IMG/VR virus record: IMGVR_UViG_3300009011_000002
Location: 162,774-226,773 of that record
DNA: 64,000 bases
Direction: 5' to 3' (one strand)
Shown: positions 1 through 64,000 of the stretch, one piece after another
Position numbering within the stretch: position 1 is the stretch's first letter
How the letters are laid out: every line of letters begins with the position of its first letter
Translations under genes and position numbers: made by a program
Notes under the pieces: generated by a model
Seen by the model: the letters and a program-made list of their open reading frames with translations, nothing else
The model's database searches: none
What the model was told of the DNA's origin: nothing

Positions 1-392
1 TGGGCCCACAACTCGTTCTTGTTCCTGAGCCAGTTCTTGTTGGTGTCCAACGTCACTGGGTACAAGGTAGGACCGTCCATGATCATGCCGTGGTGACCGG
101 CGTCCATGAACTCTTTCATGATGATCGGATAAGCTTCCATTTCCCGGAAGCAACGTTTCATCCACTTCACCGGATCACGGGTGTTTTCCAGTGTGTCGAA
201 CAGGCTGAGTTGGATGAACTCCGGATGCAGGTGGCGGATCTTGCGGGCCATCTGCAACAGCTTCTTCGGGTTGTCCGTCATGTTGTCACGGAACCAGGTC
301 AGGATGTGGATCTCCTGATCAAACGGTTCCAGGTTCGGGTTGAACTCGTACGGGGTTGGGGCGCCTTTCTTTTTGCTGTGTGCTGCTTGCAT
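1..392 (-). CDS. hypothetical phage protein, runs off the left edge
   Basis: ATG at 392 just after the upstream gene's stop; read manually as MQAAHSKKKGAPTPYEFNPN..., open to position 1. Confidence 0.7.
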   Translation of the reverse strand, partial: MQAAHSKKKGAPTPYEFNPNLEPFDQEIHILTWFRDNMTDNPKKLLQMARKIRHLHPEFIQLSLFDTLENTRDPVKWMKRCFREMEAYPIIMKEFMDAGHHGMIMDGPTLYPVTLDTNKNWLRNKNELWA

Positions 393-396
393 TGCT

Positions 397-765
397 TTAC
401 TGTCCTTGGTAGGGGATAGTGCCGTGAATGAGGAAGTTGAGGATGGCGTCGTTAGCGCCAGTGATGAACGGATACTGCATTTTTACAGCCGCCGCGATTT
501 CGTCGCCAGGCAGGTTGTAAAACACATCGATCCAGCCGTCTTCTTTTGCGGTTACGACCACGGTACGAGAGATAGGGCAAGTCTCACCAGGTTTGCCAGT
601 ACCGGGTTCGGTCTTGTGGTAAGTCAGTGAATGCCCTTCGATGGTCGACACCACCACACCGTTGGTTTCTTTGGCGTACTTGGCTTGTTTGGCCAGATGA
701 CCAAGCTCGATTTCAAAAGCAATCAGGGACTTGAGGATAGTCCCCTGCAGAATGGTAAAGGCCAT
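397..765 (-). CDS. hypothetical protein
   Basis: 122 aa ORF tiling with its neighbours; AGG upstream of ATG. Confidence 0.75.
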   Translation of the reverse strand: MAFTILQGTILKSLIAFEIELGHLAKQAKYAKETNGVVVSTIEGHSLTYHKTEPGTGKPGETCPISRTVVVTAKEDGWIDVFYNLPGDEIAAAVKMQYPFITGANDAILNFLIHGTIPYQGQ

Positions 766-768
766 GAC

Positions 769-1341
769 CTAGTCCTTAGGTTGTGGGTGGAAGATAAGGT
801 CGTCGAGTTCTTCAACCGACAGGGGGCCGGGATCAGAGGAGAAGCCAGCTTCTTTGAGGGCTTCTGCCAGTGGTGGGGCCCCCAGGATACGAGGTCTATG
901 TTTATCAAGGCTCGAAAAGGACAGACTGGTAGGTCTGCTTCGGCCATACGAACCCGTACGGATGAACAGGTGTTCCGCTGGGTTGTAGTACCGATCCGGT
1001 TTGGGGATATACCTGGCTTGGTTTACGGTGAGTTGATCAACGTAGATATCCCTGTTCTGCCGGAAGTCATGCAGGAACAGGTTAACCCGAGTGGCATGTT
1101 GCGCCATCAAGGAGATACCCACGTTGATGATTTGTTCCAGAGACTTGTCCGACTGGGCCACCGCCTCGTTGACCCACAGATGGTTCAACCTACCGTCGTC
1201 GGTGATCAGCGTGATGGACATCTTGGCGTCACGCGAATGACGGTAGGTGTCTTGGACCATCAGGTCTGGAACATTGGCCAGTTTGCATTTGGCCAAGGCG
1301 CTTTCCAGCAATTCGAGTGCTTCTTGTTGCTCATCGTTCAT
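769..1341 (-). CDS. hypothetical protein
   Basis: Start moved to MNDEQQ (1341), which overlaps the stop of the upstream gene. Confidence 0.7.
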   Translation of the reverse strand: MNDEQQEALELLESALAKCKLANVPDLMVQDTYRHSRDAKMSITLITDDGRLNHLWVNEAVAQSDKSLEQIINVGISLMAQHATRVNLFLHDFRQNRDIYVDQLTVNQARYIPKPDRYYNPAEHLFIRTGSYGRSRPTSLSFSSLDKHRPRILGAPPLAEALKEAGFSSDPGPLSVEELDDLIFHPQPKD

Positions 1342-1693
1342 TTTCGCGTTCCTTGTCAAAGTCTTCCCGGGTCTTTTCATCGAGCACAATGAATGCACGA
1401 CCACACTTGCATTCAGATTGGCTCTTGATCTTGAACCCGTACGAAGACAACAAAATAGCCCGGCCGTTAGCCAGCGGTTGGAGACAGAAAGTCTGTCCCT
1501 TAGAGGCAAACTTCAAGCGACGAAGTTCGTTGACGATCGAGACGTTGTAATGCGACTGGCAGTAATCATCGATCAGTTCTTCGAATACGTTGCGTATTTC
1601 CTTTTCATCGAGACCCTCAAAGAGCTTAGTCAAACGCTCCCCAAGTTTCTCCCCGGTCTCTTGGGAGTAGAAATGAGAGTCGTGTTCGGACAT
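1331..1693 (-). CDS. hypothetical protein
   Basis: 120 aa; stop/start coupled (TAATG) to the upstream gene. Confidence 0.75.
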   Translation of the reverse strand: MSEHDSHFYSQETGEKLGERLTKLFEGLDEKEIRNVFEELIDDYCQSHYNVSIVNELRRLKFASKGQTFCLQPLANGRAILLSSYGFKIKSQSECKCGRAFIVLDEKTREDFDKERENER

Positions 1694-2067
1694 TACAACC
1701 CCGTGGCTTTCTTCATGGATTGGCGAACTTCCACCAGGCGCATGATCAGCCCATCGACGTCGTCCTGCTCGAAGATCAGGAAACGAACTTCGTCGCCTTC
1801 ATATGACCCATCACGACCAGTGCCGTCGTATTCAGTCGGCAGAGACAAGTTGGGATCCTTGCGAAGAGATTCCACTTTATCCCACAGATCGTCGCTGCCT
1901 GTGTTTGCAATTAGAGATTCAGGTGCCAGTGAAATAGAAACAAAGTCATTGTCACCACAGGCACCAGTTCCGATGTACAAGGTATCGTCAGTGCGATTTT
2001 CCCAGATCTTGGTGAACAGCACTTCGTGTTCGAGTGCTCTGAATTCAGCGCGGTTTACAATACGCAT
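1693..2067 (-). CDS. conserved hypothetical phage protein
   Basis: GGAG RBS; MRIVNR...RDG...F.I.E..DV..LI.RL pattern resembles a widespread small phage family (recalled). Confidence 0.75.
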   Translation of the reverse strand: MRIVNRAEFRALEHEVLFTKIWENRTDDTLYIGTGACGDNDFVSISLAPESLIANTGSDDLWDKVESLRKDPNLSLPTEYDGTGRDGSYEGDEVRFLIFEQDDVDGLIMRLVEVRQSMKKATGL

Positions 2068-2090
2068 TTACGTTACTCCAAATATAAGTA

Positions 2091-2119
2091 ATTACCAGCC
2101 CAAACTACAGGCTGGTAAT
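2091..2119. terminator. stem-loop overlapping the early promoter core
   Basis: ATTACCAGCC-N9-GGCTGGTAAT inverted repeat. Confidence 0.55.
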
Positions 2120-2127
2120 ATAGAGAC
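2115..2127 (-). promoter_or_regulatory. phiKZ-type early promoter (degenerate)
   Basis: Minus strand GTCTCTATATTAC contains the TATATTAC core. Confidence 0.55.
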
Positions 2128-2142
2128 AAGACTTACTACAAC

Positions 2143-2409
2143 TTAAGGGTAGACCTTAACGCGGAACAGCCCGTTGGTCGAGGGAACAGCTTGTAACTCC
2201 CACGTGAACGCTCCAACCGGTTTATCAGCAAGCTTCTGCGCAATCATGAGGCCGCCTATACGAGCAGCTTCCATGAAGCGGTGATCACCTACCATGGCTG
2301 GTGTTCTCCCATCCGCCGACATCGTGGATGCACGCCAATGGACCCATTCTGGATTCAACAACTCCGGGTGTTGGTCGGCATCAACTTGAAGCTCGGGAAT
2401 GAATTGCAT
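2143..2409 (-). CDS. hypothetical protein
   Basis: 88 aa, AGGAG RBS. Confidence 0.75.
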   Translation of the reverse strand: MQFIPELQVDADQHPELLNPEWVHWRASTMSADGRTPAMVGDHRFMEAARIGGLMIAQKLADKPVGAFTWELQAVPSTNGLFRVKVYP

Positions 2410-2423
2410 GGGATTGCTCCTGG

Positions 2424-3269
2424 TTACAGGCGAGCTTTCTGCTCGATGATTATTTCTGGGTCACGTTGGGAGTTATCAATGGTGATCTCAACGCTAGCTG
2501 GACGACCGGTCGGGAACACCATCTTTACTACACGTGCGATAGCCTCGGTCCCGGCTTTTTCAGGGGTGTTGCTAGGATGTTGCGCCAAGAACCATTCGAT
2601 CCAGTCGAAGGAGATGAAACGGCGAACGTAGGGGTGGTTACCCGTAGGCTGTTTGGTGATAAACAGATCAGGTTCGGGTACGGCCGCTTGCGCTGCTCTG
2701 CCAGCCGCTTCCTTAAGTTCTTCACCGGTGAGCACGTGAACAGACTGACCTTTCTTCAACGCATTGGCCAGCTTGTAGAAATGGCTAGCCGTCGAAGCGA
2801 GCAATGCCAGTTCCTTTTCGTCGATCCGGCTATCAAAGCCGAATGCATTTTCGAAGAAGCCCAAACGGCGCAGGACCACGCGGAGTTCTTCAGACTGCCG
2901 TTCTTCACCCAGCTTCTTGGCCGCATCAACGTTAGAGTCTCGCAGCAAACCAGTGAGCGCCGGAGAAATGTCCTTGAACATACGGACGAGGTCATAACCG
3001 TCGAGGCCGTGGGACTTGAACGCATCGTCGAAAGCGTACAGGCGGTTCTGCAACCAATCGATACGGTCGAGGACGTTGTTGAAGAAGATCTGGGCTTGTT
3101 CTTTCTTGGCACCGGAGCATTGCTCGATGATTTCTTTGGTGCCAGCCTCGAAGTAACCCTTGAAACCGAAATCGTTCTTGTCGGCCAATGGGCGTTGTTC
3201 GTAGTTGCACATGGTAAGGTTGGTAGCTTCTGATAAGCGCATAGTGGATTCCGTTCGAAGTACTGGCAT
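2424..3269 (-). CDS. hypothetical protein
   Basis: 281 aa ORF tiling the operon. Confidence 0.8.
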   Translation of the reverse strand: MPVLRTESTMRLSEATNLTMCNYEQRPLADKNDFGFKGYFEAGTKEIIEQCSGAKKEQAQIFFNNVLDRIDWLQNRLYAFDDAFKSHGLDGYDLVRMFKDISPALTGLLRDSNVDAAKKLGEERQSEELRVVLRRLGFFENAFGFDSRIDEKELALLASTASHFYKLANALKKGQSVHVLTGEELKEAAGRAAQAAVPEPDLFITKQPTGNHPYVRRFISFDWIEWFLAQHPSNTPEKAGTEAIARVVKMVFPTGRPASVEITIDNSQRDPEIIIEQKARL

Positions 3270-3272
3270 GAG

Positions 3273-3845
3273 TTAACGACCTTTAGGTGGGTTACGTGGA
3301 CAAGCTTTGCCGTTGGCATCATAGGGCGCGCTTGGATCAGGCAGTGGCTGGTAACCATTCCCTGGCAAACAACCGTCTGTACGGTCTAGGTGTTTGGTGC
3401 GTAACAGCAGTTGTTTCATTTCCGGCGACGGCACGAGGACAGGAATGTGCACAGACCGAGGGTTTACAATCACGCCATTCTCTAACATGACGTGCGGTTG
3501 GTCTTGTTCTACTTTCACTTCACTACGTTTACGCAACCGCAGGTTCTTGCTACGCAGGTTACGGTTGGTGCGCTTCAACGAACCGATCTCGTTGGACATG
3601 TACACAACGCGCTGTACGAGGCCCGCTACGTCCCATTCGGTTAATGGGGTACCATTCTGCTTGTAGGCGGCAAACGCCACCAGGAAGCGCTCTGCAGCGT
3701 CCAGGTTGGTGTCTTCCGGCAGGTAGAAGTCATCTCGGCGGATGGGTTCTTCCAGTTTGTGCTTGCCAATGAAACCGGACAAATACAGTTTCAACTTCTC
3801 GGTAACTTTGGCGAGGGGGAAACGCTTCTTGCTTTCGATGGCCAT
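3273..3845 (-). CDS. hypothetical protein, first gene after an early promoter
   Basis: 190 aa, AGGA RBS, basic patch KRTNRNLRSKNLRLRKR. Confidence 0.8.
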   Translation of the reverse strand: MAIESKKRFPLAKVTEKLKLYLSGFIGKHKLEEPIRRDDFYLPEDTNLDAAERFLVAFAAYKQNGTPLTEWDVAGLVQRVVYMSNEIGSLKRTNRNLRSKNLRLRKRSEVKVEQDQPHVMLENGVIVNPRSVHIPVLVPSPEMKQLLLRTKHLDRTDGCLPGNGYQPLPDPSAPYDANGKACPRNPPKGR

Positions 3846-3883
3846 AATTCATCTTCCTGATAAGGTTGAGGGGTTACGTAATA

Positions 3884-3896
3884 GTAATATAGGTTT
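3884..3896 (-). promoter_or_regulatory. phiKZ/EL-type early (virion RNAP) promoter
   Basis: Minus strand AAACCTATATTAC in an AT-rich intergenic gap. Confidence 0.8.
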
Positions 3897-3917
3897 AATA
3901 AAAACTAACACGGTATC

Positions 3918-3953
3918 AAAAATAAAGCCTTAGGCGGAGCAATCCGCCTAAGG
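3918..3953 (-). terminator. intrinsic terminator
   Basis: CCTTAGGCGGA-N4-TCCGCCTAAGG followed on the minus strand by CTTTATTTTT. Confidence 0.85.
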
Positions 3954-3961
3954 TATAACAC

Positions 3962-5443
3962 TTACTGGATGAGTTCCAGCTTACGGCTCAGTTCGATCTT
4001 CAGCGGGTTGCCGTTGTTCGGGATCAGGTTGTAGCGTTCCAGCTCTTCCGGCTTCTTCTCGCTGGACATGACGCGGTAAGCACCCTTGGTCCACGCCAGT
4101 GCGAAACTGCACGAGTGGACGTTACGGTACCAGTCGATCCATTCCTGGGACAGGGTGTGGACTGAGGTGGTGAGGTTGGGTTCTTTCGGGCCCTTGTCGA
4201 TGAACTCTTCCAGGCTCTGCGTGAAGGTCTTCAGCGCGGTCATTGGATTGACTGGACGTTGTTTACCCAGCTGGACAATGACCATGTCTTCGGTGATCCG
4301 CTTGGCGTCGAGCCGCTTGGCTACCAGTTCGCCAAACAGCTGGTAGTATTCCGGACCGAAGTTAACCCAGTTACTACCACCGCCACCGAAGGTGTTTTGC
4401 AACGAGAAGTAATTCATTCCCATGGTGAGGTGGAACGAACGGAAGAGTGCGGCCAGGCGTTCGTCGTTGTAAGAACCGACAATCCGACGAAGGAGGTCTT
4501 CTTTCTCAAGAACCGGTTCGTTCTCGGCGCGGTTGTCGAGCACACGCTCGAAGGCTGCCAGGACCAGTTGTCGAGCAATAGGGAGTACTTCGTTCGGGTA
4601 CTCCCAACTGCGCCCTTGTTCGCCGATGATGACGAAGGTTTCATCCGAACGTTCCGCCCAGGTCTGCTGGATCCAGAACAGCATTTGCTTGAAGTTCATG
4701 CCAGCAACAATGCCCTTGAGCTTGGCGGTGACTTCCTTGCGTTTTTCTTCGGTGAGTTCAGTCACTTCTGGTTCCTTTTCGTTAATAGTTTGCTTCTTGG
4801 CCATTTCAAGAATGCGTTGCATGATACCAGCCGCCACAGAGAGACTCGCGGGACCTTCGTAGCGGTACAATGCGCCGGTGACAACATCGAACTCGAAAGT
4901 GAAATCTTGTTTCGACTCGGTGGTCTCTAACCGGTAATTGAAAATGGTGCCTGGAGTGTCTCGGCTTTCGGTCACGTCCAACCGCCACCCAGCCTGGAGA
5001 CCCTGAGAATCACCGTCGAGGTAAGCCCAGTTATGACGAATAAACAGCTTCGCCAGTTCCAAAGAGTGTTCCATTAACCTGCCTTGAGCTGCCGCCGAGT
5101 TGTTCAGCTTGTCAAGGATGTAGTTATAAACCTCCGAGAAGACTTCGTACACATCACCAGGGCTGGTGCCGAAATCCAATGCAGTCAGACGGTCCCCTGC
5201 AAGGTTAGCCGATACTTCAAAGTCGCGGATAGGGACCCCTTCACCACGGCCGGAGCTGTACTTGAACCCGTAACCAGGCGTACCGGCGAAGTATTGCAAC
5301 CGCCATTCACCGATGGTCAGCCCAGGGGAGTAACTGGACCAGTTCATGACCGCGAACACACCGGCCAGTTCTTTAATTTTGTGGGCCAAGTCGGCAGCTT
5401 GTTTCAGTTCCATGTCCTTACTCGTCATCACGAACAACTCCAT
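3962..5443 (-). CDS. hypothetical protein with duplicated internal domains
   Basis: 493 aa; true start may be a few codons downstream. Confidence 0.85.
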   Translation of the reverse strand: MELFVMTSKDMELKQAADLAHKIKELAGVFAVMNWSSYSPGLTIGEWRLQYFAGTPGYGFKYSSGRGEGVPIRDFEVSANLAGDRLTALDFGTSPGDVYEVFSEVYNYILDKLNNSAAAQGRLMEHSLELAKLFIRHNWAYLDGDSQGLQAGWRLDVTESRDTPGTIFNYRLETTESKQDFTFEFDVVTGALYRYEGPASLSVAAGIMQRILEMAKKQTINEKEPEVTELTEEKRKEVTAKLKGIVAGMNFKQMLFWIQQTWAERSDETFVIIGEQGRSWEYPNEVLPIARQLVLAAFERVLDNRAENEPVLEKEDLLRRIVGSYNDERLAALFRSFHLTMGMNYFSLQNTFGGGGSNWVNFGPEYYQLFGELVAKRLDAKRITEDMVIVQLGKQRPVNPMTALKTFTQSLEEFIDKGPKEPNLTTSVHTLSQEWIDWYRNVHSCSFALAWTKGAYRVMSSEKKPEELERYNLIPNNGNPLKIELSRKLELIQ

Positions 5444-5831
5444 ATTGATATTTCGCGTCTACCTTGTAACCAAGAGACACCCTTTCTTGCATGGTGACCT
5501 TAGCACGGAAGCGTGCTTTGTTCGTCCCGGTCTCGCGAACAGTGAAGGTTACTTCCGCCTTACGTTGCCCAACGCACACCGACGACTTGATCAGGGCTTC
5601 TACAAAGTTGTTGAAGTACCCTCCCTGACGCAAGTCTTCAGTCATACGCCCCACGAAGATACCGGTTGCAGCTACAGCGTTGGTATACTCGAAGGGCTTG
5701 CCATTAGGGTCCAGTTCCTTCGGCAACTTGTCCGGTGCTTGGTAGGCGTCTTCGAGGAACAGCTTTTGAGTAAAGCTATCCGCCTCTACCTGCACTTCGA
5801 TGTAGCAGTTATCCAGTTCTGCTTCAGACAT
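5418..5831 (-). CDS. hypothetical protein
   Basis: 137 aa, coupled to the upstream gene. Confidence 0.75.
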   Translation of the reverse strand: MSEAELDNCYIEVQVEADSFTQKLFLEDAYQAPDKLPKELDPNGKPFEYTNAVAATGIFVGRMTEDLRQGGYFNNFVEALIKSSVCVGQRKAEVTFTVRETGTNKARFRAKVTMQERVSLGYKVDAKYQYGVVRDDE

Positions 5832-6067
5832 TACTTACTTCCCCTGATTGGTTTGCAAGAAACTTCGATGTTGCTGCTCGTCCCGTTACGAGCCTTCATG
5901 TACTGCGTCGACGACGAGTAGACGTGGTTACGAAGCCCCACATGCTCTACCACGGCCATCATGGCAGAACGACACTCGTTGGAGTCTACGATCTGGGAAA
6001 TGTTCCCATGGACCGGCTGACCGTTAACACTTGCCATGAAGTAGGTAGCAATTAGCAGGGCTTTCAT
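5831..6067 (-). CDS. small exported protein
   Basis: N-terminal MKALLIATYFMASVNG signal-like peptide, two Cys; GAGG RBS. Confidence 0.65.
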   Translation of the reverse strand: MKALLIATYFMASVNGQPVHGNISQIVDSNECRSAMMAVVEHVGLRNHVYSSSTQYMKARNGTSSNIEVSCKPIRGSK

Positions 6068-6092
6068 AAACGATAGGCCTCTCAGTTAAACG

Positions 6093-6120
6093 AAAAATAA
6101 AAGTGGACCCGAAGGTCCAC
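6093..6120 (-). terminator. intrinsic terminator
   Basis: GTGGACC-TTCG-GGTCCAC (UUCG loop) followed by TTTTATTTTT on the minus strand. Confidence 0.85.
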
Positions 6121-6148
6121 CTTTACCACATTGCCTGTAAGCAGTTGC

Positions 6149-7669
6149 TTACATGGCGCCGATCATGCCCGAGACAACGGAAGGATCCACATCCAGGGCG
6201 GATGGTTCAGCGGCATTACCCAGCAGGTTGTTGCCTGGCAGCAGCGAACGACCCACTGCCGAACCCACAGCACCCAGGGCCAGGCCCGCGGTACCAGCAG
6301 CGACGTAACGACCGAACTGGCTTTCGATGTTGCTGTCGATCAGCTCACCGGCGAAGAAGCTGCCGATGGCGCCCGCGACGGTACCCAGTGCCGAACCCAC
6401 GGTCAGGCCACCGCGTGCTGCCATTTCCATGCCACCGCCCACGACTGCTGCGCCGACGCCGATCCAGGAGGAGCGGACGCCTTCGTCGCGTTCGTTCATC
6501 AGGCTGAAGCGGGACTTGGCTGCGGCGGCGCCCTCGGTCAGGTCTTCGATCTTGAACTGGGTCAGCAGGTAGCCCATGTAGGACTTGGTGAACTCCTGCT
6601 CGCTTTCCAGGAAGTTGTAGATGCGGTGGTCGCTGTCCATGTCAGCAGGTGCCGACGCGGAGAAGGTCGCCCAGCGCGCCATCACTTCTGGTTGGCCTTC
6701 CATGAAGTTCAGGAAGACTTGGGTGCGCAGGCCGCCGTCGATCATGCCCTTGGAGCTCAGGAACATGATGAAGCCGTCGAAGTCTTTGGCAGCGTTGTTG
6801 TTGTTGGCGGTGGTGTGAGCGTTGGCGTTGGTCATGGTGTCTTCCTCGGTATTCGCAGATTGGGTTTGGTTGGTTTGTTGTGCGGTGTTTTGAGCTAGCT
6901 GGTCGCGACGCTCTTGGGAGATGTTACGTTTCGAGATCAGTTCGTGTTGGGCATTCATCACGATCTCGATGATGTCTGCCTCGGCGGTAAAGCCGGTGTA
7001 TTCGATGGTGGTGTCATTGACCCTGTAGCCAGTAAGGTTCACCACCTCGGGGCACAGTTCTTTGATCCGTTCTTGCTGGTGTGCCACGATCTTTTCTTCC
7101 AGCGTCAACCAGCTGAAGTGGTGACCGGTCGGTGGGAAGATAGGTTCCGAGGATCCGTTTTCACGGCTCAGTTCGGTATCCGCATCACGGCGTCCGCCCA
7201 CGACAATGTCGGCATTCACCGGGGTATCGTCTTTGAGGGTCTCGTGGTCCTCGATGACTTTAACCACCACGCCTTTATCGCCAGGAAGATCAGTCATCTT
7301 GAACTTCGGTTCAGGATGTTCTTGGGAGGCAGCCATATCAACAGTCGCTGAGCCGTGAAGCTCAGCGACTGGGATAGGGTTAGCTGGGATCGAGGCGGGT
7401 GCTGCAGCAGCTGGGGCTACCGGCTCTTCGAGCACGATGGTCTTGGCTGCTTTGATCTGGGACATCGAATACTTCGTGCCCAGTTTGTGGTTCACGTTCG
7501 TCAGGACTTCAGTGCGAGACTGTTGCCGTACGAACTTGGGGTCGAGGAGCTTGGCCTTGATGGCGCTCTTCTGCTCTTCGACGGTGCCGCCCTTTTCACG
7601 CATTCCTTTAACAATGCCAACGATCGTCTCGATGGCAAACTCAGGAGTGGGGAATTGATCGTCAGCCAT
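6149..7669 (-). CDS. glycine-zipper membrane protein; probable internal start at 6835
   Basis: AAGGAG RBS; C-terminal GxxxG-rich hydrophobic helices (GVGAAVVGGG, GSALGTVAGAIG, AGTAGLALGAVGSAVG). Confidence 0.8.
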   Translation of the reverse strand: MADDQFPTPEFAIETIVGIVKGMREKGGTVEEQKSAIKAKLLDPKFVRQQSRTEVLTNVNHKLGTKYSMSQIKAAKTIVLEEPVAPAAAAPASIPANPIPVAELHGSATVDMAASQEHPEPKFKMTDLPGDKGVVVKVIEDHETLKDDTPVNADIVVGGRRDADTELSRENGSSEPIFPPTGHHFSWLTLEEKIVAHQQERIKELCPEVVNLTGYRVNDTTIEYTGFTAEADIIEIVMNAQHELISKRNISQERRDQLAQNTAQQTNQTQSANTEEDTMTNANAHTTANNNNAAKDFDGFIMFLSSKGMIDGGLRTQVFLNFMEGQPEVMARWATFSASAPADMDSDHRIYNFLESEQEFTKSYMGYLLTQFKIEDLTEGAAAAKSRFSLMNERDEGVRSSWIGVGAAVVGGGMEMAARGGLTVGSALGTVAGAIGSFFAGELIDSNIESQFGRYVAAGTAGLALGAVGSAVGRSLLPGNNLLGNAAEPSALDVDPSVVSGMIGAM

Positions 7670-7731
7670 GTTTACAAACTCCTTTATCAGTTAGGTGGAT
7701 TATCCAATCGAAGTCGAATAATCTTGTTATC

Positions 7732-7776
7732 TTATCACCCAAGTAATACAGGTTTGAAAACAACTGTAACTTAAAT
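7732..7776 (-). promoter_or_regulatory. early promoter with extended upstream element (copy 1)
   Basis: Minus strand ATTTAAGTTACAG-N8-AAACCTGTATTAC-TTGGGTGATAA; 38/45 identical to 46352-46396. Confidence 0.75.
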
Positions 7777-8115
7777 TTATCCGCACTGGATAACAGGTTT
7801 TGGTGGAGGGTTGGTAGGTGGAGGGAACTTACGGACCAGTTTTAAGTGCGAACATTTGACCAATGCAAGTTCACCGAAGTCAGTCTCACCTGTCGACGTC
7901 ACGTACTCCAGTTCGCATGGAGGTGTAGCATGGGCCACTATCCATGCTGCATCGTCCGCGTTATTGTCGAAGACGTAGAACGACGTCTCATGCTTCGAGT
8001 TACCATCCCGCATGCAGGGAATGAATCGGATCAAGTGAACGTGGGTGCCGATGTTGACCTTCGTGATGTCAGCATCAGTGATGATACAAAGATCACCTTT
8101 CTCGAGCTTGTCCAT
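7777..8115 (-). CDS. hypothetical protein
   Basis: 112 aa; KGDL.II...NIG..V.L pattern common in small phage proteins. Confidence 0.7.
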   Translation of the reverse strand: MDKLEKGDLCIITDADITKVNIGTHVHLIRFIPCMRDGNSKHETSFYVFDNNADDAAWIVAHATPPCELEYVTSTGETDFGELALVKCSHLKLVRKFPPPTNPPPKPVIQCG

Positions 8116-8117
8116 AG

Positions 8118-8558
8118 TTACCCCTTAGGCTTCTTCCAGCCGTAGTCAGCTTTCCAGAACACCAGTTCTTTACCTGGCCAATCAGAGAACACACTGTTCA
8201 ACGCCATGATGTCGTATTCATCGAAATCATAGGCAATCGAAATATGGGGGAGTGGGGTCTCGTAGGCATGCTGGTAACCGGCATCCCGCAAGCGGCGGAA
8301 CTCTTCGTTGAGGTCCGGGCTGGTGAGGTGGAAGACTACACCATCACCGAGGGGTTCCAGCTTGGTGACGAATGCACGGAACTCACGCTCCGGGTGCAGT
8401 TCAGCCAGTGGGCGGTCGATACCACGGTCGTCGAAGATTATGGTGGAGTGCAGGTCATGCTTGGGGATCTGTACCCCACATTCGCCCAGGAGCTTGTAGA
8501 TCTCCATGATGAACTCGGGTTTCAGTTCTGCGGCTACGTAGCTGTAGTCACGTTCCAT
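8118..8558 (-). CDS. acb1: 2H phosphoesterase, Acb1/T4 gp57B-like anti-CBASS nuclease
   Basis: Two HxT/S motifs (LHSTI, PHISIAY), N-terminal YVAA, 146 aa; layout matches T4 gp57B as recalled. Confidence 0.75.
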   Translation of the reverse strand: MERDYSYVAAELKPEFIMEIYKLLGECGVQIPKHDLHSTIIFDDRGIDRPLAELHPEREFRAFVTKLEPLGDGVVFHLTSPDLNEEFRRLRDAGYQHAYETPLPHISIAYDFDEYDIMALNSVFSDWPGKELVFWKADYGWKKPKG

Positions 8559-8815
8559 TATTTCTTTTTCCTTGTAACGAAGATAGCGTGGATATTAGGT
8601 CTACTGCCAATGCGTTGGTTCAAGCGGCGACCCACCAAAGCTTGTTTAGAACTCGGGTGTGGGCAATCGTAAGCGAAGTAGGAAGAACCGTTGGTAAAAT
8701 AAACAAGGTCAGGAAGTTCCGGGTAAGGAGTAAAACTCATCCCCCCAAAAGATAACACGCCCAGGTCTGAGTGATCACAAGTGCCCGTCATCACTATTCT
8801 TGGAAACATAATCAC
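8558..8815 (-). CDS. hypothetical protein
   Basis: 85 aa, coupled to the Acb1-like gene. Confidence 0.6.
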   Translation of the reverse strand: MIMFPRIVMTGTCDHSDLGVLSFGGMSFTPYPELPDLVYFTNGSSYFAYDCPHPSSKQALVGRRLNQRIGSRPNIHAIFVTRKKK

Positions 8816-8823
8816 CCCAAAGC

Positions 8824-8866
8824 AAAAAAGAAAAGGTTAAGTACCGTCCGGGTAACCGGACGGTAT
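8824..8866 (-). terminator. intrinsic terminator
   Basis: TACCGTCCGG-N4-CCGGACGGTA followed by a T-rich tail on the minus strand. Confidence 0.75.
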
Positions 8867-8868
8867 TG

Positions 8869-9078
8869 TTACTGAATAATGCTTACAGTAACTTGGATCA
8901 ACGGGCCATCTTTACTCAGCTTATTGGAGAGCCGGGTAATAGCCTGGCGCTGTTCGTCAGAGAACGCACGGAGACTGCTGAACACGTTCGTGGTGAGCAC
9001 GTGATTTCCGAGTGTAAATAACACATGTTTCTTGGCGTCATAGCCGGCTTTACGAGCAAGACCGAGAAGACCGCTCAT
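8869..9078 (-). CDS. hypothetical protein
   Basis: 69 aa, coupled. Confidence 0.65.
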   Translation of the reverse strand: MSGLLGLARKAGYDAKKHVLFTLGNHVLTTNVFSSLRAFSDEQRQAITRLSNKLSKDGPLIQVTVSIIQ

Positions 9079-9245
9079 TAGTCGATCGTCCAGCGGGGGT
9101 TCTTGATGTAGACCGACTGGATGGTGCCTTTCTTTAGGCGTTGTTGCAGACGTTCAGCAGCGGCTTTGGATTCCTCCACCATGGCGAGAGGACCGCTGTG
9201 GGAGAGACGGTGTGCATCCACGAACATCAAGTACTTGCTTTCCAT
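9078..9245 (-). CDS. hypothetical protein
   Basis: Start moved to MESKYL (9245), which has an AAGGA RBS. Confidence 0.6.
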   Translation of the reverse strand: MESKYLMFVDAHRLSHSGPLAMVEESKAAAERLQQRLKKGTIQSVYIKNPRWTID

Positions 9246-9249
9246 GGTG

Positions 9250-9585
9250 TTACTTCCTTTTGATTTTGACGATGTAAGGTGAAGACGGCGACGAAGAGAG
9301 TGGGACAGTTTCAAATTCCCGACCTTCGAAAACAGCTGCATTACGTTCAACAACGCTTCGCGTAGCTTCGGTGACAGCCTGAGCGAAGGCAGCTTTGGTA
9401 TAGGTTGCACGAGGACCTCCGTTGTCAATCCAGTGGGGTGGAAGATCGACATGAGGGGCAAGGGCCTCTACAAACTTTTTGGCGTCGGCTTTGTCGATCT
9501 CTTGTGCCCGCCATTGCAACCAGTCCAGGTTGATTACGTATGGACTGACGTCAACTGCGTGGAGCAGGGGTGGTGGTATTTGCAT
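9250..9585 (-). CDS. hypothetical protein
   Basis: 111 aa, AGGAGG RBS. Confidence 0.75.
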   Translation of the reverse strand: MQIPPPLLHAVDVSPYVINLDWLQWRAQEIDKADAKKFVEALAPHVDLPPHWIDNGGPRATYTKAAFAQAVTEATRSVVERNAAVFEGREFETVPLSSSPSSPYIVKIKRK

Positions 9586-9593
9586 AAGACCTC

Positions 9594-9872
9594 CTAGATC
9601 TCGTTGACCGTAAACTCCAAGGTCTCCGAGAAGCTCATACCGTTCATGAAATCTTCCCCGATCTCGGCTTTGGTGATAAAGCCGTTCTCGACAGTAATAT
9701 GGTACTCGTGGTCGGAGATAGTTGGGTGCTTACGGATGACCACCACCTTAGGCCCGCCCACAACACCCAAGACCTTTTCCAAGGCATAGGTGTCAATCGG
9801 TTTACCGACGGCAGCGGCTTTAGGACGATACATCCAGTCGTTCTTGTAACGGTAGAAGTGAATCATGGTCAA
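9594..9872 (-). CDS. hypothetical protein
   Basis: 92 aa tiling ORF. Confidence 0.7.
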   Translation of the reverse strand: MTMIHFYRYKNDWMYRPKAAAVGKPIDTYALEKVLGVVGGPKVVVIRKHPTISDHEYHITVENGFITKAEIGEDFMNGMSFSETLEFTVNEI

Positions 9873-10225
9873 TCCTTGGGGTAAGCGTTGGGATACTTGC
9901 TGTCGTCCTCGTCTTCGATTTCAACCGCCCAACGATGGGTAACCATTTCCAGTGCCAAAGGATCTACAACACCACCCATCTCTTTGGCCACTTCCGTAAG
10001 CAAGGTGGGGTGGTAGTTGTGGTCACCCATTAAGCAACCGCCGACCCTTTTCTCTACTTTCCTTAGTACATCGTCGGGATCGATGTTTTCTACCCGACCG
10101 TCGGGATGGAGGGCATACACGCTGTACCACTTGCAGTAGTTCTCCATGGTCACAATAGGTCGACCTTCCGGGTCAATCTCTTGAGCCAGCAATGGAATAC
10201 CGCGGTGACTTACGTACTTGGCCAT
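9869..10225 (-). CDS. hypothetical protein
   Basis: 118 aa tiling ORF. Confidence 0.75.
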   Translation of the reverse strand: MAKYVSHRGIPLLAQEIDPEGRPIVTMENYCKWYSVYALHPDGRVENIDPDDVLRKVEKRVGGCLMGDHNYHPTLLTEVAKEMGGVVDPLALEMVTHRWAVEIEDEDDSKYPNAYPKD

Positions 10226-10617
10226 ACCTTGCCCTTTAGTCGGTTGTTGTCCGTAATGGAAAGAACTTCAATTTTCAAGTCATTCATCAGGGTGCAATGA
10301 TCGTTGTCGATTTTCGTGGCAACATACACATAGGTCTGACCGTGTAGAATGCCCTTTAAATCACCATCCACCCAACGCTTGTTAATGACATGAACAACCT
10401 CACCTACATACTTGCCTTCACTGTAAGAGAATCGACAGTGGATGTCTACGGTGTGGTCTTTATAGGGAAGATCATACACGACACATAGCGCCTGGCAGGT
10501 ACGCCAGAAACCAAAAGTGAGTGCTTCTTCGTAAGAAATCTGGCGATTGCGTCTAAGGTACAGCGTGGCTATCCTTACCGACATCGCCGGATGAGGGTTA
10601 AAGTGGGCTGGGTCCAT
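10210..10617 (-). CDS. hypothetical protein
   Basis: 135 aa, coupled to RNase H. Confidence 0.65.
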   Translation of the reverse strand: MDPAHFNPHPAMSVRIATLYLRRNRQISYEEALTFGFWRTCQALCVVYDLPYKDHTVDIHCRFSYSEGKYVGEVVHVINKRWVDGDLKGILHGQTYVYVATKIDNDHCTLMNDLKIEVLSITDNNRLKGKVWPST

Positions 10618-11138
10618 TAAGCAACCTTCTTGTATTCTTCGTCATGGACGGTAGGGTTACCGGCCGCTTCCTTGGCAAGCTTATCGGCTAGCTCGTTATC
10701 GGGAATACCCGCGTGGGCTTTAACCTTGATAAACGTCACCTTGTTCACCGCCAGCAGTTCGTGCATGATCCGCCACAGATCTTGGTTCTTGATCGGCTGT
10801 TGGGTCTTCCACGAAATGTAACCACTTCGGTTCCAACCCTTCAACCATTTGGTCGAACAGTCAATTGTGTACTGCGAGTCTGTGTAGATCTCGAAATGTT
10901 TACCCGGGCCGAATTCTTCCAGTGTCGCAATAACCCCCATGATTTCCATACGGTTATTGGTCGTCAAGTAGTAGCCCTTAGAGAGTGTGACCATCAGGTC
11001 TCCGCATCTCACTACCGACGCATAGCCCCCAGGACCGGGGTTGTTCAAGGCGCTACCATCCGTGTGCGCCTTGATTACGACTGGAGGCGTTTTACTCTTC
11101 GCCGCCTTTTTGGCCATCAGTTTCTCCTCGCGGGTCAA
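10617..11138 (-). CDS. rnhA: ribonuclease HI
   Basis: TDGSALNNPGPGG, TTNNRMEI, YTDSQY, KNQDLW, VKAHAG, NELADKLA: complete RNase HI motif set. Confidence 0.95.
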   Translation of the reverse strand: MTREEKLMAKKAAKSKTPPVVIKAHTDGSALNNPGPGGYASVVRCGDLMVTLSKGYYLTTNNRMEIMGVIATLEEFGPGKHFEIYTDSQYTIDCSTKWLKGWNRSGYISWKTQQPIKNQDLWRIMHELLAVNKVTFIKVKAHAGIPDNELADKLAKEAAGNPTVHDEEYKKVA

Positions 11139-12138
11139 AGTGCCCCATACGTTCCATCGCCTCGATAACTTTCATACGAGACTGAATGGAGTCAATAACG
11201 AACTGCGCTTGACTTCGGGTGAAGTCACAGATCGGACAGCCATCCGCAACCATGTTGAGAATTTCATTTTGGAAAGTCTCATCAAACTTACGGTCAACTT
11301 CGACGCTGATATAACTCTTGTGCGAATCGACACAATAAATACCGTCGCCAGTGTGGTAAAAGTAGTAGAAGGTGTCTGGGGTATCAATCCGACAAAATTG
11401 GAACTGGTCCCATACTTGGAACTGGATCGGCTTGAAGCGCATGTCATTCCAGTGGCCCTTCAGCAACAGGATGCCAGTTTGACAGTCAACACTGATGCCA
11501 TTCAGAAATGCACGCAACAGGATCAACTTCCCACCTTGTGCGACGAGGTGAGAGTTCTTCAACTCACTCGTCTGAATGTCAATGCCGTACACGGAGTACA
11601 GGGAGGAGTCGTAGATCGAACTGCTGCGAATGTAAACATCCGCGACACTGTCCGTCTCCGTCCCATCCATATTGCGATCGGACTCAGCTGGCAGCCGGGT
11701 GTTTTCCAGGTGGGTAGATTCCAAGTGGGCACTCTCCACATCCCGGGAGAAGATATTGGACCACTCCTTGTTGAACCCGATGTAGGAATCCCGCATGTAG
11801 CAGTTGGTCACATTGGCGTGGACGATGGTGTTGTTCTCTCGCAGCTTGATACCGTCCACTGTGCTGTCGACGACAGTTAGGGTAGCGAGGTGGCGGTTAG
11901 CTTCAAAGTCCTTTGCATAGAGCCTGACAGAGCTCTTCCCATCGACAGTGAGCATCAGGGCCGTGTCGTTCACCGGAATACGGTAAATGTCGTCCCCGTT
12001 GACCGACGCATTACCCATGTGCTCTGTAAGCACTCCCTGGGCATTTGGAGCTACGTTGATCTGTTGAGGGATCAGGCGAACGCCGTCCATGTACACTTCG
12101 CTGTTGAATTCGAATTTCTCAGTCATGGCAAATCTCAT
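11092..12138 (-). CDS. hypothetical beta-solenoid-like protein (paralog of next gene)
   Basis: 348 aa with short beta-repeat character; C-terminal helix similar to the neighbour's. Confidence 0.75.
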   Translation of the reverse strand: MRFAMTEKFEFNSEVYMDGVRLIPQQINVAPNAQGVLTEHMGNASVNGDDIYRIPVNDTALMLTVDGKSSVRLYAKDFEANRHLATLTVVDSTVDGIKLRENNTIVHANVTNCYMRDSYIGFNKEWSNIFSRDVESAHLESTHLENTRLPAESDRNMDGTETDSVADVYIRSSSIYDSSLYSVYGIDIQTSELKNSHLVAQGGKLILLRAFLNGISVDCQTGILLLKGHWNDMRFKPIQFQVWDQFQFCRIDTPDTFYYFYHTGDGIYCVDSHKSYISVEVDRKFDETFQNEILNMVADGCPICDFTRSQAQFVIDSIQSRMKVIEAMERMGHFDPRGETDGQKGGEE

Positions 12139-12146
12139 ATAAGTTA

Positions 12147-12178
12147 AATACCCCAGCGGATAGCTCCGCCGGGGTATT
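12147..12178 (-). terminator. intergenic stem-loop
   Basis: AATACCCC.GCGGA-N4-TCCGC.GGGGTATT. Confidence 0.6.
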
Positions 12179-12189
12179 AATGGGGTTGG

Positions 12190-13677
12190 TTAATTGTCGA
12201 GCACGTCGTCCCAACGATCGAAACGACCTTCCACGGTACGTACGATCTCGGTAGCCGAGTCCAGGATGCGGATCATTTCCAGACGCGACATTACCGCATC
12301 TACCGCATACTTGATGATGCTTTGTGCCAGCGGGTTGTTGTCAGGTGCTGGGGCGATTTCTTCCCAGCGGTAAGCGCGGCCGGAGATCACTTCGGTGACC
12401 ACCTTCTCGATCGCTTCACGATCGTCGGTGAGCAGGATGCGCTTCGGTGTGCCGGTGAAGATATAGATATCCGCTTCGGTAGCCGAGGTACGACCCATGT
12501 GCAGTGTATCGGTCGGCAGGTCAACCTTGAGGAAGTTGAACTTGTTCTGCATGTTCAGCGCACGCTGGGAGATGTGCTCGCCGTTCAGGGAGAGGTTACG
12601 CAGGGTAACATGCCCTTCGCAATGCACCGACGCTTCGACTGCATTCACGCGTTCCAGGAAGACTGTGGAACCTTTGATCTCCGCATGATCGAGGTAACCC
12701 TCGACAACACGCAGGTAACGATCCGATACCAGCGTGGAGCCTGTCACCGTAACCTTCGAGTAGAACCCTTCCGGTACCTGAGAGTCGGCGATCTGCGAAC
12801 GGCGCAGACGCAGACGTTCGTGACGGTGACGTTTGAACTTGAATTCCTTGTCGGTAGTACCCCATGGCTTGAGCGACTGACGGCTTCCATACCGGTAACC
12901 CTGGTATTCACGCTGGGCACGAATGACGGACACATTCATCACCGAGTTCTTCACGTCAACGTTGTGCAGCTGGTTCTCACCCAGGAACAGGTTGTTCTCG
13001 CTGCTCGAGTTGATGAGCACCACTTCCGCTGGCATGGACGAACGACGGGAGACGTAGCAGTCGTAATCATCGCCATGACCCAGCTTGTTCAGTTCCATGA
13101 CCACGCTGGACTTGTCGTCGAGGTAGTAGGTCAGGGTAATGCCGTCAACAACGACGTAGTATTCGCTGATGGCGGTGTCGTCCAGGCCGTACAGGCTGAA
13201 TTCCATGCGCGGCTGTTGGATACCGGCATTGTCCTTCGCAGGGTCAACGATTCGGCCACGGTGGATCTTCAAACCAGTACGACTCGGCGCAATCTGCATG
13301 CTGTTGACCACCACGTAAGGCGGTTCCAGCATGGCGATGTCACGCTCGGTCAGAGCGACCTTGTCCGGGTAGATCTGCATGTACGGCTTGCCGTCACCGT
13401 TGAAGAGGTTTACTGCCTTCACGGGTTCAGCAGTCGTGTCATACGACCACGGTAAGCCAGTAAAGGCGGGATCGGTGCTGGTGACCAGGGTCTTTCCCTC
13501 GTGGTCCTTACCGACCTCTTTGATGGCAGGTTTAGCGGCACCTGCCTGGCTGGCGTTCTTGATCTTCTTGGCGACCATGGCTTCCACGGCTACCGGAACA
13601 TCGGCCTTGGCGATCAAGTCTTTGGTAACGTCCTTGACCACTTGATCTTTGTCTTTTACTGCAGTTTCTTTAGCCAC
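12190..13677 (-). CDS. hypothetical beta-solenoid-like protein
   Basis: 495 aa, GTG start directly after the ligase stop, AAGGAG RBS. Confidence 0.8.
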   Translation of the reverse strand: MAKETAVKDKDQVVKDVTKDLIAKADVPVAVEAMVAKKIKNASQAGAAKPAIKEVGKDHEGKTLVTSTDPAFTGLPWSYDTTAEPVKAVNLFNGDGKPYMQIYPDKVALTERDIAMLEPPYVVVNSMQIAPSRTGLKIHRGRIVDPAKDNAGIQQPRMEFSLYGLDDTAISEYYVVVDGITLTYYLDDKSSVVMELNKLGHGDDYDCYVSRRSSMPAEVVLINSSSENNLFLGENQLHNVDVKNSVMNVSVIRAQREYQGYRYGSRQSLKPWGTTDKEFKFKRHRHERLRLRRSQIADSQVPEGFYSKVTVTGSTLVSDRYLRVVEGYLDHAEIKGSTVFLERVNAVEASVHCEGHVTLRNLSLNGEHISQRALNMQNKFNFLKVDLPTDTLHMGRTSATEADIYIFTGTPKRILLTDDREAIEKVVTEVISGRAYRWEEIAPAPDNNPLAQSIIKYAVDAVMSRLEMIRILDSATEIVRTVEGRFDRWDDVLDN

Positions 13678-15654
13678 TTATGCCGCTCCTTGTTTGATGT
13701 GCTTGATGAGAGTGTCGATAGAATCGACTTGGGTTCCGCTCACTATACGGATACCCAGCTCAGCTGCTTTTAACAGTTTACTGTTACTAGGCTTCTCCCC
13801 CACGATGAGGAAGTCGCAGTCCTTACTAACGGTGTTTACCAGTTCAACCCCGTGGTGTTCGAAATACCGTGTCAACAGATCACGAGGTTGACCCAATTCA
13901 CCGGTAACGCAACCTTTGAGACCACTGCCCAGGAAAGCCATTGGAACCTCCTTGAGGGTGCTCAGTAACAAAAGGGCATTATCCCTCCAGTCGGGGTCTT
14001 TGGCTGTCTCGGCGATCGGAAGTGCTAAGCCCGCTGAGAACCCGGAGATCTTTACGATGTTGTCCACATCACCGAACCAATCCAGCAAGGCCGGTGAAGA
14101 ACCGGAACCCCACGCCACCGCCAGCTTACGCGCGCGGGTCAAACTGATGTTAGGTAAACCCAACGCACAGATGATTCGATCCAGTGGTTGTTCTTTGGCG
14201 CACTTAACCGAATCAAGGTTGCCATTGTTCAGCCACGGGTACTCGACAGCAAAGATATCCGCTGGGCGGTTGACATGACCCTGGTCGATCAAACGACCCA
14301 TGACAATTGGACCGATACCACGGATATCCAGACACCGTTTACCCACCATTGCCAAACACCGCATCAGAAGCTGTCCAGGACAGCCAGAGACGTTGTTACA
14401 GAAGAGGTCGGCGCTGGTCTTGGTAACGCGCAGTTCCAACACGGAACCGCAGTCAGGACACTCCGTAGGAGCTTCCAGCATCTTGCCTGTACCGTGATCA
14501 GCCACCACTGACACCTGAGGGATCACATCACCGTTACGGGTGATCACTACCTTGGAGTCTTCCCGTAGCCCTAACTCCATGAAGTTGCGGTAGTTGTGGA
14601 TCAAAGCCCGAGAACACCAAACCCCACCCAGCTTAATCGCTTGGTAGATACCGGTCGGTACCACACGCCCCACTTTGCTGGTCGCCCAGTCGATGCTCTC
14701 GAATGGCGTGGTCGCTTCGGCAAACGGGAACTTGTACGCTCGAGCTGAATGACTAAAGCGGTTGTTGTGACCCAGTTCAGCAACCACGTTCAGGTCGTTG
14801 TGCTTGATCACGATACCGTCGGATGGCCAGTGAATGTCTTCACGGTTCTCTTTGATATCTTCAATGTCGCAAGGTGGTGCGGGACGGAACCCTGCTTCTG
14901 ACCATTCCCCCAACAAGTGGCTGTACTCGGTTTGACCCAAGTTATTATCGCTCCAATAAATCCGGAACGACAACATCCCCAGTACAGCTTCGTCCTGGTT
15001 CTTCAACAACGCTCGTACCCAACCACTGACCGCATTACGTGGGTTAGCTTTCTCCTTGGTGGAAATCTCGTTGTACTGCCGGTAGTTCTCGTACGAGATA
15101 ACCCCCTCGCCACGAATCTCCATGTCAGCCGGCCAATGACTCGGGATATATTCTGGAATGGAGTCGTCAAACAACCGGATGGAATGAGTAACATCCTCGC
15201 CGTCCAACCCACTGCCCCGGGTAAACATCCCCACCCGTCGCCAGTTCTCATAACGAACGGATAAGGCTATGCCGTCCAACTTGACTTCGTACCAGTAGAA
15301 GGTATCGGGTGGAAACTTCTTCTGGAACTCTTCCACTTCTTCCATCGAGTAGACTTTCTTCAAGCTGATCATGGGTTGATCGAACTTGATAATCTTCAAG
15401 CCTTCGTTGGTAGGGGTGTGAATTGGCACAGGGCGCTGGTGAATGGCAAACAGTTCTGCCAAATCAGGACGGTGTTCCGCCAGCACATCCCAACGCTTCA
15501 CCAGATCGTCGTAAACGTGGTTAGGGATCTCTTGCCTGTCCTTATTAAAGAACAGATCCGCGTGGTAGGTGATCTGACGAGACAGGTTTTCCATCTCCTC
15601 GAAGATGACGTCCTGCTCGTCACTTTCGGTAGCGGGAGCAACTTGAAAGGCCAT
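13678..15654 (-). CDS. ligA: NAD+-dependent DNA ligase
   Basis: EVKLDG adenylation motif, TRGSG.DGEDVT, EIRGEG, NPRNA, DGIVIK, GDVIP, C4 zinc finger (CPDCG...C....C), C-terminal BRCT. Confidence 0.95.
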   Translation of the reverse strand: MAFQVAPATESDEQDVIFEEMENLSRQITYHADLFFNKDRQEIPNHVYDDLVKRWDVLAEHRPDLAELFAIHQRPVPIHTPTNEGLKIIKFDQPMISLKKVYSMEEVEEFQKKFPPDTFYWYEVKLDGIALSVRYENWRRVGMFTRGSGLDGEDVTHSIRLFDDSIPEYIPSHWPADMEIRGEGVISYENYRQYNEISTKEKANPRNAVSGWVRALLKNQDEAVLGMLSFRIYWSDNNLGQTEYSHLLGEWSEAGFRPAPPCDIEDIKENREDIHWPSDGIVIKHNDLNVVAELGHNNRFSHSARAYKFPFAEATTPFESIDWATSKVGRVVPTGIYQAIKLGGVWCSRALIHNYRNFMELGLREDSKVVITRNGDVIPQVSVVADHGTGKMLEAPTECPDCGSVLELRVTKTSADLFCNNVSGCPGQLLMRCLAMVGKRCLDIRGIGPIVMGRLIDQGHVNRPADIFAVEYPWLNNGNLDSVKCAKEQPLDRIICALGLPNISLTRARKLAVAWGSGSSPALLDWFGDVDNIVKISGFSAGLALPIAETAKDPDWRDNALLLLSTLKEVPMAFLGSGLKGCVTGELGQPRDLLTRYFEHHGVELVNTVSKDCDFLIVGEKPSNSKLLKAAELGIRIVSGTQVDSIDTLIKHIKQGAA

Positions 15655-15694
15655 AAGGTGCCTCTTTGAAATTTGAACTATCAGCTATAAGGCA

Positions 15695-15723
15695 AGCACT
15701 AGGGGGTTGCCCGCCCTAGTGCT
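15695..15723 (-). terminator. stem-loop closing the nucleotidyltransferase operon
   Basis: AGCACTAGGG...CCCTAGTGCT; GCAA loop on the minus strand. Confidence 0.6.
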
Positions 15724-15729
15724 CGAAGA

Positions 15730-16197
15730 TCATGCACAGACTTTGTTCTTTTCTGCCTGGAGGTCGTTCAGCAAACGGATGTCAATCAGGTCTTGATCTC
15801 GTTTGGCTTTTGGACGTTCAGGCTGGGCGTAACCACCCCGCTTCTGGATCATGAGGGTCAGCGGGTCGAAGATCTGAATACCTTCGACGTTGTGAATGCC
15901 GAAGTAGGTGTTACGCTTACGGATCCAGATCGGGGCTTCCTTGTCGTAATCCTCGCCGTGACCACTTTTGTACTGGAACGCTACGTCGACCATGGGGTGG
16001 ACAATGACATTCTGATGGGCGGCGATCTTGAGGAACGATTCCTCATTCAACCACAGGTTAATGTCCTGGGTATTTTCACGCAACTCCATTGCAACTAACG
16101 CACCCCCACCGCCGACGACCATGTGGTCGAAAGGAACCGCATGATCTTCGAAAAGAGTACGCAGTCTCAAAGCGATTTCATAAGAGCTTCTGATCAT
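15730..16197 (-). CDS. minimal nucleotidyltransferase-fold protein (degenerate DxD)
   Basis: VVGGGGAL...LRENTQDINLW and C-terminal K......R...RDQD pattern of DUF6036/AbiEii-like NTases. Confidence 0.65.
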   Translation of the reverse strand: MIRSSYEIALRLRTLFEDHAVPFDHMVVGGGGALVAMELRENTQDINLWLNEESFLKIAAHQNVIVHPMVDVAFQYKSGHGEDYDKEAPIWIRKRNTYFGIHNVEGIQIFDPLTLMIQKRGGYAQPERPKAKRDQDLIDIRLLNDLQAEKNKVCA

Positions 16198-16209
16198 TTC
16201 AAACCTTAC

Positions 16210-16650
16210 TCACGCCACGATCCGGGCGGTAAATCTGGATTGTTTAAGGATGTGTTCGAGTACCGCCACTTCGGCAAGATCGACCACACGTTTTTCTTCT
16301 TTACGGTTGGGGTGAGTTGCCAGGTAACGCTTTTGCGTTAACATGGACTGAGGGCTGTAAATCCAGACACCGTCCACGCAGACAATGCCTGTATCCTCGT
16401 CCAAGATGTGCAGGTCGATGTCTTCGGCGTATTCGATACGCTCTGCGAAGCCTTCTTCCAGCAATACCGTTCTGCTACCTGAAACCCAACGGAAGACTGG
16501 AGCCAATACATCAGCATCCAGATCTTCCGCTTCATCACGGACACCCATCATTACCAGCGCTGCTCCCGCACTCAGTACTACGTTGTGCGGGTCCTCCTTC
16601 AGCTCCTGAACAAGCGCATTGTAACGTGCAATCACTTGATCCTTTTTCAT
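16210..16650 (-). CDS. minimal nucleotidyltransferase-fold protein (intact DxD)
   Basis: LSAGAAL..MGVRDEAEDLDAD, later IDLH, C-terminal QK......R..KR..DL. Confidence 0.7.
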   Translation of the reverse strand: MKKDQVIARYNALVQELKEDPHNVVLSAGAALVMMGVRDEAEDLDADVLAPVFRWVSGSRTVLLEEGFAERIEYAEDIDLHILDEDTGIVCVDGVWIYSPQSMLTQKRYLATHPNRKEEKRVVDLAEVAVLEHILKQSRFTARIVA

Positions 16651-16684
16651 GATGAAATCCTGTTGTGTTAAGTGTTTTTTCTAG

Positions 16685-16948
16685 TTAATGCACCAACTGA
16701 GGCAAGTGGTAGACCATGTTCTCGATGCTGCGAGGGTCCGCCATTTGGTTCAGTACGGTGTACCCAACGGGCTGTGTGCCCGTAGCATCAAAATACACCA
16801 GTACTTGGTTCATGCCAGCGAAGTTCACGATGGCGGTTTGACCGTTAACAGGGTCAGCACTCCAGGTTACAGTAGCAGTACCTGGACCTTGTGCATCCGG
16901 GAAGAGGACGCCTTCTGCGTTTTGGTTCACTTGAAATTGAGTGTTCAT
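16685..16948 (-). CDS. hypothetical protein
   Basis: Start moved to MNTQFQ (16948); about 100 nt leader after the promoter. Confidence 0.65.
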   Translation of the reverse strand: MNTQFQVNQNAEGVLFPDAQGPGTATVTWSADPVNGQTAIVNFAGMNQVLVYFDATGTQPVGYTVLNQMADPRSIENMVYHLPQLVH

Positions 16949-17051
16949 ATATGTTCTCTTCTGGAATGCTTCATAACCATGGGATACACCAGTTCGAATA
17001 CAACCAAAAGAGTCAGAGAAATGAACACTCATCTCTCTGGACTCCACCGTA

Positions 17052-17064
17052 GTAATATAGGTTT
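17052..17064 (-). promoter_or_regulatory. early promoter
   Basis: Exact AAACCTATATTAC on the minus strand. Confidence 0.8.
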
Positions 17065-17065
17065 A

Positions 17066-19546
17066 TTAAATTACTACGGTGTTCTGGTTAACCTCCCCGG
17101 TGAGGGTAAGTCCTTCGTAACGCAAAGCCACGATGTTCGGCTTGTCGAACACACTGTACTGGCTAACGTAGTGAGAGACCAAGAAAAGTTGTCGGGCATC
17201 TGTACGCTGCGTGTATTCGCGGATGAAGTTAAAGAATCGCGTCCGTTTGATCTCATCCAAATAAGGCCCCACCTCATCCATAATCAGGGGGAACGGGAAC
17301 GGGTGATACGGTGCCAAAACGAACCGCCACACCCAGTCAAGGATATCGATCTCACCACCACTGCAATCCGCGATGTCTGGAGAAGGAGAATAGTCGCCGG
17401 TCACTACAGGGAACTTGTAGGTCAGGTCACCGTTCTCTTTACCACAGTGCTTCACGTAGAGCGGGGTGTTCCAAATGTCCTTGATAATCACGTTAGCATT
17501 GCCACATACGGTCTTGATGAAGTCCATCATCAGTTTGCCCAGCAATCCCTTATTGGGGCACAGACCGTTCATCCACACTTCTACAATCTTCAACCGACGC
17601 TTCAAGCGTTCGATATCCGACGAGATTGAATCGACCACCGCCGACAACGATTTGTTCTTGATAATCGAAGTCAGGATGTGTTCCTTATCCACCGACAACT
17701 CGTGGATACGTGTATCAACCGATTGACGGAGGGTTACCTTACTCTGGTTCCCCAAGCCCTGGACAACTTCCTTACGCAGTTGTTCTAACCGCAACAGGTC
17801 GTCGTTATAAGACGTGATGGTTTTGAGTTGGCGTTGTAACCCTTCCAGACGTTGCTTGTGCACACGGATCAAACTGTTCTGAGTGATGAGCTCTTTCTCA
17901 GTGTGAGCCACATGGTTCGCAATATCCAAGACCTTGTTCTTGTCTAAGACGTTTAAACGCGCGTGTAGCACGCGTTTCTCACCTTCCAGTAGTCCGAGTT
18001 GGTCGTTGAGCTTTTCACGCTCACAGTAGGCTTGCAGAGCGTTACAGAGCCGCGCATTGGTGACCTTGCCTACTTCAAACTCTTTGATCAACTCTGGCAA
18101 GATGCGGACGTGGTTATTCTCCCGAACCATGGTAAACAACTGGTTCATGGAGCTATACCATTCTGCGTCATTGTCGATCAGCAGTTTGAGACGACTTTGT
18201 TCTTTCTCCAGTTTCTCAATCTGGTTCAGAACACCCTCGTAACTCTTCTGGATCTTCTCGGCATCACCCGGTTGCACACCCCGCTTGAACTGGTGAGTAC
18301 AGTCAGGGCATTCGATCAGGTCCATGTTCTGGATATGCTCCAGGTCATGTTTAAGACCTTGCGAAGTGAGGGTCAAGTTACGAATCTGAACGGTGTTCTG
18401 TTCATACGTCGTCAAGTAACCCTTATAGGTAGTGCCTGTCAGTCCTGCATCACTGGCAACAGTGACACGGTGGAGGTAAGACATAAAGTGATCGGTGATT
18501 CCCCGCAGACCTGTCAGATCGGCAGATGGGTCTTCGAACACCGGGTAACGTTCCAGCGTCAAATCCCATTCGGCTAACTGATTGACAATCCGGAGTTCTT
18601 CCGCCTGTACTGTCTTCGCTTGGTTTTCGAGCAGTTCGGGGTCCTTGAGGAACTCTTCCATGCCATCCAAGAAGCCAGCGTTGTCGCTGATGATGCCCGA
18701 CAACACAGCTGCTTGTTCCTGATGGTAGTCGATAATGTCTTCGGCTGTTTCAATTGCTGAACGAAGTTCAGGCTCTGTCAGGAAGAACCCACTCACCTTG
18801 TTCACAGCCAACTGATCCGCTAACCACGTAAACCGCTGGATCTTCTCTTGCAGTTCGCCATCAACGGTAATACCTTCCAACTGACCGCGTACCAACAAGG
18901 ATTGCTTGAGGTCCACATCGATCAGCTTGATGCGCTGTTCCAGTTGTTCAATGCCGCACTCGTTGATCGCAATCAGCTTACGGTTCTCTTCGGCAAACCG
19001 TTGGGCTTGGTTCTTGATCGCCGCGCGGAGTTCGTTACGTTCCGTCTTAAGCTTGTTATAGCGACTCATGGCGTATTCCGTATCGTTTGGATACAGTTCC
19101 ATGAGAATGTCTTTACGACGTGCTGGTGACATGGCAGAGAAGCGGTCGGTGATACGAATACCACCCAAGAACTTCAGGATATTCAAACTGGCCTTGAGGT
19201 GGTTCTCGACCAATTCCTTCTGTACGGTGTACGTACCCCCGGTGTTCAGTTCTTTACCGACTTCATCACCTTGTTCGTACACTTTGAAACTGTGGCCGGT
19301 GCCCGTGTGGGTATGCGAATCCAACACGTACAGTCTGCCGTCGATAAACCATTCCGTCTTCTTACGGCCATCTTTGTAGTTGGCGTTCTCAGGCGGGAAG
19401 GGATGGACTTCTTTCAGAATACTGGTTTTACCCGAACCGTTAGCAGAGATGAAAAGGTTTACCAGTTCATCTGTATCCAGTTCTACTTTATGGATATTGC
19501 TGCTTAACAGAGGGATATAATTCTCTAATGTCAGTTTGAGCAACAT
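17066..19546 (-). CDS. sbcC: SbcC/Rad50-like SMC ATPase
   Basis: Walker A NGSGKT, coiled coils, CPDC zinc hook, CSGGE signature, IMDE Walker B, VSH loop. Confidence 0.9.
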   Translation of the reverse strand: MLLKLTLENYIPLLSSNIHKVELDTDELVNLFISANGSGKTSILKEVHPFPPENANYKDGRKKTEWFIDGRLYVLDSHTHTGTGHSFKVYEQGDEVGKELNTGGTYTVQKELVENHLKASLNILKFLGGIRITDRFSAMSPARRKDILMELYPNDTEYAMSRYNKLKTERNELRAAIKNQAQRFAEENRKLIAINECGIEQLEQRIKLIDVDLKQSLLVRGQLEGITVDGELQEKIQRFTWLADQLAVNKVSGFFLTEPELRSAIETAEDIIDYHQEQAAVLSGIISDNAGFLDGMEEFLKDPELLENQAKTVQAEELRIVNQLAEWDLTLERYPVFEDPSADLTGLRGITDHFMSYLHRVTVASDAGLTGTTYKGYLTTYEQNTVQIRNLTLTSQGLKHDLEHIQNMDLIECPDCTHQFKRGVQPGDAEKIQKSYEGVLNQIEKLEKEQSRLKLLIDNDAEWYSSMNQLFTMVRENNHVRILPELIKEFEVGKVTNARLCNALQAYCEREKLNDQLGLLEGEKRVLHARLNVLDKNKVLDIANHVAHTEKELITQNSLIRVHKQRLEGLQRQLKTITSYNDDLLRLEQLRKEVVQGLGNQSKVTLRQSVDTRIHELSVDKEHILTSIIKNKSLSAVVDSISSDIERLKRRLKIVEVWMNGLCPNKGLLGKLMMDFIKTVCGNANVIIKDIWNTPLYVKHCGKENGDLTYKFPVVTGDYSPSPDIADCSGGEIDILDWVWRFVLAPYHPFPFPLIMDEVGPYLDEIKRTRFFNFIREYTQRTDARQLFLVSHYVSQYSVFDKPNIVALRYEGLTLTGEVNQNTVVI

Positions 19547-19595
19547 GGCTGGATTCTTTTAAAGGTATAATGGTCTAAAGGATGGGGATGCGAGT

Positions 19596-20594
19596 ATGAG
19601 TTTATTGCATTGTCTGGGTGTCGGTACCGTTACTCAGACTAAGGAGACAAACACCGACACGGTTATGGTGTACTGCCCGTTCCTGTTCCCTAACGCCGAA
19701 GGGCGTACCGTTAACAACGTGGAGCAGGTTGAACAAACCAGTTTGAACGCCAAAGGCGAAGAAGTCAAAAGTAACAACATGCGCAGCAACTCGGTGCCTG
19801 CGAAGTGGATGAACTTGGGGGATAACAACCGTATTACCTCCCCAGACGTCCGAGAAGGGTCCCAGGTAGCGATCTACAACGTGGACGGTGGTAACCAACT
19901 GTATTGGACCACCCACGGCGTTAACAGTGAAACCTTCCGGTTGGAATCGGTGATGTACGGCTGGTCGTCTAACCCTAAGCTGTCTGAGAACACACCTTTC
20001 GATCCGGACAACTTCTACACCGCCAAGGTTTCCACCCACGACGGTATCTTTGCTTTACGTACGTCTATGGCGAACGGGGAGAAATCCAAGTTCGACGTGC
20101 AAGTAGACGGCATGAACGGTCGGGTCTCGGTCGGTGGTTTTAATAAGGGGTTGTTTGTCCTCGATGATGTCGAGAGCAGTCTGACCTATAGTAATAAAGA
20201 GGGTTCGATTGCTCGGGTAGTGAAGAAGCAGGCCTTCATTAAAACCGAAGACATGATTGGTTTCTTTGCAGCTGAAACCCTGAACATCAAAACCAAGGTG
20301 ATCCAGGTCCAGGCCGAGTTAGCCAAGATCGACATCAAAAGAACCCAGTGGTTGGGGGACATTGAACAGACGGGCAACACGGAACAGAAAGGTGACTACA
20401 CCCAAGAAGGTGATTTCACTCAAGTGGGTGACTTCTTCCAAGAAGGCGATACCGTGCGTAACGGTGACAGTACGTCTACCGGTACGGTTACTGGTCTTAC
20501 CGATGTCATTGCTCCACCGATCAGTCTGCGTTTCCACCTCACCAGTGGCGTACGTGGTGGTCCCGATACTTCAGGCCCTCCTACACCTGCGTAA
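19596..20594 (+). CDS. baseplate central spike / cell-puncturing protein
   Basis: OB-fold-like N-terminus, repeated GDxxQx beta-helix hexads, tip motif SLRFHLTSGV; divergent from SbcC as recalled for phiKZ gp164/gp165. Confidence 0.8.
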   Translation: MSLLHCLGVGTVTQTKETNTDTVMVYCPFLFPNAEGRTVNNVEQVEQTSLNAKGEEVKSNNMRSNSVPAKWMNLGDNNRITSPDVREGSQVAIYNVDGGNQLYWTTHGVNSETFRLESVMYGWSSNPKLSENTPFDPDNFYTAKVSTHDGIFALRTSMANGEKSKFDVQVDGMNGRVSVGGFNKGLFVLDDVESSLTYSNKEGSIARVVKKQAFIKTEDMIGFFAAETLNIKTKVIQVQAELAKIDIKRTQWLGDIEQTGNTEQKGDYTQEGDFTQVGDFFQEGDTVRNGDSTSTGTVTGLTDVIAPPISLRFHLTSGVRGGPDTSGPPTPA

Positions 20595-20599
20595 CCTTA

Positions 20600-20633
20600 C
20601 TACTACTCTCCCGGGCAACCGGGAGAGTAGTAG
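20600..20633. terminator. hairpin at a convergent gene junction
   Basis: 15-bp perfect stem CTACTACTCTCCCGG-GCAA-CCGGGAGAGTAGTAG. Confidence 0.8.
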
Positions 20634-20642
20634 GGGTTATGT

Positions 20643-23528
20643 TTAGCTGATCTTGTCGCGCTTGGTGAAGAACTTGTTCACCCCATCCGCACCGTTGTCA
20701 CGGAAGCATGGGATTACACCACCTGCACGGACATCGTTAACTACCCGGTTGTCCATGACGATGTATTCACGGTTGACAGTCATTACACCGTCCACAGCAA
20801 TACCGAACAACAACTCACCGTTGTTAGGCTCCCGCTTAACCGAAGAGGCCAGCGTCGCCAAGGTGTTACCGTAACGTACCAAGTAGCAGTACGTGGTCCC
20901 GGTGGCACTCACCTTAATCGGATAGTCCCGATCGAGGATGTAGGTCCGACCGTTCATGACCGCACGACCCCCTGCTGGCAATCGAACCCAACCGGCTTCG
21001 TTGATCTCAAACGGATCGAACTTACGAGTACCGCCGATCTCACTCATGTTCGACGTGAACCGGGTGTTGTCACTGTCCATCTGGTACATACCCCGGTTAG
21101 GGATCATCACCAGTGGGTACAGTTCCTCGGTTACGTCAAAGGTCGAACCCTGGACGTACAGCTTGGCAGGGTTGACCACCACAGGTGTGAAGACTGGGTT
21201 AGCGCCAGTGATGGCACTCACGGTGAAAGTGAGGTCACCGTAGACTTCCCCGAACGGACGACAGATACCGATCTGGTAAGCATTGGTACCCGTCTGGAGG
21301 GCGAGCATGTCCGAGTAGGCCATCCATACCCCGTCACCCGTTTGCGACTCACGCGTGATCCCAGGAACTGTCAGACCCGTTGCGGTTACCGGCGTCAACT
21401 TCAAACCACCGGTGGTGATGTAATCCAGCACAAAGCTACCACCATCCACCGTGAAGTTACCGATACCGGCTTCTGCATAGCACACACCGTCCGAGATCAA
21501 GATCAATGCTTTGTTAGCCGTCAATGCAAAGACCTGGATCTGCGATACTCGCAAGGTATTGTTCACCGCAGGGTTAGCTGTACGGGCACGACCCATGACC
21601 TGAGCTGCAGTCGCCTGCAAGGTCAGCAAGCTGGCAAACGACAATTCCAAGTCAGCCCCCAAAGTGAGAACCTTGTTGGAATACGCCAGCGAGGCTTTAC
21701 CCCGGTAGTTGTTCTGCGTGGAGAATGCCATGGCGTTGACTGACGCACCTGCACCGTTCTTGTTCGCCACAATGGACAAACCGGACGGCAGAGGGCCGAG
21801 GTTCTTGTTCTCCTCGATTACCGGGGCTACCTTCACCCCGATACGGTCAGCGGTCTGAGCACTGATAATACTTGCCTCAGGCCATGCCATTTCCACCCAC
21901 TTGTACTGACCCACACCTGCGTCCAGTCCGTAGACCAGATACTGGGTACGGCCGGTGTCGTGGGAGAACGGGATGATCCGCTCTGGGAATGCCGTGAAGC
22001 AGTTGTGGCGAGCTGGCATGAACACTTCAGTTGCCGCCAACCGGGTGTCGATTGCCGGACGTTTGTTGTCCATCAACCAATCGGCCAACGTGGCATAGCC
22101 CGAAGTCTGATAGCGCTTGACCCGGATACCATACTTACTGGCAACCGCACGTACCAACTCACCCTCACCGACCATTGCACCCGGAGACTGCAATGCGTTG
22201 GCAAAGTCAAGACGGTTGTTGACCCGCAGCATGGTGGCGTTAGCCCCGATCGTACCGTCTGCATTAATCACATCTTTGGTACGGGAACCCAACGAAGTGA
22301 TCTTAGCACTGCCGCCCGACGCCAGTGTACCTGGGATGTAGGCTTCGGTCAGGTTCAACACGAAGTCGTAGTTCACCGAAGCAATTCGCACACGCACAGG
22401 AATCTGCATGTTCAGGTAAGCTTCTTGGTCCTGGACGTTCCAGAACAACGAACACACGATGGTGTGGGTGTTCACCCCCGCAATGCTGACCTGAGACCCG
22501 GCAGGGAAGTCCACGTACTTGGTCAAGTCAATGTCATGGCTCAGGCTGGCCGGGCCACTGTACGGCGTTTGCCCCATCAGGTCATACTGCGCCAAGTAGG
22601 TCTGGTCCACGATCTCTTGAACGATCGGGTTAGTCTGCGCTTGGTCAACGTAGAAGAACCGATGGTGCATGGTGATGATGTTGCCACTGAAGACATAGCC
22701 AACCGCCATGCCTTTAAACAGCATCGACGCATACCCCCGGTAGAACAGGAAGTTGCGCCCACTGCCTGGCAGAGTCAACCCGTTACGGAACTGATACAGC
22801 TTCTTGTCAGCCAAGGCTTTGAAGTAAGCAATTTGTCCGTTACTGGCCGAACACCCAACCTGGTTCCACCCCCACGAGTTGTAGCGAATGGTCAATGGAG
22901 GGGTCTCACCCAACTGAGTCCGTTTAACAGGACCCACTGGAGCCGACTCGAACGCCACCTGGTTCTGGTACTGCGCAGTGTCCGATACCGCCGACATAAC
23001 CAACCGGTCGTTGTTCAGCAGAATCGCCACCCGCAGGTCAGCACCGAAGTAGCGTGTAGGCTCTACCCTGGTCAGGGTTGCCATCGGATACTTGTCGGGG
23101 AAGTAGAACGAACTGAACTGGAACAGGTCGTTGCGCTGGTAGTTATCCAGCACAAACTGAGCGTTGTTCGTTTCGATCGACTGCTTGGCGCCCTGGGGGG
23201 TTACAAACGCATCAACCGGAGTCAACGCAATCTGTTCCGCCAGCGTAGCCACCCGGAAGTTGTCTTTCTTCGACAAGCCAGCAGTAGCCTTGGTTTCACC
23301 GTGTACAGCACCCCGTGCAGCCAAGTGGGTATTGGTAGGTCCCACCACGCTGTTCACGAAGTCGTTCAGGTTAACGTTCAGCTCTTCCAGCTTCAGTTTG
23401 ATGTTGTCCCCGAAACTAACGGTCTTCTGTTCGAAGGTGTACGCCAGTTTGTTGAGTCGCTGGATCACGACCCCCAGTTCGGGTTCTGGGTTTTCAATGT
23501 GGGGTGGTTCCCCACCAAGAATAATCAT
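20643..23528 (-). CDS. tail fibre / baseplate-associated protein (phiKZ gp131-family-like)
   Basis: Start moved to MIILGG (GGAG RBS); H...HG.TK...GL...DNF..AT motif and C-terminal GW...NG..Y...GG.IP module shared with neighbours. Confidence 0.75.
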   Translation of the reverse strand: MIILGGEPPHIENPEPELGVVIQRLNKLAYTFEQKTVSFGDNIKLKLEELNVNLNDFVNSVVGPTNTHLAARGAVHGETKATAGLSKKDNFRVATLAEQIALTPVDAFVTPQGAKQSIETNNAQFVLDNYQRNDLFQFSSFYFPDKYPMATLTRVEPTRYFGADLRVAILLNNDRLVMSAVSDTAQYQNQVAFESAPVGPVKRTQLGETPPLTIRYNSWGWNQVGCSASNGQIAYFKALADKKLYQFRNGLTLPGSGRNFLFYRGYASMLFKGMAVGYVFSGNIITMHHRFFYVDQAQTNPIVQEIVDQTYLAQYDLMGQTPYSGPASLSHDIDLTKYVDFPAGSQVSIAGVNTHTIVCSLFWNVQDQEAYLNMQIPVRVRIASVNYDFVLNLTEAYIPGTLASGGSAKITSLGSRTKDVINADGTIGANATMLRVNNRLDFANALQSPGAMVGEGELVRAVASKYGIRVKRYQTSGYATLADWLMDNKRPAIDTRLAATEVFMPARHNCFTAFPERIIPFSHDTGRTQYLVYGLDAGVGQYKWVEMAWPEASIISAQTADRIGVKVAPVIEENKNLGPLPSGLSIVANKNGAGASVNAMAFSTQNNYRGKASLAYSNKVLTLGADLELSFASLLTLQATAAQVMGRARTANPAVNNTLRVSQIQVFALTANKALILISDGVCYAEAGIGNFTVDGGSFVLDYITTGGLKLTPVTATGLTVPGITRESQTGDGVWMAYSDMLALQTGTNAYQIGICRPFGEVYGDLTFTVSAITGANPVFTPVVVNPAKLYVQGSTFDVTEELYPLVMIPNRGMYQMDSDNTRFTSNMSEIGGTRKFDPFEINEAGWVRLPAGGRAVMNGRTYILDRDYPIKVSATGTTYCYLVRYGNTLATLASSVKREPNNGELLFGIAVDGVMTVNREYIVMDNRVVNDVRAGGVIPCFRDNGADGVNKFFTKRDKIS

Positions 23529-23579
23529 AGCGACACTCCATGCTAAAAGAGTAGGGGAGGTTACCCTCCCCCTCAATGG

Positions 23580-26500
23580 TTATGGCAAGAGCTCCGCCTC
23601 ACGCAGGAACGCGAAGATGCCCTCGTCTTGTGGGAACCCGGTACTGATCGGAATGATCCCCCCTTCACGGGTGAAGCTGAAGAGGAAGTCACCCACCATG
23701 AGCGGCTGCAACCGTTGGATACTGAGGATCTGCAACTGAGCGGTTGTGACCACCCCCACCAACATCATCGAACCCGACTTACGGAGTTTGACACCAGAGA
23801 TGAAATACCCGGGCGTGTCATCCTCGATTGTCGCGTAGACGTAAAACGTCTTGTTCGCTGGGGCTGGGTCGATATCCCGCAGGTCTATGGAACCCCCCGG
23901 CATCTCGTAGTTGGTTCCGTTGATCATCATCCGGATACCATCCTGGAAGAACAGTGTCCAGCCTGTTTGCGGGTACACGGTAGGACCAATATACCAGTCA
24001 ATAACCCCGGTTGTTTCATCGGTCTTGTGCAGCAACCGCGCGGCACCGCCGGTGTAGTCGTAGACCGCTGGAGTCACGGTGTTGATACGGCCAGTGTCCA
24101 CACCCCCCGTCAACCCCACATCACTCATACCCACCTTCGGGATTGGTGCACACAAGTCTGGCACCGACCACGACGCTTGGTAGGAGAAAATGTTCTCGAG
24201 CTTGTTGGTCGGGATATCCACATCAAACCGCGCCGTTTGCCGGGTATAGATGGTTGCTGTGGTGTTGGTGGTGTAGGCATTCATGTTGTATATCTGCAAC
24301 TTGTTACCGTCGCGGTAGATGTACATCCCGGCTTTGGAACGAGTACCTACCAATCCCAATAGATTCTGCTCGGCAACCCGGTTGTTGATTGCGCTGCTAT
24401 AAGCCGCAGACGTATCCAGGACAGTGATGTCCTTGATCCAATGCACATCCGGATGGTCGGCATTGGGTGCTTCTACTACGGGGCGGAACAACACAAAGAT
24501 CTGGCGGGTGAACTGCTTGGCAGGGTCCTGGAACGCAATGATTGCAATGCCCAAATTCAAGCCTTTGAACATCCCACCCATCTCGTTACCAAGGATGTGG
24601 AAACATACCGACCATGGCTTGTGTGCCGTGTAAACTGCCGGAATCATCGCTTCCATCTTGTCGATGAGTTCTTTCCGTACCCCGTAGAAACTGGTTGGGG
24701 TATACGTTGCCCGTTTGGTACCGGCATCCAAGACCTTGTTGAACGTCCGTGCGCAGGAGATCAACATGCTGTTGGCTGCTGGGGCCGTGAAACCAGCCGA
24801 CCTCGGGTAGGAATGCCCCGCCCCCATGGAGGAGTACCCCATAGACGCCAATGACGTACTACCGCATTCTACCCCACCTGCTGTCAACTCAGCCGCACTT
24901 CCGGTGATACCGATAGGGGCTTCGTAATACGCCATGTTGGTTTGGTAGATGTCGTTGGTCAATGGGCGAGACTTGATCCCACTGACTTCCGTGTTGGTCA
25001 CTTCAGGTCGTACAGCGTAAGGACCCGAGACTTTACGGAAATACGTCGCACGGGTGTTAGTTACCGGGTTTGTCGCAGAGTACAGTTCACCATCAGCTTC
25101 GTACGTCATGGCTGCTGGGAACACACCACTCAGCAATGGAGAACCCACCATCTGACTCACCCGGCGCTGTTCCTTGACCGGGGTGTAGATAATGTCCATA
25201 CGTTGCGACAGAACTTCCGCGGCGGTCTTACGGCCTTCATACACCAGCTTGGTCATGTACGCCGGGAAGTTGTTACCCCCCGAAGACGTGGCCATGAGAA
25301 TCTCACCACTGTCAAGAATAACCCCACACGAACCAGCAGCCTGACCGTAGCCATCGTAGAACTGGTAGTAGTGGGCCCGGGTGTAATCCTGGCGTTCGGT
25401 TTCCGTGGTGTTTTCGTAGTCGGCCGTCCAAGATGGGTTACGGAACACCTCCGTGAACACGCCTGTCGCTGGGTTGAACTCGTAACCGGTTCCCATTACC
25501 GACGAAATGTTTCGAAGTTCAGTAGCGGTACGGTAACTGGAGTTCATGCCCTGCAAGATGAAGAGGTATTCAGAAACCGAGTTGTTAGGCTTCTTAGCGT
25601 TCAGGAACATCGTCTTACCACCACGGTTGGTGGAAATCGGAGGTTGCATGAAAGTGATCGGACCCCAACCGGTGAGGACGCCGTTAGTGCGGACTTGCTG
25701 CATCGGCTGGAAGCGCTCGACGTTGGTCTGCTGAACGTTCTCGTAGTTCTTGTAGGTGAGCAGGATTTGCTCCCATTCGAGAATGTCGTGGTTCTCTTTG
25801 AACTTCGACACTGGGATCCGGAAGAACAAGTGCACGTCAACGTTGCTGGTACCTGGGGAGATAATCAGAACAACATAATCACCCATCAGGTGGATGCTCA
25901 GGCGGTTATCCGTGTTGGCATAAACCGACAGCACAGCTTTACCCTTAGCCAGCACTGGGGCCATGTTGACTTCCGTGTACTGATGCGCGGTAGCATCCAG
26001 TGTACCGTTAGTCAAGGCAACGAACCAACGGTCCAAACCATCATCACCTACCATGATCACACGGTGGTTACTCCCACCCACCACGGTCGTTGGGTTGAAG
26101 TTCTTAGCCAACAACGAAGGGGCTTCGTACTTATAACCGGTGTAGGTGATCTTTGGGTTGGTGGTGAAGAATTCGGCAATCTGGGAGTAGTACAACCCCT
26201 CGTTACGACCGTCGTTGTGGCTAGTCAGCATCATGATCAGCCCGGACTTCTCCAAGCAGAATGCCGACGATACCGACAACGACCCTAAACCTTCAAAGGC
26301 ACCGGAGATGTTTGGCGGAATGAAACTCTCACCACCAAACTTACTGATTGGCATGATACCCGTACGCATCGCTGCATCCGTGTCCGGGATGTACGACTTG
26401 GCGAGTTCCTGGATACCCTGAGGAGTCGACAGTACGTCCGCACGAATACCTGCCTTGTCCTCTGCCAACGTTGCCGTGGCGAAGTTAGGGTGGTTACCCA

Positions 26501-27173
26501 TGAGGATGTCGAACTTGGTGATCAGGTGTGGGGAGTGGTAGTTGTCGTCGTGGTTCTTCAACAACGTCATGTACTGTGCTTTGGTGGTCTTCAGCACGTT
26601 GTACGCGTTGGTGATGGTTGTGTCCACGTCAACGCCCGTCGACGCACCTGTGGTCTTCCAGAGGCCTTGGAAGACCTTACAGAAGTAGGTGAGCTCCCAC
26701 CAGTCACCAATCTCGGTTTTGATGTTCTGGATGTGCAATGCCGGAGGCAGGGTCTCTGGCATCCCGAAGACCTTGTCCCACGGGATAGGGACCTTACCTT
26801 TGTGGAGCTTCTCCATCCACCCCGCCAGTTGACTGCGAGGGACGAAGTACGCACCGATCGATTGGTAGTCGATGGTGATGTGGGTGTTCGCTGCCAGCAC
26901 CGCATTGGACACACGGATGAAACTGCACACCGACTTGTTGGACGCATTACAGAAGGGAACAAACTCCCCCTCGAAGAAGTAGTCAGTGTTAAGCTTGAGC
27001 AACCCACCGGCTTGGTTGTACACCTTCACCATTGCAGGTACTGCAAAGAACGGGGAACCATCCGGGATTACCCAGTTCAACGTTTTGTCTTTCAGAAGAA
27101 TCTTTTCACCCGGGATGGTGTTCACCGGGTTTGTTGCGTGGACGTCAAACTCTACCAGTCGAATGGGATCCAT
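23580..27173 (-). CDS. tail fibre protein (paralog 2)
   Basis: 1197 aa; PISKFG..FIPP.I.G.FEGLG and IDLRDIDP.PANKTFY shared with paralog 1. Confidence 0.8.
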   Translation of the reverse strand: MDPIRLVEFDVHATNPVNTIPGEKILLKDKTLNWVIPDGSPFFAVPAMVKVYNQAGGLLKLNTDYFFEGEFVPFCNASNKSVCSFIRVSNAVLAANTHITIDYQSIGAYFVPRSQLAGWMEKLHKGKVPIPWDKVFGMPETLPPALHIQNIKTEIGDWWELTYFCKVFQGLWKTTGASTGVDVDTTITNAYNVLKTTKAQYMTLLKNHDDNYHSPHLITKFDILMGNHPNFATATLAEDKAGIRADVLSTPQGIQELAKSYIPDTDAAMRTGIMPISKFGGESFIPPNISGAFEGLGSLSVSSAFCLEKSGLIMMLTSHNDGRNEGLYYSQIAEFFTTNPKITYTGYKYEAPSLLAKNFNPTTVVGGSNHRVIMVGDDGLDRWFVALTNGTLDATAHQYTEVNMAPVLAKGKAVLSVYANTDNRLSIHLMGDYVVLIISPGTSNVDVHLFFRIPVSKFKENHDILEWEQILLTYKNYENVQQTNVERFQPMQQVRTNGVLTGWGPITFMQPPISTNRGGKTMFLNAKKPNNSVSEYLFILQGMNSSYRTATELRNISSVMGTGYEFNPATGVFTEVFRNPSWTADYENTTETERQDYTRAHYYQFYDGYGQAAGSCGVILDSGEILMATSSGGNNFPAYMTKLVYEGRKTAAEVLSQRMDIIYTPVKEQRRVSQMVGSPLLSGVFPAAMTYEADGELYSATNPVTNTRATYFRKVSGPYAVRPEVTNTEVSGIKSRPLTNDIYQTNMAYYEAPIGITGSAAELTAGGVECGSTSLASMGYSSMGAGHSYPRSAGFTAPAANSMLISCARTFNKVLDAGTKRATYTPTSFYGVRKELIDKMEAMIPAVYTAHKPWSVCFHILGNEMGGMFKGLNLGIAIIAFQDPAKQFTRQIFVLFRPVVEAPNADHPDVHWIKDITVLDTSAAYSSAINNRVAEQNLLGLVGTRSKAGMYIYRDGNKLQIYNMNAYTTNTTATIYTRQTARFDVDIPTNKLENIFSYQASWSVPDLCAPIPKVGMSDVGLTGGVDTGRINTVTPAVYDYTGGAARLLHKTDETTGVIDWYIGPTVYPQTGWTLFFQDGIRMMINGTNYEMPGGSIDLRDIDPAPANKTFYVYATIEDDTPGYFISGVKLRKSGSMMLVGVVTTAQLQILSIQRLQPLMVGDFLFSFTREGGIIPISTGFPQDEGIFAFLREAELLP

Positions 27174-27198
27174 GATGTAACCCTATATGAAAAAGAAA

Positions 27199-27230
27199 AG
27201 GGGTAGGAGGGGGTTACCCTCCTACTCCCT
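27199..27230 (-). terminator. intergenic terminator hairpin
   Basis: AGGGAGTAGGAGG...CCTCCTACCCCT with GTAA loop, followed by TTTCTTTTT on the minus strand. Confidence 0.75.
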
Positions 27231-27241
27231 CTATAAAGTTG

Positions 27242-30200
27242 TCAAGGGAGCATTTCAGTCGAACGCAGCCATGGGATCTGGCCTTCGTCGTTAATGAGAC
27301 CCGACGACGCTGGAATGCTGTTACCACGCTTCACTTCAGACACTCGGTGGCCGTCTATTGCAAACACGTTGAAACGTTCTACCGAGATGATCTGACGATC
27401 GTTGGTGACAGCCCTGCCGACCCACAGTTGGAAGTTGGATTCCAACCGCTTATCTTCCGACACTTCGTACTTCGCTTCCCCGCCATCCATCAAGGCGTAA
27501 ATGTAGAACGTCTTGTTGGCAGGGGTCGGGTTGATATCGCGCAAGTCGATGTTCCCCGTGGGCAGAGTATACAGCTTGCCGTTAAAGACCGCTGTCAGTG
27601 CTGCCGAGAAGTACAACACCCAACCTGTTGCAGGGTAGGTATGACCGTACAGGATCTCCTTGGTTGGCCCTTGGAACATGGTACCGGCACCACCCGTGGA
27701 CGTGCTATGGGCAATGGCGTACACCACACCGTCATCAGGTGCCACACACTTGTGGCGACCACCACCGCTTTGTCCAATGATGGTTATCCAAGTACTACCG
27801 TCTGTAGACCACCGCTTAGTGGTGCGGTCAAAGCTGAAGGTGCAGTACGACACCAACCCGTCACCTGGACCCGACGCATAGATAGCCGGGTCAAAGAATC
27901 CGGTGACTGTGTTACCGTCCACATGGAACCCGGCACGTTGCGTACCGTGGGTGGAGTTCGGGTTGCTGTTGCCCCACAGTGCGGCGTCCCAGTAAGTGCT
28001 GGTCAAAGAAACCGCGCAGTTCTCGAATATGGCGTGCATCTTGTCCAGAACAGTGAACCCAGTTACCGTACGGTTGGTGGAGCCGGAGTAGATGGGGGTA
28101 ATACTCAGCAACGTCTCACGACGGTTAGTGGTCCCCACCTTGCCCCAACAAATTTGCACCAATACCGGGAGCCAACCGAACTTCGCGGTCAGAGGACCGT
28201 TAGGGTCACAGATCGACACGAACACACTTGGGCAAGCGTTCAACCCAGCCACATCGTCCACTTGCTGCTTGAGCAACGCCACGATAGCCGCGGGATACAA
28301 GATCGATCCCGTAGGAACAATGGTGATGGTCCCGTTGGTTTCGATCTTCCGGGTGTGTCCGGTCATGATCATGACGTCTTCAGGGTTGCTCCCCATAGGC
28401 CATGCACTGGCACCTGGCCACGCAGACAGGTCACACCAGCGTTTCTGGGTCCCAACACAAAACGCATTCTCCGCCAAGTCAATCCCGTACGTGCTCAACT
28501 GGGCTGTTGGGCAAGTAACACTGGCGGCGCCCACCCGAGGGTCTGCGTTGACCAGTCGAACGTCGTTACTCAGTGGGCGTGACAACACATTCGGGTAGAA
28601 CAAGTTGGTCACTTCCGAGCGCTGGGCCAAACGACCGTTACCCACTCGGTAGAACAGTTGCAAGTAGCCGAGGGTGTCTGGGTTTGGCGTGGTGTAGAAA
28701 TCACCGCCGTTACCCAAAATGAACGAACGTGGTTTGATGCTGGATTTCAACGGGCTGAGCACCGACTCCAGCACATCACTGATCTGGCTCATGGAACCCA
28801 GTTGAGTGTTCCACTGCCGGTTCATGGTATCATAGCGGGTCTTCCAGTCCTTGGGACGCCATATCACCGTACCCCGTGGGAATGACTGGTAAGTCCCATA
28901 AGACACCACAATAGAACCGTCTTCCAAAACAGTCCCGCCTTGGCAGTTATCTTGGAACACCAGGGCGTTCATGCTGATCGGCCCGATACTTGGTAGGTTG
29001 GTGTAATCCAGCGTGTACCGCGGGGTCTGGTACAACAACGTCATGACGTTGGTAGTTGGATCGAACTCATAGACCATTTCGATCATGAGCTCATAACCTG
29101 CCGTGAACTCCGGGATGGTGTACTTCGACCACCACGCACCTGTAAAGCGCAACAAAAACTTCCCAGGTTTACTCGGGATGGGTGAAACGTACGTTTGCTG
29201 TGAGCGGTAGCACCCCGTGCACGAGACGTTTTCCGTCTGCACAATGGGGAAGTACCACTTCAAGAAGGACGCCCCCAAACCGTTAGGATGAGGGATCGGA
29301 GTCCCCCAACGCCACACCGGGGAGTTGGTCCATTGCACACCCTCGCCGTCTTTAAAGGTCAGGTTAACCAATGCCGCAGTCACCGGCAATTGAGCTTCGA
29401 CGGTCGCCTTCGGTACCCGGCCAATGTAACGGTAGTTGAAACCACCCCCCACATCAGCAAGTTTGTTGCGGTACGGAGTAGCCATGATGATGTAGATCCA
29501 ATCCCCCACCAACACCACGTTGGTGTACTGGAGGAAAGAGATCATATCCGCACCCGCATTAACCGCAGGGGCAAACGCCGACATGTCCAGCTTACTGATC
29601 ACGTGTTTCGACGGGTTCAAGGATCCGTTGGTCAACCCAACATACCACTGGGCTTTACGGCTGTCGGCCACCAGGATGACTTCGCCACCACTGCCTTGTG
29701 CAATGAAGTTCGGGACAGTCCCGTCTGCTTCAAAACGTTGGTGGTTGTAGCGGTAACCGGTGTACTGCCGCTTGGGGTTGTCGTACGGGGTTTGGACCAC
29801 CGAGTAATACAGACCGTCCACACGACCGTCCATGCGGTTTTCCAAGAACACAAGCGAGCCATCGGTTTCCATGCAGATACCGGCGGTCTCGTACATCCCA
29901 CCCAGACCTTCAAACGAACCGTCAATCGATGGTGGAATGAAGTTGGTGTTACCGAAGCGGGAGATTGGCAGGGCGTTGGCTGGCAGGAACTCGTCGCTGT
30001 TAAAGCCGAAGTTGTCAATGATGGTCTTCAGGCCCGACACCGTAACGTGGAGATCGTTACGACCTTGCAGCAGAGTGTTACCCCGCGCTGTGGCAAAGTT
30101 GTCTACCTTCTCCAACCCGAAGTCTGCCGTCTTCAATCCGTGCGCGTTATACGCATTGATGTGGTTGTTCAAGAAGGTGGTCAACATCTTCTTGTTGAGT

Positions 30201-30775
30201 TTGAGGTAGTTGTTGAGCAGGTTGAGGTAGTGGTCTACCCGAATCTCGATCGGCTTACGCAGGCCCGACTCGGCGTATTGCAGGATGGTGTCCAAGCAAT
30301 CTACCACGTCCTGGAAGGCCACAATCGTGTACAGCAGGGAGTGACCATGCACCGGCGGTGGGAAGACGATCGGTTTGTCAGTGAGATTATCCCAATGAAC
30401 AGGACGGTCGTCATTCGCAGCGGCGTCAATCAGTTGGAGCATCGACGCGTCAATCAGCGAGAATTCACCCACTACCTTGTACGACACCAACACGTCTTTG
30501 ATGTCGGTATCGATCATTTCGATGGTGCAGGAAACTTCCTTACCTGCCAGCGCAGTCAGACGTGACATCAAGGTGTAGATGCGGTAGTGAACATCCGGGA
30601 CGAGTGGACTCCCATTGGCCGCTTTCAGTTCGAGGCTATCGACGAAGAAAGGTGCATGGCGTGGAGTCCAAACGATCAACCCCTCGGTGAGTTCCTTGGG
30701 TTCATCGAGAACGTTGTTATCCGGATTGATCCCGCGGATGCTCGTCTGGTATTCACGAACAATGGGAAATTGCAT
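27242..30775 (-). CDS. tail fibre protein (paralog 1)
   Basis: 1177 aa, collinear with 23580-27173. Confidence 0.8.
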   Translation of the reverse strand: MQFPIVREYQTSIRGINPDNNVLDEPKELTEGLIVWTPRHAPFFVDSLELKAANGSPLVPDVHYRIYTLMSRLTALAGKEVSCTIEMIDTDIKDVLVSYKVVGEFSLIDASMLQLIDAAANDDRPVHWDNLTDKPIVFPPPVHGHSLLYTIVAFQDVVDCLDTILQYAESGLRKPIEIRVDHYLNLLNNYLKLNKKMLTTFLNNHINAYNAHGLKTADFGLEKVDNFATARGNTLLQGRNDLHVTVSGLKTIIDNFGFNSDEFLPANALPISRFGNTNFIPPSIDGSFEGLGGMYETAGICMETDGSLVFLENRMDGRVDGLYYSVVQTPYDNPKRQYTGYRYNHQRFEADGTVPNFIAQGSGGEVILVADSRKAQWYVGLTNGSLNPSKHVISKLDMSAFAPAVNAGADMISFLQYTNVVLVGDWIYIIMATPYRNKLADVGGGFNYRYIGRVPKATVEAQLPVTAALVNLTFKDGEGVQWTNSPVWRWGTPIPHPNGLGASFLKWYFPIVQTENVSCTGCYRSQQTYVSPIPSKPGKFLLRFTGAWWSKYTIPEFTAGYELMIEMVYEFDPTTNVMTLLYQTPRYTLDYTNLPSIGPISMNALVFQDNCQGGTVLEDGSIVVSYGTYQSFPRGTVIWRPKDWKTRYDTMNRQWNTQLGSMSQISDVLESVLSPLKSSIKPRSFILGNGGDFYTTPNPDTLGYLQLFYRVGNGRLAQRSEVTNLFYPNVLSRPLSNDVRLVNADPRVGAASVTCPTAQLSTYGIDLAENAFCVGTQKRWCDLSAWPGASAWPMGSNPEDVMIMTGHTRKIETNGTITIVPTGSILYPAAIVALLKQQVDDVAGLNACPSVFVSICDPNGPLTAKFGWLPVLVQICWGKVGTTNRRETLLSITPIYSGSTNRTVTGFTVLDKMHAIFENCAVSLTSTYWDAALWGNSNPNSTHGTQRAGFHVDGNTVTGFFDPAIYASGPGDGLVSYCTFSFDRTTKRWSTDGSTWITIIGQSGGGRHKCVAPDDGVVYAIAHSTSTGGAGTMFQGPTKEILYGHTYPATGWVLYFSAALTAVFNGKLYTLPTGNIDLRDINPTPANKTFYIYALMDGGEAKYEVSEDKRLESNFQLWVGRAVTNDRQIISVERFNVFAIDGHRVSEVKRGNSIPASSGLINDEGQIPWLRSTEMLP

Positions 30776-30787
30776 AACCCGATTCCT

Positions 30788-31534
30788 TTAGTTGATGTTC
30801 AGGGTACCGTTTGCCATGCGACGGAAGGCTTCCTTCATGACGCTCAGCGGCACCAGCTTGTTGCCACTGTTGGCGTCCAGGTCGTCGACGGTAGCGGCTG
30901 ACATGTTCGGGGTCAGCCCCAGGCCGAAGTCATCAGCCGTGGCGGCGTGTGCCTGGATAAGATCCTTGGCGATGTGCTCTTCGAACAAAGCCCGGATGTC
31001 GGTAGCACCCTGTGCTTGTGTGACCACCAGCAGCAACGACTTGAACTGGGTGATGAACTCCAGGTAGTCATAGGTCTGAGCAGCTGGGTGTGGGTGTGGG
31101 TCTTGCGGAAAGGTCGATGGGATGGTAACCCCATCCAGATCTTCCCACGACGCGATACGCGGCTGGGTCAGGATGTTGATGACCAGTTCAGCGAACGCCA
31201 CCTCGTCCAGTACGAATGGACCACCGATGGTGTCGTAGCCGATGTTGATCACCTTGTTGGTGAAGTCTTTCAGCAGAACGACGGAACCGAAGGCGTTGCG
31301 TTTGTAGGTGGTGATAAAGCCATCGAACGGGTGGGCAAAGGCGTAGTCTTCACCCAACTTCAGGTCGCTGGTAGCGCCGGCTACACGAATGCTGAAGTTC
31401 TTGCTGTAGAACGGAGCGGCACGAGGAACGAATTCACGACGGGTGGAAACAGCAGAAGTCTTGAGGACTTCGGTGGCAATACGGCAATCGATACGTTCCT
31501 GGAAGGGGTTCCATTCGTAGACAACGTTGGCCAT
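30788..31534 (-). CDS. virion protein, N-terminal-module-only tail fibre paralog
   Basis: FVPRAAPFY, Y.TIGG.F, W..L...P..FP...H.H motifs match the fibre N-termini; AGGAG RBS. Confidence 0.75.
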   Translation of the reverse strand: MANVVYEWNPFQERIDCRIATEVLKTSAVSTRREFVPRAAPFYSKNFSIRVAGATSDLKLGEDYAFAHPFDGFITTYKRNAFGSVVLLKDFTNKVINIGYDTIGGPFVLDEVAFAELVINILTQPRIASWEDLDGVTIPSTFPQDPHPHPAAQTYDYLEFITQFKSLLLVVTQAQGATDIRALFEEHIAKDLIQAHAATADDFGLGLTPNMSAATVDDLDANSGNKLVPLSVMKEAFRRMANGTLNIN

Positions 31535-31652
31535 GATAGACTCCTGTTGAGTAAAAAGGGCATCTTATGACCTGCCCTGCATAGTGATTCCTAAGCCTAT
31601 AGAAGCCTATAGGCCTGGGATTTTTCATAGAATCGAAAGGAGTAAATCCCTT

Positions 31653-32882
31653 ATGTACACTTACAAAAGGGCAGTTGGGATCAGCCAACTCGACCCTAAG
31701 GGGGAAGAACTTGTAGACATCAGTGCTATCCCCGCGAAGGACCTTTTCACCCAATTCAGCTCGCTGATCATCGTGGTAACCGATGGGTTGATCTCTCAGG
31801 ATGTCGCCATTGACTTGGCCACGTACCGGGGTGAACTGGCCACGTACACCGGTGTAATCCAAGCTTGGCTCAACACCAAAGCCACGGTTGTGTTGAAAAC
31901 ATCGAATACACTGCCGGGGAGTGAGTACCGTTTCGTGACCTCCCACGACATTCAGTACGAATGGTTCAGCTTGCTGCCTGGGGACGCCTCATTGGGCGAT
32001 GACCGGCAAGACAAGTTGGATGTTCACGGTGCACCTGATGTTCGGGTACGCAAGACAGACAACACCACGGTCGATTACCAAGCGCTGGTCGACAACGCAC
32101 TGTGGACCTACAACGGACACCTGTGCCGTGCGGTGAAAGGGGACAACTGCATTCTCCTGCTCAACGCCGGTAAGCACTTCCATGTGGCTGACCACGGCCA
32201 TGTGAACTGCTTGAACTTCAACACCGTCTCCAAGCTGAAGACCTACGGCATCCAAGTCGGGGACCTTCAGTATGAAGACAAAGGAACTTACCAGTTCCTG
32301 CACTATAAAGCCCCAGTCTCGCTCGTTGGCAAAACCGTATGGATGTCGATCGGTGGGCGGTTGTTCTTTGACGATGTGGTTCAGGTCAAGGGTAACAAGG
32401 GCATCACTATCCGCACGGATCGGGTTAACTGGCCAATGAGAATCTTTGATTCGAAGGAAGTCATTGACCTGTCCAGCGTGATTGACAAGGAACGTCAAGT
32501 TGTACCGAGCGGCTTCTTTACCACGGAGTCGTTCTTCAAGGCCCTGCTTACGGACCCGTCGTCTTTCCTCATCGTGTTGGATAATCCCAACTTGTATGTG
32601 GATGTGAAGCCCATCACGACCTACAACCATCCGTTTACGTATCACACCGCCGAACAGCGGAAGATACCGTTAATGACTGGCGGTGGGTTACTCCCTAAGT
32701 TCTACACCAGAAGGATCATCAACCGCCGACTACTCGACATCGACCTCGGTGTCAAAACCCGCTACGTCAACAACCCGGCTGGTCCGTTGAACGAGGGCAA
32801 CCTCTATCACACGTTCACCAACCGTTTCCGCCCCAGTGACTACCACACGGGGTATCAACTCTACATTCGCGGTGTCTTCTAG
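31653..32882 (+). CDS. virion structural protein (phiKZ gp130-like position)
   Basis: Start moved to MYTYKR (AAGGAG RBS); about 410 aa; divergent from the fibre cluster. Confidence 0.7.
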   Translation: MYTYKRAVGISQLDPKGEELVDISAIPAKDLFTQFSSLIIVVTDGLISQDVAIDLATYRGELATYTGVIQAWLNTKATVVLKTSNTLPGSEYRFVTSHDIQYEWFSLLPGDASLGDDRQDKLDVHGAPDVRVRKTDNTTVDYQALVDNALWTYNGHLCRAVKGDNCILLLNAGKHFHVADHGHVNCLNFNTVSKLKTYGIQVGDLQYEDKGTYQFLHYKAPVSLVGKTVWMSIGGRLFFDDVVQVKGNKGITIRTDRVNWPMRIFDSKEVIDLSSVIDKERQVVPSGFFTTESFFKALLTDPSSFLIVLDNPNLYVDVKPITTYNHPFTYHTAEQRKIPLMTGGGLLPKFYTRRIINRRLLDIDLGVKTRYVNNPAGPLNEGNLYHTFTNRFRPSDYHTGYQLYIRGVF

Positions 32883-32894
32883 AGGGTTAAGCCC

Positions 32895-33479
32895 ATGGGC
32901 GAAAAAATCCGCGGTCTGTTCTTTACCGACCGTTTAAGGAGCTTGGTGTCAACCATCATGCTCATCCTCATCTTCGGGGCTATCTTAGTCTCGTGGATGT
33001 ATCCCAAGACCCCTAAAGCAGAGATCGACCCCAAGTCGATTGAGCTGTTTGAAAAGGTCGCGGACAAACTCGAACGGGCAGCTAACACGTTCGAACAACA
33101 GGGCAATAACACCGCTGCCCTTAACGAGACCCTGAAACGGCAATTGGACCTTCAGGATCAGCAAAGGACTATCGCTTATGACGTGCTCTACAAACGTTGG
33201 GGGATTGACCCCGCGGGCCCTCCTCCGGGCGAAGTTGGCTTCTCTGATAATGCCCCGCCTGCACATTCCCCTGTTACTGTTCCTGGTATGCATACTCGTC
33301 AGCGGCTGCAGCCACCAGACGACCATCTCCGAGGCGAGTACGTACCTCCAAGCGAAAGCACTGGAGGTCGAAATTACCAGCTACAAGAACCAGCTGCAAC
33401 TCACCAAGAAACGTTTGGTAGAAGTGATACCCGAGTTCCAGGAGGTAACTCCGCTACCACCGACCGCACGGGTGGGTGA
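32895..33479 (+). CDS. putative i-spanin (Rz-like)
   Basis: Single N-terminal TM (LVSTIMLILIFGAILVSWMY), coiled coil, Pro-rich tail overlapped by a lipoprotein gene. Confidence 0.65.
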   Translation: MGEKIRGLFFTDRLRSLVSTIMLILIFGAILVSWMYPKTPKAEIDPKSIELFEKVADKLERAANTFEQQGNNTAALNETLKRQLDLQDQQRTIAYDVLYKRWGIDPAGPPPGEVGFSDNAPPAHSPVTVPGMHTRQRLQPPDDHLRGEYVPPSESTGGRNYQLQEPAATHQETFGRSDTRVPGGNSATTDRTGG

Positions 33480-33705
33480 GCTGGCCAACTTCTTGGAGAA
33501 CAACGACTGCGAAAAGGTCGAGAACAAGAAGTACTGTTATCAGCTTACCCGCTACAGGCTTATCCAGGTAACGCAGATGTTGGATGAGGCGTCTGCGGAA
33601 AATTGGGCTGCGAAGCTCACGATCCGACAACTACAGGATAACGTCAGTGTCATCATTGACGGGTTGGGTCAACGTGAGAAAGAAGTAACCGCACCCAAGC
33701 AGTGA
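33250..33705 (+). CDS. putative o-spanin lipoprotein (Rz1-like)
   Basis: MPRLHIPLLLFLVCILVSG-C lipobox; +1 frame overlap of 230 nt with the upstream gene. Confidence 0.7.
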   Translation: MPRLHIPLLLFLVCILVSGCSHQTTISEASTYLQAKALEVEITSYKNQLQLTKKRLVEVIPEFQEVTPLPPTARVGELANFLENNDCEKVENKKYCYQLTRYRLIQVTQMLDEASAENWAAKLTIRQLQDNVSVIIDGLGQREKEVTAPKQ

Positions 33706-33732
33706 GCAATAATCGGGACGAAGCAGACATAA

Positions 33733-33766
33733 CCCCCCTACGAGCCCAGGACAGGCTCGTAGGGGG
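33733..33766. terminator. hairpin at a convergent junction
   Basis: CCCCCTACGAGCC...GGCTCGTAGGGGG. Confidence 0.75.
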
Positions 33767-33792
33767 ATGTTTACGTATGGCCGCTACCTGAC

Positions 33793-34167
33793 TTACTCGA
33801 CCTTGTCTTTCGGCGCAATAGCGCTTGCTACGCGTCTCCTGACACTGTCACCGATCCCTTCCGTCTGGAGGATGGTAGAGATGGTTTTGCTGGAGCCCAT
33901 GAAAGTCCATACCACAACAATCGGACCCACGTTGGCAATCAGCATGATCCACATGTCAGGCCAGCCACCACCACCCTTGATCGAGACGTGGGTGCTGTAG
34001 GCGTTCATGGCTGCAATGAGGCAAGTGGTGATAGCTGCCAAGAACCCACCGATGTTGCGCAGGATGATGGTCCACTTACCGTAGATCTCACGTTCGATCC
34101 CTCCCGACTGTGCAAGCGCGGGTACTTCTTCTGGGGGAGGATCACCCCCTAGTCCTTCAGTTGCCAT
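33793..34167 (-). CDS. putative holin-like membrane protein
   Basis: Start MATEG (GGAG RBS); two hydrophobic helices, basic C-terminus VRRRV; faces the spanin pair. Confidence 0.5.
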   Translation of the reverse strand: MATEGLGGDPPPEEVPALAQSGGIEREIYGKWTIILRNIGGFLAAITTCLIAAMNAYSTHVSIKGGGGWPDMWIMLIANVGPIVVVWTFMGSSKTISTILQTEGIGDSVRRRVASAIAPKDKVE

Positions 34168-34750
34168 CGAAGACTCCATAATGTTTGGCCAAGCATTCTG
34201 CTCGGTACAGGCACACCGCGCCAGCATCGACAGTGTGTTCGTCACAGTCGTCGAGGATAAACCCGTTGGCATTGAGGTGTGGGTACTTCAGCAGACCGAT
34301 CTTGACATCTTCCTTTTGGCTGCCCTTGAAGTTCGCCCCCACAATGGCTTTCGCCGGGTTGGGTAAAACAAAGGACAGGTGGATGTTGTTTTCAACAAAC
34401 GCTTCCCGTACCTGGCTCATGAACATCACCAGTTGCTTGAACGTCAGCGCACTGGCCCCGAGGTAGTTGTCTTCACAAATACCAGCGTCGGGTTTCAGTT
34501 GTTCAACGAGCAGGGAAAGCGAACGCTTGAGACCATACCCGCGAGCCATTACGCCAGTCTCGTTGGTATCGTCGAATTGCACAGGAACGTCGTAGGTGAC
34601 CTTATCCCCATAAATGGTGTTGGCGTACACCAGCTCGAAAGGAGCCTTCTCGTGGAGACACACGTCTACGACGAACACCCCCATGTTGGTAGTCGAAGGG
34701 TCAATACCCATGACCCTCGCTACTTGGGGGACTTTTACGTCCTCAGGCAT
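34157..34750 (-). CDS. ruvC: RuvC-like Holliday junction resolvase
   Basis: MGIDPS, ICED, P..AK..VG.....KEDV, DEHTVDA acidic catalytic motifs. Confidence 0.88.
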   Translation of the reverse strand: MPEDVKVPQVARVMGIDPSTTNMGVFVVDVCLHEKAPFELVYANTIYGDKVTYDVPVQFDDTNETGVMARGYGLKRSLSLLVEQLKPDAGICEDNYLGASALTFKQLVMFMSQVREAFVENNIHLSFVLPNPAKAIVGANFKGSQKEDVKIGLLKYPHLNANGFILDDCDEHTVDAGAVCLYRAECLAKHYGVFDGN

Positions 34751-35376
34751 AGATACCCTTTCTTCGAGCCGTGGTTGATCTGAATAATCGCAACCATTGG
34801 GGAGTAGTCCATCAAGAACCCATCAGGGGCTTCCATGGACCAACCTTTGAACACCAGGGTGAAACCACCAGCGCACAGATCCCCGAGTGTACCGGAAACC
34901 CATTTGCCCATGACTTGTTGACTGTTCAATAGGGTCGCCAGTTTGAAAGCAACCGAATTGTCAGTACCCTCGACAGGGTAGGTCTCACCGTTCCCCAAGG
35001 CATCCAAGAATGTCAGTTCTTCCTCGGAGTGGAGTTGGACAGGATCCGTCAGCCACTCGTTGTACTGCGACGGTTGGAAGATGGGGTTGGTGAGGTTCCA
35101 GACGGTGTCTTCTTCGCCTTGCTCCTCTTCTTCAGGGGCTTTACCCACTGTAGTCGATTTGTTAACGAAGGTGACGATCACCTCATTGGTGTCCGGGTCC
35201 AGCAACTCGAGGGTCAGCTGCCCTTCACCGTTGAGGAACGTCTGGGTCTCTTGAAACGCACTCGCCTCCAGCTCAGACTGGTAGAAAGTGTTGGCCAGCA
35301 CAATTGCTTCACTGGCCAGAGTCCCTTCCTTCAACGGCAGGTGGGGTGTCCCTTTCAACAGTGCAGGGATTTCCAT
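34735..35376 (-). CDS. hypothetical protein in the virion module
   Basis: 213 aa, AAGGAGG RBS. Confidence 0.75.
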   Translation of the reverse strand: MEIPALLKGTPHLPLKEGTLASEAIVLANTFYQSELEASAFQETQTFLNGEGQLTLELLDPDTNEVIVTFVNKSTTVGKAPEEEEQGEEDTVWNLTNPIFQPSQYNEWLTDPVQLHSEEELTFLDALGNGETYPVEGTDNSVAFKLATLLNSQQVMGKWVSGTLGDLCAGGFTLVFKGWSMEAPDGFLMDYSPMVAIIQINHGSKKGYLCLRT

Positions 35377-35385
35377 ACCGCCTCC

Positions 35386-36318
35386 TTACGAAGCAATCGC
35401 AGTCGAACCTGCGTGCAGGAGCATCGCTTCGGATGCACCGTGGTCGAACCCAAGCTTCACGCCGACGTTGTTCAGCATGGAGCGGGCGTCGCGTTCAGTG
35501 ATGTAGTGAGCCACCACCGCCGACAGGACTTCGGTGTAACGCACGACCTGGCCTTGGCCCACTGCACCGTCGGTCTGGGTATCGATACCCCAGATGAGAG
35601 CAGTTTCCGATATTGCGGCCAGGCTCGCATCACCGTACAGGATACGGCAAGCGTCAGCGCATTCCAGCAGGTCAGCAGTGGTCAGCGAGCAGTCGAGGAT
35701 CGCCGAGCTGTTGATGTAGACGTTGCTGACCGGTACCGAACCTTCGCTGGTGAAGTCCAACGGTTGCGGGTTCATCAGGTCGTCCTTCACGGGCACGTAC
35801 TTGACCGGGGTCTCGTTGCCTGCGCTGTCGCGAGTGATTTTGTTCACCGACGGCGCGTAGTTCAGGAAGCTGATGAGCTTGATGTAGTAGAACGCGTAGG
35901 CCACGCCGCCGACGTCCTTGACCACACGCATGCGGTACTTCGCACGGTTGACGTTGTCGAGGTCGTTGGCAATCGGGCGGCAGATGAACGGGATCGGCGA
36001 GAACAGGTTGCCGTCGATCGGTTGGTGCTGGTTGACCTTCAGCTTGGTACCACCCAGTACGTTGGTGCCGTTGGCGTCGAAACCGCGGATACCGATGGAG
36101 AAGTACTTGAGGGTGTAGTCACCGCCATTGCGCAGACCGATGGACTGGGCTGCCAGGATGTTGTACGCCTCGTTGAGGGTGGTGTACTGTGGCAGGGTGA
36201 ACTGCTGACGGGTGGCCAGGCATTTGGCGATCAGGTTGCCGTAAGGGGTGTTGGTAACCGCCTGCGTGGGAACCTCGGAACGGTTCGAATCGTTTTGTTC
36301 AGCGTTGGTGAGAGCCAT
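35386..36318 (-). CDS. virion structural protein (baseplate region)
   Basis: 310 aa, strongly GC3-biased codons; LF.PIPF..R....DL....R..YR and YY.K patterns typical of baseplate wedge-type proteins. Confidence 0.7.
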   Translation of the reverse strand: MALTNAEQNDSNRSEVPTQAVTNTPYGNLIAKCLATRQQFTLPQYTTLNEAYNILAAQSIGLRNGGDYTLKYFSIGIRGFDANGTNVLGGTKLKVNQHQPIDGNLFSPIPFICRPIANDLDNVNRAKYRMRVVKDVGGVAYAFYYIKLISFLNYAPSVNKITRDSAGNETPVKYVPVKDDLMNPQPLDFTSEGSVPVSNVYINSSAILDCSLTTADLLECADACRILYGDASLAAISETALIWGIDTQTDGAVGQGQVVRYTEVLSAVVAHYITERDARSMLNNVGVKLGFDHGASEAMLLHAGSTAIAS

Positions 36319-36331
36319 GGTCTAGGAATCC

Positions 36332-36754
36332 CTATAGACGGTTGAGCTGGAAGCTGTTAGCGAAGCGCATAGAATCCGGTGAGATAATGACCGTCAAGGT
36401 CTTCTCTTCCCGCACCAACGCACTGATGTCAGTATCAATGAGGTGGTGACCAGTAATCCGGTGGACCCAGTCTGCGATCATGGATTTGTTGTGCTGTGCG
36501 TCGAAGTCGTTGCGGTACGTAGCCGGGATGTCCAAGCTACGCAGGTTGCTCAACCCCGACAAATTAACTTTAGGGTGGATGTAGTAGTCATTATCCCCGT
36601 TGGGGTGTTCGACCAGGAAACAGTGCTCGTCGGTAGCGCGGCTGTAAGAAGCCCAGGTGATACTGATCGAACTCTCATCAGTAATCATCCGGTCTTCACA
36701 GAAGCGTTTACGAACCAAATTGATTTCCCGGTAGTCTGTAAAACGACGACCCAT
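36332..36754 (-). CDS. hypothetical protein
   Basis: 140 aa, coupled. Confidence 0.7.
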   Translation of the reverse strand: MGRRFTDYREINLVRKRFCEDRMITDESSISITWASYSRATDEHCFLVEHPNGDNDYYIHPKVNLSGLSNLRSLDIPATYRNDFDAQHNKSMIADWVHRITGHHLIDTDISALVREEKTLTVIISPDSMRFANSFQLNRL

Positions 36755-38865
36755 TACGGCAACTCCTCATCTTCGACAACACGGATGTACGTGCTGTCAG
36801 GGAACTTGATCGAGGTAGGTTTGAGGCCTTTCTCGATGTCGTAGAACCTCAGTCGGTCTGGAACCACCACCTTGATGATCGCTTCCGAACCCACTTCAAG
36901 CTGTGGACGGTCTGGGCTCACCACCGGGATGTTGGCTTCGAGGATACCGATCAGGTCGTTGTTCGTAGGTACATGCAACTGTACATACTTGAACTCACCT
37001 TCGAGGTCATTACCCTTGCCAATCCAACGTGGATCCCCCACCGAGATTTCATTCGGCACTTCCGTAACGTCAGTACCGTCGTCCATCTCTTTGATGGTGT
37101 GAATGGTGTAGGAGCTCAGGCCCATCATGATGTCGATGAGGTCCGACTGTTTGATCCGCATTGACGGTTGGGTGTTGGTGTCCCACCCAGTCACACGTTT
37201 GAAGATCTCCCAGGCAAAGCCTCGTTTCTCTTCAGAGGTGTATTCGGAGAAGTCGAACTTGTAATCGAGCAGAAGCGTCCTGTAGTCCGTGTAGTTGCCG
37301 AGTTTGACAATCCCCGAGGCATACATCAGCTTCGTGGTTTGCTTCACCCTAGCGCGCTTGTTGAGGTCGTAGAACTGACTGTAGAGTTTCTTGTGGCTCC
37401 ACATCCAGTCATAGACTTGGAACGCGTACTGGATCAGGTAGTCAGGTGCAACAAACACCGCCACTGGATCCCACAGCGCTCGGATATCTGCTGCCAGCTT
37501 TGGATCGATGAACGCAGGCCCGCCCATGTTGCGCAGTTGCGCGATGGTAGGCGGTTTGATCTTCGAGACGTTCTGGTAGTAGACCTTGTCGATCTTGGTG
37601 GGTTCAATACCCCGAGACGACAAGATCAGGTACTTCCAAATGTGGTACAGGTCGGTAACCGGGATACGGTGTTGTTTACCGCTCTTCGGATCGACCACCA
37701 CCGAACGGCCTTTGAACTGACCGTTACCCGCCAAGTAGATCCACTCGTTGTACGCCACCGACATTAAGGTATCTGCGTGCCGGTTGGTGTAGTCCATCAT
37801 CGAGGACTCTAATGCCTTGGTAGGGAGCTCAGAATGCAAACTGAACTTACCCTTCATCAGGGCATCTTCCAAGTAAATCGACGTGTTGGGGTAGTTCTCT
37901 TTGGCTTGGGTCTGCTGCTTGTTGATCATCACCTCGGTTTCGATGAACTCCGGGGTACGGCCGTAGTCTTCGATGAGGTTCAGGTTCATCCGACGGTACA
38001 ACGGGTTGGGGGTAAGGTCCTCCAAGATGGTCTCGGTGGATTCAACCATGTCGTACTTGGCAATCGGGATAGCACCTGGGGTCAGGATGTTTTCCACCAA
38101 CTTGTTGAAGCTGTACATCTGGCCCGGGTTGTTCTTCAGCCATGCAATGTTGCGGAACAGCCACATGATCTGTTCTTTGGTCATGCTTGCCTTGTACTGC
38201 GAAAAGTCACCGAACGAATCGATGTGACTCCACACGAAAAACTCGTGCGAATGACGTGTAAAAGCATCCTCTAGGCGAATGGCATGAACGACCTCGATTA
38301 CCATGGCGTACAACTTACGCATCATCAATGTCAACATGAGGTCATCGGTGGTGATGTAATCATTCTTGAACATCATGATTACGTTGGCATTGATATGCCG
38401 TTGCAGTTTCGAGATCAACTGATCCTCGTTCCACAACACTAAATTTGTATTCCACCGCAGGATTTTATAGTCTTCTGCCTCAATGGTCTCCTCGTAGGGG
38501 ATCGGCGACAGGATGCCGTTGATCAAGGCAGGCTGGTGTGGATAGGCCTCCATCAGGCGGGTGTACCAATGCCCCCCTTTAGAGTATTCCCGCAGGGTTG
38601 CGATGTGATCCTGGAGGACCTCTTTGGTGAAGTTGATTTCCTCACCTGTATCAATTGAGGTTACCACCATCATGTCATCGGTGGGGTGGTAGTCCCCGTT
38701 CAAATTCATGTAGTACCGCCAGGTACGTTTATCGGAACTGACCGGGTAGTTCGCAGCTATCAGCACGTCATTGTCTCGCTCGGCAACTGCACCGATCTTG
38801 ATGACCATGGTCCTGACCAAGCTGAATGTATCCCGGAAGTACCGGTCTATATCAACACTGTTCAT
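36754..38865 (-). CDS. virion structural protein (phiKZ gp128-like)
   Basis: 703 aa; TWRYYMNLNGDYH..D motif recalled for this family; divergent from the portal. Confidence 0.7.
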   Translation of the reverse strand: MNSVDIDRYFRDTFSLVRTMVIKIGAVAERDNDVLIAANYPVSSDKRTWRYYMNLNGDYHPTDDMMVVTSIDTGEEINFTKEVLQDHIATLREYSKGGHWYTRLMEAYPHQPALINGILSPIPYEETIEAEDYKILRWNTNLVLWNEDQLISKLQRHINANVIMMFKNDYITTDDLMLTLMMRKLYAMVIEVVHAIRLEDAFTRHSHEFFVWSHIDSFGDFSQYKASMTKEQIMWLFRNIAWLKNNPGQMYSFNKLVENILTPGAIPIAKYDMVESTETILEDLTPNPLYRRMNLNLIEDYGRTPEFIETEVMINKQQTQAKENYPNTSIYLEDALMKGKFSLHSELPTKALESSMMDYTNRHADTLMSVAYNEWIYLAGNGQFKGRSVVVDPKSGKQHRIPVTDLYHIWKYLILSSRGIEPTKIDKVYYQNVSKIKPPTIAQLRNMGGPAFIDPKLAADIRALWDPVAVFVAPDYLIQYAFQVYDWMWSHKKLYSQFYDLNKRARVKQTTKLMYASGIVKLGNYTDYRTLLLDYKFDFSEYTSEEKRGFAWEIFKRVTGWDTNTQPSMRIKQSDLIDIMMGLSSYTIHTIKEMDDGTDVTEVPNEISVGDPRWIGKGNDLEGEFKYVQLHVPTNNDLIGILEANIPVVSPDRPQLEVGSEAIIKVVVPDRLRFYDIEKGLKPTSIKFPDSTYIRVVEDEELP

Positions 38866-38888
38866 AAAGTTTAACTCGTGAGGTTAGT

Positions 38889-41800
38889 ATGGGTTACAGC
38901 GATAACACACGCAGTAAGACACAGGGCAATACCCATGTCGACTACACCAAGATTCGCCAGGCACTGAATGAAGTCTCGCCGGCTGTTTCGGCCACGCTGC
39001 GTAACGCGGTCCCACGGAACGGTTCTACGCCTGAACGTGATGAGATCAAAGGTAAGGACACCATCAACCCTTACAAGCTCGCGTCGCTGAGCAACATCAT
39101 CAGCAACAACATTAACGCCGTCGCTGACCTGCGTGCGATCACGCCGTATATCGACAAAGCCGAGCTGATCTGGAACACCATCCTGCTTTACCCTAACGGT
39201 AAGCAGGACAGGATTCTTACCCGAGACACTTTCCCGACGCGCTATAAAAGCACAGCGCTGCATGCGCTGCTGTTGAAAAAGTGGGACAATTACTATACCA
39301 ACGACTATAAGATCGAGTCGGAATTGGGGCCTTGGATCAACGATATCCTGTGGAATACGGGCAGTGTGACCCTGTTCAACTTGAGCCGTCCAGGGCTGGA
39401 TTACCTGATCAACGGCAGCGAGATCGACCCGAACGATCCGAATGCACGTGCCGGTCAGGAAGCCTTCAAGAACGAAGCGCGAGTGAAGTTGGCCGCCGAG
39501 TTCGAATCAGTTAACGGCAAACACATCGTCCGCAACAAAGGCATGTTTGTGCGCGACCCTAACTTCAAGGCCACCAACGACCAGAAGCAATACGTCTCTG
39601 GTTTGGAAGCCTTGCTGAATGGACGTCCTAATTACGTCGGGACTGAGTTCAACCTGTTCAACGGGTTGACCGAAGAGGTTGACGGTAAGGCAGAGAAACT
39701 CTCTGACTTCATGAACGTCACCCTCACCGACAACCCGGCGATCCTGTACCTCCAGCGCTTCAACGAAACCACTCGCCAGCAGGATGTCCTGTCGGTCATG
39801 GGGATGGAGTCTTTCGATAACCTCATTGTCTCGGCTTTCAAAGCGGATGAGGCAAAGAAAAAGAAAGACGACAAAGCACTGGAACGTGACCAAAAGAAAA
39901 ACGCCAAGGCGAAGCCTGAAGGTCCTGAGGCGACTACTCAGAACCTCACGGAAGACCAGCTGGAAACCCTCGGTCACACGATCTTCCGTGGACGTAACAT
40001 TCGTCACCAGTCGATGCAACATGTCAAAACCCAGGACAGCCTGTCGGTACAACCGTATGGCCGTGGTCTGGTGTGGCACGTACCGAGTGAGGCGGTGATC
40101 CCGATTCACTACAACGGCCGTACCCGTCAGAAGATCGACTACATCTTCCTGCTGGACGATGAAGGTAACTTCCTGAAGACGTCGGGGGACGATTCGTTCT
40201 ACCAGTCGACCACCAAGAACCAAAGCGTTCAAAACCGTCCCAAGGCAGGTAGCGACAACCACCTGATCAGTTCCTTGCGTATGGTGCAGGAGGGCAAGCC
40301 CTGTGACTTCGACATGTCTGAATTCGCCGAGATGGCCAAGTCGGCAATCATCCGTCGTTACATGCAGTCGGTGATCAGCAACACCGGTGACAACATCAGT
40401 GTGACCATTGATGATGAAACCAACAAGATCTTCTTGGCACGTATGTTCCGTCGTCAGGGGATTCGTTGCTTGTACGTACCGGGTGAAGCGGTTACCTACA
40501 TGGCGTTGAAGTACAACCGCCTGGGTATGGGTCAGTCGCTGACTCAGATGGCCAAGATGCACATTGCCCGTCTGGCAGCCTTTGACTTCGCTGACGCGTT
40601 GGCAAACCTCCAGGCAGCCCAACCCCACAGCATGATGACGATCAACGTCGAGAAGCTAGATGGAGACCCGCACAACACCATTGCGTTGGCACGTGCTGCG
40701 TTCTTCGCGAACAACCCACGGTTGCACAACCTGTTGTCGACGGCTCAGTTGTCGGTTCCGCAGATCGCGGATGCTCTACGGGAATCCTCGTTGACTATTA
40801 AAGTCAATGCTTCCGAGAACCCGAACATGCCTACGCCAGAGATTGATCTGGCGCGCATGGACAAGGAGCATTTCAAACCGGTTGACGATACCAGTCGCCA
40901 GAAGGTGCTCAATGACATCTCTAACTACTTCCACCTACCGCGTAGTTGGTTGGACGTTTCGGATGACCAGAACGAATTCCAGATTGAAGCTTTGACCGAA
41001 CACCAGATGGTCCATAACCAAGGGGCTAACTGGCAGTCGGAATTGGCGGATCATGTCATTGACTTCGAGAAGAAACACGCTCGGGTTAACGGCATGTTCT
41101 TGAAGGACTTCGTTCAGGAGATCATTGACAACAAGAACCTGTGGAAACCTGACAGCAAGGAAGAGATTCCTGGGGATGAGAACCAACAGGTGAAGATCAT
41201 CCTGTCGGACTTCTTCTCTGGGCTGTTCTGCTACTTCCCAGAAGCCTCCAGCACCGAGAGCACCAACAAGCTCAAGGAAAGCCTGGACGCGGTACAAGCG
41301 CTGGTACAGGTGTGGGAAGAGTTGTCGGGCAGCACGGTGGTGATGGGTCAAATGGCCAAGGAGCTCGGTCTGGAAGACGAGAAGTACAGCCAGGACGAGA
41401 TCAAGGCCTCGATCAAGTCGGTGTTCATGACCGAAGCGTTCCGTCGTTTCAACCTGCCGATGCCTTTCGACGAAATCGTCAACGAAGGCAAAGGCGGTGG
41501 TATTGCGTCGTTGATCCACAACATCGTCCACCAACGCAACAACGTGGCGGAGTTCATGATCAAGTTCTTGGAAGAACGTTCTAAAGCGGACGAGAAGACC
41601 AAGAAGACGTACAAGAAGGTCTTGGAGAAACTCACCGCACCAGAAGAACCGGAACCGGGTCAACCAGGACTTGATGAATACGGTAACCCAATCGAACCTG
41701 CTGCTGAACCGCAGTTTGACGATGACGGTAATCCGATCGAGCCAGCGGCTGATAGCGGCGAAGTACCAGCCGTTCCAGGTGAAGAGGGTTCTGAAACTAC

Positions 41801-42152
41801 TGGTCTGGATGACAGTGGTTTGGGTGATGTGGAAGGTGCGCCACCAATGCCTGGTGACGAAAGCGGAGCAGCCAATGCGGAAGGTGGTGAAGCGGATGCA
41901 GGCGGTGACGCTGATGCAATCGCAGCAGCTGCAGCCGAGGCTCCACCGATGCCGGGTGAGGAGGGTAGTACCGAAGATGAACCAGCGGTAGAACCTGCTC
42001 CGGGTGAGGAACCTGATCCTCTGGAAGAACCGGAGGATGCCCCGGCAATGCCAGGGGAAGAGGAACCGGAAGAAGGCGGGGAAATTGAAGGGAGTGACGA
42101 TCCTGAAAGCCCCAACTACAACCCGTTCGGAAAGAACGGAAAAAAGAAATAA
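38889..42152 (+). CDS. portal protein (phiKZ gp129-like) with acidic C-terminal tail
   Basis: 1087 aa, GAGG RBS; YIFLLDDEGN and LYVP...VTY.A..YN.LG.G.SL motifs; synteny; G-x-E sites in the N-terminal part. Confidence 0.7.
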   Translation: MGYSDNTRSKTQGNTHVDYTKIRQALNEVSPAVSATLRNAVPRNGSTPERDEIKGKDTINPYKLASLSNIISNNINAVADLRAITPYIDKAELIWNTILLYPNGKQDRILTRDTFPTRYKSTALHALLLKKWDNYYTNDYKIESELGPWINDILWNTGSVTLFNLSRPGLDYLINGSEIDPNDPNARAGQEAFKNEARVKLAAEFESVNGKHIVRNKGMFVRDPNFKATNDQKQYVSGLEALLNGRPNYVGTEFNLFNGLTEEVDGKAEKLSDFMNVTLTDNPAILYLQRFNETTRQQDVLSVMGMESFDNLIVSAFKADEAKKKKDDKALERDQKKNAKAKPEGPEATTQNLTEDQLETLGHTIFRGRNIRHQSMQHVKTQDSLSVQPYGRGLVWHVPSEAVIPIHYNGRTRQKIDYIFLLDDEGNFLKTSGDDSFYQSTTKNQSVQNRPKAGSDNHLISSLRMVQEGKPCDFDMSEFAEMAKSAIIRRYMQSVISNTGDNISVTIDDETNKIFLARMFRRQGIRCLYVPGEAVTYMALKYNRLGMGQSLTQMAKMHIARLAAFDFADALANLQAAQPHSMMTINVEKLDGDPHNTIALARAAFFANNPRLHNLLSTAQLSVPQIADALRESSLTIKVNASENPNMPTPEIDLARMDKEHFKPVDDTSRQKVLNDISNYFHLPRSWLDVSDDQNEFQIEALTEHQMVHNQGANWQSELADHVIDFEKKHARVNGMFLKDFVQEIIDNKNLWKPDSKEEIPGDENQQVKIILSDFFSGLFCYFPEASSTESTNKLKESLDAVQALVQVWEELSGSTVVMGQMAKELGLEDEKYSQDEIKASIKSVFMTEAFRRFNLPMPFDEIVNEGKGGGIASLIHNIVHQRNNVAEFMIKFLEERSKADEKTKKTYKKVLEKLTAPEEPEPGQPGLDEYGNPIEPAAEPQFDDDGNPIEPAADSGEVPAVPGEEGSETTGLDDSGLGDVEGAPPMPGDESGAANAEGGEADAGGDADAIAAAAAEAPPMPGEEGSTEDEPAVEPAPGEEPDPLEEPEDAPAMPGEEEPEEGGEIEGSDDPESPNYNPFGKNGKKK
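41637..42152 (+). repeat. degenerate peptide repeats in the portal tail
   Basis: GNPIEPAA twice; (A)P(P/A)MPG(D/E)E three times plus PAVPGEE and PAPGEE. Confidence 0.85.
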
Positions 42153-42165
42153 ATAAGTAACCATA

Positions 42166-42195
42166 CCCTACCCACCCCGTAAGGGATGGGTAGGG
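42166..42195. terminator. hairpin at a convergent junction
   Basis: CCCTACCCA.CCC-GTAA-GGG.TGGGTAGGG. Confidence 0.75.
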
Positions 42196-42206
42196 CTTAT
42201 GGCCGC

Positions 42207-43229
42207 TTAACGTTTAGGAAACACTACAACACCTGGTGGGATGTCCTTGTAGACTTGCAGGACGGCGTCCGCTTTACCCTCTTCGATCTCCTTCAGGACA
42301 CGCAACAATTCTTTTTCCGTATAGATCCTGATGATGCAGTCCAGGACTTGGTTGGGCGCGACGTTAGCATTGATGTCCCACGCTCTGCCAGGTCGACCGT
42401 TACGGAAAGCCTCGGAGAGTTGGAGTTTGGGTTCACCCTCAATAACTACGTGTTCAACAAACACTGAAAGCGGAAGGCTGATGGTAGGGATGCTTTCCCC
42501 ACGACCGGCATAGTAGCCGGCACCCGCGTATGTATTAAGAGGAGCCATGACCAGCACAGGGTCCATACCGCGATGGAAGATCCGGACCTGGGCAACGCTA
42601 CAAGAAGCCGCGGCTTTTTCTGGAATGGAATACAGATACTGTTCCCCGTAAACCTTGAGCAGGTGAGCCAATATCATTTCTGGGGTAGGTGCGTTTGCTG
42701 GCCAGTGGGATGTATCGAGATCTTTCTGTACGGCAATCATGGGGTCTTTGCCGATCTGGGAGGTGAACAGGTGGGTGAAGGCGCAGACGAGTAGTGGGAT
42801 GGCACCGCCCTTGAAGGCGTTCCCCATAGGGCGTCCTGGCCATGGATCATTCACCATACCCGGCATGTGGAGTGGTGTTCCATATGCATTGAACTGCGGG
42901 CCGAAGACGCTAGGTTGCATTCCCACAGATTCTTGTTTACGGGGCTCGACGGACAGGAAAACTTCGTCGATGCTGTTGAAGGTGATTTTCACCTGTCTGG
43001 TGAAGAGGATGGTCAAGGCACCTTGTTCTTCGTTCAACCACTCGCACTGTTTCAGCTTATGGATGATCTGATCGATCACCTCAGGCTGGAAGGAGAACAA
43101 GGTGCCGAGGTGGGCAACATGGCCGTAGACCACCTCATTGAGTCTGAGACCAGGGCGCATCATCCGTGCTGTGTGGATGTCTTCGTTGTTGATGGAGATG
43201 GTGGTAGTGACATTACGTTGATCGGACAT
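42207..43229 (-). CDS. hypothetical protein
   Basis: 340 aa, AAGGA RBS. Confidence 0.8.
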   Translation of the reverse strand: MSDQRNVTTTISINNEDIHTARMMRPGLRLNEVVYGHVAHLGTLFSFQPEVIDQIIHKLKQCEWLNEEQGALTILFTRQVKITFNSIDEVFLSVEPRKQESVGMQPSVFGPQFNAYGTPLHMPGMVNDPWPGRPMGNAFKGGAIPLLVCAFTHLFTSQIGKDPMIAVQKDLDTSHWPANAPTPEMILAHLLKVYGEQYLYSIPEKAAASCSVAQVRIFHRGMDPVLVMAPLNTYAGAGYYAGRGESIPTISLPLSVFVEHVVIEGEPKLQLSEAFRNGRPGRAWDINANVAPNQVLDCIIRIYTEKELLRVLKEIEEGKADAVLQVYKDIPPGVVVFPKR

Positions 43230-43238
43230 GATGATTCC

Positions 43239-43478
43239 TTATTCGTTGTCGGGTTTTTCAGCGAGGCGTTCGCCGATAATGGTCAGCGTCGTCCCCAGCG
43301 GTTGTTCCGGTACGGGGAAGAGGTTGGGTTTCGGTTCGGTTTCACGCAAACGCTTTTGAATAAGCCTGAGCATGACAGGACCCGGGATATCAGCACCCCG
43401 GGACGTGGCGTACAGGTTATACCGAAGCAACATATCTGCCAGCTCGGTATTGGTGAGGTGGTCGTAGTTACCGGACAT
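43239..43478 (-). CDS. hypothetical protein, paralog of the next gene's N-terminus
   Basis: 79 aa, GAGG RBS. Confidence 0.75.
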   Translation of the reverse strand: MSGNYDHLTNTELADMLLRYNLYATSRGADIPGPVMLRLIQKRLRETEPKPNLFPVPEQPLGTTLTIIGERLAEKPDNE

Positions 43479-43480
43479 GT

Positions 43481-44317
43481 TTACCTCGGCATGGAAGTAA
43501 CCGTGTAAGTTACGTCAGTGAAGTTACCCATGGCAGTGTTGACGTAGACTTGGTATTGCCCGTCTACCCTTTTGCAATAGACGTGGAACTGTTGCTTGAC
43601 CGATTCGAAGTAGACACCCTGAATGTTGGCCAGTTGCGCTGAACCCAACGTCGTAAGGTCGACTTTCACCATGCCGATCTCACCCAGGATTTCACCCGCC
43701 TTACCCCAGTAGAACGACGGCACCAGTCTAAGTACACTGTGGGCCATGGTTTCCCAGTCCCTGAGGTACACGCTGAAGGTTTCTTCGCTGGCCTGGATCT
43801 GAGGTGCCTGTGTTTCAGCGGCTTGAGCGTAAATGATCCACGAATCGATGTGACTCCGCGCGAGCACCTCACCTTTGAACTGGTGGTGGACAATGTCCCA
43901 GCCGAGCGTCAACAGGAACTTCGGACCACCCGGAACGTTCTTGGCGATCAACCCCAGTTCGTCGATCTTCTCGAGGATGTCGGTGATTGTCTCGTCGCGA
44001 GAACCCGGGAGCACCACGCGATATTCGGCCATTGCTTCAAGGACGGTATCACGGAGGTTGATGTTGCGTTCGAAGTAGTAGTTCAGATCGACGGTGCAGT
44101 AACGTTTCTTACTGTCGATCTCAACATCTTCAACTTCTTCTTCGGTATTACGCAGCCGCTCCTGGATCAGCGAGATCAGGTCATGGCCGTACGGGATGTA
44201 CTTGTCCATGGCCTTGAAACGTTCAGGCATTTGGTCGAACTGAATCAGGCGGTTGAGACCGATCAGCTGGGCCAGGTCTTCGTTCGAGAGGTACGGGTAC
44301 TTGTTGTTCTGTTCCAT
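43481..44317 (-). CDS. hypothetical protein
   Basis: 278 aa, AAGGAG RBS. Confidence 0.8.
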   Translation of the reverse strand: MEQNNKYPYLSNEDLAQLIGLNRLIQFDQMPERFKAMDKYIPYGHDLISLIQERLRNTEEEVEDVEIDSKKRYCTVDLNYYFERNINLRDTVLEAMAEYRVVLPGSRDETITDILEKIDELGLIAKNVPGGPKFLLTLGWDIVHHQFKGEVLARSHIDSWIIYAQAAETQAPQIQASEETFSVYLRDWETMAHSVLRLVPSFYWGKAGEILGEIGMVKVDLTTLGSAQLANIQGVYFESVKQQFHVYCKRVDGQYQVYVNTAMGNFTDVTYTVTSMPR

Positions 44318-44327
44318 GGTTATCTCC

Positions 44328-44708
44328 TTAAGGATTGATACGTTTGAGTTGGACGGACCAGTAAGAATCCGGCACCATGATTCGGTCGAAAGGCGACGTG
44401 TTGTACGTCAGCAGGCCATAGCGGTTGCGGGGTTTCTTGATCGTGAGGATAACCTTGGACACAGGCACCCGCATGATGTCGTACAGGCCGTTGCACTCAA
44501 AGTGCGAGGCAAAGGTGGCTACCATGTCCTTGGGGGCAGGCAGTCCTTTGGGGAACTTGTCTTCTGGGATACCTTCCAGGGCCCGCTGGACGTATGCCCA
44601 GAAGTCAGCTGGATAAGCTTCGAACTCGCGGAAGCACACGTCCAAACGAATCTGGAGCATGCCTTCAATGTTTCCGAAGTTCAGTGTCGTTGGTTTATTC
44701 TCGGCCAT
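44328..44708 (-). CDS. hypothetical protein
   Basis: 126 aa, GAGG RBS. Confidence 0.75.
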   Translation of the reverse strand: MAENKPTTLNFGNIEGMLQIRLDVCFREFEAYPADFWAYVQRALEGIPEDKFPKGLPAPKDMVATFASHFECNGLYDIMRVPVSKVILTIKKPRNRYGLLTYNTSPFDRIMVPDSYWSVQLKRINP

Positions 44709-44710
44709 CG

Positions 44711-45145
44711 TTAAACCCTCTGTATGTTGGGGGTGCAGTTAATTTCCCACGCAGGCATTGGAGTGATCTTGCGTTTACCGCTCGCACAAAGGATCCGCGA
44801 AGTGGGGAACCGTAGGGTGCTGGTGTTGTAGATGCACAGCTTTGTGGTTTGTGTACGGGTACGGATCTCTTCGTAGACACCACCAGCTTCAAAGGTCTCC
44901 CGCAGTATACGGCAGAACGTGTGGACATCCAGGTTGTTGGGGATACGGATCAAAGCACCTTCCGCCAACCCATCGATGATCTCACGCAGGAAATACCAGA
45001 AGGCATCCAGTTCGTTTTCAAGATCGTAGTCATGGAAAACCGAACTCAGGTTAATCTGGATGAAAGTGTCCTTACTGTGGCTGTAAGGTTCGACGGCATC
45101 CAGCATGGCCTGGCGACGGTTGTCACGTTTAGTATGGTTGGTCAT
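44711..45145 (-). CDS. hypothetical protein
   Basis: 144 aa, GGAG RBS. Confidence 0.75.
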   Translation of the reverse strand: MTNHTKRDNRRQAMLDAVEPYSHSKDTFIQINLSSVFHDYDLENELDAFWYFLREIIDGLAEGALIRIPNNLDVHTFCRILRETFEAGGVYEEIRTRTQTTKLCIYNTSTLRFPTSRILCASGKRKITPMPAWEINCTPNIQRV

Positions 45146-45157
45146 TTACAGTTCTCC

Positions 45158-45186
45158 GAAAAAATAAGGGATCCGTGTGGACCCCT
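45158..45186 (-). terminator. intrinsic terminator
   Basis: AGGGG.TCC/GGA.CCCCT stem followed by TATTTTTT on the minus strand. Confidence 0.65.
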
Positions 45187-45206
45187 TTGCAACCAGTGAC
45201 TTCCTG

Positions 45207-45482
45207 TTAAGCCAGGAAGGCAGCAGGTTGCTTGTTAACAAAGGTGTTCAGCAGTTTCCCGTTGAACTCCATGTGTTCTTTAAGCGACTTAGGGAAGTCG
45301 GTGATTTCCAGCTTGGTGAGGAACGCGTACAGACGATCCTCCAAGGAGAGGGTGTCGTCTTTAACGCTGCGAGCACGTTGTACTTCCAGCATGCAGCGGA
45401 AGCGTACGAGTTCTACTTCGGACTTCGGAAAATCAATTACCGAGTAGCCCATCAGTTTGTCAAAGATCTTTGCGACACCCAT
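45207..45482 (-). CDS. hypothetical protein
   Basis: 91 aa, AAGGAG RBS. Confidence 0.75.
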   Translation of the reverse strand: MGVAKIFDKLMGYSVIDFPKSEVELVRFRCMLEVQRARSVKDDTLSLEDRLYAFLTKLEITDFPKSLKEHMEFNGKLLNTFVNKQPAAFLA

Positions 45483-45530
45483 GTCAATCTCCTTAAATAG
45501 AAGTGAGGCGGACGTCTGTCCGCTCTCGTA

Positions 45531-45878
45531 TTAAACGCCGCCGCCTACCTCACCGAATGCACCGATGATTTCAGACACAGCGATTGCAGTGCTTGCACCA
45601 GTCAGACCTGCAGCCGCGCTGTTCAGGATCTTGCCGGTAGTACCGAACAGCTCAGCAGTCTTGAAGACATTGCCTACAGCGAAACCAACAGCAGCGCCAG
45701 CAGCAGCGCCCACCAGGCCTGCAGCGATTGGAGCACCCTTTGCCACAGCTGCAGCGCCGCCCAACAGGCCGCTCGCAACACCTACACAGACACCTATCGA
45801 AATACCTTCTTCACGCTTATTGCTTTGCAGGAAGGCGTTCATGGAAGCTTGAGCAGCAGCGTTGTTCATTGCAGTCAT
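45531..45878 (-). CDS. small glycine-zipper membrane protein
   Basis: GVCVGVASGLLGGAAAVAKG..AAGLVGAAAGAAVGFAVG; AGGAG RBS. Confidence 0.8.
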   Translation of the reverse strand: MTAMNNAAAQASMNAFLQSNKREEGISIGVCVGVASGLLGGAAAVAKGAPIAAGLVGAAAGAAVGFAVGNVFKTAELFGTTGKILNSAAAGLTGASTAIAVSEIIGAFGEVGGGV

Positions 45879-45954
45879 GGTAAATCTCCTAAAAGTATTA
45901 AGTAATGGGACAACCCTGTGTCATCCCATTGGAACTAATTGATTGAAAGTTGGA

Positions 45955-46314
45955 TTAGAACAGAACCACGTTTTCCAGGGTGCCGCAGCTCCACTGGTTG
46001 TCGACTTGTGCGGCGTTGTACTTGTCAACGCCAGCTTGCAGACCATTGGCTGCGCTGTTGATGTTACCACCCACCGAAGTTCTGCTGATGGTTGCCTTGC
46101 CAGTCTCATCATCCAGGTAGACGATGTTCAGGCAGAAGTGGGTGTTGGCATACAGCCCAACGATGTGACGGTGGCCATTCTTATTGACCAGTTCAGCCAG
46201 ACCACCAATCGAGCGATCTTCGCGATTGTTGTTGTGGTCGTCGCTTACTTTCAAGTTGTTAGCTTTAATAGCTTCCAGGACTTGGGCGAAGGTAGCTTGT
46301 TGAGTGCGGGACAT
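45955..46314 (-). CDS. hypothetical early protein
   Basis: 119 aa, AGGAG RBS, first gene after the promoter. Confidence 0.8.
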   Translation of the reverse strand: MSRTQQATFAQVLEAIKANNLKVSDDHNNNREDRSIGGLAELVNKNGHRHIVGLYANTHFCLNIVYLDDETGKATISRTSVGGNINSAANGLQAGVDKYNAAQVDNQWSCGTLENVVLF

Positions 46315-46351
46315 AGTTGTAACTCCTAAGTGTGAAAGACATTGATTGCCT

Positions 46352-46396
46352 TTATCACCCAGGTTATATAGGTCTGAGATAAACTGTAACTTAAAT
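46352..46396 (-). promoter_or_regulatory. early promoter with extended upstream element (copy 2)
   Basis: Minus strand ATTTAAGTTACAG-N8-AGACCTATATAAC-CTGGGTGATAA. Confidence 0.7.
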
Positions 46397-46424
46397 ATTT
46401 CAAAAAGAAAGCATATGGGAATTA

Positions 46425-46458
46425 TACCTACCTAACCGGATATCCGGTTAGGTAGGTA
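46425..46458. repeat. perfect 34-bp palindrome (probable terminator hairpin)
   Basis: TACCTACCTAACCGGATATCCGGTTAGGTAGGTA equals its own reverse complement. Confidence 0.9.
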
Positions 46459-46475
46459 GTCATCCTGAGGTTACA

Positions 46476-48845
46476 TCAGTCCTGAGGCAGCAACACCAGC
46501 GGACGATCCGTGGCAATGTGGCGCAGAGTGGCGGTGTTCGGGTCGAACGAGGAGTAGTTGAACAGCCACATGTTGTCCGAGTCGCTGAAACGCAGAATGC
46601 GATCAGTCGTATCGAACGGGGTGGTTTCACCCATGGTGGTTTCGAAACCGGCTTCTACCAACTGGAAGTATTCCGGGTATTTGCTGCGCTGAATGATCAC
46701 AGCTTCACCCGGCGTGTGGATTGGACCACCGCGGCGGTTGACAACGGCAATATACATCTGCCGTTCTACAACCAGTGCCAGATCCTGGCGCATCTTGTCG
46801 ATGTCCGAAGCGTCTTCGTCCAGAGCCGGTTTGTACGGATGGTTGAAGAGGAAGATTTCCAGGCCTTTGATCAACTGGCTGTTGGCATCGGTAACGTGCA
46901 GCTCACGGCGGTCGTCTTCCGAACCGCGTTCTTTCAGGTACTCGCTCAGTTCGCGGATATCACGAACAGCCGAGCTGACCGACAGGTGGGTACCCTTGCC
47001 CTTCTTCGGGGTGTAACCGCAGGTGTTCACCAGCCAGTTGTTGACCAGCAGAGTCAGGCGTTCGTCAATGAAGTTGCACAGCTCTGGGTTGACGATGCCC
47101 TGGGTGAAGTAGGTGTTCAGTGCGTTGCACGCCTGGAAGAAGGTCGGACGATCTTCACCCGAGATACCGGAGTCCTTGAACAGGAACGGCATGTCGTTGT
47201 ACAGGCGGATACGCTCTTCCGGAGCTTGTACGTTGAACACGTCCCAGATCACGGCGTTGAAACCAACGGCGTTTTCGGTTTGGATGTTCTTGGTGATGGT
47301 GGTGTTCATCGCCTTGATGGTCGATTCCAGCTCGCCGGCGCTGTTCGAAACGATCGCTTCTTTCACGGCGATCAGCGGGATGTCGACCAGCTTCTTCACA
47401 GTGGCCTGGGTGATGGTCAGGTTACGCTTGGAGGTAACGTCTTCCACCGGCACTGGTACTACGTTGTAGTCCGGCTTTTCCGGGTTGTCGATCAGCGGCA
47501 GCAGCAGTGCCGGGTTGGACAGGATGGTTTGCACGGTAAGCCCCTCGGCGCGCACGATGAAGCTGAACCAGCCGGTGTCGCCATCGAAGTCCAGTTGGAC
47601 AACGCGGAACGAACCTGGCAGCACGGTTTCTTCCGGACCTTGTTCAGCGTGTTTACGGAAAACGTGCTGGATCTGTTTCCAGTCGCTTTCCGGGATGAAG
47701 TAGTGGTTCGGTTTGCTGATGGCGTGGAAATAACGAAGGAGGTTGAATTCCTTCATGTTTTGCCTGGTGAGGTTTTCCAGGTCAGTGCGTTGATTGTTCC
47801 AGTCGATCACAGTATTGTCTCCCGTAAGACCATGCTGTTGTTGGTTTGTATATTGATACCCGGAGTTGCCCCCGGCTGCTTTCCGACGTGCCAGCTCGAG
47901 GATCTCACGGTAGGCGTAGTCGTCCATCACTTGCGGTTGTTGCGGATTGTGACCAAAATTATTGTGGTTGAACATTTCAGCATTCTTTCCATAGAGCATG
48001 TTCCAGTCTGGTCGAGTTGTCTCTTGCAGCTTGAACTCCAAGCCGCCGTACGGCGAAGTCTGACCAAACATATCGTAGGCGGACGCAGCGGCTTCCTTGA
48101 AGTTCTCCAAGTGGGCGAACTTCTCCAGGATGCTCTTCGGCAGTTGGCGACACATTTGCTGGCCCTGCGGGGTACGCATCAACCAACTGACGAATTCGAA
48201 GAACAACACGTTCCTGGCAGCAACATAAGCCAACTCCAGGTACTCATTCGCATTGAGTCCATCTTTGTTACCATTGCGGAGCTTTTCTACCACCCCTTTA
48301 CCAAACATCGGCAAACTGGTGTTGGCTACTACCCGGGTGAATTCCGCTTGCCGGTTAACCGCTTCAATGAACGCTTGCCGTGCTACACAGGTACGACCGA
48401 ACTCGTCTGCCGAGAACGAGTCTCGTGCGTTCTTGTATTGGTCATACAACTGTCCAGTACGGTAGTAGATCTGGCGCCAGTACTCTGCCATCGCCGGTGC
48501 TGCACGATCGATAAAGTACTTGAGGTTATCAGGGTCGCTGTCCTGACTGCTCTTTAAGGCACGGAGACCTTCGTCCTCGTACGCGGACTGACCGTAGGTC
48601 GCCCAGTTAAAGCTAGCCCCGCTGGTGTTCGCAGCTACGCTAGACATCTGCTGCATGATCATTTCGCCAGGCGACATTTGCTGCATGCCTTGACCCATCA
48701 TGGGTTGTTGCATACCGCCCATGCCTGGCTGCCCCATACCAGCACCCAACGGGGTGCGGGCCATGCCAGGAGCACCACCCATTCCGTTATCAGGTAGACG
48801 GACACCGGCTTGAGGTCTGATCAGGTTATTGGGGTTTTGGTTCAT
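46476..48845 (-). CDS. conserved jumbo-phage protein with a Q/G/M-rich N-terminus
   Basis: 789 aa downstream of the RNAP subunit, in the capsid/RNAP block. Confidence 0.8.
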   Translation of the reverse strand: MNQNPNNLIRPQAGVRLPDNGMGGAPGMARTPLGAGMGQPGMGGMQQPMMGQGMQQMSPGEMIMQQMSSVAANTSGASFNWATYGQSAYEDEGLRALKSSQDSDPDNLKYFIDRAAPAMAEYWRQIYYRTGQLYDQYKNARDSFSADEFGRTCVARQAFIEAVNRQAEFTRVVANTSLPMFGKGVVEKLRNGNKDGLNANEYLELAYVAARNVLFFEFVSWLMRTPQGQQMCRQLPKSILEKFAHLENFKEAAASAYDMFGQTSPYGGLEFKLQETTRPDWNMLYGKNAEMFNHNNFGHNPQQPQVMDDYAYREILELARRKAAGGNSGYQYTNQQQHGLTGDNTVIDWNNQRTDLENLTRQNMKEFNLLRYFHAISKPNHYFIPESDWKQIQHVFRKHAEQGPEETVLPGSFRVVQLDFDGDTGWFSFIVRAEGLTVQTILSNPALLLPLIDNPEKPDYNVVPVPVEDVTSKRNLTITQATVKKLVDIPLIAVKEAIVSNSAGELESTIKAMNTTITKNIQTENAVGFNAVIWDVFNVQAPEERIRLYNDMPFLFKDSGISGEDRPTFFQACNALNTYFTQGIVNPELCNFIDERLTLLVNNWLVNTCGYTPKKGKGTHLSVSSAVRDIRELSEYLKERGSEDDRRELHVTDANSQLIKGLEIFLFNHPYKPALDEDASDIDKMRQDLALVVERQMYIAVVNRRGGPIHTPGEAVIIQRSKYPEYFQLVEAGFETTMGETTPFDTTDRILRFSDSDNMWLFNYSSFDPNTATLRHIATDRPLVLLPQD

Positions 48846-48879
48846 TGGTTAGGTTCTCTTTACTGTGCGCTATGGAGGA

Positions 48880-50559
48880 TTACTTAGATACCTCTCTATA
48901 ACGCAGGCGTTTATCTGTTTTCTCGAACAGCGGCTTGAACGTCGGATCAATATCCGTGATCTTACCATCACGCAGATAAATGCAAGGGTTTAAGTAGCCG
49001 CGAGCGTCGGGATAAGGGCCGGTAACACGACTGGAGCTGAAGACGAACGGAAGCGACGCGTGGATGTGACCCGCGCTGTCGGTGATGTCAAACTCTCCGC
49101 GTTTCTTCGCTTTGGCCGAGCTGGTGTAGACACGGTGCTGCGGCATACAGCCCAGCATGTAATCCACAAACGGGTTATCCGTCGGTGTAGCTTCCTGGAT
49201 AAGGTTGGTTGTCCGTGCATTATCGATCTCCTTGATGTGGAAATGATTATGCAGGAACCGCGACACCTTCTTCTGACTGAGTTCGGAATTGTTCTTGATG
49301 TCGTGCTTGAAGTTGTTGGCAGCGGTGATCAGCTTGTCCAACGTGAACTCCAGACTCGACAGCTCCTTATCGAAGCCAGAGGCCCGATCCGAAGTCTGAA
49401 CAATCTCGCTACGGTTTGCGATAATGTAGTTGAACAGGTCGTACATGTTCGAGACCACAATGCGTTGCTTCGCAAACTTCTGGATCGACTCGTCGTCGAG
49501 GTACTCGTTAATCGAGTGGAAGTGTTCATACATCAAACGCATGATGTAATCAGCCTGGTCACCTGCTTTCACAGAGCACCGGCCAATCAGGAGCTTCCAA
49601 TAGTCGGGATTGTCAATCTCGTCTACCTCGAAGTGGGATGACATGCAGTCCATCACGAAGAGCAACGCAGTCGCATACTGCAAGCCCATGGTGCTGAGCT
49701 CTTTACGACTGGCGCTCTTGTTCCGTACTGCAATCCCAAGGTCATGGCTAACATAGTCACCCAAGCTCTTGGAGTTCCCATCTGCCGATGTGGTCCGGGT
49801 GTAGATTTGCCAGCGGTCCGATTTGGACGCTTCTTCCACCAGGGCATCGACCGAGCCTACCATGAACTGACATTCACCAAAATCTTCCATCGCCTTACTG
49901 AAGCCGATGTTAGCGAAGATGTACCAGGCCAAGAGTGGCGTTGGCGTTTTGGAGTCAGTGATCTTGCGAGATTCCGTCGGCGAATAGAAACGGTTCGCCG
50001 CCATGTTCGTCTGATGGTGGTGGGTAGTGTACCGACCAGTGTCCCAAAGGATCTGATCGTAGTTGAAATGTTCCACCCCAATCTTGAACTTGAAGCCCAG
50101 TACTTTAACAAAGATGGAGTTTTCCTTGGTTACGGGTAGCCCACGTTCAGCCAACACAAACTGCAGACTGTAGTGAACCCCCCGCAACCAGATATCCCCG
50201 TAACGATCGGTGTACGGGAGCATCGTGTACGCTGGCTTCAGCTCGATCATCGCCCCAGAACGGTCACGGTAGTCGAACTTGATCTTCACAGGATACAGAG
50301 TCTCCTTGTGAATGTCGTACATTTTGGTACTGCTGTTCAGCAAGTACTCGTTATACTCCCGCGGGGACACCCGCTCCACATCCCGGAAGAACACGCCGCG
50401 TGACTCAATACCCTTTAACAAGGTTCGCAACGCTGACCGGTAGTACTGTAACCCTTTCTCGAATTCCTTTTGGTGGAAACCCTCCACAATCTCTTGGTTG
50501 AACCTGGGCATTGTCGCGTCGACTGCCCGAGCGAGTTTTGGTAACATGTGGCGCTCCAT
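48880..50559 (-). CDS. non-virion RNA polymerase beta-like subunit, N-terminal part (phiKZ gp123-like)
   Basis: 559 aa; P.FN..I..GF, LPY....G.I.L.G..Y....VL, H.S and R..LNP motifs recalled for this family; synteny with capsid and DnaB. Confidence 0.75.
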   Translation of the reverse strand: MERHMLPKLARAVDATMPRFNQEIVEGFHQKEFEKGLQYYRSALRTLLKGIESRGVFFRDVERVSPREYNEYLLNSSTKMYDIHKETLYPVKIKFDYRDRSGAMIELKPAYTMLPYTDRYGDIWLRGVHYSLQFVLAERGLPVTKENSIFVKVLGFKFKIGVEHFNYDQILWDTGRYTTHHHQTNMAANRFYSPTESRKITDSKTPTPLLAWYIFANIGFSKAMEDFGECQFMVGSVDALVEEASKSDRWQIYTRTTSADGNSKSLGDYVSHDLGIAVRNKSASRKELSTMGLQYATALLFVMDCMSSHFEVDEIDNPDYWKLLIGRCSVKAGDQADYIMRLMYEHFHSINEYLDDESIQKFAKQRIVVSNMYDLFNYIIANRSEIVQTSDRASGFDKELSSLEFTLDKLITAANNFKHDIKNNSELSQKKVSRFLHNHFHIKEIDNARTTNLIQEATPTDNPFVDYMLGCMPQHRVYTSSAKAKKRGEFDITDSAGHIHASLPFVFSSSRVTGPYPDARGYLNPCIYLRDGKITDIDPTFKPLFEKTDKRLRYREVSK

Positions 50560-51662
50560 TAAGAAGTTAGCAGTTTATACCCCGTAAAAGCTACTCCCGC
50601 TAAAGTACCAACAGCTTTAGCGAAATCCCCCCAGGTGTTCTGGGACCCTTTACTCTTCAACATGTCGATGTTCGCTTTACTGACCGTCGCATTCAGACGG
50701 TGCTCGTACTTCGACATATCAGAGTGCAGCTGATGGTGGATCTTCAACTGAGCGATCTCGTTCTTACAGTCAGCCTTGACCTTGTCCATCTCAGTAACCA
50801 ACCGGGCATTATTGAACTCGGTTTGTTCCAGGGTACTGACGGTGGTTTCAAGGGTTTTCTTCAGGGCGTCAATATCTTTAATGAGATCTTTGTTCCTGCG
50901 TTCTACGCTCAGGTAACGCTCAGTGTTCCCGCCTTCATCACAGGCTGCCTTGGTCCCAAAAATCCCGATACCTTCTAAGAGCTTAGGTTTTTCGAGGTCT
51001 TCGAAGGTGTAGTATAGTACTTCCCGTGGTTCAATACCGCAAGAAATACCAACATACAATCCGGGTTTCCGGTTATCGTCATACAGAATAGGGACCTGGT
51101 GAGATTTCCCCAAGGCATTGGTATAGAGTGGTTTACTAATCCGCTTAGGATCGTTCACGTATACAACGTAAGACAATGTTCCGCTACAGGCCATCTCCTT
51201 ATTGATTTCTGCCAACTGTTCGTTGAACAAATGTTTTGGGGAATTCAACGCTGGGCTGTTGATGTTCATCTTACCCAGGTACAACGTGATTCCCAGCAAC
51301 TCACTGTGCAGGGCGTTGTTCTCTTCCACCAACGATTTACCCAAGTATATCTGAACCTGCAGACTGTTCGGCAGATCCTTGTAATACATTTGGTTCCCGT
51401 TGCGGAGGTTCTGCTGTTCTTTAGACAGCTCGCTCAGGATCTTCTTGTCCAACTTCGTCAAGGCGTCTCCCTCATTGATCATGAGGTTTTCCAAGTAGAC
51501 GTTTGCAATGGTTACGTACAAGTAACGGTCTTCTCGGAAGGTGGCTTCAGAGCTGGACTTAATAATGTACGCCAAACCACCTTTAACCTTGACGACTACT
51601 TCATCAGCGGAAGTATTAGTTACCTTATACTCCAGCTTGAAACTGTTCACATTGGCGCTCAT
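50559..51662 (-). CDS. conserved hypothetical protein with C-terminal coiled coil and hydrophobic tail
   Basis: 367 aa, GGAG RBS, coupled to the RNAP subunit. Confidence 0.75.
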   Translation of the reverse strand: MSANVNSFKLEYKVTNTSADEVVVKVKGGLAYIIKSSSEATFREDRYLYVTIANVYLENLMINEGDALTKLDKKILSELSKEQQNLRNGNQMYYKDLPNSLQVQIYLGKSLVEENNALHSELLGITLYLGKMNINSPALNSPKHLFNEQLAEINKEMACSGTLSYVVYVNDPKRISKPLYTNALGKSHQVPILYDDNRKPGLYVGISCGIEPREVLYYTFEDLEKPKLLEGIGIFGTKAACDEGGNTERYLSVERRNKDLIKDIDALKKTLETTVSTLEQTEFNNARLVTEMDKVKADCKNEIAQLKIHHQLHSDMSKYEHRLNATVSKANIDMLKSKGSQNTWGDFAKAVGTLAGVAFTGYKLLTS

Positions 51663-51723
51663 TGTTAAGTCTCCAGCTTGCTAGTGCTTCCAAAGAAGCA
51701 ATAGTTAATCTTTAGTCCCCTTG

Positions 51724-51736
51724 ATAATGTAGGTTT
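51724..51736 (-). promoter_or_regulatory. early promoter for the non-virion RNAP operon
   Basis: Minus strand AAACCTACATTAT, a variant of the AAACCTATATTAC motif. Confidence 0.7.
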
Positions 51737-51754
51737 CAAAATTTGTAAGGAGGC

Positions 51755-51814
51755 AAAAAAGAAAGCCTCCCACCCCACCGCCCGGAAGACCGGACGGCAG
51801 GGTAGAAGGTTCTC
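51755..51814 (-). terminator. terminator downstream of the capsid gene
   Basis: Long imperfect GC stem followed by TTTCTTTTTT on the minus strand. Confidence 0.65.
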
Positions 51815-51889
51815 ACATCAAGCCCGGTAAGGCTACCAGACACCATCAGTCTTCAGGGTCAAGGACCCCGTAGTAGGTGCCGGGTAGCA

Positions 51890-54085
51890 TTATGGGTTTG
51901 GGACAGGGGTGGTCCCCTTGGTCGCGTCGATCAGTTCGGCCATACGGCCGTCCAGACCATCAACAGCAACGCGCTGTTTAGCCAGCTGAGTAAGCAGGCC
52001 TTTGTCACCCAGGAACTCGTGGGCATCTTCGATCGTCAGCGAGCCGATGATCGGGCACAGCGGCCAGTGCTTGTAGGTCGGCAGGGTCATCACGACACCG
52101 AAGTCCTGCTGATCACGAGTCACGTTACCCTGTACGACGATGTTCTCTTTCGAGATGTTCACGCCGATGCCGCCCAGCGGGTTGATGAACTCGCTGGTCG
52201 AGGTGTTCTTCGGCACGATCAGCAGTTGGCCGATCTGGCTGTCGAAGTTGGTTTCCTGCACGTCCAGGGTCTGGTTTGGACCGATGGAACGAGCGTCGCC
52301 CGAACGCATGATGAAGCGCGTCAGGTTCTGGTGGATGACCACGGTCCACTCCGGTGCAGCAGCACCGCCGTATTCCGAGATGGCCGCCAGGCCGGACTTG
52401 GTGTTCAGGGCCGCGGTGATGTCGCTGATCTCGTTCAGGAGAGAAGCGGTCACGTTGTCGAACACACCCTGCGAATCGACGCTGGAAACGACGTCACGCA
52501 GTTTCATGGTGCGGTTGACAGCCGAAGCAGTCACGTAGTGCTGGCCAGCCAGAACGTTGGAGCCCTGGTTGTTGCCGACTACTGGAGCGCCGTCGATGGA
52601 GGTGATGTAGCGCAGGTGTTCCTGAGCGACTTCGAACGCCTTCTTCGAGCACTGGTTGTTGATCACAACCGACATCTGCTGGATGGCGAAGTCCAGGGCC
52701 GACTGGTTGTTGTCGTCAGCACTGATCGGGTACTTGACCGAGATCGGGCTGTTGCGACGAACCGACAGACGCTTGAAGGCGTCGAACACTTCGATGCGGT
52801 AGCCGAAGTTGCCGCGCGAGGTGTTGCTCACGTTGAAGGTGAACTTGGCGGCGGCAACGGTGCCGTCGGTGAAGCTGCGGATCAGGGCTTTCTGCTCGTC
52901 GGTAGCACGACCAACAGTGATGTCGTTGCCGGTAGCGATTTCGCGCAGGGCAGCGATTTCAGCGGTACCGCCCAGCAGGCGCAGTTCGTTGCCCTGGCGC
53001 TGGTAGTTGCCGTTGAAGGAAACGTTCAGCAGAGGCTCGAAACCAGCATCCTTGAAGGCCTTGAAGACGGTCTCGCCGACTTCTTTGCCGTCTTTGTCCA
53101 GCACCGAGAAGCCGGTGTGCAGACGCAGGTACAGGCTCAGGCCACGGTCATCGCTCGACTGAGCGGTGGTGGTTGGGCCGAAGGTGTTGTTCGACATCGC
53201 CTTGGTGTTGATGAAGAACGAGGTCGCGGTGCCGCCGAGCTTGCCGGTGATACCGATCGACGCCAGCGAGATCGAGTTGGATTCGATTTCGTCGGTGTTG
53301 GTCCAGGAGCGCTGGCCAGGAGCCTGGGTCAGAGCCAGCAGGTTCGGGATGGTCACCGGCACTTTCAGGTACTGGGTGCGGTGAGCGTCACGGCCGTAGG
53401 CGTCAGCATCTGGGTAGTTGACTTCGGTCGGAGCCACCAGGGATTCCGGAGCGAAGAGCAGACGGTTTTCGTGGCTGGCGGTTTCCGGGTAAACCGGATA
53501 CAGGGCCAGGACTTCGTCTTTGAACATGTCGCCGGACTTCAGCAGGCCGAAGATCGGGCGCAGTTCCGAGGCCGACTGCCAGGCGCTGTTGCCGTAGGCG
53601 TAGTGGCCCAGACCGGCAGCACGAACTTTCAGGCTGGCGCCTTCGTCTTCGTACTTGACGGTGATGGTGGAGAACAGAGCCTCGGCTGCCTTGGTCTGCA
53701 GGTGCGACTGGGCGTTGAGGGTCAGGTTGGCCGCTTTGATGTCCTGCTCTTTACCAGGCTCGTTCTGCAGCGAGAAGCCTTCGTAACCAGCTACCTCGGC
53801 GAGGGTCTTGCCGACGTCGCGGAAGTATTCCAGCTCGGCCGACGGAGTCACCTGACGGGTCAGGGCGCCGTGGAAGGCGTCGAATTGCTTGTGGGTGATG
53901 CCCTGAACGATCTTCTGCAGCTCCAGGCTTTCCTGGCCGGCAACGTTACCCAGGCCACTGGAGAATGCAGAGAAAGACTCCGCGCCCTGGACAGCGGCGA
54001 AGGAGGACGCTTGAATTGCGGTTTTGATCGCGTGGAAGGAGTTGCCGCCTTCCTTCAACGACGCTTCGAGGTTCTTGAAGGCCAT
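51890..54085 (-). CDS. major capsid protein (phiKZ gp120-like)
   Basis: 731 aa, extreme codon bias, N-terminal G-x-E maturation sites (GAE, GQE, GYE), EALF.TI and LP.Y.H....PI motifs; near DnaB. Confidence 0.85.
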   Translation of the reverse strand: MAFKNLEASLKEGGNSFHAIKTAIQASSFAAVQGAESFSAFSSGLGNVAGQESLELQKIVQGITHKQFDAFHGALTRQVTPSAELEYFRDVGKTLAEVAGYEGFSLQNEPGKEQDIKAANLTLNAQSHLQTKAAEALFSTITVKYEDEGASLKVRAAGLGHYAYGNSAWQSASELRPIFGLLKSGDMFKDEVLALYPVYPETASHENRLLFAPESLVAPTEVNYPDADAYGRDAHRTQYLKVPVTIPNLLALTQAPGQRSWTNTDEIESNSISLASIGITGKLGGTATSFFINTKAMSNNTFGPTTTAQSSDDRGLSLYLRLHTGFSVLDKDGKEVGETVFKAFKDAGFEPLLNVSFNGNYQRQGNELRLLGGTAEIAALREIATGNDITVGRATDEQKALIRSFTDGTVAAAKFTFNVSNTSRGNFGYRIEVFDAFKRLSVRRNSPISVKYPISADDNNQSALDFAIQQMSVVINNQCSKKAFEVAQEHLRYITSIDGAPVVGNNQGSNVLAGQHYVTASAVNRTMKLRDVVSSVDSQGVFDNVTASLLNEISDITAALNTKSGLAAISEYGGAAAPEWTVVIHQNLTRFIMRSGDARSIGPNQTLDVQETNFDSQIGQLLIVPKNTSTSEFINPLGGIGVNISKENIVVQGNVTRDQQDFGVVMTLPTYKHWPLCPIIGSLTIEDAHEFLGDKGLLTQLAKQRVAVDGLDGRMAELIDATKGTTPVPNP

Positions 54086-54129
54086 GGATTCGAATCCTAT
54101 TCATGACTGGGATGTGAACAAATATATTT

Positions 54130-54160
54130 GTCTGTGTACTGCTACACATAAAATACAGTG
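54130..54160 (-). promoter_or_regulatory. candidate late promoter (TATG)
   Basis: TTTTATGTG on the minus strand about 60 nt upstream of the capsid start; phiKZ late promoters start at TATG. Confidence 0.45.
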
Positions 54161-54165
54161 AAGTA

Positions 54166-54714
54166 CTACGGGTTCTCGATACTGACCAGCTTGTAAACCT
54201 CAGCCATGGTGAATTGGCCGAGACTCGGTTTTACTACTTTTCCGAAGTGAGTCTCGAAATAACCCACCTTGGCTTGGAGCGTTTCCAGCAGTGCGCCGGA
54301 GAACGTTGTGGCCTCCAAACGGTCGAAACCACTGACGTGTACATCGTCCGAATCGTTGAACAACACGATCAACACGTTTGCACCCGCCGCCAAAGAATTA
54401 AAACTGTTACATTCTTTGTACTTGTCGGATAAGGTTTTACCGTCAAGCCCATTGAATGAAGCTTCCACCCGACCGCCGTTGTAACCGTCCCCGAAGACAT
54501 GCTTCGGGTCTACGAGCGGAACACCCATCTGCTGAGCCACTACATACTGAAACTTCAGGATGTTCGCGATCTCATCGAAAGTGAGTTGCTGATGATATGA
54601 TGAAAGTTTGAACGCGTCCTTCAATGGGATCGATTGCTTGACCAGAAGACGGTGCATCTCACTGGTCAAGAAGAACACCGAAACAGGCGTCCCGTGGGGG
54701 GTCTTAAGAATCAT
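54166..54714 (-). CDS. hypothetical/virion protein upstream of the capsid gene
   Basis: 182 aa, AGGAG RBS. Confidence 0.75.
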   Translation of the reverse strand: MILKTPHGTPVSVFFLTSEMHRLLVKQSIPLKDAFKLSSYHQQLTFDEIANILKFQYVVAQQMGVPLVDPKHVFGDGYNGGRVEASFNGLDGKTLSDKYKECNSFNSLAAGANVLIVLFNDSDDVHVSGFDRLEATTFSGALLETLQAKVGYFETHFGKVVKPSLGQFTMAEVYKLVSIENP

Positions 54715-54737
54715 GCTCAGCTCCTAGGAGTCATCGA

Positions 54738-56270
54738 ATGAACGATTTGCTGGTACTGGTTAAACTTTTGTGCGCGATGTATCAAGCCAAGAAGCTGAAA
54801 GATCAAAACCTGATCGCAGAGCTGACGGACACATTGCGAGAGTTGCCGGTTCCTCCTACTGATATTTACTCTCAGGATAAGGAAACCCGTGACAACATCA
54901 AGGCGACGATCCAGTGGCTGGTTAAACAGCCAGAAGATGAAGAGATCATAAAATCAGTATTGATGCAGCGGGTTCGTATGTTCTGCAAGAACGACGACAC
55001 CCTGAAAGAAGTAGTAGAAGCCGGTCTGGAAGATTACCCGACCGAAGAGATGACCCGTAAGGTTGTCTACAAGCACATCACCGAGATCCGTTTGAACTCG
55101 GAAGGTGAAGAGTTCGCTAAGCGCTTTAAGAAGGTCTTGAAGGATTTCACCTACAAAGACCTCGGCGACATGGAACTGGCTGACTGGTCTCACCTCGCTG
55201 ACCTGATCAACGAACGGATGGCAGTTCAGTTTGATGAACGTCAATCTGAGATCGTCCACTCGGTCAACAGCGAAGACCCTGAATCGTTCCATGCCATCAT
55301 TGAAATGGCCAAGAAGGAAAACAGTAAGGAAGGTATCCTTCGTTTGGGTATGCAAGGGGTTAACGAAGCCCTTGAACCTGACGGGGGTCTACGCCGTGGT
55401 AAGTTCTATCTGTTCAACGCACTGACCAACCGTGGTAAGTCGTTGACCATGGCGCACGTTATTGCTTCGGTTGGTTTGTACAACAAGCCTCTGCTGCGTA
55501 ACAAGGCCAAGATCCCGACGATCCTCCAGGAGTCTGCAGAAGACACCATGGACCTGATCATCATGCGGATGTACAAGTTGGCAATCACCGTCAAGAACGA
55601 CGAGCTTGCTGACTTCCAGAACACCGAAAAAGAAGATATCGTTCAAACCATCGTCGACTGCTTCAAAGAGAACGGATGGTTCCTCATCATCAACCAGATC
55701 GAATCCAGTAAGGACACTGCCAACGCAATGTTCGACCGTGTTCGTAAACTGGAGATGAAGGGTCACGAGATCATCTTCTACGGTTACGACTACTGCGGCC
55801 TGCAAAACATCGACAAGATTCCGGGTGAAACCAAATCCGATAAGCTGCAGCTGCACTTCCGCAAGATCCGTGCGTTCATCATTGCTCGCGGTATCTGCTT
55901 CGCTACACCTCATCAGCTGTCTCCAGAAGCCAAGCGTAAGCTCCAGGAGTCGGATGAAGAGTCTGAGGTTTACTTCGCCCGGGAAGTTGCGGGTAAATCT
56001 CTTACCGAAACCTCTACCAAGATCACGAACGAAGTAGACGTAGAAATCACCTTCCACGTTGCCAAGACTTCGTTCAAGAACTATTGGACCTACTGCGTTG
56101 GTAAACAGCGTGGTGAAGGTTGTGCTCCAGAGAAGCGTTTCGGTATTTACGACATTGATCCTGACAAGGGTCTTAAGCACGACGTGTTAGGTAAACCGCA
56201 ATTCAGACGTTCACTTGCATTCCGCTTGGATGCCGATGGCAATCAAATCAAGGACTTCGACGCGTTCTGA
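54738..56270 (+). CDS. dnaB: DnaB-like replicative helicase
   Basis: GGLRRG, Walker A ALTNRGKS, SAED, YDY, TPHQLS, GKQRG motifs. Confidence 0.85.
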   Translation: MNDLLVLVKLLCAMYQAKKLKDQNLIAELTDTLRELPVPPTDIYSQDKETRDNIKATIQWLVKQPEDEEIIKSVLMQRVRMFCKNDDTLKEVVEAGLEDYPTEEMTRKVVYKHITEIRLNSEGEEFAKRFKKVLKDFTYKDLGDMELADWSHLADLINERMAVQFDERQSEIVHSVNSEDPESFHAIIEMAKKENSKEGILRLGMQGVNEALEPDGGLRRGKFYLFNALTNRGKSLTMAHVIASVGLYNKPLLRNKAKIPTILQESAEDTMDLIIMRMYKLAITVKNDELADFQNTEKEDIVQTIVDCFKENGWFLIINQIESSKDTANAMFDRVRKLEMKGHEIIFYGYDYCGLQNIDKIPGETKSDKLQLHFRKIRAFIIARGICFATPHQLSPEAKRKLQESDEESEVYFAREVAGKSLTETSTKITNEVDVEITFHVAKTSFKNYWTYCVGKQRGEGCAPEKRFGIYDIDPDKGLKHDVLGKPQFRRSLAFRLDADGNQIKDFDAF

Positions 56271-56278
56271 TGTACCAC

Positions 56279-56314
56279 TATACTCCCTCTGGCTTGCGGG
56301 CCAGAGGGAGTATA
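56279..56314. terminator. hairpin at a convergent junction
   Basis: TATACTCCCTCTGGC...GCCAGAGGGAGTATA 15-bp stem. Confidence 0.8.
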
Positions 56315-56330
56315 GGTTTATAGCCGCTAC

Positions 56331-56867
56331 TTAGCCCATGTGGTCACGGGACTGTGCGGGGGATTTAAAGCTATCTGGCATACGGGCCGCCGAGCTTTCA
56401 CAGAGAGACTCTACCCGACCTTCTTTTTTACCCTCAGCAAAGGCATACTCAATCATTTCCTTGACCTTGCTGCTGTCCAGCCCCAGGTGAGCTTTACCCA
56501 TCTTTTCAAGAAGCTCCTGGGGGATATCTTCTTGATGGCCGATGCGGAACTTGCCATCGATCCATTCCTCGACCGACTTCAGCGCAATGGCAAAACGCAG
56601 GAACCGGATTTGACTACCCGCCGTATCGAGGTCGGTGGGTTGCTCGAACAACGCCGCTGAGTTCCAGTTAGCCAAACGGAGCGCGTCGTGGTAGAGCCCC
56701 GAGAAAGGCAGCGATGGCAACTCTTTGTAGCCTGGGTGTGCTTTGATTTCTGCCTCGATTTTCAAAACAGTTTCCAGTGTGTCTTGTGCTACCTTTTCTT
56801 TTTGGGCTTGCAGCTCTTCTGCAAAACCATTTACTGCTTTTTTCATAGCTTGTTCTTTATAGTTCAT
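56331..56867 (-). CDS. hypothetical protein
   Basis: Start moved to MNYKEQ (purine-rich RBS). Confidence 0.7.
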   Translation of the reverse strand: MNYKEQAMKKAVNGFAEELQAQKEKVAQDTLETVLKIEAEIKAHPGYKELPSLPFSGLYHDALRLANWNSAALFEQPTDLDTAGSQIRFLRFAIALKSVEEWIDGKFRIGHQEDIPQELLEKMGKAHLGLDSSKVKEMIEYAFAEGKKEGRVESLCESSAARMPDSFKSPAQSRDHMG

Positions 56868-57007
56868 CGTCCCTTTCCTTTGGTAGAGCAAGAGCGTTAG
56901 TAGATGTCGCTAACGCTCCGCTAGTTAATATCGTGAAACTCTCCCTACTCCCCCACCCGGTTTCCCAGACGGTTTAATTACATACCAATAGCAACCCCAT
57001 TAGACAA

Positions 57008-58345
57008 TCACTGGACTGCCTTCTCTTCGTTGTTGATGAAGAAGGAGATCTTGGAATGCTCACGGAACACAGGAGACTGGCTTTGGGTATCCATACGCAA
57101 TTCAGTGTACAGATTGGTGATACTACCCTCCTTGAACGTGAGGGTTTCGCTACCACTCATGTAGAAGTAACGGCACGGGGTGTCAGGTTCAATCCAATCA
57201 GCAAAGGAGTTGTGCCATTCGACTTCCATCTCTTGGCCGTCATTGTAAGCGTTCTTGCTCAGCAGTTTACACATGTTAGACGACGCCTTACCGCTAAACG
57301 GCACCATCTCTTCACCGCTGGTACGCTTGCTGGTCTGGAACTCCGACAGGGAATCACCCCGGGTGGTCATGTTCTGACCCTTATTGTAGTAACGCCCCGT
57401 TTCACCCATGATCGCTTCAGGGCTGGTCACACGGTAACCCATCCCTTGGTTCTGACGTTCAATGTCCCGGTTGTCTGCCATGTCACCATCACCGGTGGAC
57501 AAGATGGTCATCTTGTTGCCTTCGATGAAGTAACTGTTCTCGATCGTGGGGAAGACGTTCTTAGGTAGGCGGTAGATGTCAACCGTCTTACGGGCTGTCT
57601 CGTAGCGTCCTACCTTGTACAACGGGTAGATGTACCACATCCCTTTCCGGTAATACTGCCCCATCCCCTTACTGTAAAAGCCGAACTCTTCGTGTTGCTG
57701 GAACCACTTAGCCAGAATCACCAGAGGAACAGCCGCAGGGATGGAAATACGACCAAAGGTTCGGTCGTTATCGAAAGGGGTTTCGATGTTTACACCCCGG
57801 AACTTATCCGGCCCTGTCAGGTTCAACAGGTTACCGTACTCGGTCAGGATACCGTGGATAACCTTATCGAGTTTAGCCATGAGGAAGTTGTCAGTAACCA
57901 GTTCGTTCTTCAACAAGGCAAAGCCTGGCTCCAGTAACTGGAACGAGACTGTCACCATGTTGAGGTCGTCCTTGGCTACCAAATCCGCCAGTGCCGTGTC
58001 GTTACCTTGCATCTCAGGGTTGGTGTCCCCGAGTGGTGTCGCACGGTAACGCTTCATGGTCTGCGTGTACCCCACACGGTTAACTACCTCGATGTAGAGG
58101 TTGTCCTTGTAGGGAAGGATCTGCTTCATGTACACACCCGGTTGGATCTGCGCACGTATCTCGCAGTCATCCGATGCGCCACCAGCAAAGTTTGCATTCC
58201 GACCAAACCCGTTAGGGATCAGCAAGGGGATCTGGTCCACCGGGGTAATCACCGTCGCTTCCATTTTGATAAAGCGACGACTCCCTGAATCGTTCACGGC
58301 ATTTGCGTGATCGATCAAGTTCTGTAACGGACGCGGGTAGTTCAT
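57008..58345 (-). CDS. virion structural protein (possible baseplate hub)
   Basis: 445 aa, GGAGG RBS, in a coupled late operon; hub assignment is inference. Confidence 0.65.
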   Translation of the reverse strand: MNYPRPLQNLIDHANAVNDSGSRRFIKMEATVITPVDQIPLLIPNGFGRNANFAGGASDDCEIRAQIQPGVYMKQILPYKDNLYIEVVNRVGYTQTMKRYRATPLGDTNPEMQGNDTALADLVAKDDLNMVTVSFQLLEPGFALLKNELVTDNFLMAKLDKVIHGILTEYGNLLNLTGPDKFRGVNIETPFDNDRTFGRISIPAAVPLVILAKWFQQHEEFGFYSKGMGQYYRKGMWYIYPLYKVGRYETARKTVDIYRLPKNVFPTIENSYFIEGNKMTILSTGDGDMADNRDIERQNQGMGYRVTSPEAIMGETGRYYNKGQNMTTRGDSLSEFQTSKRTSGEEMVPFSGKASSNMCKLLSKNAYNDGQEMEVEWHNSFADWIEPDTPCRYFYMSGSETLTFKEGSITNLYTELRMDTQSQSPVFREHSKISFFINNEEKAVQ

Positions 58346-59076
58346 CAGTTGCCTCCGTCAAAGATCCAGTCAGGGTTACCCAAAAGCAGGCTATCCTTCA
58401 TCGGGCTGATGGTAGCAGGGGCTTGGTTGAACCACCCCGGCGCTTGGTTCTGTTGGTAAGTAGCGCTTGGCAGGAACTCAGGTGCCGAGTTCAAGTCGTC
58501 CAAGTGACTGATAAAGGAATAGTCGTCTTCGCCCTTACCAGTACCCATCCGGTGCATCATGAACAGAGCACCCATACCCATGAGGCCCTGCGCGTTGTGC
58601 ATCGCGTCATCACGGTACTTCTCGCGCACTTCCTGATTGACCCGGAATGGCTTAATGAGCTTGTACTTGGGGTACAACAGGTACGCCACGCTTTCCAGCT
58701 TCTTCAGCTCCTCCATGGGAGGATAGCGCCAGCAGTTGGTACGGATGATCTCACACCACAGTGCAAGGTACTCCTGGATGGACTCGTACATCTCCACCAC
58801 GTTCTTGTTGGCGTTCTTGAAGCCCAACTTATCAGGGCTGTCGATGTGCTCCAAGATATCCATGATGCGAGGGACCTTCAACTCCCGTAGTTGGGGCTCG
58901 GAGAAGAAGTTATGGTCGTTGGCAAAGCCTTCGTTGACTTGTTCGTAGCGCCCACGCAACTGTTCGGTGGTCATCAACGTTTCCGGAGCAATCCAGACCG
59001 GGTAGGCCTGGAAGCTCAGGAGGTTGTACAACTCGATCAATCGCGCCCGGACTACGCAGTATCGGGCGTCAAGCAT
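58345..59076 (-). CDS. conserved hypothetical protein
   Basis: 243 aa, coupled. Confidence 0.75.
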   Translation of the reverse strand: MLDARYCVVRARLIELYNLLSFQAYPVWIAPETLMTTEQLRGRYEQVNEGFANDHNFFSEPQLRELKVPRIMDILEHIDSPDKLGFKNANKNVVEMYESIQEYLALWCEIIRTNCWRYPPMEELKKLESVAYLLYPKYKLIKPFRVNQEVREKYRDDAMHNAQGLMGMGALFMMHRMGTGKGEDDYSFISHLDDLNSAPEFLPSATYQQNQAPGWFNQAPATISPMKDSLLLGNPDWIFDGGN

Positions 59077-60360
59077 TTAGAGGGGTCCTCCCAAACGACG
59101 CGTCAATTGAATCAGGAGCAGGAGAATAGCTCCGTTGTACAATTGTTCGGTCTTGGTCAGTTGGAAGTACGTCTTGCAATACTTCAACAGACGGGGTTTA
59201 TCCACCAAGCGGTTCTTGAGGATGTCGTAAACCAACTCCTCGAATTCCCCGGACGGCTTGTGTTGGTAGAACCCTTCCGAGAACAGGTAGGTAATCTTCT
59301 CCTCATGGCTAGGCCGCAGGATCGGGAAACCTTCCATGTTGTAATACTCTTTGTGGGTCAGGTACCGCTCTGGGTCCGTGGCCACGAAGTACTGGAACTT
59401 GCTGGAACGCAGGTTGCCGTAGAAGCGGGTTTGCACTAGACGGGTAGTCTCAATGATCTTCGCTTCGTTGGTGCACTGGTCCAGCAGGTTGAAGTCACCC
59501 CGCAGCAACACCTCCCAGATGTTGAGGTCACCGCCCTTGCCGTATTCCCGTGCACCGTACTCCGTGGAGAACTGGTTGATGATCGGGTAGGTGGTCCGGT
59601 AGTCCGGTTCCATGACCGCATTGATGAAGTTCACCAAGTACTGATCGTAAACCTTCTTACCTTCGTATTCCCACGCAATGGTGCGTTCAGGGTCCCAGTA
59701 GAAGTTACGCATGATGGCGTTGGCAATGGTGCCCTTCCATTGGAACAGCTCACCGGCTACCTCGAACTCTTTGGTGGTAACCAGCCCTACACCGCCGTGA
59801 AGTACCGAGTCTTTGCTGTAGACCAGTTCTTCCACCACCCGGGCATCCAACTCAGCCCACAGGTCCTTGGTCAGGATACAAACCATCTGCACCGTAACGG
59901 AGTAGACCTTGTTCGCGGTGATGTTACGAATTTCGGGCTGGGTGGTAACCCGTGCCAAGCCTGCATTGCCGTCACCGATGTCAAACACCATGACAGTGTT
60001 GATGGTCGGGGCGATGTCAAAGCTCAACCAACCTTGGTAGGTATTCGAGCTCTCACCTTTCTCGGGGTCGAAGTCGAATGCACCATCACCTTCCTGTTTG
60101 AACAGGGCTTTACTGATGCGGGTGTACGACTGGTAGGTTGGGCAGTTCGACGGGGCAAACGAGAAGGTCTCCTCGTCGGCTCCCAGGAACGGACGGTAGA
60201 TCTCCGTCAACCGAGGAGTGCCGTCTACCATCGACAGCAACGACATCTCCGGTTGGTACGCGGAATCTACGATCGAATGGCGGTATGCGTCCGAATAGAT
60301 CTTTGGACGTTCTTCTACTGGGGCGTCTACTTGACCCAGTGGGTTAATGGCAAGGGACAT
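59077..60360 (-). CDS. virion structural protein
   Basis: 427 aa, coupled late operon; DIGDG.AG and YDQYLV.F motifs recalled for phiKZ-like virion proteins. Confidence 0.7.
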   Translation of the reverse strand: MSLAINPLGQVDAPVEERPKIYSDAYRHSIVDSAYQPEMSLLSMVDGTPRLTEIYRPFLGADEETFSFAPSNCPTYQSYTRISKALFKQEGDGAFDFDPEKGESSNTYQGWLSFDIAPTINTVMVFDIGDGNAGLARVTTQPEIRNITANKVYSVTVQMVCILTKDLWAELDARVVEELVYSKDSVLHGGVGLVTTKEFEVAGELFQWKGTIANAIMRNFYWDPERTIAWEYEGKKVYDQYLVNFINAVMEPDYRTTYPIINQFSTEYGAREYGKGGDLNIWEVLLRGDFNLLDQCTNEAKIIETTRLVQTRFYGNLRSSKFQYFVATDPERYLTHKEYYNMEGFPILRPSHEEKITYLFSEGFYQHKPSGEFEELVYDILKNRLVDKPRLLKYCKTYFQLTKTEQLYNGAILLLLIQLTRRLGGPL

Positions 60361-61877
60361 TATGTTCTCTCCAGAATGTTGTGCGCCTGGAGGCCCAGGG
60401 TCGCCATGTAAATACCGTAGTGTTCGCCAGGCAACCCACGACCTTTGTCAATCTCGCGGAGGATCTTCGGAACGTGGTGACCCCATGGACGAGGGAGTTT
60501 ATCCCACGGATACCAGACGAAGATGGTTGGCATCAGGTTCCAGTCTTCTGGGTGTGCGTCCAGATCCTCCCAGAAGCTCGGTAGGTAGTCGCGGATGGCA
60601 TAGTCGAGGGTTACCACTATCCGATACGTGTTTTGCATCGTAGGCGGTCGTGTGAGTGTTACAACGCCATTCTCGTCCATGACGATCTGCTCAGGGCTGA
60701 CTTGGATGTCATCACTGAACACTTGGACCAAGAACGGAGACCAGAACTGGTGGGTAACCGTCTTGTGCCGACGGAGCATGTACTGCTTAACCTTCTCGTT
60801 CCACTTGAACCCTGGAATCTCAAAGATGTTGCACAGCACTTGGCTTTGCACATCCTGCAACTTCAACCGGGCTTGGATGATCGGTTGTACCCACGGTTGC
60901 TTCTTCATGGTCCAAGGGTCATGTGCAGGCAGACGCAGGTAGTACGGTGCCTGTTGGTCCCGGACTTCGGTAAACGGTTGGATGAACGCCATCTCGGGGG
61001 CCATCTTCACGTCAAAGCGTTGGGTGAACTGTTCCTGTGGACGAGGGATCCATTTCTGATCGATCTCGTCTTGGTAGATGTTGAGTGGGTACTCCAGTTC
61101 CCAGTGTGTGAACTCCGGGAAGAAGAAGGAGTAGTTCAACTGGGCTTCCCACTTACCCATGACAGAAGCCTTACGGGCTTGTGCCACCACAGGCTCTGCA
61201 AACATGATCCCGATGTTGTTCAGCTTCATCGGGGTGACAATGCGCTTGTGCTTACCCGCCACGTTGGAGATGGTGGTAAACGGTGCCTTACAGCGTTCAC
61301 TGAACCACTCTCCCAGTTCAGGGGTGGTGGGGTCGTTCTTCTTCCACAACGTGTGGACGTGTTCCATGAACTCAATGATCGCTGGGTTAAGCCCCAGGTG
61401 CACGGTAGCACTGAAGTTCATGTTAGTGACTTGCTGGCTTTGTTGGTAGTTGATACGACGAATAAACTGCTTAGCCAACTTGTCACTGTTGAAACCGGCA
61501 ATGACCGATACCCGAACAATCGAACCGGTAAAGCCTGGGTAGATCAGCATGGGTTTTTCTTGCGTGTCCATCCACACCGCCCGCTCAGTCATCTCACGAC
61601 GCTGGTTGGCATTCCCCGAGTTAAACTCGTGGGGTTCGAATTCGGCTACCACAAATAGCTTGTTGCGGTAGACGCCGTCAGTGAAGATGTCACTGCGGTA
61701 TTTGTCGGTGGCGTTAGCCCCGATCAGCTTGGCAACTTCGTCTTGACCGTTGTAATAGATCTGGGCGGTAGATTCCAAGCCATAGAACTTCAGCATCTGC
61801 CGAAGGGAGTCGAGCACAGCCGGTCGGACAAAGGACCGATAATCTTCTTCTGAAGGAACAGATGTTTTGAGGATCAT
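60360..61877 (-). CDS. virion structural protein
   Basis: 505 aa, first gene of the operon. Confidence 0.7.
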   Translation of the reverse strand: MILKTSVPSEEDYRSFVRPAVLDSLRQMLKFYGLESTAQIYYNGQDEVAKLIGANATDKYRSDIFTDGVYRNKLFVVAEFEPHEFNSGNANQRREMTERAVWMDTQEKPMLIYPGFTGSIVRVSVIAGFNSDKLAKQFIRRINYQQSQQVTNMNFSATVHLGLNPAIIEFMEHVHTLWKKNDPTTPELGEWFSERCKAPFTTISNVAGKHKRIVTPMKLNNIGIMFAEPVVAQARKASVMGKWEAQLNYSFFFPEFTHWELEYPLNIYQDEIDQKWIPRPQEQFTQRFDVKMAPEMAFIQPFTEVRDQQAPYYLRLPAHDPWTMKKQPWVQPIIQARLKLQDVQSQVLCNIFEIPGFKWNEKVKQYMLRRHKTVTHQFWSPFLVQVFSDDIQVSPEQIVMDENGVVTLTRPPTMQNTYRIVVTLDYAIRDYLPSFWEDLDAHPEDWNLMPTIFVWYPWDKLPRPWGHHVPKILREIDKGRGLPGEHYGIYMATLGLQAHNILERT

Positions 61878-61904
61878 GAGTTGGAACCCATTAAAAAGAA
61901 TATA

Positions 61905-61937
61905 ACCAGTACTGGTAGGTAGCCCTACCAGTACTGG
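61905..61937 (-). terminator. intergenic hairpin
   Basis: CCAGTACTGGTAGG-TAGC-CCTACCAGTACTGG; each arm contains the palindrome CCAGTACTGG. Confidence 0.7.
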
Positions 61938-61942
61938 GCCGG

Positions 61943-62659
61943 TTATTGCGTTGCCTCAGCGTAACGGATCAGCAACACAGGACCGCGAGGAGGTTGCACC
62001 ACGGCTACACCGCTTACACCGTCGTTGAACTTCTGGATAACCTTGGAGGTCCCAAGTTCTTCAACCGTGAGGTCGCAGATGTTGAGTGGCTTGAGGTAGG
62101 CGATAACAGCCTTCGTCATGGCGCTGGTGAGCTGGCTGCCAGTAAAGACAGAACCCTTCACCGAGAAGACCTTGGAGGTCAACGCCAAACGCAGGCGTTC
62201 AACGCACAGATCAGGCTTAGTCCGATCCTTAGGACGACCCAAGACAGCTTTGTTCTTCACCTTGATGCTCAGGGTGCCGTACAGGGTGATGCAGTCGGGT
62301 TGGATCCCCACCGTCAACACCTGTTCGTTCGACGTGGTGAAGTCAGCCACCAAGTCTTCCGGCTCGAACATCGGGTAGTCGATACCCGGCAACAGGTTCA
62401 GGTTGTACTTCTCGGAGAAGCGGGCCATGAACGAGGTGTAGGTCTCACCTTGATCTGCGTCGATCTCGCATGGACGACGACGGAAGACCTGTGCGACGTT
62501 AGCCTTGGGCATGGGTGCACGACGGACCTTACCTTGGTATTCAATCATGAACACCGCAGTGGTTTCCGAGGTCGACATGGCCGAGTTGATCACAGCGCCC
62601 TGGGGGAGTTGCTTCTGCACCGTTTCCAGTGCTTTGGGGTGTACGTTGTCCAGGGACAT
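61943..62659 (-). CDS. hypothetical protein
   Basis: 238 aa, AAGGAG RBS. Confidence 0.75.
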   Translation of the reverse strand: MSLDNVHPKALETVQKQLPQGAVINSAMSTSETTAVFMIEYQGKVRRAPMPKANVAQVFRRRPCEIDADQGETYTSFMARFSEKYNLNLLPGIDYPMFEPEDLVADFTTSNEQVLTVGIQPDCITLYGTLSIKVKNKAVLGRPKDRTKPDLCVERLRLALTSKVFSVKGSVFTGSQLTSAMTKAVIAYLKPLNICDLTVEELGTSKVIQKFNDGVSGVAVVQPPRGPVLLIRYAEATQ

Positions 62660-62661
62660 GA

Positions 62662-64000
62662 TTACTCCTTGGTTTCCGCTTCTTCAGTGGCTTTAGAGAA
62701 GATCTTCGGGTTGATCCCGGAGATAGCCTTGTCGTAACCCGACATGCGTTTGTTGTGGCCCTTGAGTTCCTCACGAACAGACTTCAAGGCTTCCTTCGCA
62801 TCGGCGATACCCTGCTTAACCTTTTCACGGTTAGCCGCTACCACGTCGGAGTTCTTCTCATCACCCTGACTGGCGCCGTCGGTGTTCTTCTTCAGATCAT
62901 CGAGGGCTTTCTTGGCTTCGTTACGTTTGGTTACCAGACCGGAGTTACCCGACACTTCCTTACGGAGCAGACCCAGCAAGGAGTCAATGATGCGAGGTGC
63001 AATGGCTGCCGTGGAGATGGCGTTAACCGCCGTCTTCATTTTGCCCGTCGGATCAGTTTCTTCAGCCAGCTTGATAATACCCTGCTTGGCCGCGTCATTG
63101 ATGGCCACCGACTTGTCTGCCATGGCTTGCAAGGCTTTCTTGTTGGTGTCTGCCTTGGCAATGATCTTGTCAGCTCGCGCTTGACTGTCTTCGGGTGAAA
63201 CCATTTCCATGATCGCATCGAAAGACTCCAGCAAGGATTCGTAGGCTTTCTTACCCATCTCCTTGATCTTGTCGAAGACCTCACCTTCATTACCTGCCCG
63301 GAAGCGGATATCGTTGGCCAGTGCCACACCCTGCATGTAACGTGCCGCAGATGTGTCTTCACCGTTAAGGTAGTCTTCCAAACCTTGGAGAACCTCGATG
63401 CCGTGGTCCATCTTGCAACCACACTCGCAGGATTCATTCGCTTGGCATTCCAAACCGCCAATGCTGAAGTCCGGAGTAGACACCGGGTGGAGTTCGTTCT
63501 GGTCGATCGGGGCGTATTCTTCTACGCCATGACGTGCACCGAACTGGCTGGCCACGAAGACGTCGAGGATGTGCAATACCTTCTCCATGAAGTGGAGAGT
63601 ATCCACATCCCGCTGGAACGACAGGAAATGGATGTTGCAATCCTTGGTGACGTAGTCCATCCAGTCGTCAAGACGCTTGTTGGCGAACTCAACGATAGCA
63701 TCACAGCCTTCGGTGTATTCGTCATCGTCCAGCTTGTTGCCCAACGCGCAAACCGTCATCGCCACCGAACGCGGTTCAGGGAAGGTAGGTTTCTCGGCCC
63801 AACCCATACGCCGTAGTTCAAGCAGGTAATCGTTCAGCTGCTTGTTGACCTTCAGCTCCGAACCGTCGTAGTAGTCGAAGCGATCGCGAATGCCTTCCAA
63901 CATGCCGTGGAAGATCTCACGCAGTTGTTGGCCACCCTCATTGATGGGTCCCAGCAAGCCCAGACCAAACATCAAGTTACTCAGGTGGGGATTCTCCTCT
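62662..64000 (-). CDS. internal head protein-like, 5' end beyond the window
   Basis: Frame stays open to the window edge (EENPHLSNLMFG...); GVE, GLE, GLE, GNE sites precede a helical Lys/Ala-rich domain, as in phiKZ-type processed head proteins. Confidence 0.65.
   Translation of the reverse strand, partial: EENPHLSNLMFGLGLLGPINEGGQQLREIFHGMLEGIRDRFDYYDGSELKVNKQLNDYLLELRRMGWAEKPTFPEPRSVAMTVCALGNKLDDDEYTEGCDAIVEFANKRLDDWMDYVTKDCNIHFLSFQRDVDTLHFMEKVLHILDVFVASQFGARHGVEEYAPIDQNELHPVSTPDFSIGGLECQANESCECGCKMDHGIEVLQGLEDYLNGEDTSAARYMQGVALANDIRFRAGNEGEVFDKIKEMGKKAYESLLESFDAIMEMVSPEDSQARADKIIAKADTNKKALQAMADKSVAINDAAKQGIIKLAEETDPTGKMKTAVNAISTAAIAPRIIDSLLGLLRKEVSGNSGLVTKRNEAKKALDDLKKNTDGASQGDEKNSDVVAANREKVKQGIADAKEALKSVREELKGHNKRMSGYDKAISGINPKIFSKATEEAETKE

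What the first reader, a model, noticed from the sequence alone, without database searches (positions are those of the whole stretch)
7732..46396. Two distant operons share a 45-bp extended promoter and both encode glycine-zipper membrane proteins
Seen: 7732-7776 and 46352-46396 are 38/45 identical without gaps. They share ATTTAAGTTACAG upstream and GGGTGATAA downstream of the early core, and the other four early promoters lack these flanks. The two operons hold the only glycine-zipper proteins noticed in the window, with similar helix order (GAAVVGGG..AARGG....ALGTVAGAIG.F.AG versus GLLGGAAAVAKGA....LVGAAAGAAVGFAVG). Known: phiKZ-like phages transcribe early genes with a virion RNAP from a membrane-bound early infection vesicle, and glycine zippers oligomerise in membranes. 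Inference: a co-regulated immediate-early membrane-remodelling or pore module (vesicle, export or exclusion function). This is my top candidate for an undescribed system.
Basis: partly seen in the sequence, partly recalled or inferred. Interest (0 to 1): 0.75.

Follow-up and report, generated by a model that had tools for sequence, protein, structure and literature searches.

The report
Strong early promoters, paired glycine-zipper proteins
The two look-alike 45-bp sites are the best copies of this jumbo phage's ordinary early promoter. They drive two distantly related, uncharacterised proteins that share a three-helix glycine-zipper domain, and this promoter-gene pairing is also found in phages EL and RisingSun; what the proteins do is still unknown.

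Summary
The window is the last 64 kb of a 226.8-kb phiKZ-like jumbo phage of the EL/RisingSun clade, from a rhizosphere metagenome. The 38/45 match is real, and both sites lie on the minus strand.

The match is not private to two operons. It is the full-consensus form of a bipartite early promoter:
- a TTAAGTTACAG box
- a T-rich spacer
- a CCTATATWAC core
- a GGGTGAWWA start region

About 20 early-promoter cores occur genome-wide, and nine carry the box. Two further sites (genome 74504 and 122001) are 33-36/45 identical to the reported pair.

The glycine-zipper part of the finding holds up and becomes stronger. The C-terminus of the 506-aa protein (6149-7669) and the 115-aa protein (45531-45878) are distant paralogs of one three-helix domain:
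- profile-profile probability is 93%
- no composition-matched shuffle reached the real scores

Both forms exist in EL (gp127, gp82) and RisingSun (gp122, gp87), each behind the same extended promoter. phiKZ has no detectable copy. There is no Pfam or PDB relative.

Membrane insertion is plausible from hydropathy, but early timing and function are all untested. A role as the channel for first mRNA export from the early infection vesicle is logically unlikely, because these proteins are made from that mRNA.

Verdict: a real, conserved, uncharacterised early gene pair, and the promoter itself is ordinary.

The parts
7732..7776 (-). Promoter 1, full-consensus bipartite early promoter: box 7764-7776 (ATTTAAGTTACAG), core 7743-7755, start region GGGTGATAA 7732-7740
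   Evidence: Ranks first of 20 in the leave-one-out matrix. Conserved at the orthologous place in L001, L005, L006, L050, EL and RisingSun.
7698..7723 (-). Hairpin in the 5' leader of the 506-aa gene (10-bp stem)
   Evidence: Fold. The same hairpin is predicted in the distant relative L006 (z -2.0); the leader alignment is. Weak on energy alone (z -0.8 in the window).
6149..7669 (-). g180, 506-aa long-form protein: N-terminal helical domain, disordered linker, small alpha/beta domain, helical domain, C-terminal three-helix glycine-zipper domain
   Evidence: Orthologs are EL gp127 and RisingSun gp122. No Pfam match; phrog_29858, unknown function.
6230..6517 (-). Glycine-zipper domain of g180 (aa 385-480): conserved R-D-E-G motif, then helices 400-418, 424-447 and 451-476
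   Evidence: Most conserved part of the family. 59 clusters at 50% identity. AlphaFold2 block-mean pLDDT about 83-91 over aa 401-470.
7193..7306 (-). 38-aa stretch of g180 (aa 122-159) copied from the conserved segment of the phage's own RNA polymerase beta-like gene
   Evidence: 50% identity, E 2e-7. phrog_3295 hit. The source gene is RNA polymerase beta-like. Lies in a linker with pLDDT under 50.
6096..6127 (-). Terminator-like hairpin (14 pairs plus T run) just after g180, so g180 may be largely monocistronic
5831..6067 (-). g179, 78 aa with a signal-peptide-like N-terminus; next gene after g180
   Evidence: Translation. In RisingSun the gene in this position is a lipoprotein annotated Cor-like. 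No sequence similarity between the two.
46352..46396 (-). Promoter 2, full-consensus bipartite early promoter: box 46384-46396, core 46363-46375, start region GGGTGATAA 46352-46360
   Evidence: Ranks second of 20. Conserved at the orthologous place in L002-L004, EL and RisingSun.
46425..46458 (-). Long perfect inverted repeat plus T-rich tail ending the upstream 789-aa gene; together with promoter 2 it forms a terminator-promoter composite
   Evidence: Read. The same arrangement is seen in L002, EL and L050.
46335..46353 (-). Small hairpin near the 5' end of the leader (7-bp stem), shared with the leader at genome 122001
   Evidence: Energy is not significant on its own (z -0.9).
45955..46314 (-). 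g219, 119 aa, first gene of unit 2, no known family
   Evidence: Conserved next to the small zipper gene in L002-L004. No significant match to the first gene of the orthologous RisingSun unit.
45531..45878 (-). g218, 115-aa short-form glycine-zipper protein: R-E-E-G motif, then helices 28-46, 51-74 and 80-112
   Evidence: Paralog of the g180 domain. Positional counterparts are EL gp82 and RisingSun gp87.
45207..45482 (-). g217, 91 aa, third gene of unit 2
45166..45187 (-). Terminator-like hairpin plus T run closing unit 2
2115..2146 (-). Another box-carrying early promoter in the window (core TCTATATTAC 2115-2124, TTAAGTT 2140-2146), without the GGGTGATAA start region
   Evidence: Conserved in L005.
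3884..3896 (-). Early promoter core without the box
17052..17064 (-). Early promoter core without the box
51724..51736 (-). Weaker early promoter core without the box

Best explanation
Shown:
- The 45-bp match is the full-consensus form of this clade's bipartite early promoter: a -35-like TTAAGTTACAG box, a T-rich spacer, a -10-like CCTATATWAC core and a GGGTGAWWA start region.
- It is a graded, genome-wide promoter class, not a private signal.
- The two sites are the best-scoring copies. They precede two distant paralogs that share a three-helix glycine-zipper domain.
- The long form (506 aa) carries about 380 aa of other domains in front of the zipper domain. The short form (115 aa) is little more than the domain.
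- This pairing of promoter and genes is kept in EL and RisingSun.

Inferred:
- The injected virion RNA polymerase reads these promoters very early and strongly.
- Both proteins insert after translation into a membrane through their zipper helices, which pack through small-residue faces into oligomers. The membrane would be the cell's inner membrane or the early infection vesicle. The long form's N-terminal part would then be held at that membrane.
- My preferred function is early conditioning of the infected envelope, such as blocking a second injection or controlling ion leak. Given that the proteins are membrane-bound, I put this at about one in three.
- The stated confidence refers to the regulatory and structural picture, not to this function.
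For: Promoter class:
- Core and box sites are all intergenic, on the minus strand and upstream of genes.
- The leave-one-out matrix ranks the two sites first and second of 20.
- They do not resemble sigma-70 promoters.
- The phage encodes RNA polymerase beta pieces and is phiKZ-like.
- In the literature, jumbo-phage early promoters are AT-rich motifs near -10 (PMC7598289), and phiKZ adds a T-rich part upstream of -19 (PMC8244752).

Conservation:
- The box and core stand upstream of the long-form gene in L001, L005, L006, L050, EL gp127 and RisingSun gp122.
- They also stand upstream of the short-form unit in L002-L004, EL gp82 and RisingSun gp87.
- In EL and in RisingSun, only three sites combine core and GGGTGAATA, and two of the three are the zipper genes.
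- In EL the third site drives orthologs of g067 and g066.

Paralogy:
- The family profile scores 13.6-28.8 bits on the short-form proteins, against a maximum below 6 bits in 1000 shuffles each and negative scores for the reversed sequences.
- hhalign gives probability 92.8%, E 3.9e-7, over 81 columns.
- A shared R-D/E-E-G motif precedes helix 1.
- The AlphaFold2 models show matching three-helix layouts.

Membrane leaning:
- 18-24-aa hydrophobic segments are flanked by charged residues.
- g218 ranks 10th and g180 19th of 232 proteins on a transfer-energy sum.
- Weak language-model look-alikes are glycine-zipper, MamC and colicin-pore clusters.
- The neighbouring gene after g180 carries a signal peptide, and its positional counterpart in RisingSun is a lipoprotein.
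Against: - There is no expression data. The source is a rhizosphere metagenome with no RNA run, so early timing rests on motif analogy only.
A soluble helical bundle is therefore not excluded.
- No Pfam glycine-zipper model is matched, and there is no structural relative.
- The complex prediction gave no answer.
- BLASTP alone sees no similarity between the two proteins, and low-complexity composition can inflate profile scores.
- Superinfection-exclusion genes are usually variable accessory genes. The long form, in contrast, keeps one syntenic place across 59 diverse clusters, which suggests a more basic role.
- Enrichment of hydrophobic proteins behind box-carrying promoters is weak and post hoc (p 0.02).
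Confidence: 0.6

Rival explanations
1. One reading: the two units form a dedicated, co-regulated immediate-early module that remodels or perforates a membrane. For example, it could build or open the early infection vesicle, or provide its export or import channel.
For: - The pair is conserved behind the strongest early-type promoters in three genera.
- Glycine-zipper helices are known to oligomerise in membranes (established knowledge).
- The review PMC12908238 says the vesicle's channels are unidentified, and that the nucleus assembles next to the vesicle.
- The long form would place a 380-aa cytoplasmic part on a membrane.
Against: - A channel needed to export the first mRNAs must be present before early proteins are made, so it should come from the virion.
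- Neither RisingSun gp122 nor gp87 occurs in the main text of the RisingSun paper that reports the lysate mass spectrometry (PMC6034870; a term search, the detected-protein table was not read in full).
- phiKZ, which also forms the vesicle, has no detectable homolog.
- The motif is not specific to these units.
- The helices are only weakly hydrophobic.
Confidence: 0.12
2. There is no functional link between promoter form and gene content. The promoter similarity reflects consensus strength together with copying of promoter-leader cassettes by recombination, as with the promoter-early stem-loop elements of T4-type phages. The zipper genes merely happen to sit behind old, well-kept copies.
For: - The site at genome 122001 copies promoter 2 and its whole leader, yet drives unrelated genes.
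- Nine promoters carry the box.
- Promoter 2 is a terminator-promoter composite like those elements (PMC4122927).
- The gene content after the orthologous promoter differs between phages: one gene in RisingSun, eight here.
Against: - In EL and RisingSun, two of the only three core-plus-GGGTGAATA sites are the zipper genes.
- Chance placement of both zipper genes among the first two genes of three units is about 6e-4. This is a post hoc estimate.
- The pairing survives down to about 38% protein identity.
Confidence: 0.2
3. The zipper domain is not membrane-inserted. It is a soluble or peripherally bound glycine/alanine-rich three-helix bundle, for instance an oligomerisation or tethering module for the long form's N-terminal domains.
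For: - The helices have low hydrophobicity, with invariant charged residues at their ends.
- AlphaFold2 models a compact three-helix unit.
- There is no signal peptide.
- Methyl-coenzyme M reductase alpha (PF02249) clusters appear among the look-alikes; that their glycine-rich helices are soluble is my own knowledge.
Against: - The hydrophobic segments have transmembrane length and are flanked by charges.
- g218 helix 1 has Kyte-Doolittle 1.97.
- The nearest named look-alikes are membrane glycine-zipper, MamC and colicin-pore clusters. All score under 0.8, so they are leads only.
Confidence: 0.12
4. The short form is a holin-like or lysis-timing protein, and the early promoter is only one of its promoters.
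For: - One structure-based look-alike is a holin cluster (TM 0.63).
- Pinholins use small-residue zipper faces (established knowledge).
- Late promoters of phiKZ-like phages cannot be predicted from sequence (PMC7598289).
Against: - The gene sits behind the best early promoter and between a hairpin terminator and another terminator.
- No lysozyme or peptidase family is found among the genes of the two units and their near neighbours that were scanned; g217 was scanned, g179-g177 too.
- A TM score near 0.6 for a 100-aa helical protein means little.
Confidence: 0.06

Closest known systems
Early promoters of phiKZ-like jumbo phages read by the virion RNA polymerase (PMC7598289; PMC8244752)
   Same: - A conserved AT-rich motif of about 10 nt of the TATATTAC type, with a T-rich stretch upstream.
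- It lies in front of co-oriented early operons.
- The phage encodes multisubunit RNA polymerase pieces.
   Different: - About nine of roughly twenty sites here add a -35-like TTAAGTTACAG box about 8 nt upstream of the extended core, and a GGGTGAWWA start region.
- I found no description of such a box in the papers I read.
- EL's record annotates only the 19-nt core as 'putative phage promoter'.
Promoter-early stem-loop (PeSL) cassettes of T4-type phages (PMC2839356; PMC4122927)
   Same: - Promoter 2 and its counterparts are a hairpin terminator followed directly by an early promoter.
- A near copy of promoter 2 plus its leader stands in front of unrelated genes at genome 122001.
- The gene content after the orthologous promoter varies between phages.
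   Different: - A different phage family, polymerase and motif.
- Promoter 1 has no hairpin upstream.
- Recombination at these sites is inferred, not shown.
Pfam glycine-zipper families (PF13488 Gly-zipper_Omp, PF13441 Gly-zipper_YMGG, PF05433 Rick_17kDa_Anti)
   Same: - Repeated small-xxx-small spacing in hydrophobic helices.
- Weak language-model and structure look-alikes.
   Different: - No model is matched, even at E up to 1.
- Here there are three helices, preceded by a conserved R-D/E-E-G motif.
- No lipoprotein signal peptide.
- The domain sits at the C-terminus of a large cytoplasmic-type protein.
EL gp127 and gp82; RisingSun gp122 and gp87 (all annotated hypothetical)
   Same: - Orthologs or positional counterparts of the long and short forms, with the same synteny.
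- The long form follows the ligase, RNase H and Acb1-like genes. The short form lies about 5 kb after the major head gene.
- All have the same extended promoter.
   Different: - 20-45% identity.
- The middle alpha/beta domain and the polymerase-derived stretch are lacking in some.
- In EL and RisingSun the short form is the first gene of its unit; here it is the second.
Early membrane or envelope proteins that block superinfection (T4 Imm and Spackle, T5 Llp, Cor)
   Same: - Small proteins aimed at the envelope and made early.
- The gene next to the long form is a secreted protein here and a lipoprotein annotated Cor-like in RisingSun.
   Different: - No sequence or fold relation was found.
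- The long form is conserved and syntenic rather than accessory.
- The function is untested.

Membership tests
Jumbo-phage early promoter read by the virion RNA polymerase | Conserved AT-rich motif of about 10 nt, repeated upstream of co-oriented operons | tested here: met
   CCTRTATWAC occurs 10 times, and a looser core about 20 times in intergenic, co-oriented positions. The feature is described in PMC7598289.
Jumbo-phage early promoter read by the virion RNA polymerase | T-rich stretch upstream of the -10-like element | tested here: met
   The TTT(T)C run has high information content in the 20-site alignment. phiKZ precedent in PMC8244752.
Jumbo-phage early promoter read by the virion RNA polymerase | The phage encodes multisubunit RNA polymerases | tested here: met
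   phrog_3015 and phrog_3295 hits at E 7e-201 and 1e-218. Which set is packaged in the virion was not determined.
Jumbo-phage early promoter read by the virion RNA polymerase | Transcripts start just downstream, early in infection, independently of the host polymerase | not testable with these tools
   No RNA run holds this phage.
Sigma-70 host promoter | TTGACA, 16-18 nt, TATAAT, with at least 9 of 12 matches | tested here: not met
   Neither site is listed by the consensus scan.
One shared glycine-zipper domain family (long form and short form) | Significant collinear profile match that composition alone does not explain | tested here: met
   Scores of 13.6-28.8 bits against a shuffle maximum below 6 bits in 1000 shuffles each. 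hhalign probability 92.8%, E 3.9e-7. An earlier shallow-profile comparison gave only 39%, and pairwise BLASTP was negative.
Pfam glycine-zipper families (PF13488, PF13441, PF05433) | Match to the family model at or above its gathering score | tested here: not met
   No such family is listed at E up to 1 for either protein, nor among 25 family members.
Integral membrane protein | Hydrophobic helices of transmembrane length; membrane fractionation | tested here: inconclusive
   Segments of 18-24 aa with Kyte-Doolittle 1.0-2.0. Only g218 helices 1 and 2 pass 1.6. No dedicated predictor was available and there is no experiment.
PeSL-like terminator-promoter cassette | A hairpin terminator directly followed by an early promoter, repeated at borders of variable gene blocks | tested here: inconclusive
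   Met for promoter 2 and its counterparts, and by the cassette copy at genome 122001. Not met for promoter 1, where the upstream gene's stop codon abuts the box.
Holin | Late expression and a place in a lysis cassette next to an endolysin | tested here: not met
   An early-type promoter lies upstream, and no lytic-enzyme family is found among the genes of the two units and their near neighbours that were scanned. Late promoters cannot be predicted, so timing remains unproven.
Known superinfection-exclusion families (Imm, Sp, Cor, Llp) | Sequence or fold relation to a characterised member | tested here: not met
   No Pfam, PHROG-annotated or PDB relation. g179 is not similar to the RisingSun Cor-like lipoprotein.

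The most novel reading that the evidence does not exclude
The long and short glycine-zipper proteins are a clade-specific pair of immediate-early membrane components. They co-assemble on the early infection vesicle or the inner membrane. There the long form's cytoplasmic domains would organise a step not yet assigned to any protein, such as handing the genome from the vesicle to the nascent phage nucleus or sealing the infected envelope. They would be the first phage-encoded membrane proteins of chimallivirus early infection to be identified.
Probability: 0.15. Interest if true: 0.85.

Novelty: new variant of a known kind. Interest (0 to 1): 0.5.

Why it matters
Nucleus-forming jumbo phages start infection inside a lipid vesicle, and no phage membrane protein has been tied to that stage (PMC12908238).

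This work defines two things:
- A bipartite form of the early promoter for the EL/RisingSun clade, which helps annotate early genes in uncultured relatives.
- A conserved, unannotated pair of paralogous glycine-zipper proteins that sit behind the best copies of that promoter in three genera.

Two of those phages, EL and RisingSun, are cultivable. The questions of when these proteins are made, where they go, and what happens without them can therefore be tested directly.

If the proteins turn out to be ordinary exclusion or accessory proteins, the main value is the promoter model and a new protein family entry.

Tried and rejected
- Nucleotide and translated searches of the phage collection with the two loci and the two proteins found nothing. 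The low-complexity filter probably hides the zipper domain, so relatives were found through the large protein sets instead.
- Pairwise BLASTP between the two zipper proteins, and with the standalone member P0059, was not significant. A first shallow profile comparison gave only 39% probability. Only the 59-member profile with shuffle controls, and the deeper hhalign run, gave a clear signal.
- Pfam, PHROGs and PDB sequence searches gave no informative family.
- Foldseek against PDB and the viral library found only the Joad ortholog, plus weak PepSY/BLIP-like matches to the small alpha/beta domain.
- The Atlas look-alikes all scored under 0.8, so they are leads only.
- The complex prediction of the long-form domain with the short form gave no answer.
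- The search for RNA runs found only metagenome DNA.
- Enrichment of hydrophobic proteins behind box-carrying promoters is weak (p 0.02, uncorrected), so I do not rely on it.
- The leader hairpins are not significant by folding energy alone.
- One call failed on a mistyped reference.

Full report
**What the window is.** The window is bases 162774-226773 of a single 226,773-bp contig with 52.8% G+C. Its large genes match PHROG families of phiKZ-like phages: major head protein, a 1087-aa virion protein, a polymerase, an NAD ligase and an SbcC-like protein. The head protein is 62.6% identical to Erwinia phage RisingSun/Joad and 58% to Pseudomonas phage EL. The genome also holds RNA polymerase beta pieces. 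The only run that holds all of the stretch's sampled words is a rhizosphere metagenome (two others hold 5-7%), and no RNA run was found. Nearly all genes run on the minus strand (191 of the 232 genes I called).

**The observation.** Sites 7732-7776 and 46352-46396 are 38/45 identical without gaps. On the minus strand each reads as a 13-nt box ATTTAAGTTACAG, 8 nt, a 13-nt core, 2 nt, then GGGTGATAA.
- Promoter 1 lies 74 nt upstream of a 506-aa gene (6149-7669, called g180 here). That gene is followed by a 14-pair terminator-like hairpin at 6096-6127.
- Promoter 2 follows a long perfect hairpin that ends the upstream 789-aa gene. It precedes three genes of 119, 115 and 91 aa (g219, g218, g217), and a terminator-like hairpin at 45166-45187 closes the unit.
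- The quoted zipper strings lie in aa 385-480 of g180 and in g218.

**The motif is not private.** Genome-wide the strict core occurs ten times. A looser core occurs about twenty times in intergenic, co-oriented positions.
- Nine of these sites carry a TTAAGTT-type box at the same distance, including one in the window at 2115-2146.
- Sites at genome 74504 and 122001 are 33-36/45 identical to the reported pair.
- Many sites share G-G-T-G just after the core.
- In a leave-one-out weight matrix of 20 sites the reported pair ranks first and second (46.0 and 45.3 bits). Next come 74504 (44.6) and 122001 (42.7).
- The 45-bp match is therefore the full consensus of a graded promoter class.
- The class fits what is published for jumbo-phage early promoters: an AT-rich conserved motif near -10 (PMC7598289), with a T-rich part upstream in phiKZ (PMC8244752).
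- It does not fit a sigma-70 consensus.
- The box itself I did not find described. EL's record annotates only the core as 'putative phage promoter'.

**The genes behind the other strong copies carry no zipper.** Site 74504 drives g067 and g066; the latter has a signal peptide. Site 122001 drives three small unrelated genes. The 122001 site copies not only promoter 2 but its whole leader up to the ribosome site. This resembles the terminator-promoter cassettes of T4-type phages that mediate module shuffling (PMC4122927).

**The proteins.** g180 has homologs at 38-85% identity in a handful of metagenome contigs, and g218 has three.
- The C-terminal 100 residues of g180 are by far its most conserved part.
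- A profile of that part finds 59 clusters at 50% identity. Most are 350-520 aa with the domain at the C-terminus, and three are standalone small proteins.
- A distant member lies in the same gene order as here: ligase, RNase H, Acb1-like gene, then the long form.
- EL gp127 and RisingSun gp122 are orthologs. phiKZ has no match at E 0.01.
- One standalone member lies in an element carrying integrase and resolvase genes, not in a jumbo phage.

**The two zipper regions are related.** BLASTP between g180 and g218 shows nothing. The 59-member profile, however, hits g218 and its three homologs and nothing else in the phage's 232 proteins.
- Scores are 13.6-28.8 bits. The maxima are below 6 bits in 1000 composition-preserving shuffles of each protein, and the reversed sequences score negative.
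- The alignment is collinear. It runs from an F-x-L-x-x-x-R-D/E-E-G motif through helix 1, a K/R-G turn, helix 2, a 14-residue polar linker and helix 3.
- With EL gp82 and RisingSun gp87 added to the short-form set, hhalign gives probability 92.8%, E 3.9e-7, over 81 columns.
- AlphaFold2 models give the same three-helix layout: 400-418, 424-447 and 451-476 in g180; 28-46, 51-74 and 80-112 in g218.
- I conclude that they are distant paralogs, with the caveat that glycine/alanine-rich sequence is a hard case for any score.

**The pairing with the promoter is conserved.**
- EL gp82 (118 aa) and RisingSun gp87 (123 aa) are small three-helix zipper proteins. They lie where g218 lies, about 5 kb after the head gene and before the portal-side virion gene.
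- Each is preceded by the extended promoter, and in EL also by a hairpin terminator.
- The long-form genes of EL, RisingSun and four metagenome relatives likewise carry box and core.
- In EL and in RisingSun only three sites combine the core with GGGTGAATA, and two of the three are the zipper genes.
- In EL the third site drives orthologs of g067 and g066. EL and this phage therefore share the same three full-consensus units.
- Placing both zipper genes by chance among the first two genes of three units has a probability of about 6e-4. That figure is post hoc.

**Membrane or not.** The hydrophobic segments are 18-24 aa long and flanked by charges. They are mild, with Kyte-Doolittle means of 1.0-2.0.
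- No Pfam glycine-zipper model is matched.
- Language-model look-alikes are glycine-zipper, MamC and colicin-pore clusters at scores under 0.8, so they are leads only.
- Neither protein has a signal peptide. With the domain at the very C-terminus, insertion of the long form would have to follow translation.
- Foldseek and PDB searches give no relative for any domain.
- The complex prediction gave no answer.

**Function.** Nothing here measures function.
- The vesicle-export idea faces a logical problem. Transcripts must leave the vesicle before early proteins exist (inference from PMC12908238).
- Neither RisingSun gp122 nor gp87 occurs in the main text of the paper that reports the lysate mass spectrometry (a term search; I did not read the detected-protein table in full) (PMC6034870).
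- phiKZ lacks the family.
- The neighbours lean towards the envelope. A secreted small protein follows g180 here, and a lipoprotein annotated Cor-like follows it in RisingSun. The third full-consensus unit encodes a secreted protein.
- I therefore prefer an early envelope-conditioning role, at modest probability. I keep a vesicle or nucleus hand-over role as the most novel reading.

**Verdict.** The interesting result is a conserved, unannotated pair of paralogous glycine-zipper proteins tied to that promoter form in three genera.

Noticed in passing
window 8118-8558 (-): 146-aa protein matching the anti-CBASS phosphodiesterase family Acb1 (PF23474, E 3.9e-13, 49.8 bits against a cut-off of 27). 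Its homologs lie one to three genes upstream of the long-form gene in the metagenome relatives. EL and RisingSun have a gene annotated 'RNA ligase' at or near this place; I did not scan those two against Acb1.
   Followed up: partly
window 7193-7306 (-), aa 122-159 of the 506-aa protein: A 38-aa stretch 50% identical to the conserved 'K-x-x-G-x-x-G-D-K-G-V' segment of the phage's own RNA polymerase beta-like gene (genome 31143-33491). It lies in a linker modelled as disordered. It is kept in relatives down to 45% identity and is absent from P0006/P0007; EL and RisingSun were not checked for it. It could be a captured gene fragment or a mimic; unexplained.
   Followed up: partly
genome 121950-122040 (-), outside the window (locus L047): A near copy of promoter 2 together with its whole 5' leader, including the small hairpin and the ribosome site, in front of three unrelated small genes. 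This looks like a mobile promoter-leader cassette.
   Followed up: partly
genome 73381-74540 (-), outside the window (locus L046): The third full-consensus promoter drives a 167-aa protein and a 155-aa protein with a signal peptide. EL gp1 and gp2 are their orthologs and sit behind EL's third full-consensus promoter.
   Followed up: partly
window 5831-6067 (-): 78-aa protein with a signal-peptide-like N-terminus directly after the long-form gene. RisingSun has a lipoprotein annotated 'Cor superinfection exclusion protein' at that place, with no sequence similarity to it.
   Followed up: partly
genome 33551, 38576, 47446, 55579, 79881 (-), outside the window: A second upstream flavour of early promoter, GGTAAGAATATTT in place of the TTAAGTT box, concentrated between 33 and 80 kb of the genome.
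   Followed up: no
genome 26771-29068, 59960-63220, 115773-118613, outside the window: A helicase, a terminase large subunit and a second helicase share a segment of about 300 aa (24-29% identity). This would fit inteins or a shared inserted domain.
   Followed up: no
genome 91533-99311 (+), outside the window: A 2592-aa protein has the richest glycine-zipper stretch of the genome (20 motifs). ORFs of similar size (about 2540-2560 aa) in EL and RisingSun passed the same zipper screen; their homology to it was not tested. I take it to be a virion or ejection protein; this was not tested.
   Followed up: no
genome 144893-146548 (-), outside the window: A 551-aa protein whose N-terminus reads to me like a GroEL-type chaperonin (not scanned against any family), behind an early promoter without the box. 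From my own knowledge, not checked here, EL has a phage chaperonin.
   Followed up: no
locus L048 3621-3962: A standalone 113-aa member of the zipper domain family lies among integrase and resolvase genes on an 11.6-kb contig. The domain therefore also occurs outside jumbo phages.
   Followed up: no
window 23580-27173 and 27242-30775 (-): Two adjacent paralogous proteins of about 1200 aa (phrog_3573 plus virion or tail-protein N-terminal parts), 25-35% identical to each other.
   Followed up: no
window 42207-45145 (-): Five further genes with no family hit lie between unit 2 and the 1087-aa virion gene. RisingSun has none of them there, so this is a variable island downstream of a conserved promoter.
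   Followed up: partly

Follow-up and report, generated by a model that had tools for sequence, protein, structure and literature searches.

A conserved -1 ribosomal frameshift signal at the end of the major capsid gene of an EL-like jumbo phage

The 3' end of the major capsid gene in virus record IMGVR_UViG_3300009011_000002 raises the question of whether some capsid subunits of this phage are extended by programmed ribosomal frameshifting. The window analyzed comprised 64,000 nucleotides (positions 162,774 to 226,773 of the record), and all coordinates below refer to this window. The initial annotation proposed a -1 shift that would add a 16-residue tail to the capsid protein, with the reservation that such a short extension might mean that the stem is only a 3' stabiliser. 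Both the individual sequence elements and their conservation in relatives were examined.

Anatomy of the capsid gene 3' end

The 731-aa open reading frame at 51890-54085 (minus strand) is the major head protein gene, as shown by its match to phrog_3231 (major head protein, E 3.5e-175) and by 62.6% and 58.2% identity to the major head proteins of RisingSun and EL, respectively. The phage is EL/RisingSun-like rather than close to phiKZ itself, the group named in the initial annotation; phiKZ gp120 matched only at E 3.6e-4.

On the minus strand, the 0 frame ends GTC CCA AAC CCA TAA, with the stop codon at 51892-51890. Every element of the initial annotation was found where it had been placed. The slippery heptamer C_CCA_AAC at 51902-51896 is in X_XXY_YYZ register, lies 7 nt before the strong stem, and is the likeliest shift site. 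A second, overlapping in-frame heptamer, A_AAC_CCA at 51899-51893, had been overlooked; it directly abuts the stop codon, and a shift at this site would give the identical product.

The stem-loop at 51888-51832 (minus strand) begins 4-7 nt downstream of the two heptamers. Its arms, 51888-51876 and 51844-51832, form 12 pairs (11 Watson-Crick and one G-U) around one C/U mismatch and enclose a 7-bp hairpin at 51870-51854. The MFE was -30.6 kcal/mol (z = -4.0), and none of 200 dinucleotide shuffles folded as well. The -1 frame, at 51896-51846, contains 16 sense codons followed by TGA at 51848-51846, both enclosed by the stem-loop, and the trans-frame product would be 746 aa long. A separate intrinsic terminator with a 20-pair stem and a T-rich tail was located at 51809-51766 (minus strand), whereas no T tract follows the cassette hairpin.

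A chance origin of this arrangement is unlikely. In-frame heptamers occur at 0.0021 per codon in this genome, and only 4 of 297 long ORFs carry one in their last four codons. Among these, the capsid gene is the only one whose -1 frame then stays open for more than 3 codons. The comparative data are, however, far stronger than this single-sequence statistic.

Conservation and coding signature of the -1 frame

All 38 distinct sequences of this capsid clade, from metagenomes and from isolates including EL, RisingSun and FishSpeaker, share a slip-prone site in the last four codons, an open -1 frame of 14-25 codons, and a lineage-specific self-complementary hairpin. The clade has 98% SH-aLRT support, and three outgroup phages lack all of these features. 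[quoted passage not shown] C_CCA_AAC or C_CCA_AAT is present in most relatives, while in one subclade A_AAC_CCR next to the stop is the only canonical heptamer. In several relatives, a -1 frame stop directly precedes the heptamer, which fixes the shift site. The remaining four sequences have only A_ACC_CCG next to the stop, which is not a canonical heptamer, and the exact slip mechanism may therefore differ, for example by single-tRNA slippage on C_CCG at the stop.

An equivalent hairpin of 17-30 bp starts 0-11 nt after the stop in 38 of 38 sequences (median z -3.2), with the -1 stop always inside it, and the spacer from the first heptamer is 5-8 nt in 28 of 34 sequences. Within the closest subgroup, RNAalifold identified 23 conserved pairs but no double changes, and across subgroups the 3' arms could not be aligned with MAFFT. 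Helices were therefore determined for each sequence separately, yielding 30 distinct self-complementary outer helices. In addition, a near relative (~94% identical) shows a compensatory G-C to A-U double change at 51866/51858, together with an unchanged slip site and a frame-neutral indel pair just upstream.

The -1 frame carries a clear coding signature. The motif hydrophobic-P-x-T-x-Y-G-x-L, encoded at 51887-51861 (minus strand), is retained across the clade, with its Gly using all four codons and its Leu all six. Entropy by codon position in the motif core was 0.84/0.44/1.39. In one subgroup, 7 of 8 variable codon columns were synonymous in the -1 frame, compared to 0 of 8 and 1 of 8 in the other two frames.

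Interpretation of the cassette

Programmed -1 ribosomal frameshifting is the explanation we hold with high confidence, although it rests on sequence evidence, without protein, ribosome-profiling or reporter data. We infer that a ribosome decoding CCA-AAC, or AAC-CCA next to the stop, is held by the stem-loop, and that a fraction of ribosomes slip back one base, miss the TAA, unwind the hairpin and translate 16 more codons. The result would be a minor 746-aa capsid isoform beside the 731-aa main product. Certain observations are less favorable. Published proteomics of RisingSun lysate covered the capsid protein at 75% but report no frameshift product, although that search presumably used annotated proteins only. 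Furthermore, AAC in the A site is probably a weaker shift codon than AAG in E. coli, and the review of frameshifting consulted cites X_XXA_AAC sites only for archaeal viruses.

The alternative that the stem-loop is only a 3' stabiliser or processing signal of the abundant capsid mRNA is in agreement with its stability, its 3' UTR-like position ahead of a terminator and the shortness of the extension, and a protective role of the hairpin for the 3' end remains possible in addition. As the sole explanation it is very unlikely. An untranslated region would not show three-base periodicity, variation that is predominantly synonymous in one frame, or full codon usage at fixed motif positions. Nor would it keep a slip-prone site in 34 of 38 sequences while the heptamer type changes, or encode a peptide that other proteins of the same phages carry in their normal frame. 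A separate canonical terminator is present in both the clade and the outgroups, which lack the cassette, so the cassette hairpin is not needed for termination. A structured RNA acting as such, around the conserved CUACGG, appears equally improbable. The sequence around TACGG is nearly invariant and lies inside a conserved hairpin, but the invariant bases are exactly the first and second codon positions of Tyr-Gly, while the third positions vary. The architecture and arms of the hairpin differ between lineages, the same peptide is encoded in a different nucleotide context in genes of the fibre-anchor-like protein family described below, and comparison with Rfam 15 gave only sub-threshold chance matches, on the terminator hairpin.

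Translation of the tail as a separate 14-codon ORF by termination-reinitiation is suggested by the ATG that overlaps the stop codon in the window (TAATG, 51890-51888) and opens the same frame. However, only 3 of 32 distinct sequences have an ATG, and 7 of 32 any ATG/GTG/TTG, in the -1 frame upstream of the motif. Conservation of the -1 peptide begins at the heptamer in the EL/RisingSun subclades, and in other proteins the motif occurs as an attached tail, not as a free peptide, which leaves this possibility highly doubtful. The same applies to a frame change by transcriptional slippage or an assembly indel. One subclade does have a run of seven A at the site (A_AAA_AAC), but most sites have runs of only three identical bases, likely too short for polymerase slippage. 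The 0-frame stop and the frame offset recur in 38 independent assemblies and three isolate genomes, and contigs from the source sample and from two other samples showed no indel at the site.

Frameshift-extended capsid proteins are already known. In phage T7 (gene 10A/10B) and in T3 (gene 10), a -1 shift a few codons before the end of the major capsid gene yields a minor, C-terminally extended protein that is built into the shell. T7 uses G_GUU_UUC and a distant 3' stimulator that includes the terminator, in contrast to the sites and adjacent hairpin observed here, and its extension, which is not an Ig-like domain, is much longer. The jumbo myovirus studied here is unrelated to T7, and its extension carries a motif shared with other virion proteins. 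In Lactobacillus phage A2 and Listeria phages A118/A500, Gram-positive siphoviruses, a -1 shift near the end of the major head gene gives a second capsid component, which is essential in A2. The A2 extension is described as an Ig-like domain, whereas the extension here is a linear peptide of 14-25 residues in all 38 sequences and does not correspond to a folded Ig-like domain of roughly 80-100 residues. The lambda-type G/GT frameshift likewise uses X_XXY_YYZ heptamers (G_GGA_AAG type) that vary between phages while position and function are kept, setting a fixed ratio of two proteins with a common N-terminus. It acts, however, on a tail assembly chaperone that is absent from virions, and adds a whole domain. 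For phiKZ gp120, a homologous HK97-fold capsid protein, no frameshift is reported in the two structural papers consulted.

EL, RisingSun and FishSpeaker are annotated with a single capsid product, and our full-text searches found no report of frameshifting in this phage group. If the cassette works, each of these phages makes a second capsid protein that structural and proteomic studies have not looked for. It would also represent a deeply conserved bacterial case with X_XXA_AAC and stop-adjacent slip sites.

A peptide motif shared with other virion proteins

The motif also lies in the 0 frame at the C-terminal tail of a fibre-anchor-like protein, here designated P0002, and of all 10 orthologues examined, as well as in EL gp147. 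It was further found in EL gp104 (three tandem copies by the DNA scan) and in RisingSun gp89, gp197, gp205 and gp206. Every in-frame hit in clade genomes lies 2-61 aa from a C-terminus, and the tighter DNA pattern gave no hits in the outgroups. Variable motif positions agreed more within a genome than between genomes (0.373 against 0.289, with 39 of 20000 permutations as high), although this test does not correct for relatedness of the genomes.

[quoted passage not shown] By homology, the C-terminal arm of the capsid protein studied here would also lie at the capsomer centre, and we infer that a sub-stoichiometric set of capsid subunits would display a docking peptide for a partner shared with the fibre-anchor-like and other virion proteins. 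A more far-reaching and only tentative possibility is that the frameshift puts an address label on a few capsid subunits, so that the capsid and the tail-fibre complex recruit one shared partner, such as a head-bound fibre or adhesin, or a common assembly factor, with the motif co-evolving across these proteins within each genome. The shared motif offers a handle on how minor components are addressed to the large capsid and baseplate.

The partner of the motif is unknown. P0002 lies two genes from a GroEL-like chaperonin, and EL gp147 lies next to gp146, but the chaperonin is also present in outgroups without the cassette and is not adjacent in RisingSun or FishSpeaker. A search for genes present in EL, RisingSun and FishSpeaker but absent from Miami and Aphrodite1 gave 20 ORFs. 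Of the nine that lie in the window and were scanned, eight have no PHROG family and are probably antisense shadows, and no usable candidate emerged.

The AlphaFold model of the capsid protein was poor (mean pLDDT 60.6) and showed only a C-terminal helix at 711-723 followed by coil. In the model of P0002, the motif lies in a low-order tail (pLDDT 63-74) without secondary structure. A Foldseek search with this model returned nothing below E 0.001, while a second structural aligner gave one separated match, to the phiKZ baseplate outer periphery (Z 6.6), which is suggestive only.

The capsid gene and its 3' end

The window comprised the last 64 kb of a 226,773-bp IMG/VR virus record with direct terminal repeats, which was assembled from a rhizosphere metagenome. 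ORF 51890-54085 on the minus strand encodes a 731-aa protein that matched the PHROG major head protein family at E 3.5e-175. Identity to the head protein was 62.6% for Erwinia phage RisingSun, 58.2% for Pseudomonas phage EL and 48.7% for Shewanella phage FishSpeaker, and 44% or less for Miami-, Aphrodite1- and pAEv1810-like phages. In contrast, phiKZ gp120 was only a distant match (E 3.6e-4). The phage is therefore EL/RisingSun-like within the phiKZ-related jumbo phages.

On the minus strand, the 0 frame ends GTC CCA AAC CCA TAA. The heptamer C_CCA_AAC (51902-51896), already recognized in the initial annotation, was confirmed to be in slippery register. The same was true of an overlapping A_AAC_CCA (51899-51893) abutting the stop, which had not been noted. 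The arms at 51888-51876 and 51844-51832 form 12 pairs around one mismatch and enclose a 7-bp hairpin, with a folding energy of -30.6 kcal/mol and z = -4.0. The -1 frame yields a 16-residue tail ending at the stop at 51848-51846, in agreement with the initial annotation, and a separate terminator lies at 51809-51766.

After this terminator, at 51724-51736 on the minus strand, the motif AAACCTACATTAT was found, which is conserved at the same place in EL, RisingSun and metagenomic relatives. At about that distance downstream of the capsid stop, the EL record annotates a putative phage promoter. Only two further copies with 2 mismatches occurred in the window.

In this genome, in-frame heptamers occurred at 0.0021 per codon. 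Only 4 of 297 long ORFs carried one in the last four codons, and only in the capsid gene did the -1 frame then run on beyond three codons. An in-frame A_AAA_AAG was observed in the last four codons of a long plus-strand ORF (genome positions 201661-204922; heptamer at about 42140-42149 of the window). However, its -1 frame closes after 3 codons, and the ORF overlaps the minus-strand gp104 homologue, so that it may be only a shadow frame and is probably not a recoding site.

Conservation and coding signature of the -1 frame

Capsid loci were collected from IMG/VR, JGI metagenomes and isolate genomes. After removal of duplicates, 38 distinct sequences of the clade and three outgroups remained. 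Pseudomonas phage vB_PQ1 (PQ516283.1) was left out of the comparison, as the major head gene in this record is split into six annotated pieces with many frame breaks, which looks like an error-rich assembly.

In all 38 sequences, the -1 frame stayed open for 14-25 codons past the slip region and encoded hydrophobic-P-x-T-x-Y-G-x-L, with Y-G-x-L invariant. A canonical in-frame heptamer within the last four codons was present in thirty-four of them. The heptamer type changed along the tree, with C_CCA_AAC/T appearing ancestral. Four lineages independently had A_ACC_CCG next to the stop and still kept the tail, suggesting that slippage of the Pro tRNA on C_CCG at the stop may also work. In RisingSun, FishSpeaker and several others, a -1 frame stop directly precedes the heptamer, and the shift cannot occur earlier.

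The cassette-bearing sequences formed one clade (SH-aLRT 98, quick tree), whereas Miami, Aphrodite1 and pAEv1810 lacked heptamer, tail and hairpin.

When anchored on the Tyr codon, entropy by codon position in the motif core was 0.84, 0.44 and 1.39 bits, respectively. The Gly of the motif used all four codons and the Leu all six, including the CTN/TTR switch. In the closest subgroup, 7 of 8 variable codon columns were purely synonymous in the -1 frame, compared to 0 of 8 and 1 of 8 in the other two frames. Only 3 of 32 distinct sequences had an ATG upstream of the motif in that frame, and a separate small ORF is therefore not conserved.

The downstream hairpin and related frameshift systems

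Every clade sequence contained a 17-30 bp hairpin starting 0-11 nt after the 0-frame stop, with a median MFE of -30.5 kcal/mol and a median z of -3.2. The -1 stop was always located inside the hairpin. The spacer from the first heptamer was 5-8 nt in 28 of 34 sequences. The outer helices had 30 different sequences, each of them self-complementary. No Rfam family matched the hairpin.

Although the source of the window was a rhizosphere sample, contigs from wastewater and groundwater samples hold a relative about 94% identical (window 51600-52600). In this relative, the slip site was unchanged and a frame-neutral indel pair lay just upstream, at 51909 and 51913. Positions 51866 and 51858 changed together, turning a G-C pair of the inner hairpin into A-U. 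One of these changes is Val to Ile at the variable x position of the motif, while the other is synonymous.

Frameshift-extended capsid proteins are established in T7 and T3 (gene 10), Lactobacillus phage A2, and Listeria phages A118, A500 and PSA. The cassette found here satisfied every computational criterion for a -1 frameshift site and, in the absence of experimental evidence for the shifted protein, is predicted to work like those. It differs in the phage lineage, in the stop-adjacent X_XXA_AAC-type sites, and in carrying a short linear motif rather than a domain. The EL, RisingSun and FishSpeaker records annotate one capsid CDS, the RisingSun paper does not mention a frameshift, and literature searches on frameshifting in jumbo phages, phage EL or Chimalliviridae found nothing relevant.

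[quoted passage not shown] The low-confidence model of the capsid protein studied here showed a predicted C-terminal helix at 711-723 followed by coil. Placement of the tail at the outer centre of capsomers is an inference by homology.

Occurrence of the tail motif in other proteins

A six-frame scan of the genome revealed the same motif in the normal frame, nine residues from the C-terminus of a 202-aa protein, referred to as P0002. It is encoded on the minus strand outside the window, at genome positions 143944-144549 (3945-4550 of locus L087, the retrieved region around this gene). All ten orthologues examined, as well as EL gp147, ended the same way, while paralogues did not. P0002 belongs to phrog_18233, and its N-terminal domain recurs in larger virion structural proteins.

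The AlphaFold model of P0002 (pLDDT 90.6) had a disordered motif tail. The only separated PDB match of the model was a 150-residue chain of the phiKZ baseplate outer periphery (Z 6.6), a region that holds the gp131-like fibre-anchor domains.

Variable motif positions agreed more between the capsid tail and the P0002 tail of the same genome (0.373) than across genomes (0.289). Only 39 of 20000 permutations were as high, although relatedness was not corrected for.

A GroEL-like phage chaperonin (phrog_5725, Cpn60_TCP1), the homologue of EL gp146, is encoded two genes upstream of P0002 (genome 144896-146548, minus strand; L087:4897-6549). However, it is also present in outgroup phages without the capsid cassette. 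Neither the chaperonin, nor a complex prediction, nor a phylogenetic profile led to a partner for the motif.

The motif also occurred near the C-termini of EL gp104 (locus L090:2609-4930) and of RisingSun gp89 (locus L091:756-3050), gp197, gp205 and gp206. In EL gp104, the C-terminal region holds three tandem copies by the DNA scan, about 19 residues apart. The homologue in the phage studied here (window 36754-38865, minus strand) is shorter and lacks them. Every in-frame hit in clade genomes lay 2-61 residues from a C-terminus. The single Miami hit from the protein scan was atypical, and the tighter DNA pattern gave 0 hits in three outgroups.

Interestingly, a paralogue family of putative virion proteins in RisingSun (gp196, gp198-200, gp203 and gp204; loci L092 and L089) all end in a different conserved C-terminal motif, P-V/I-x-E-L plus 2-3 residues. 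This hints that C-terminal address peptides may be a general feature of these virions.
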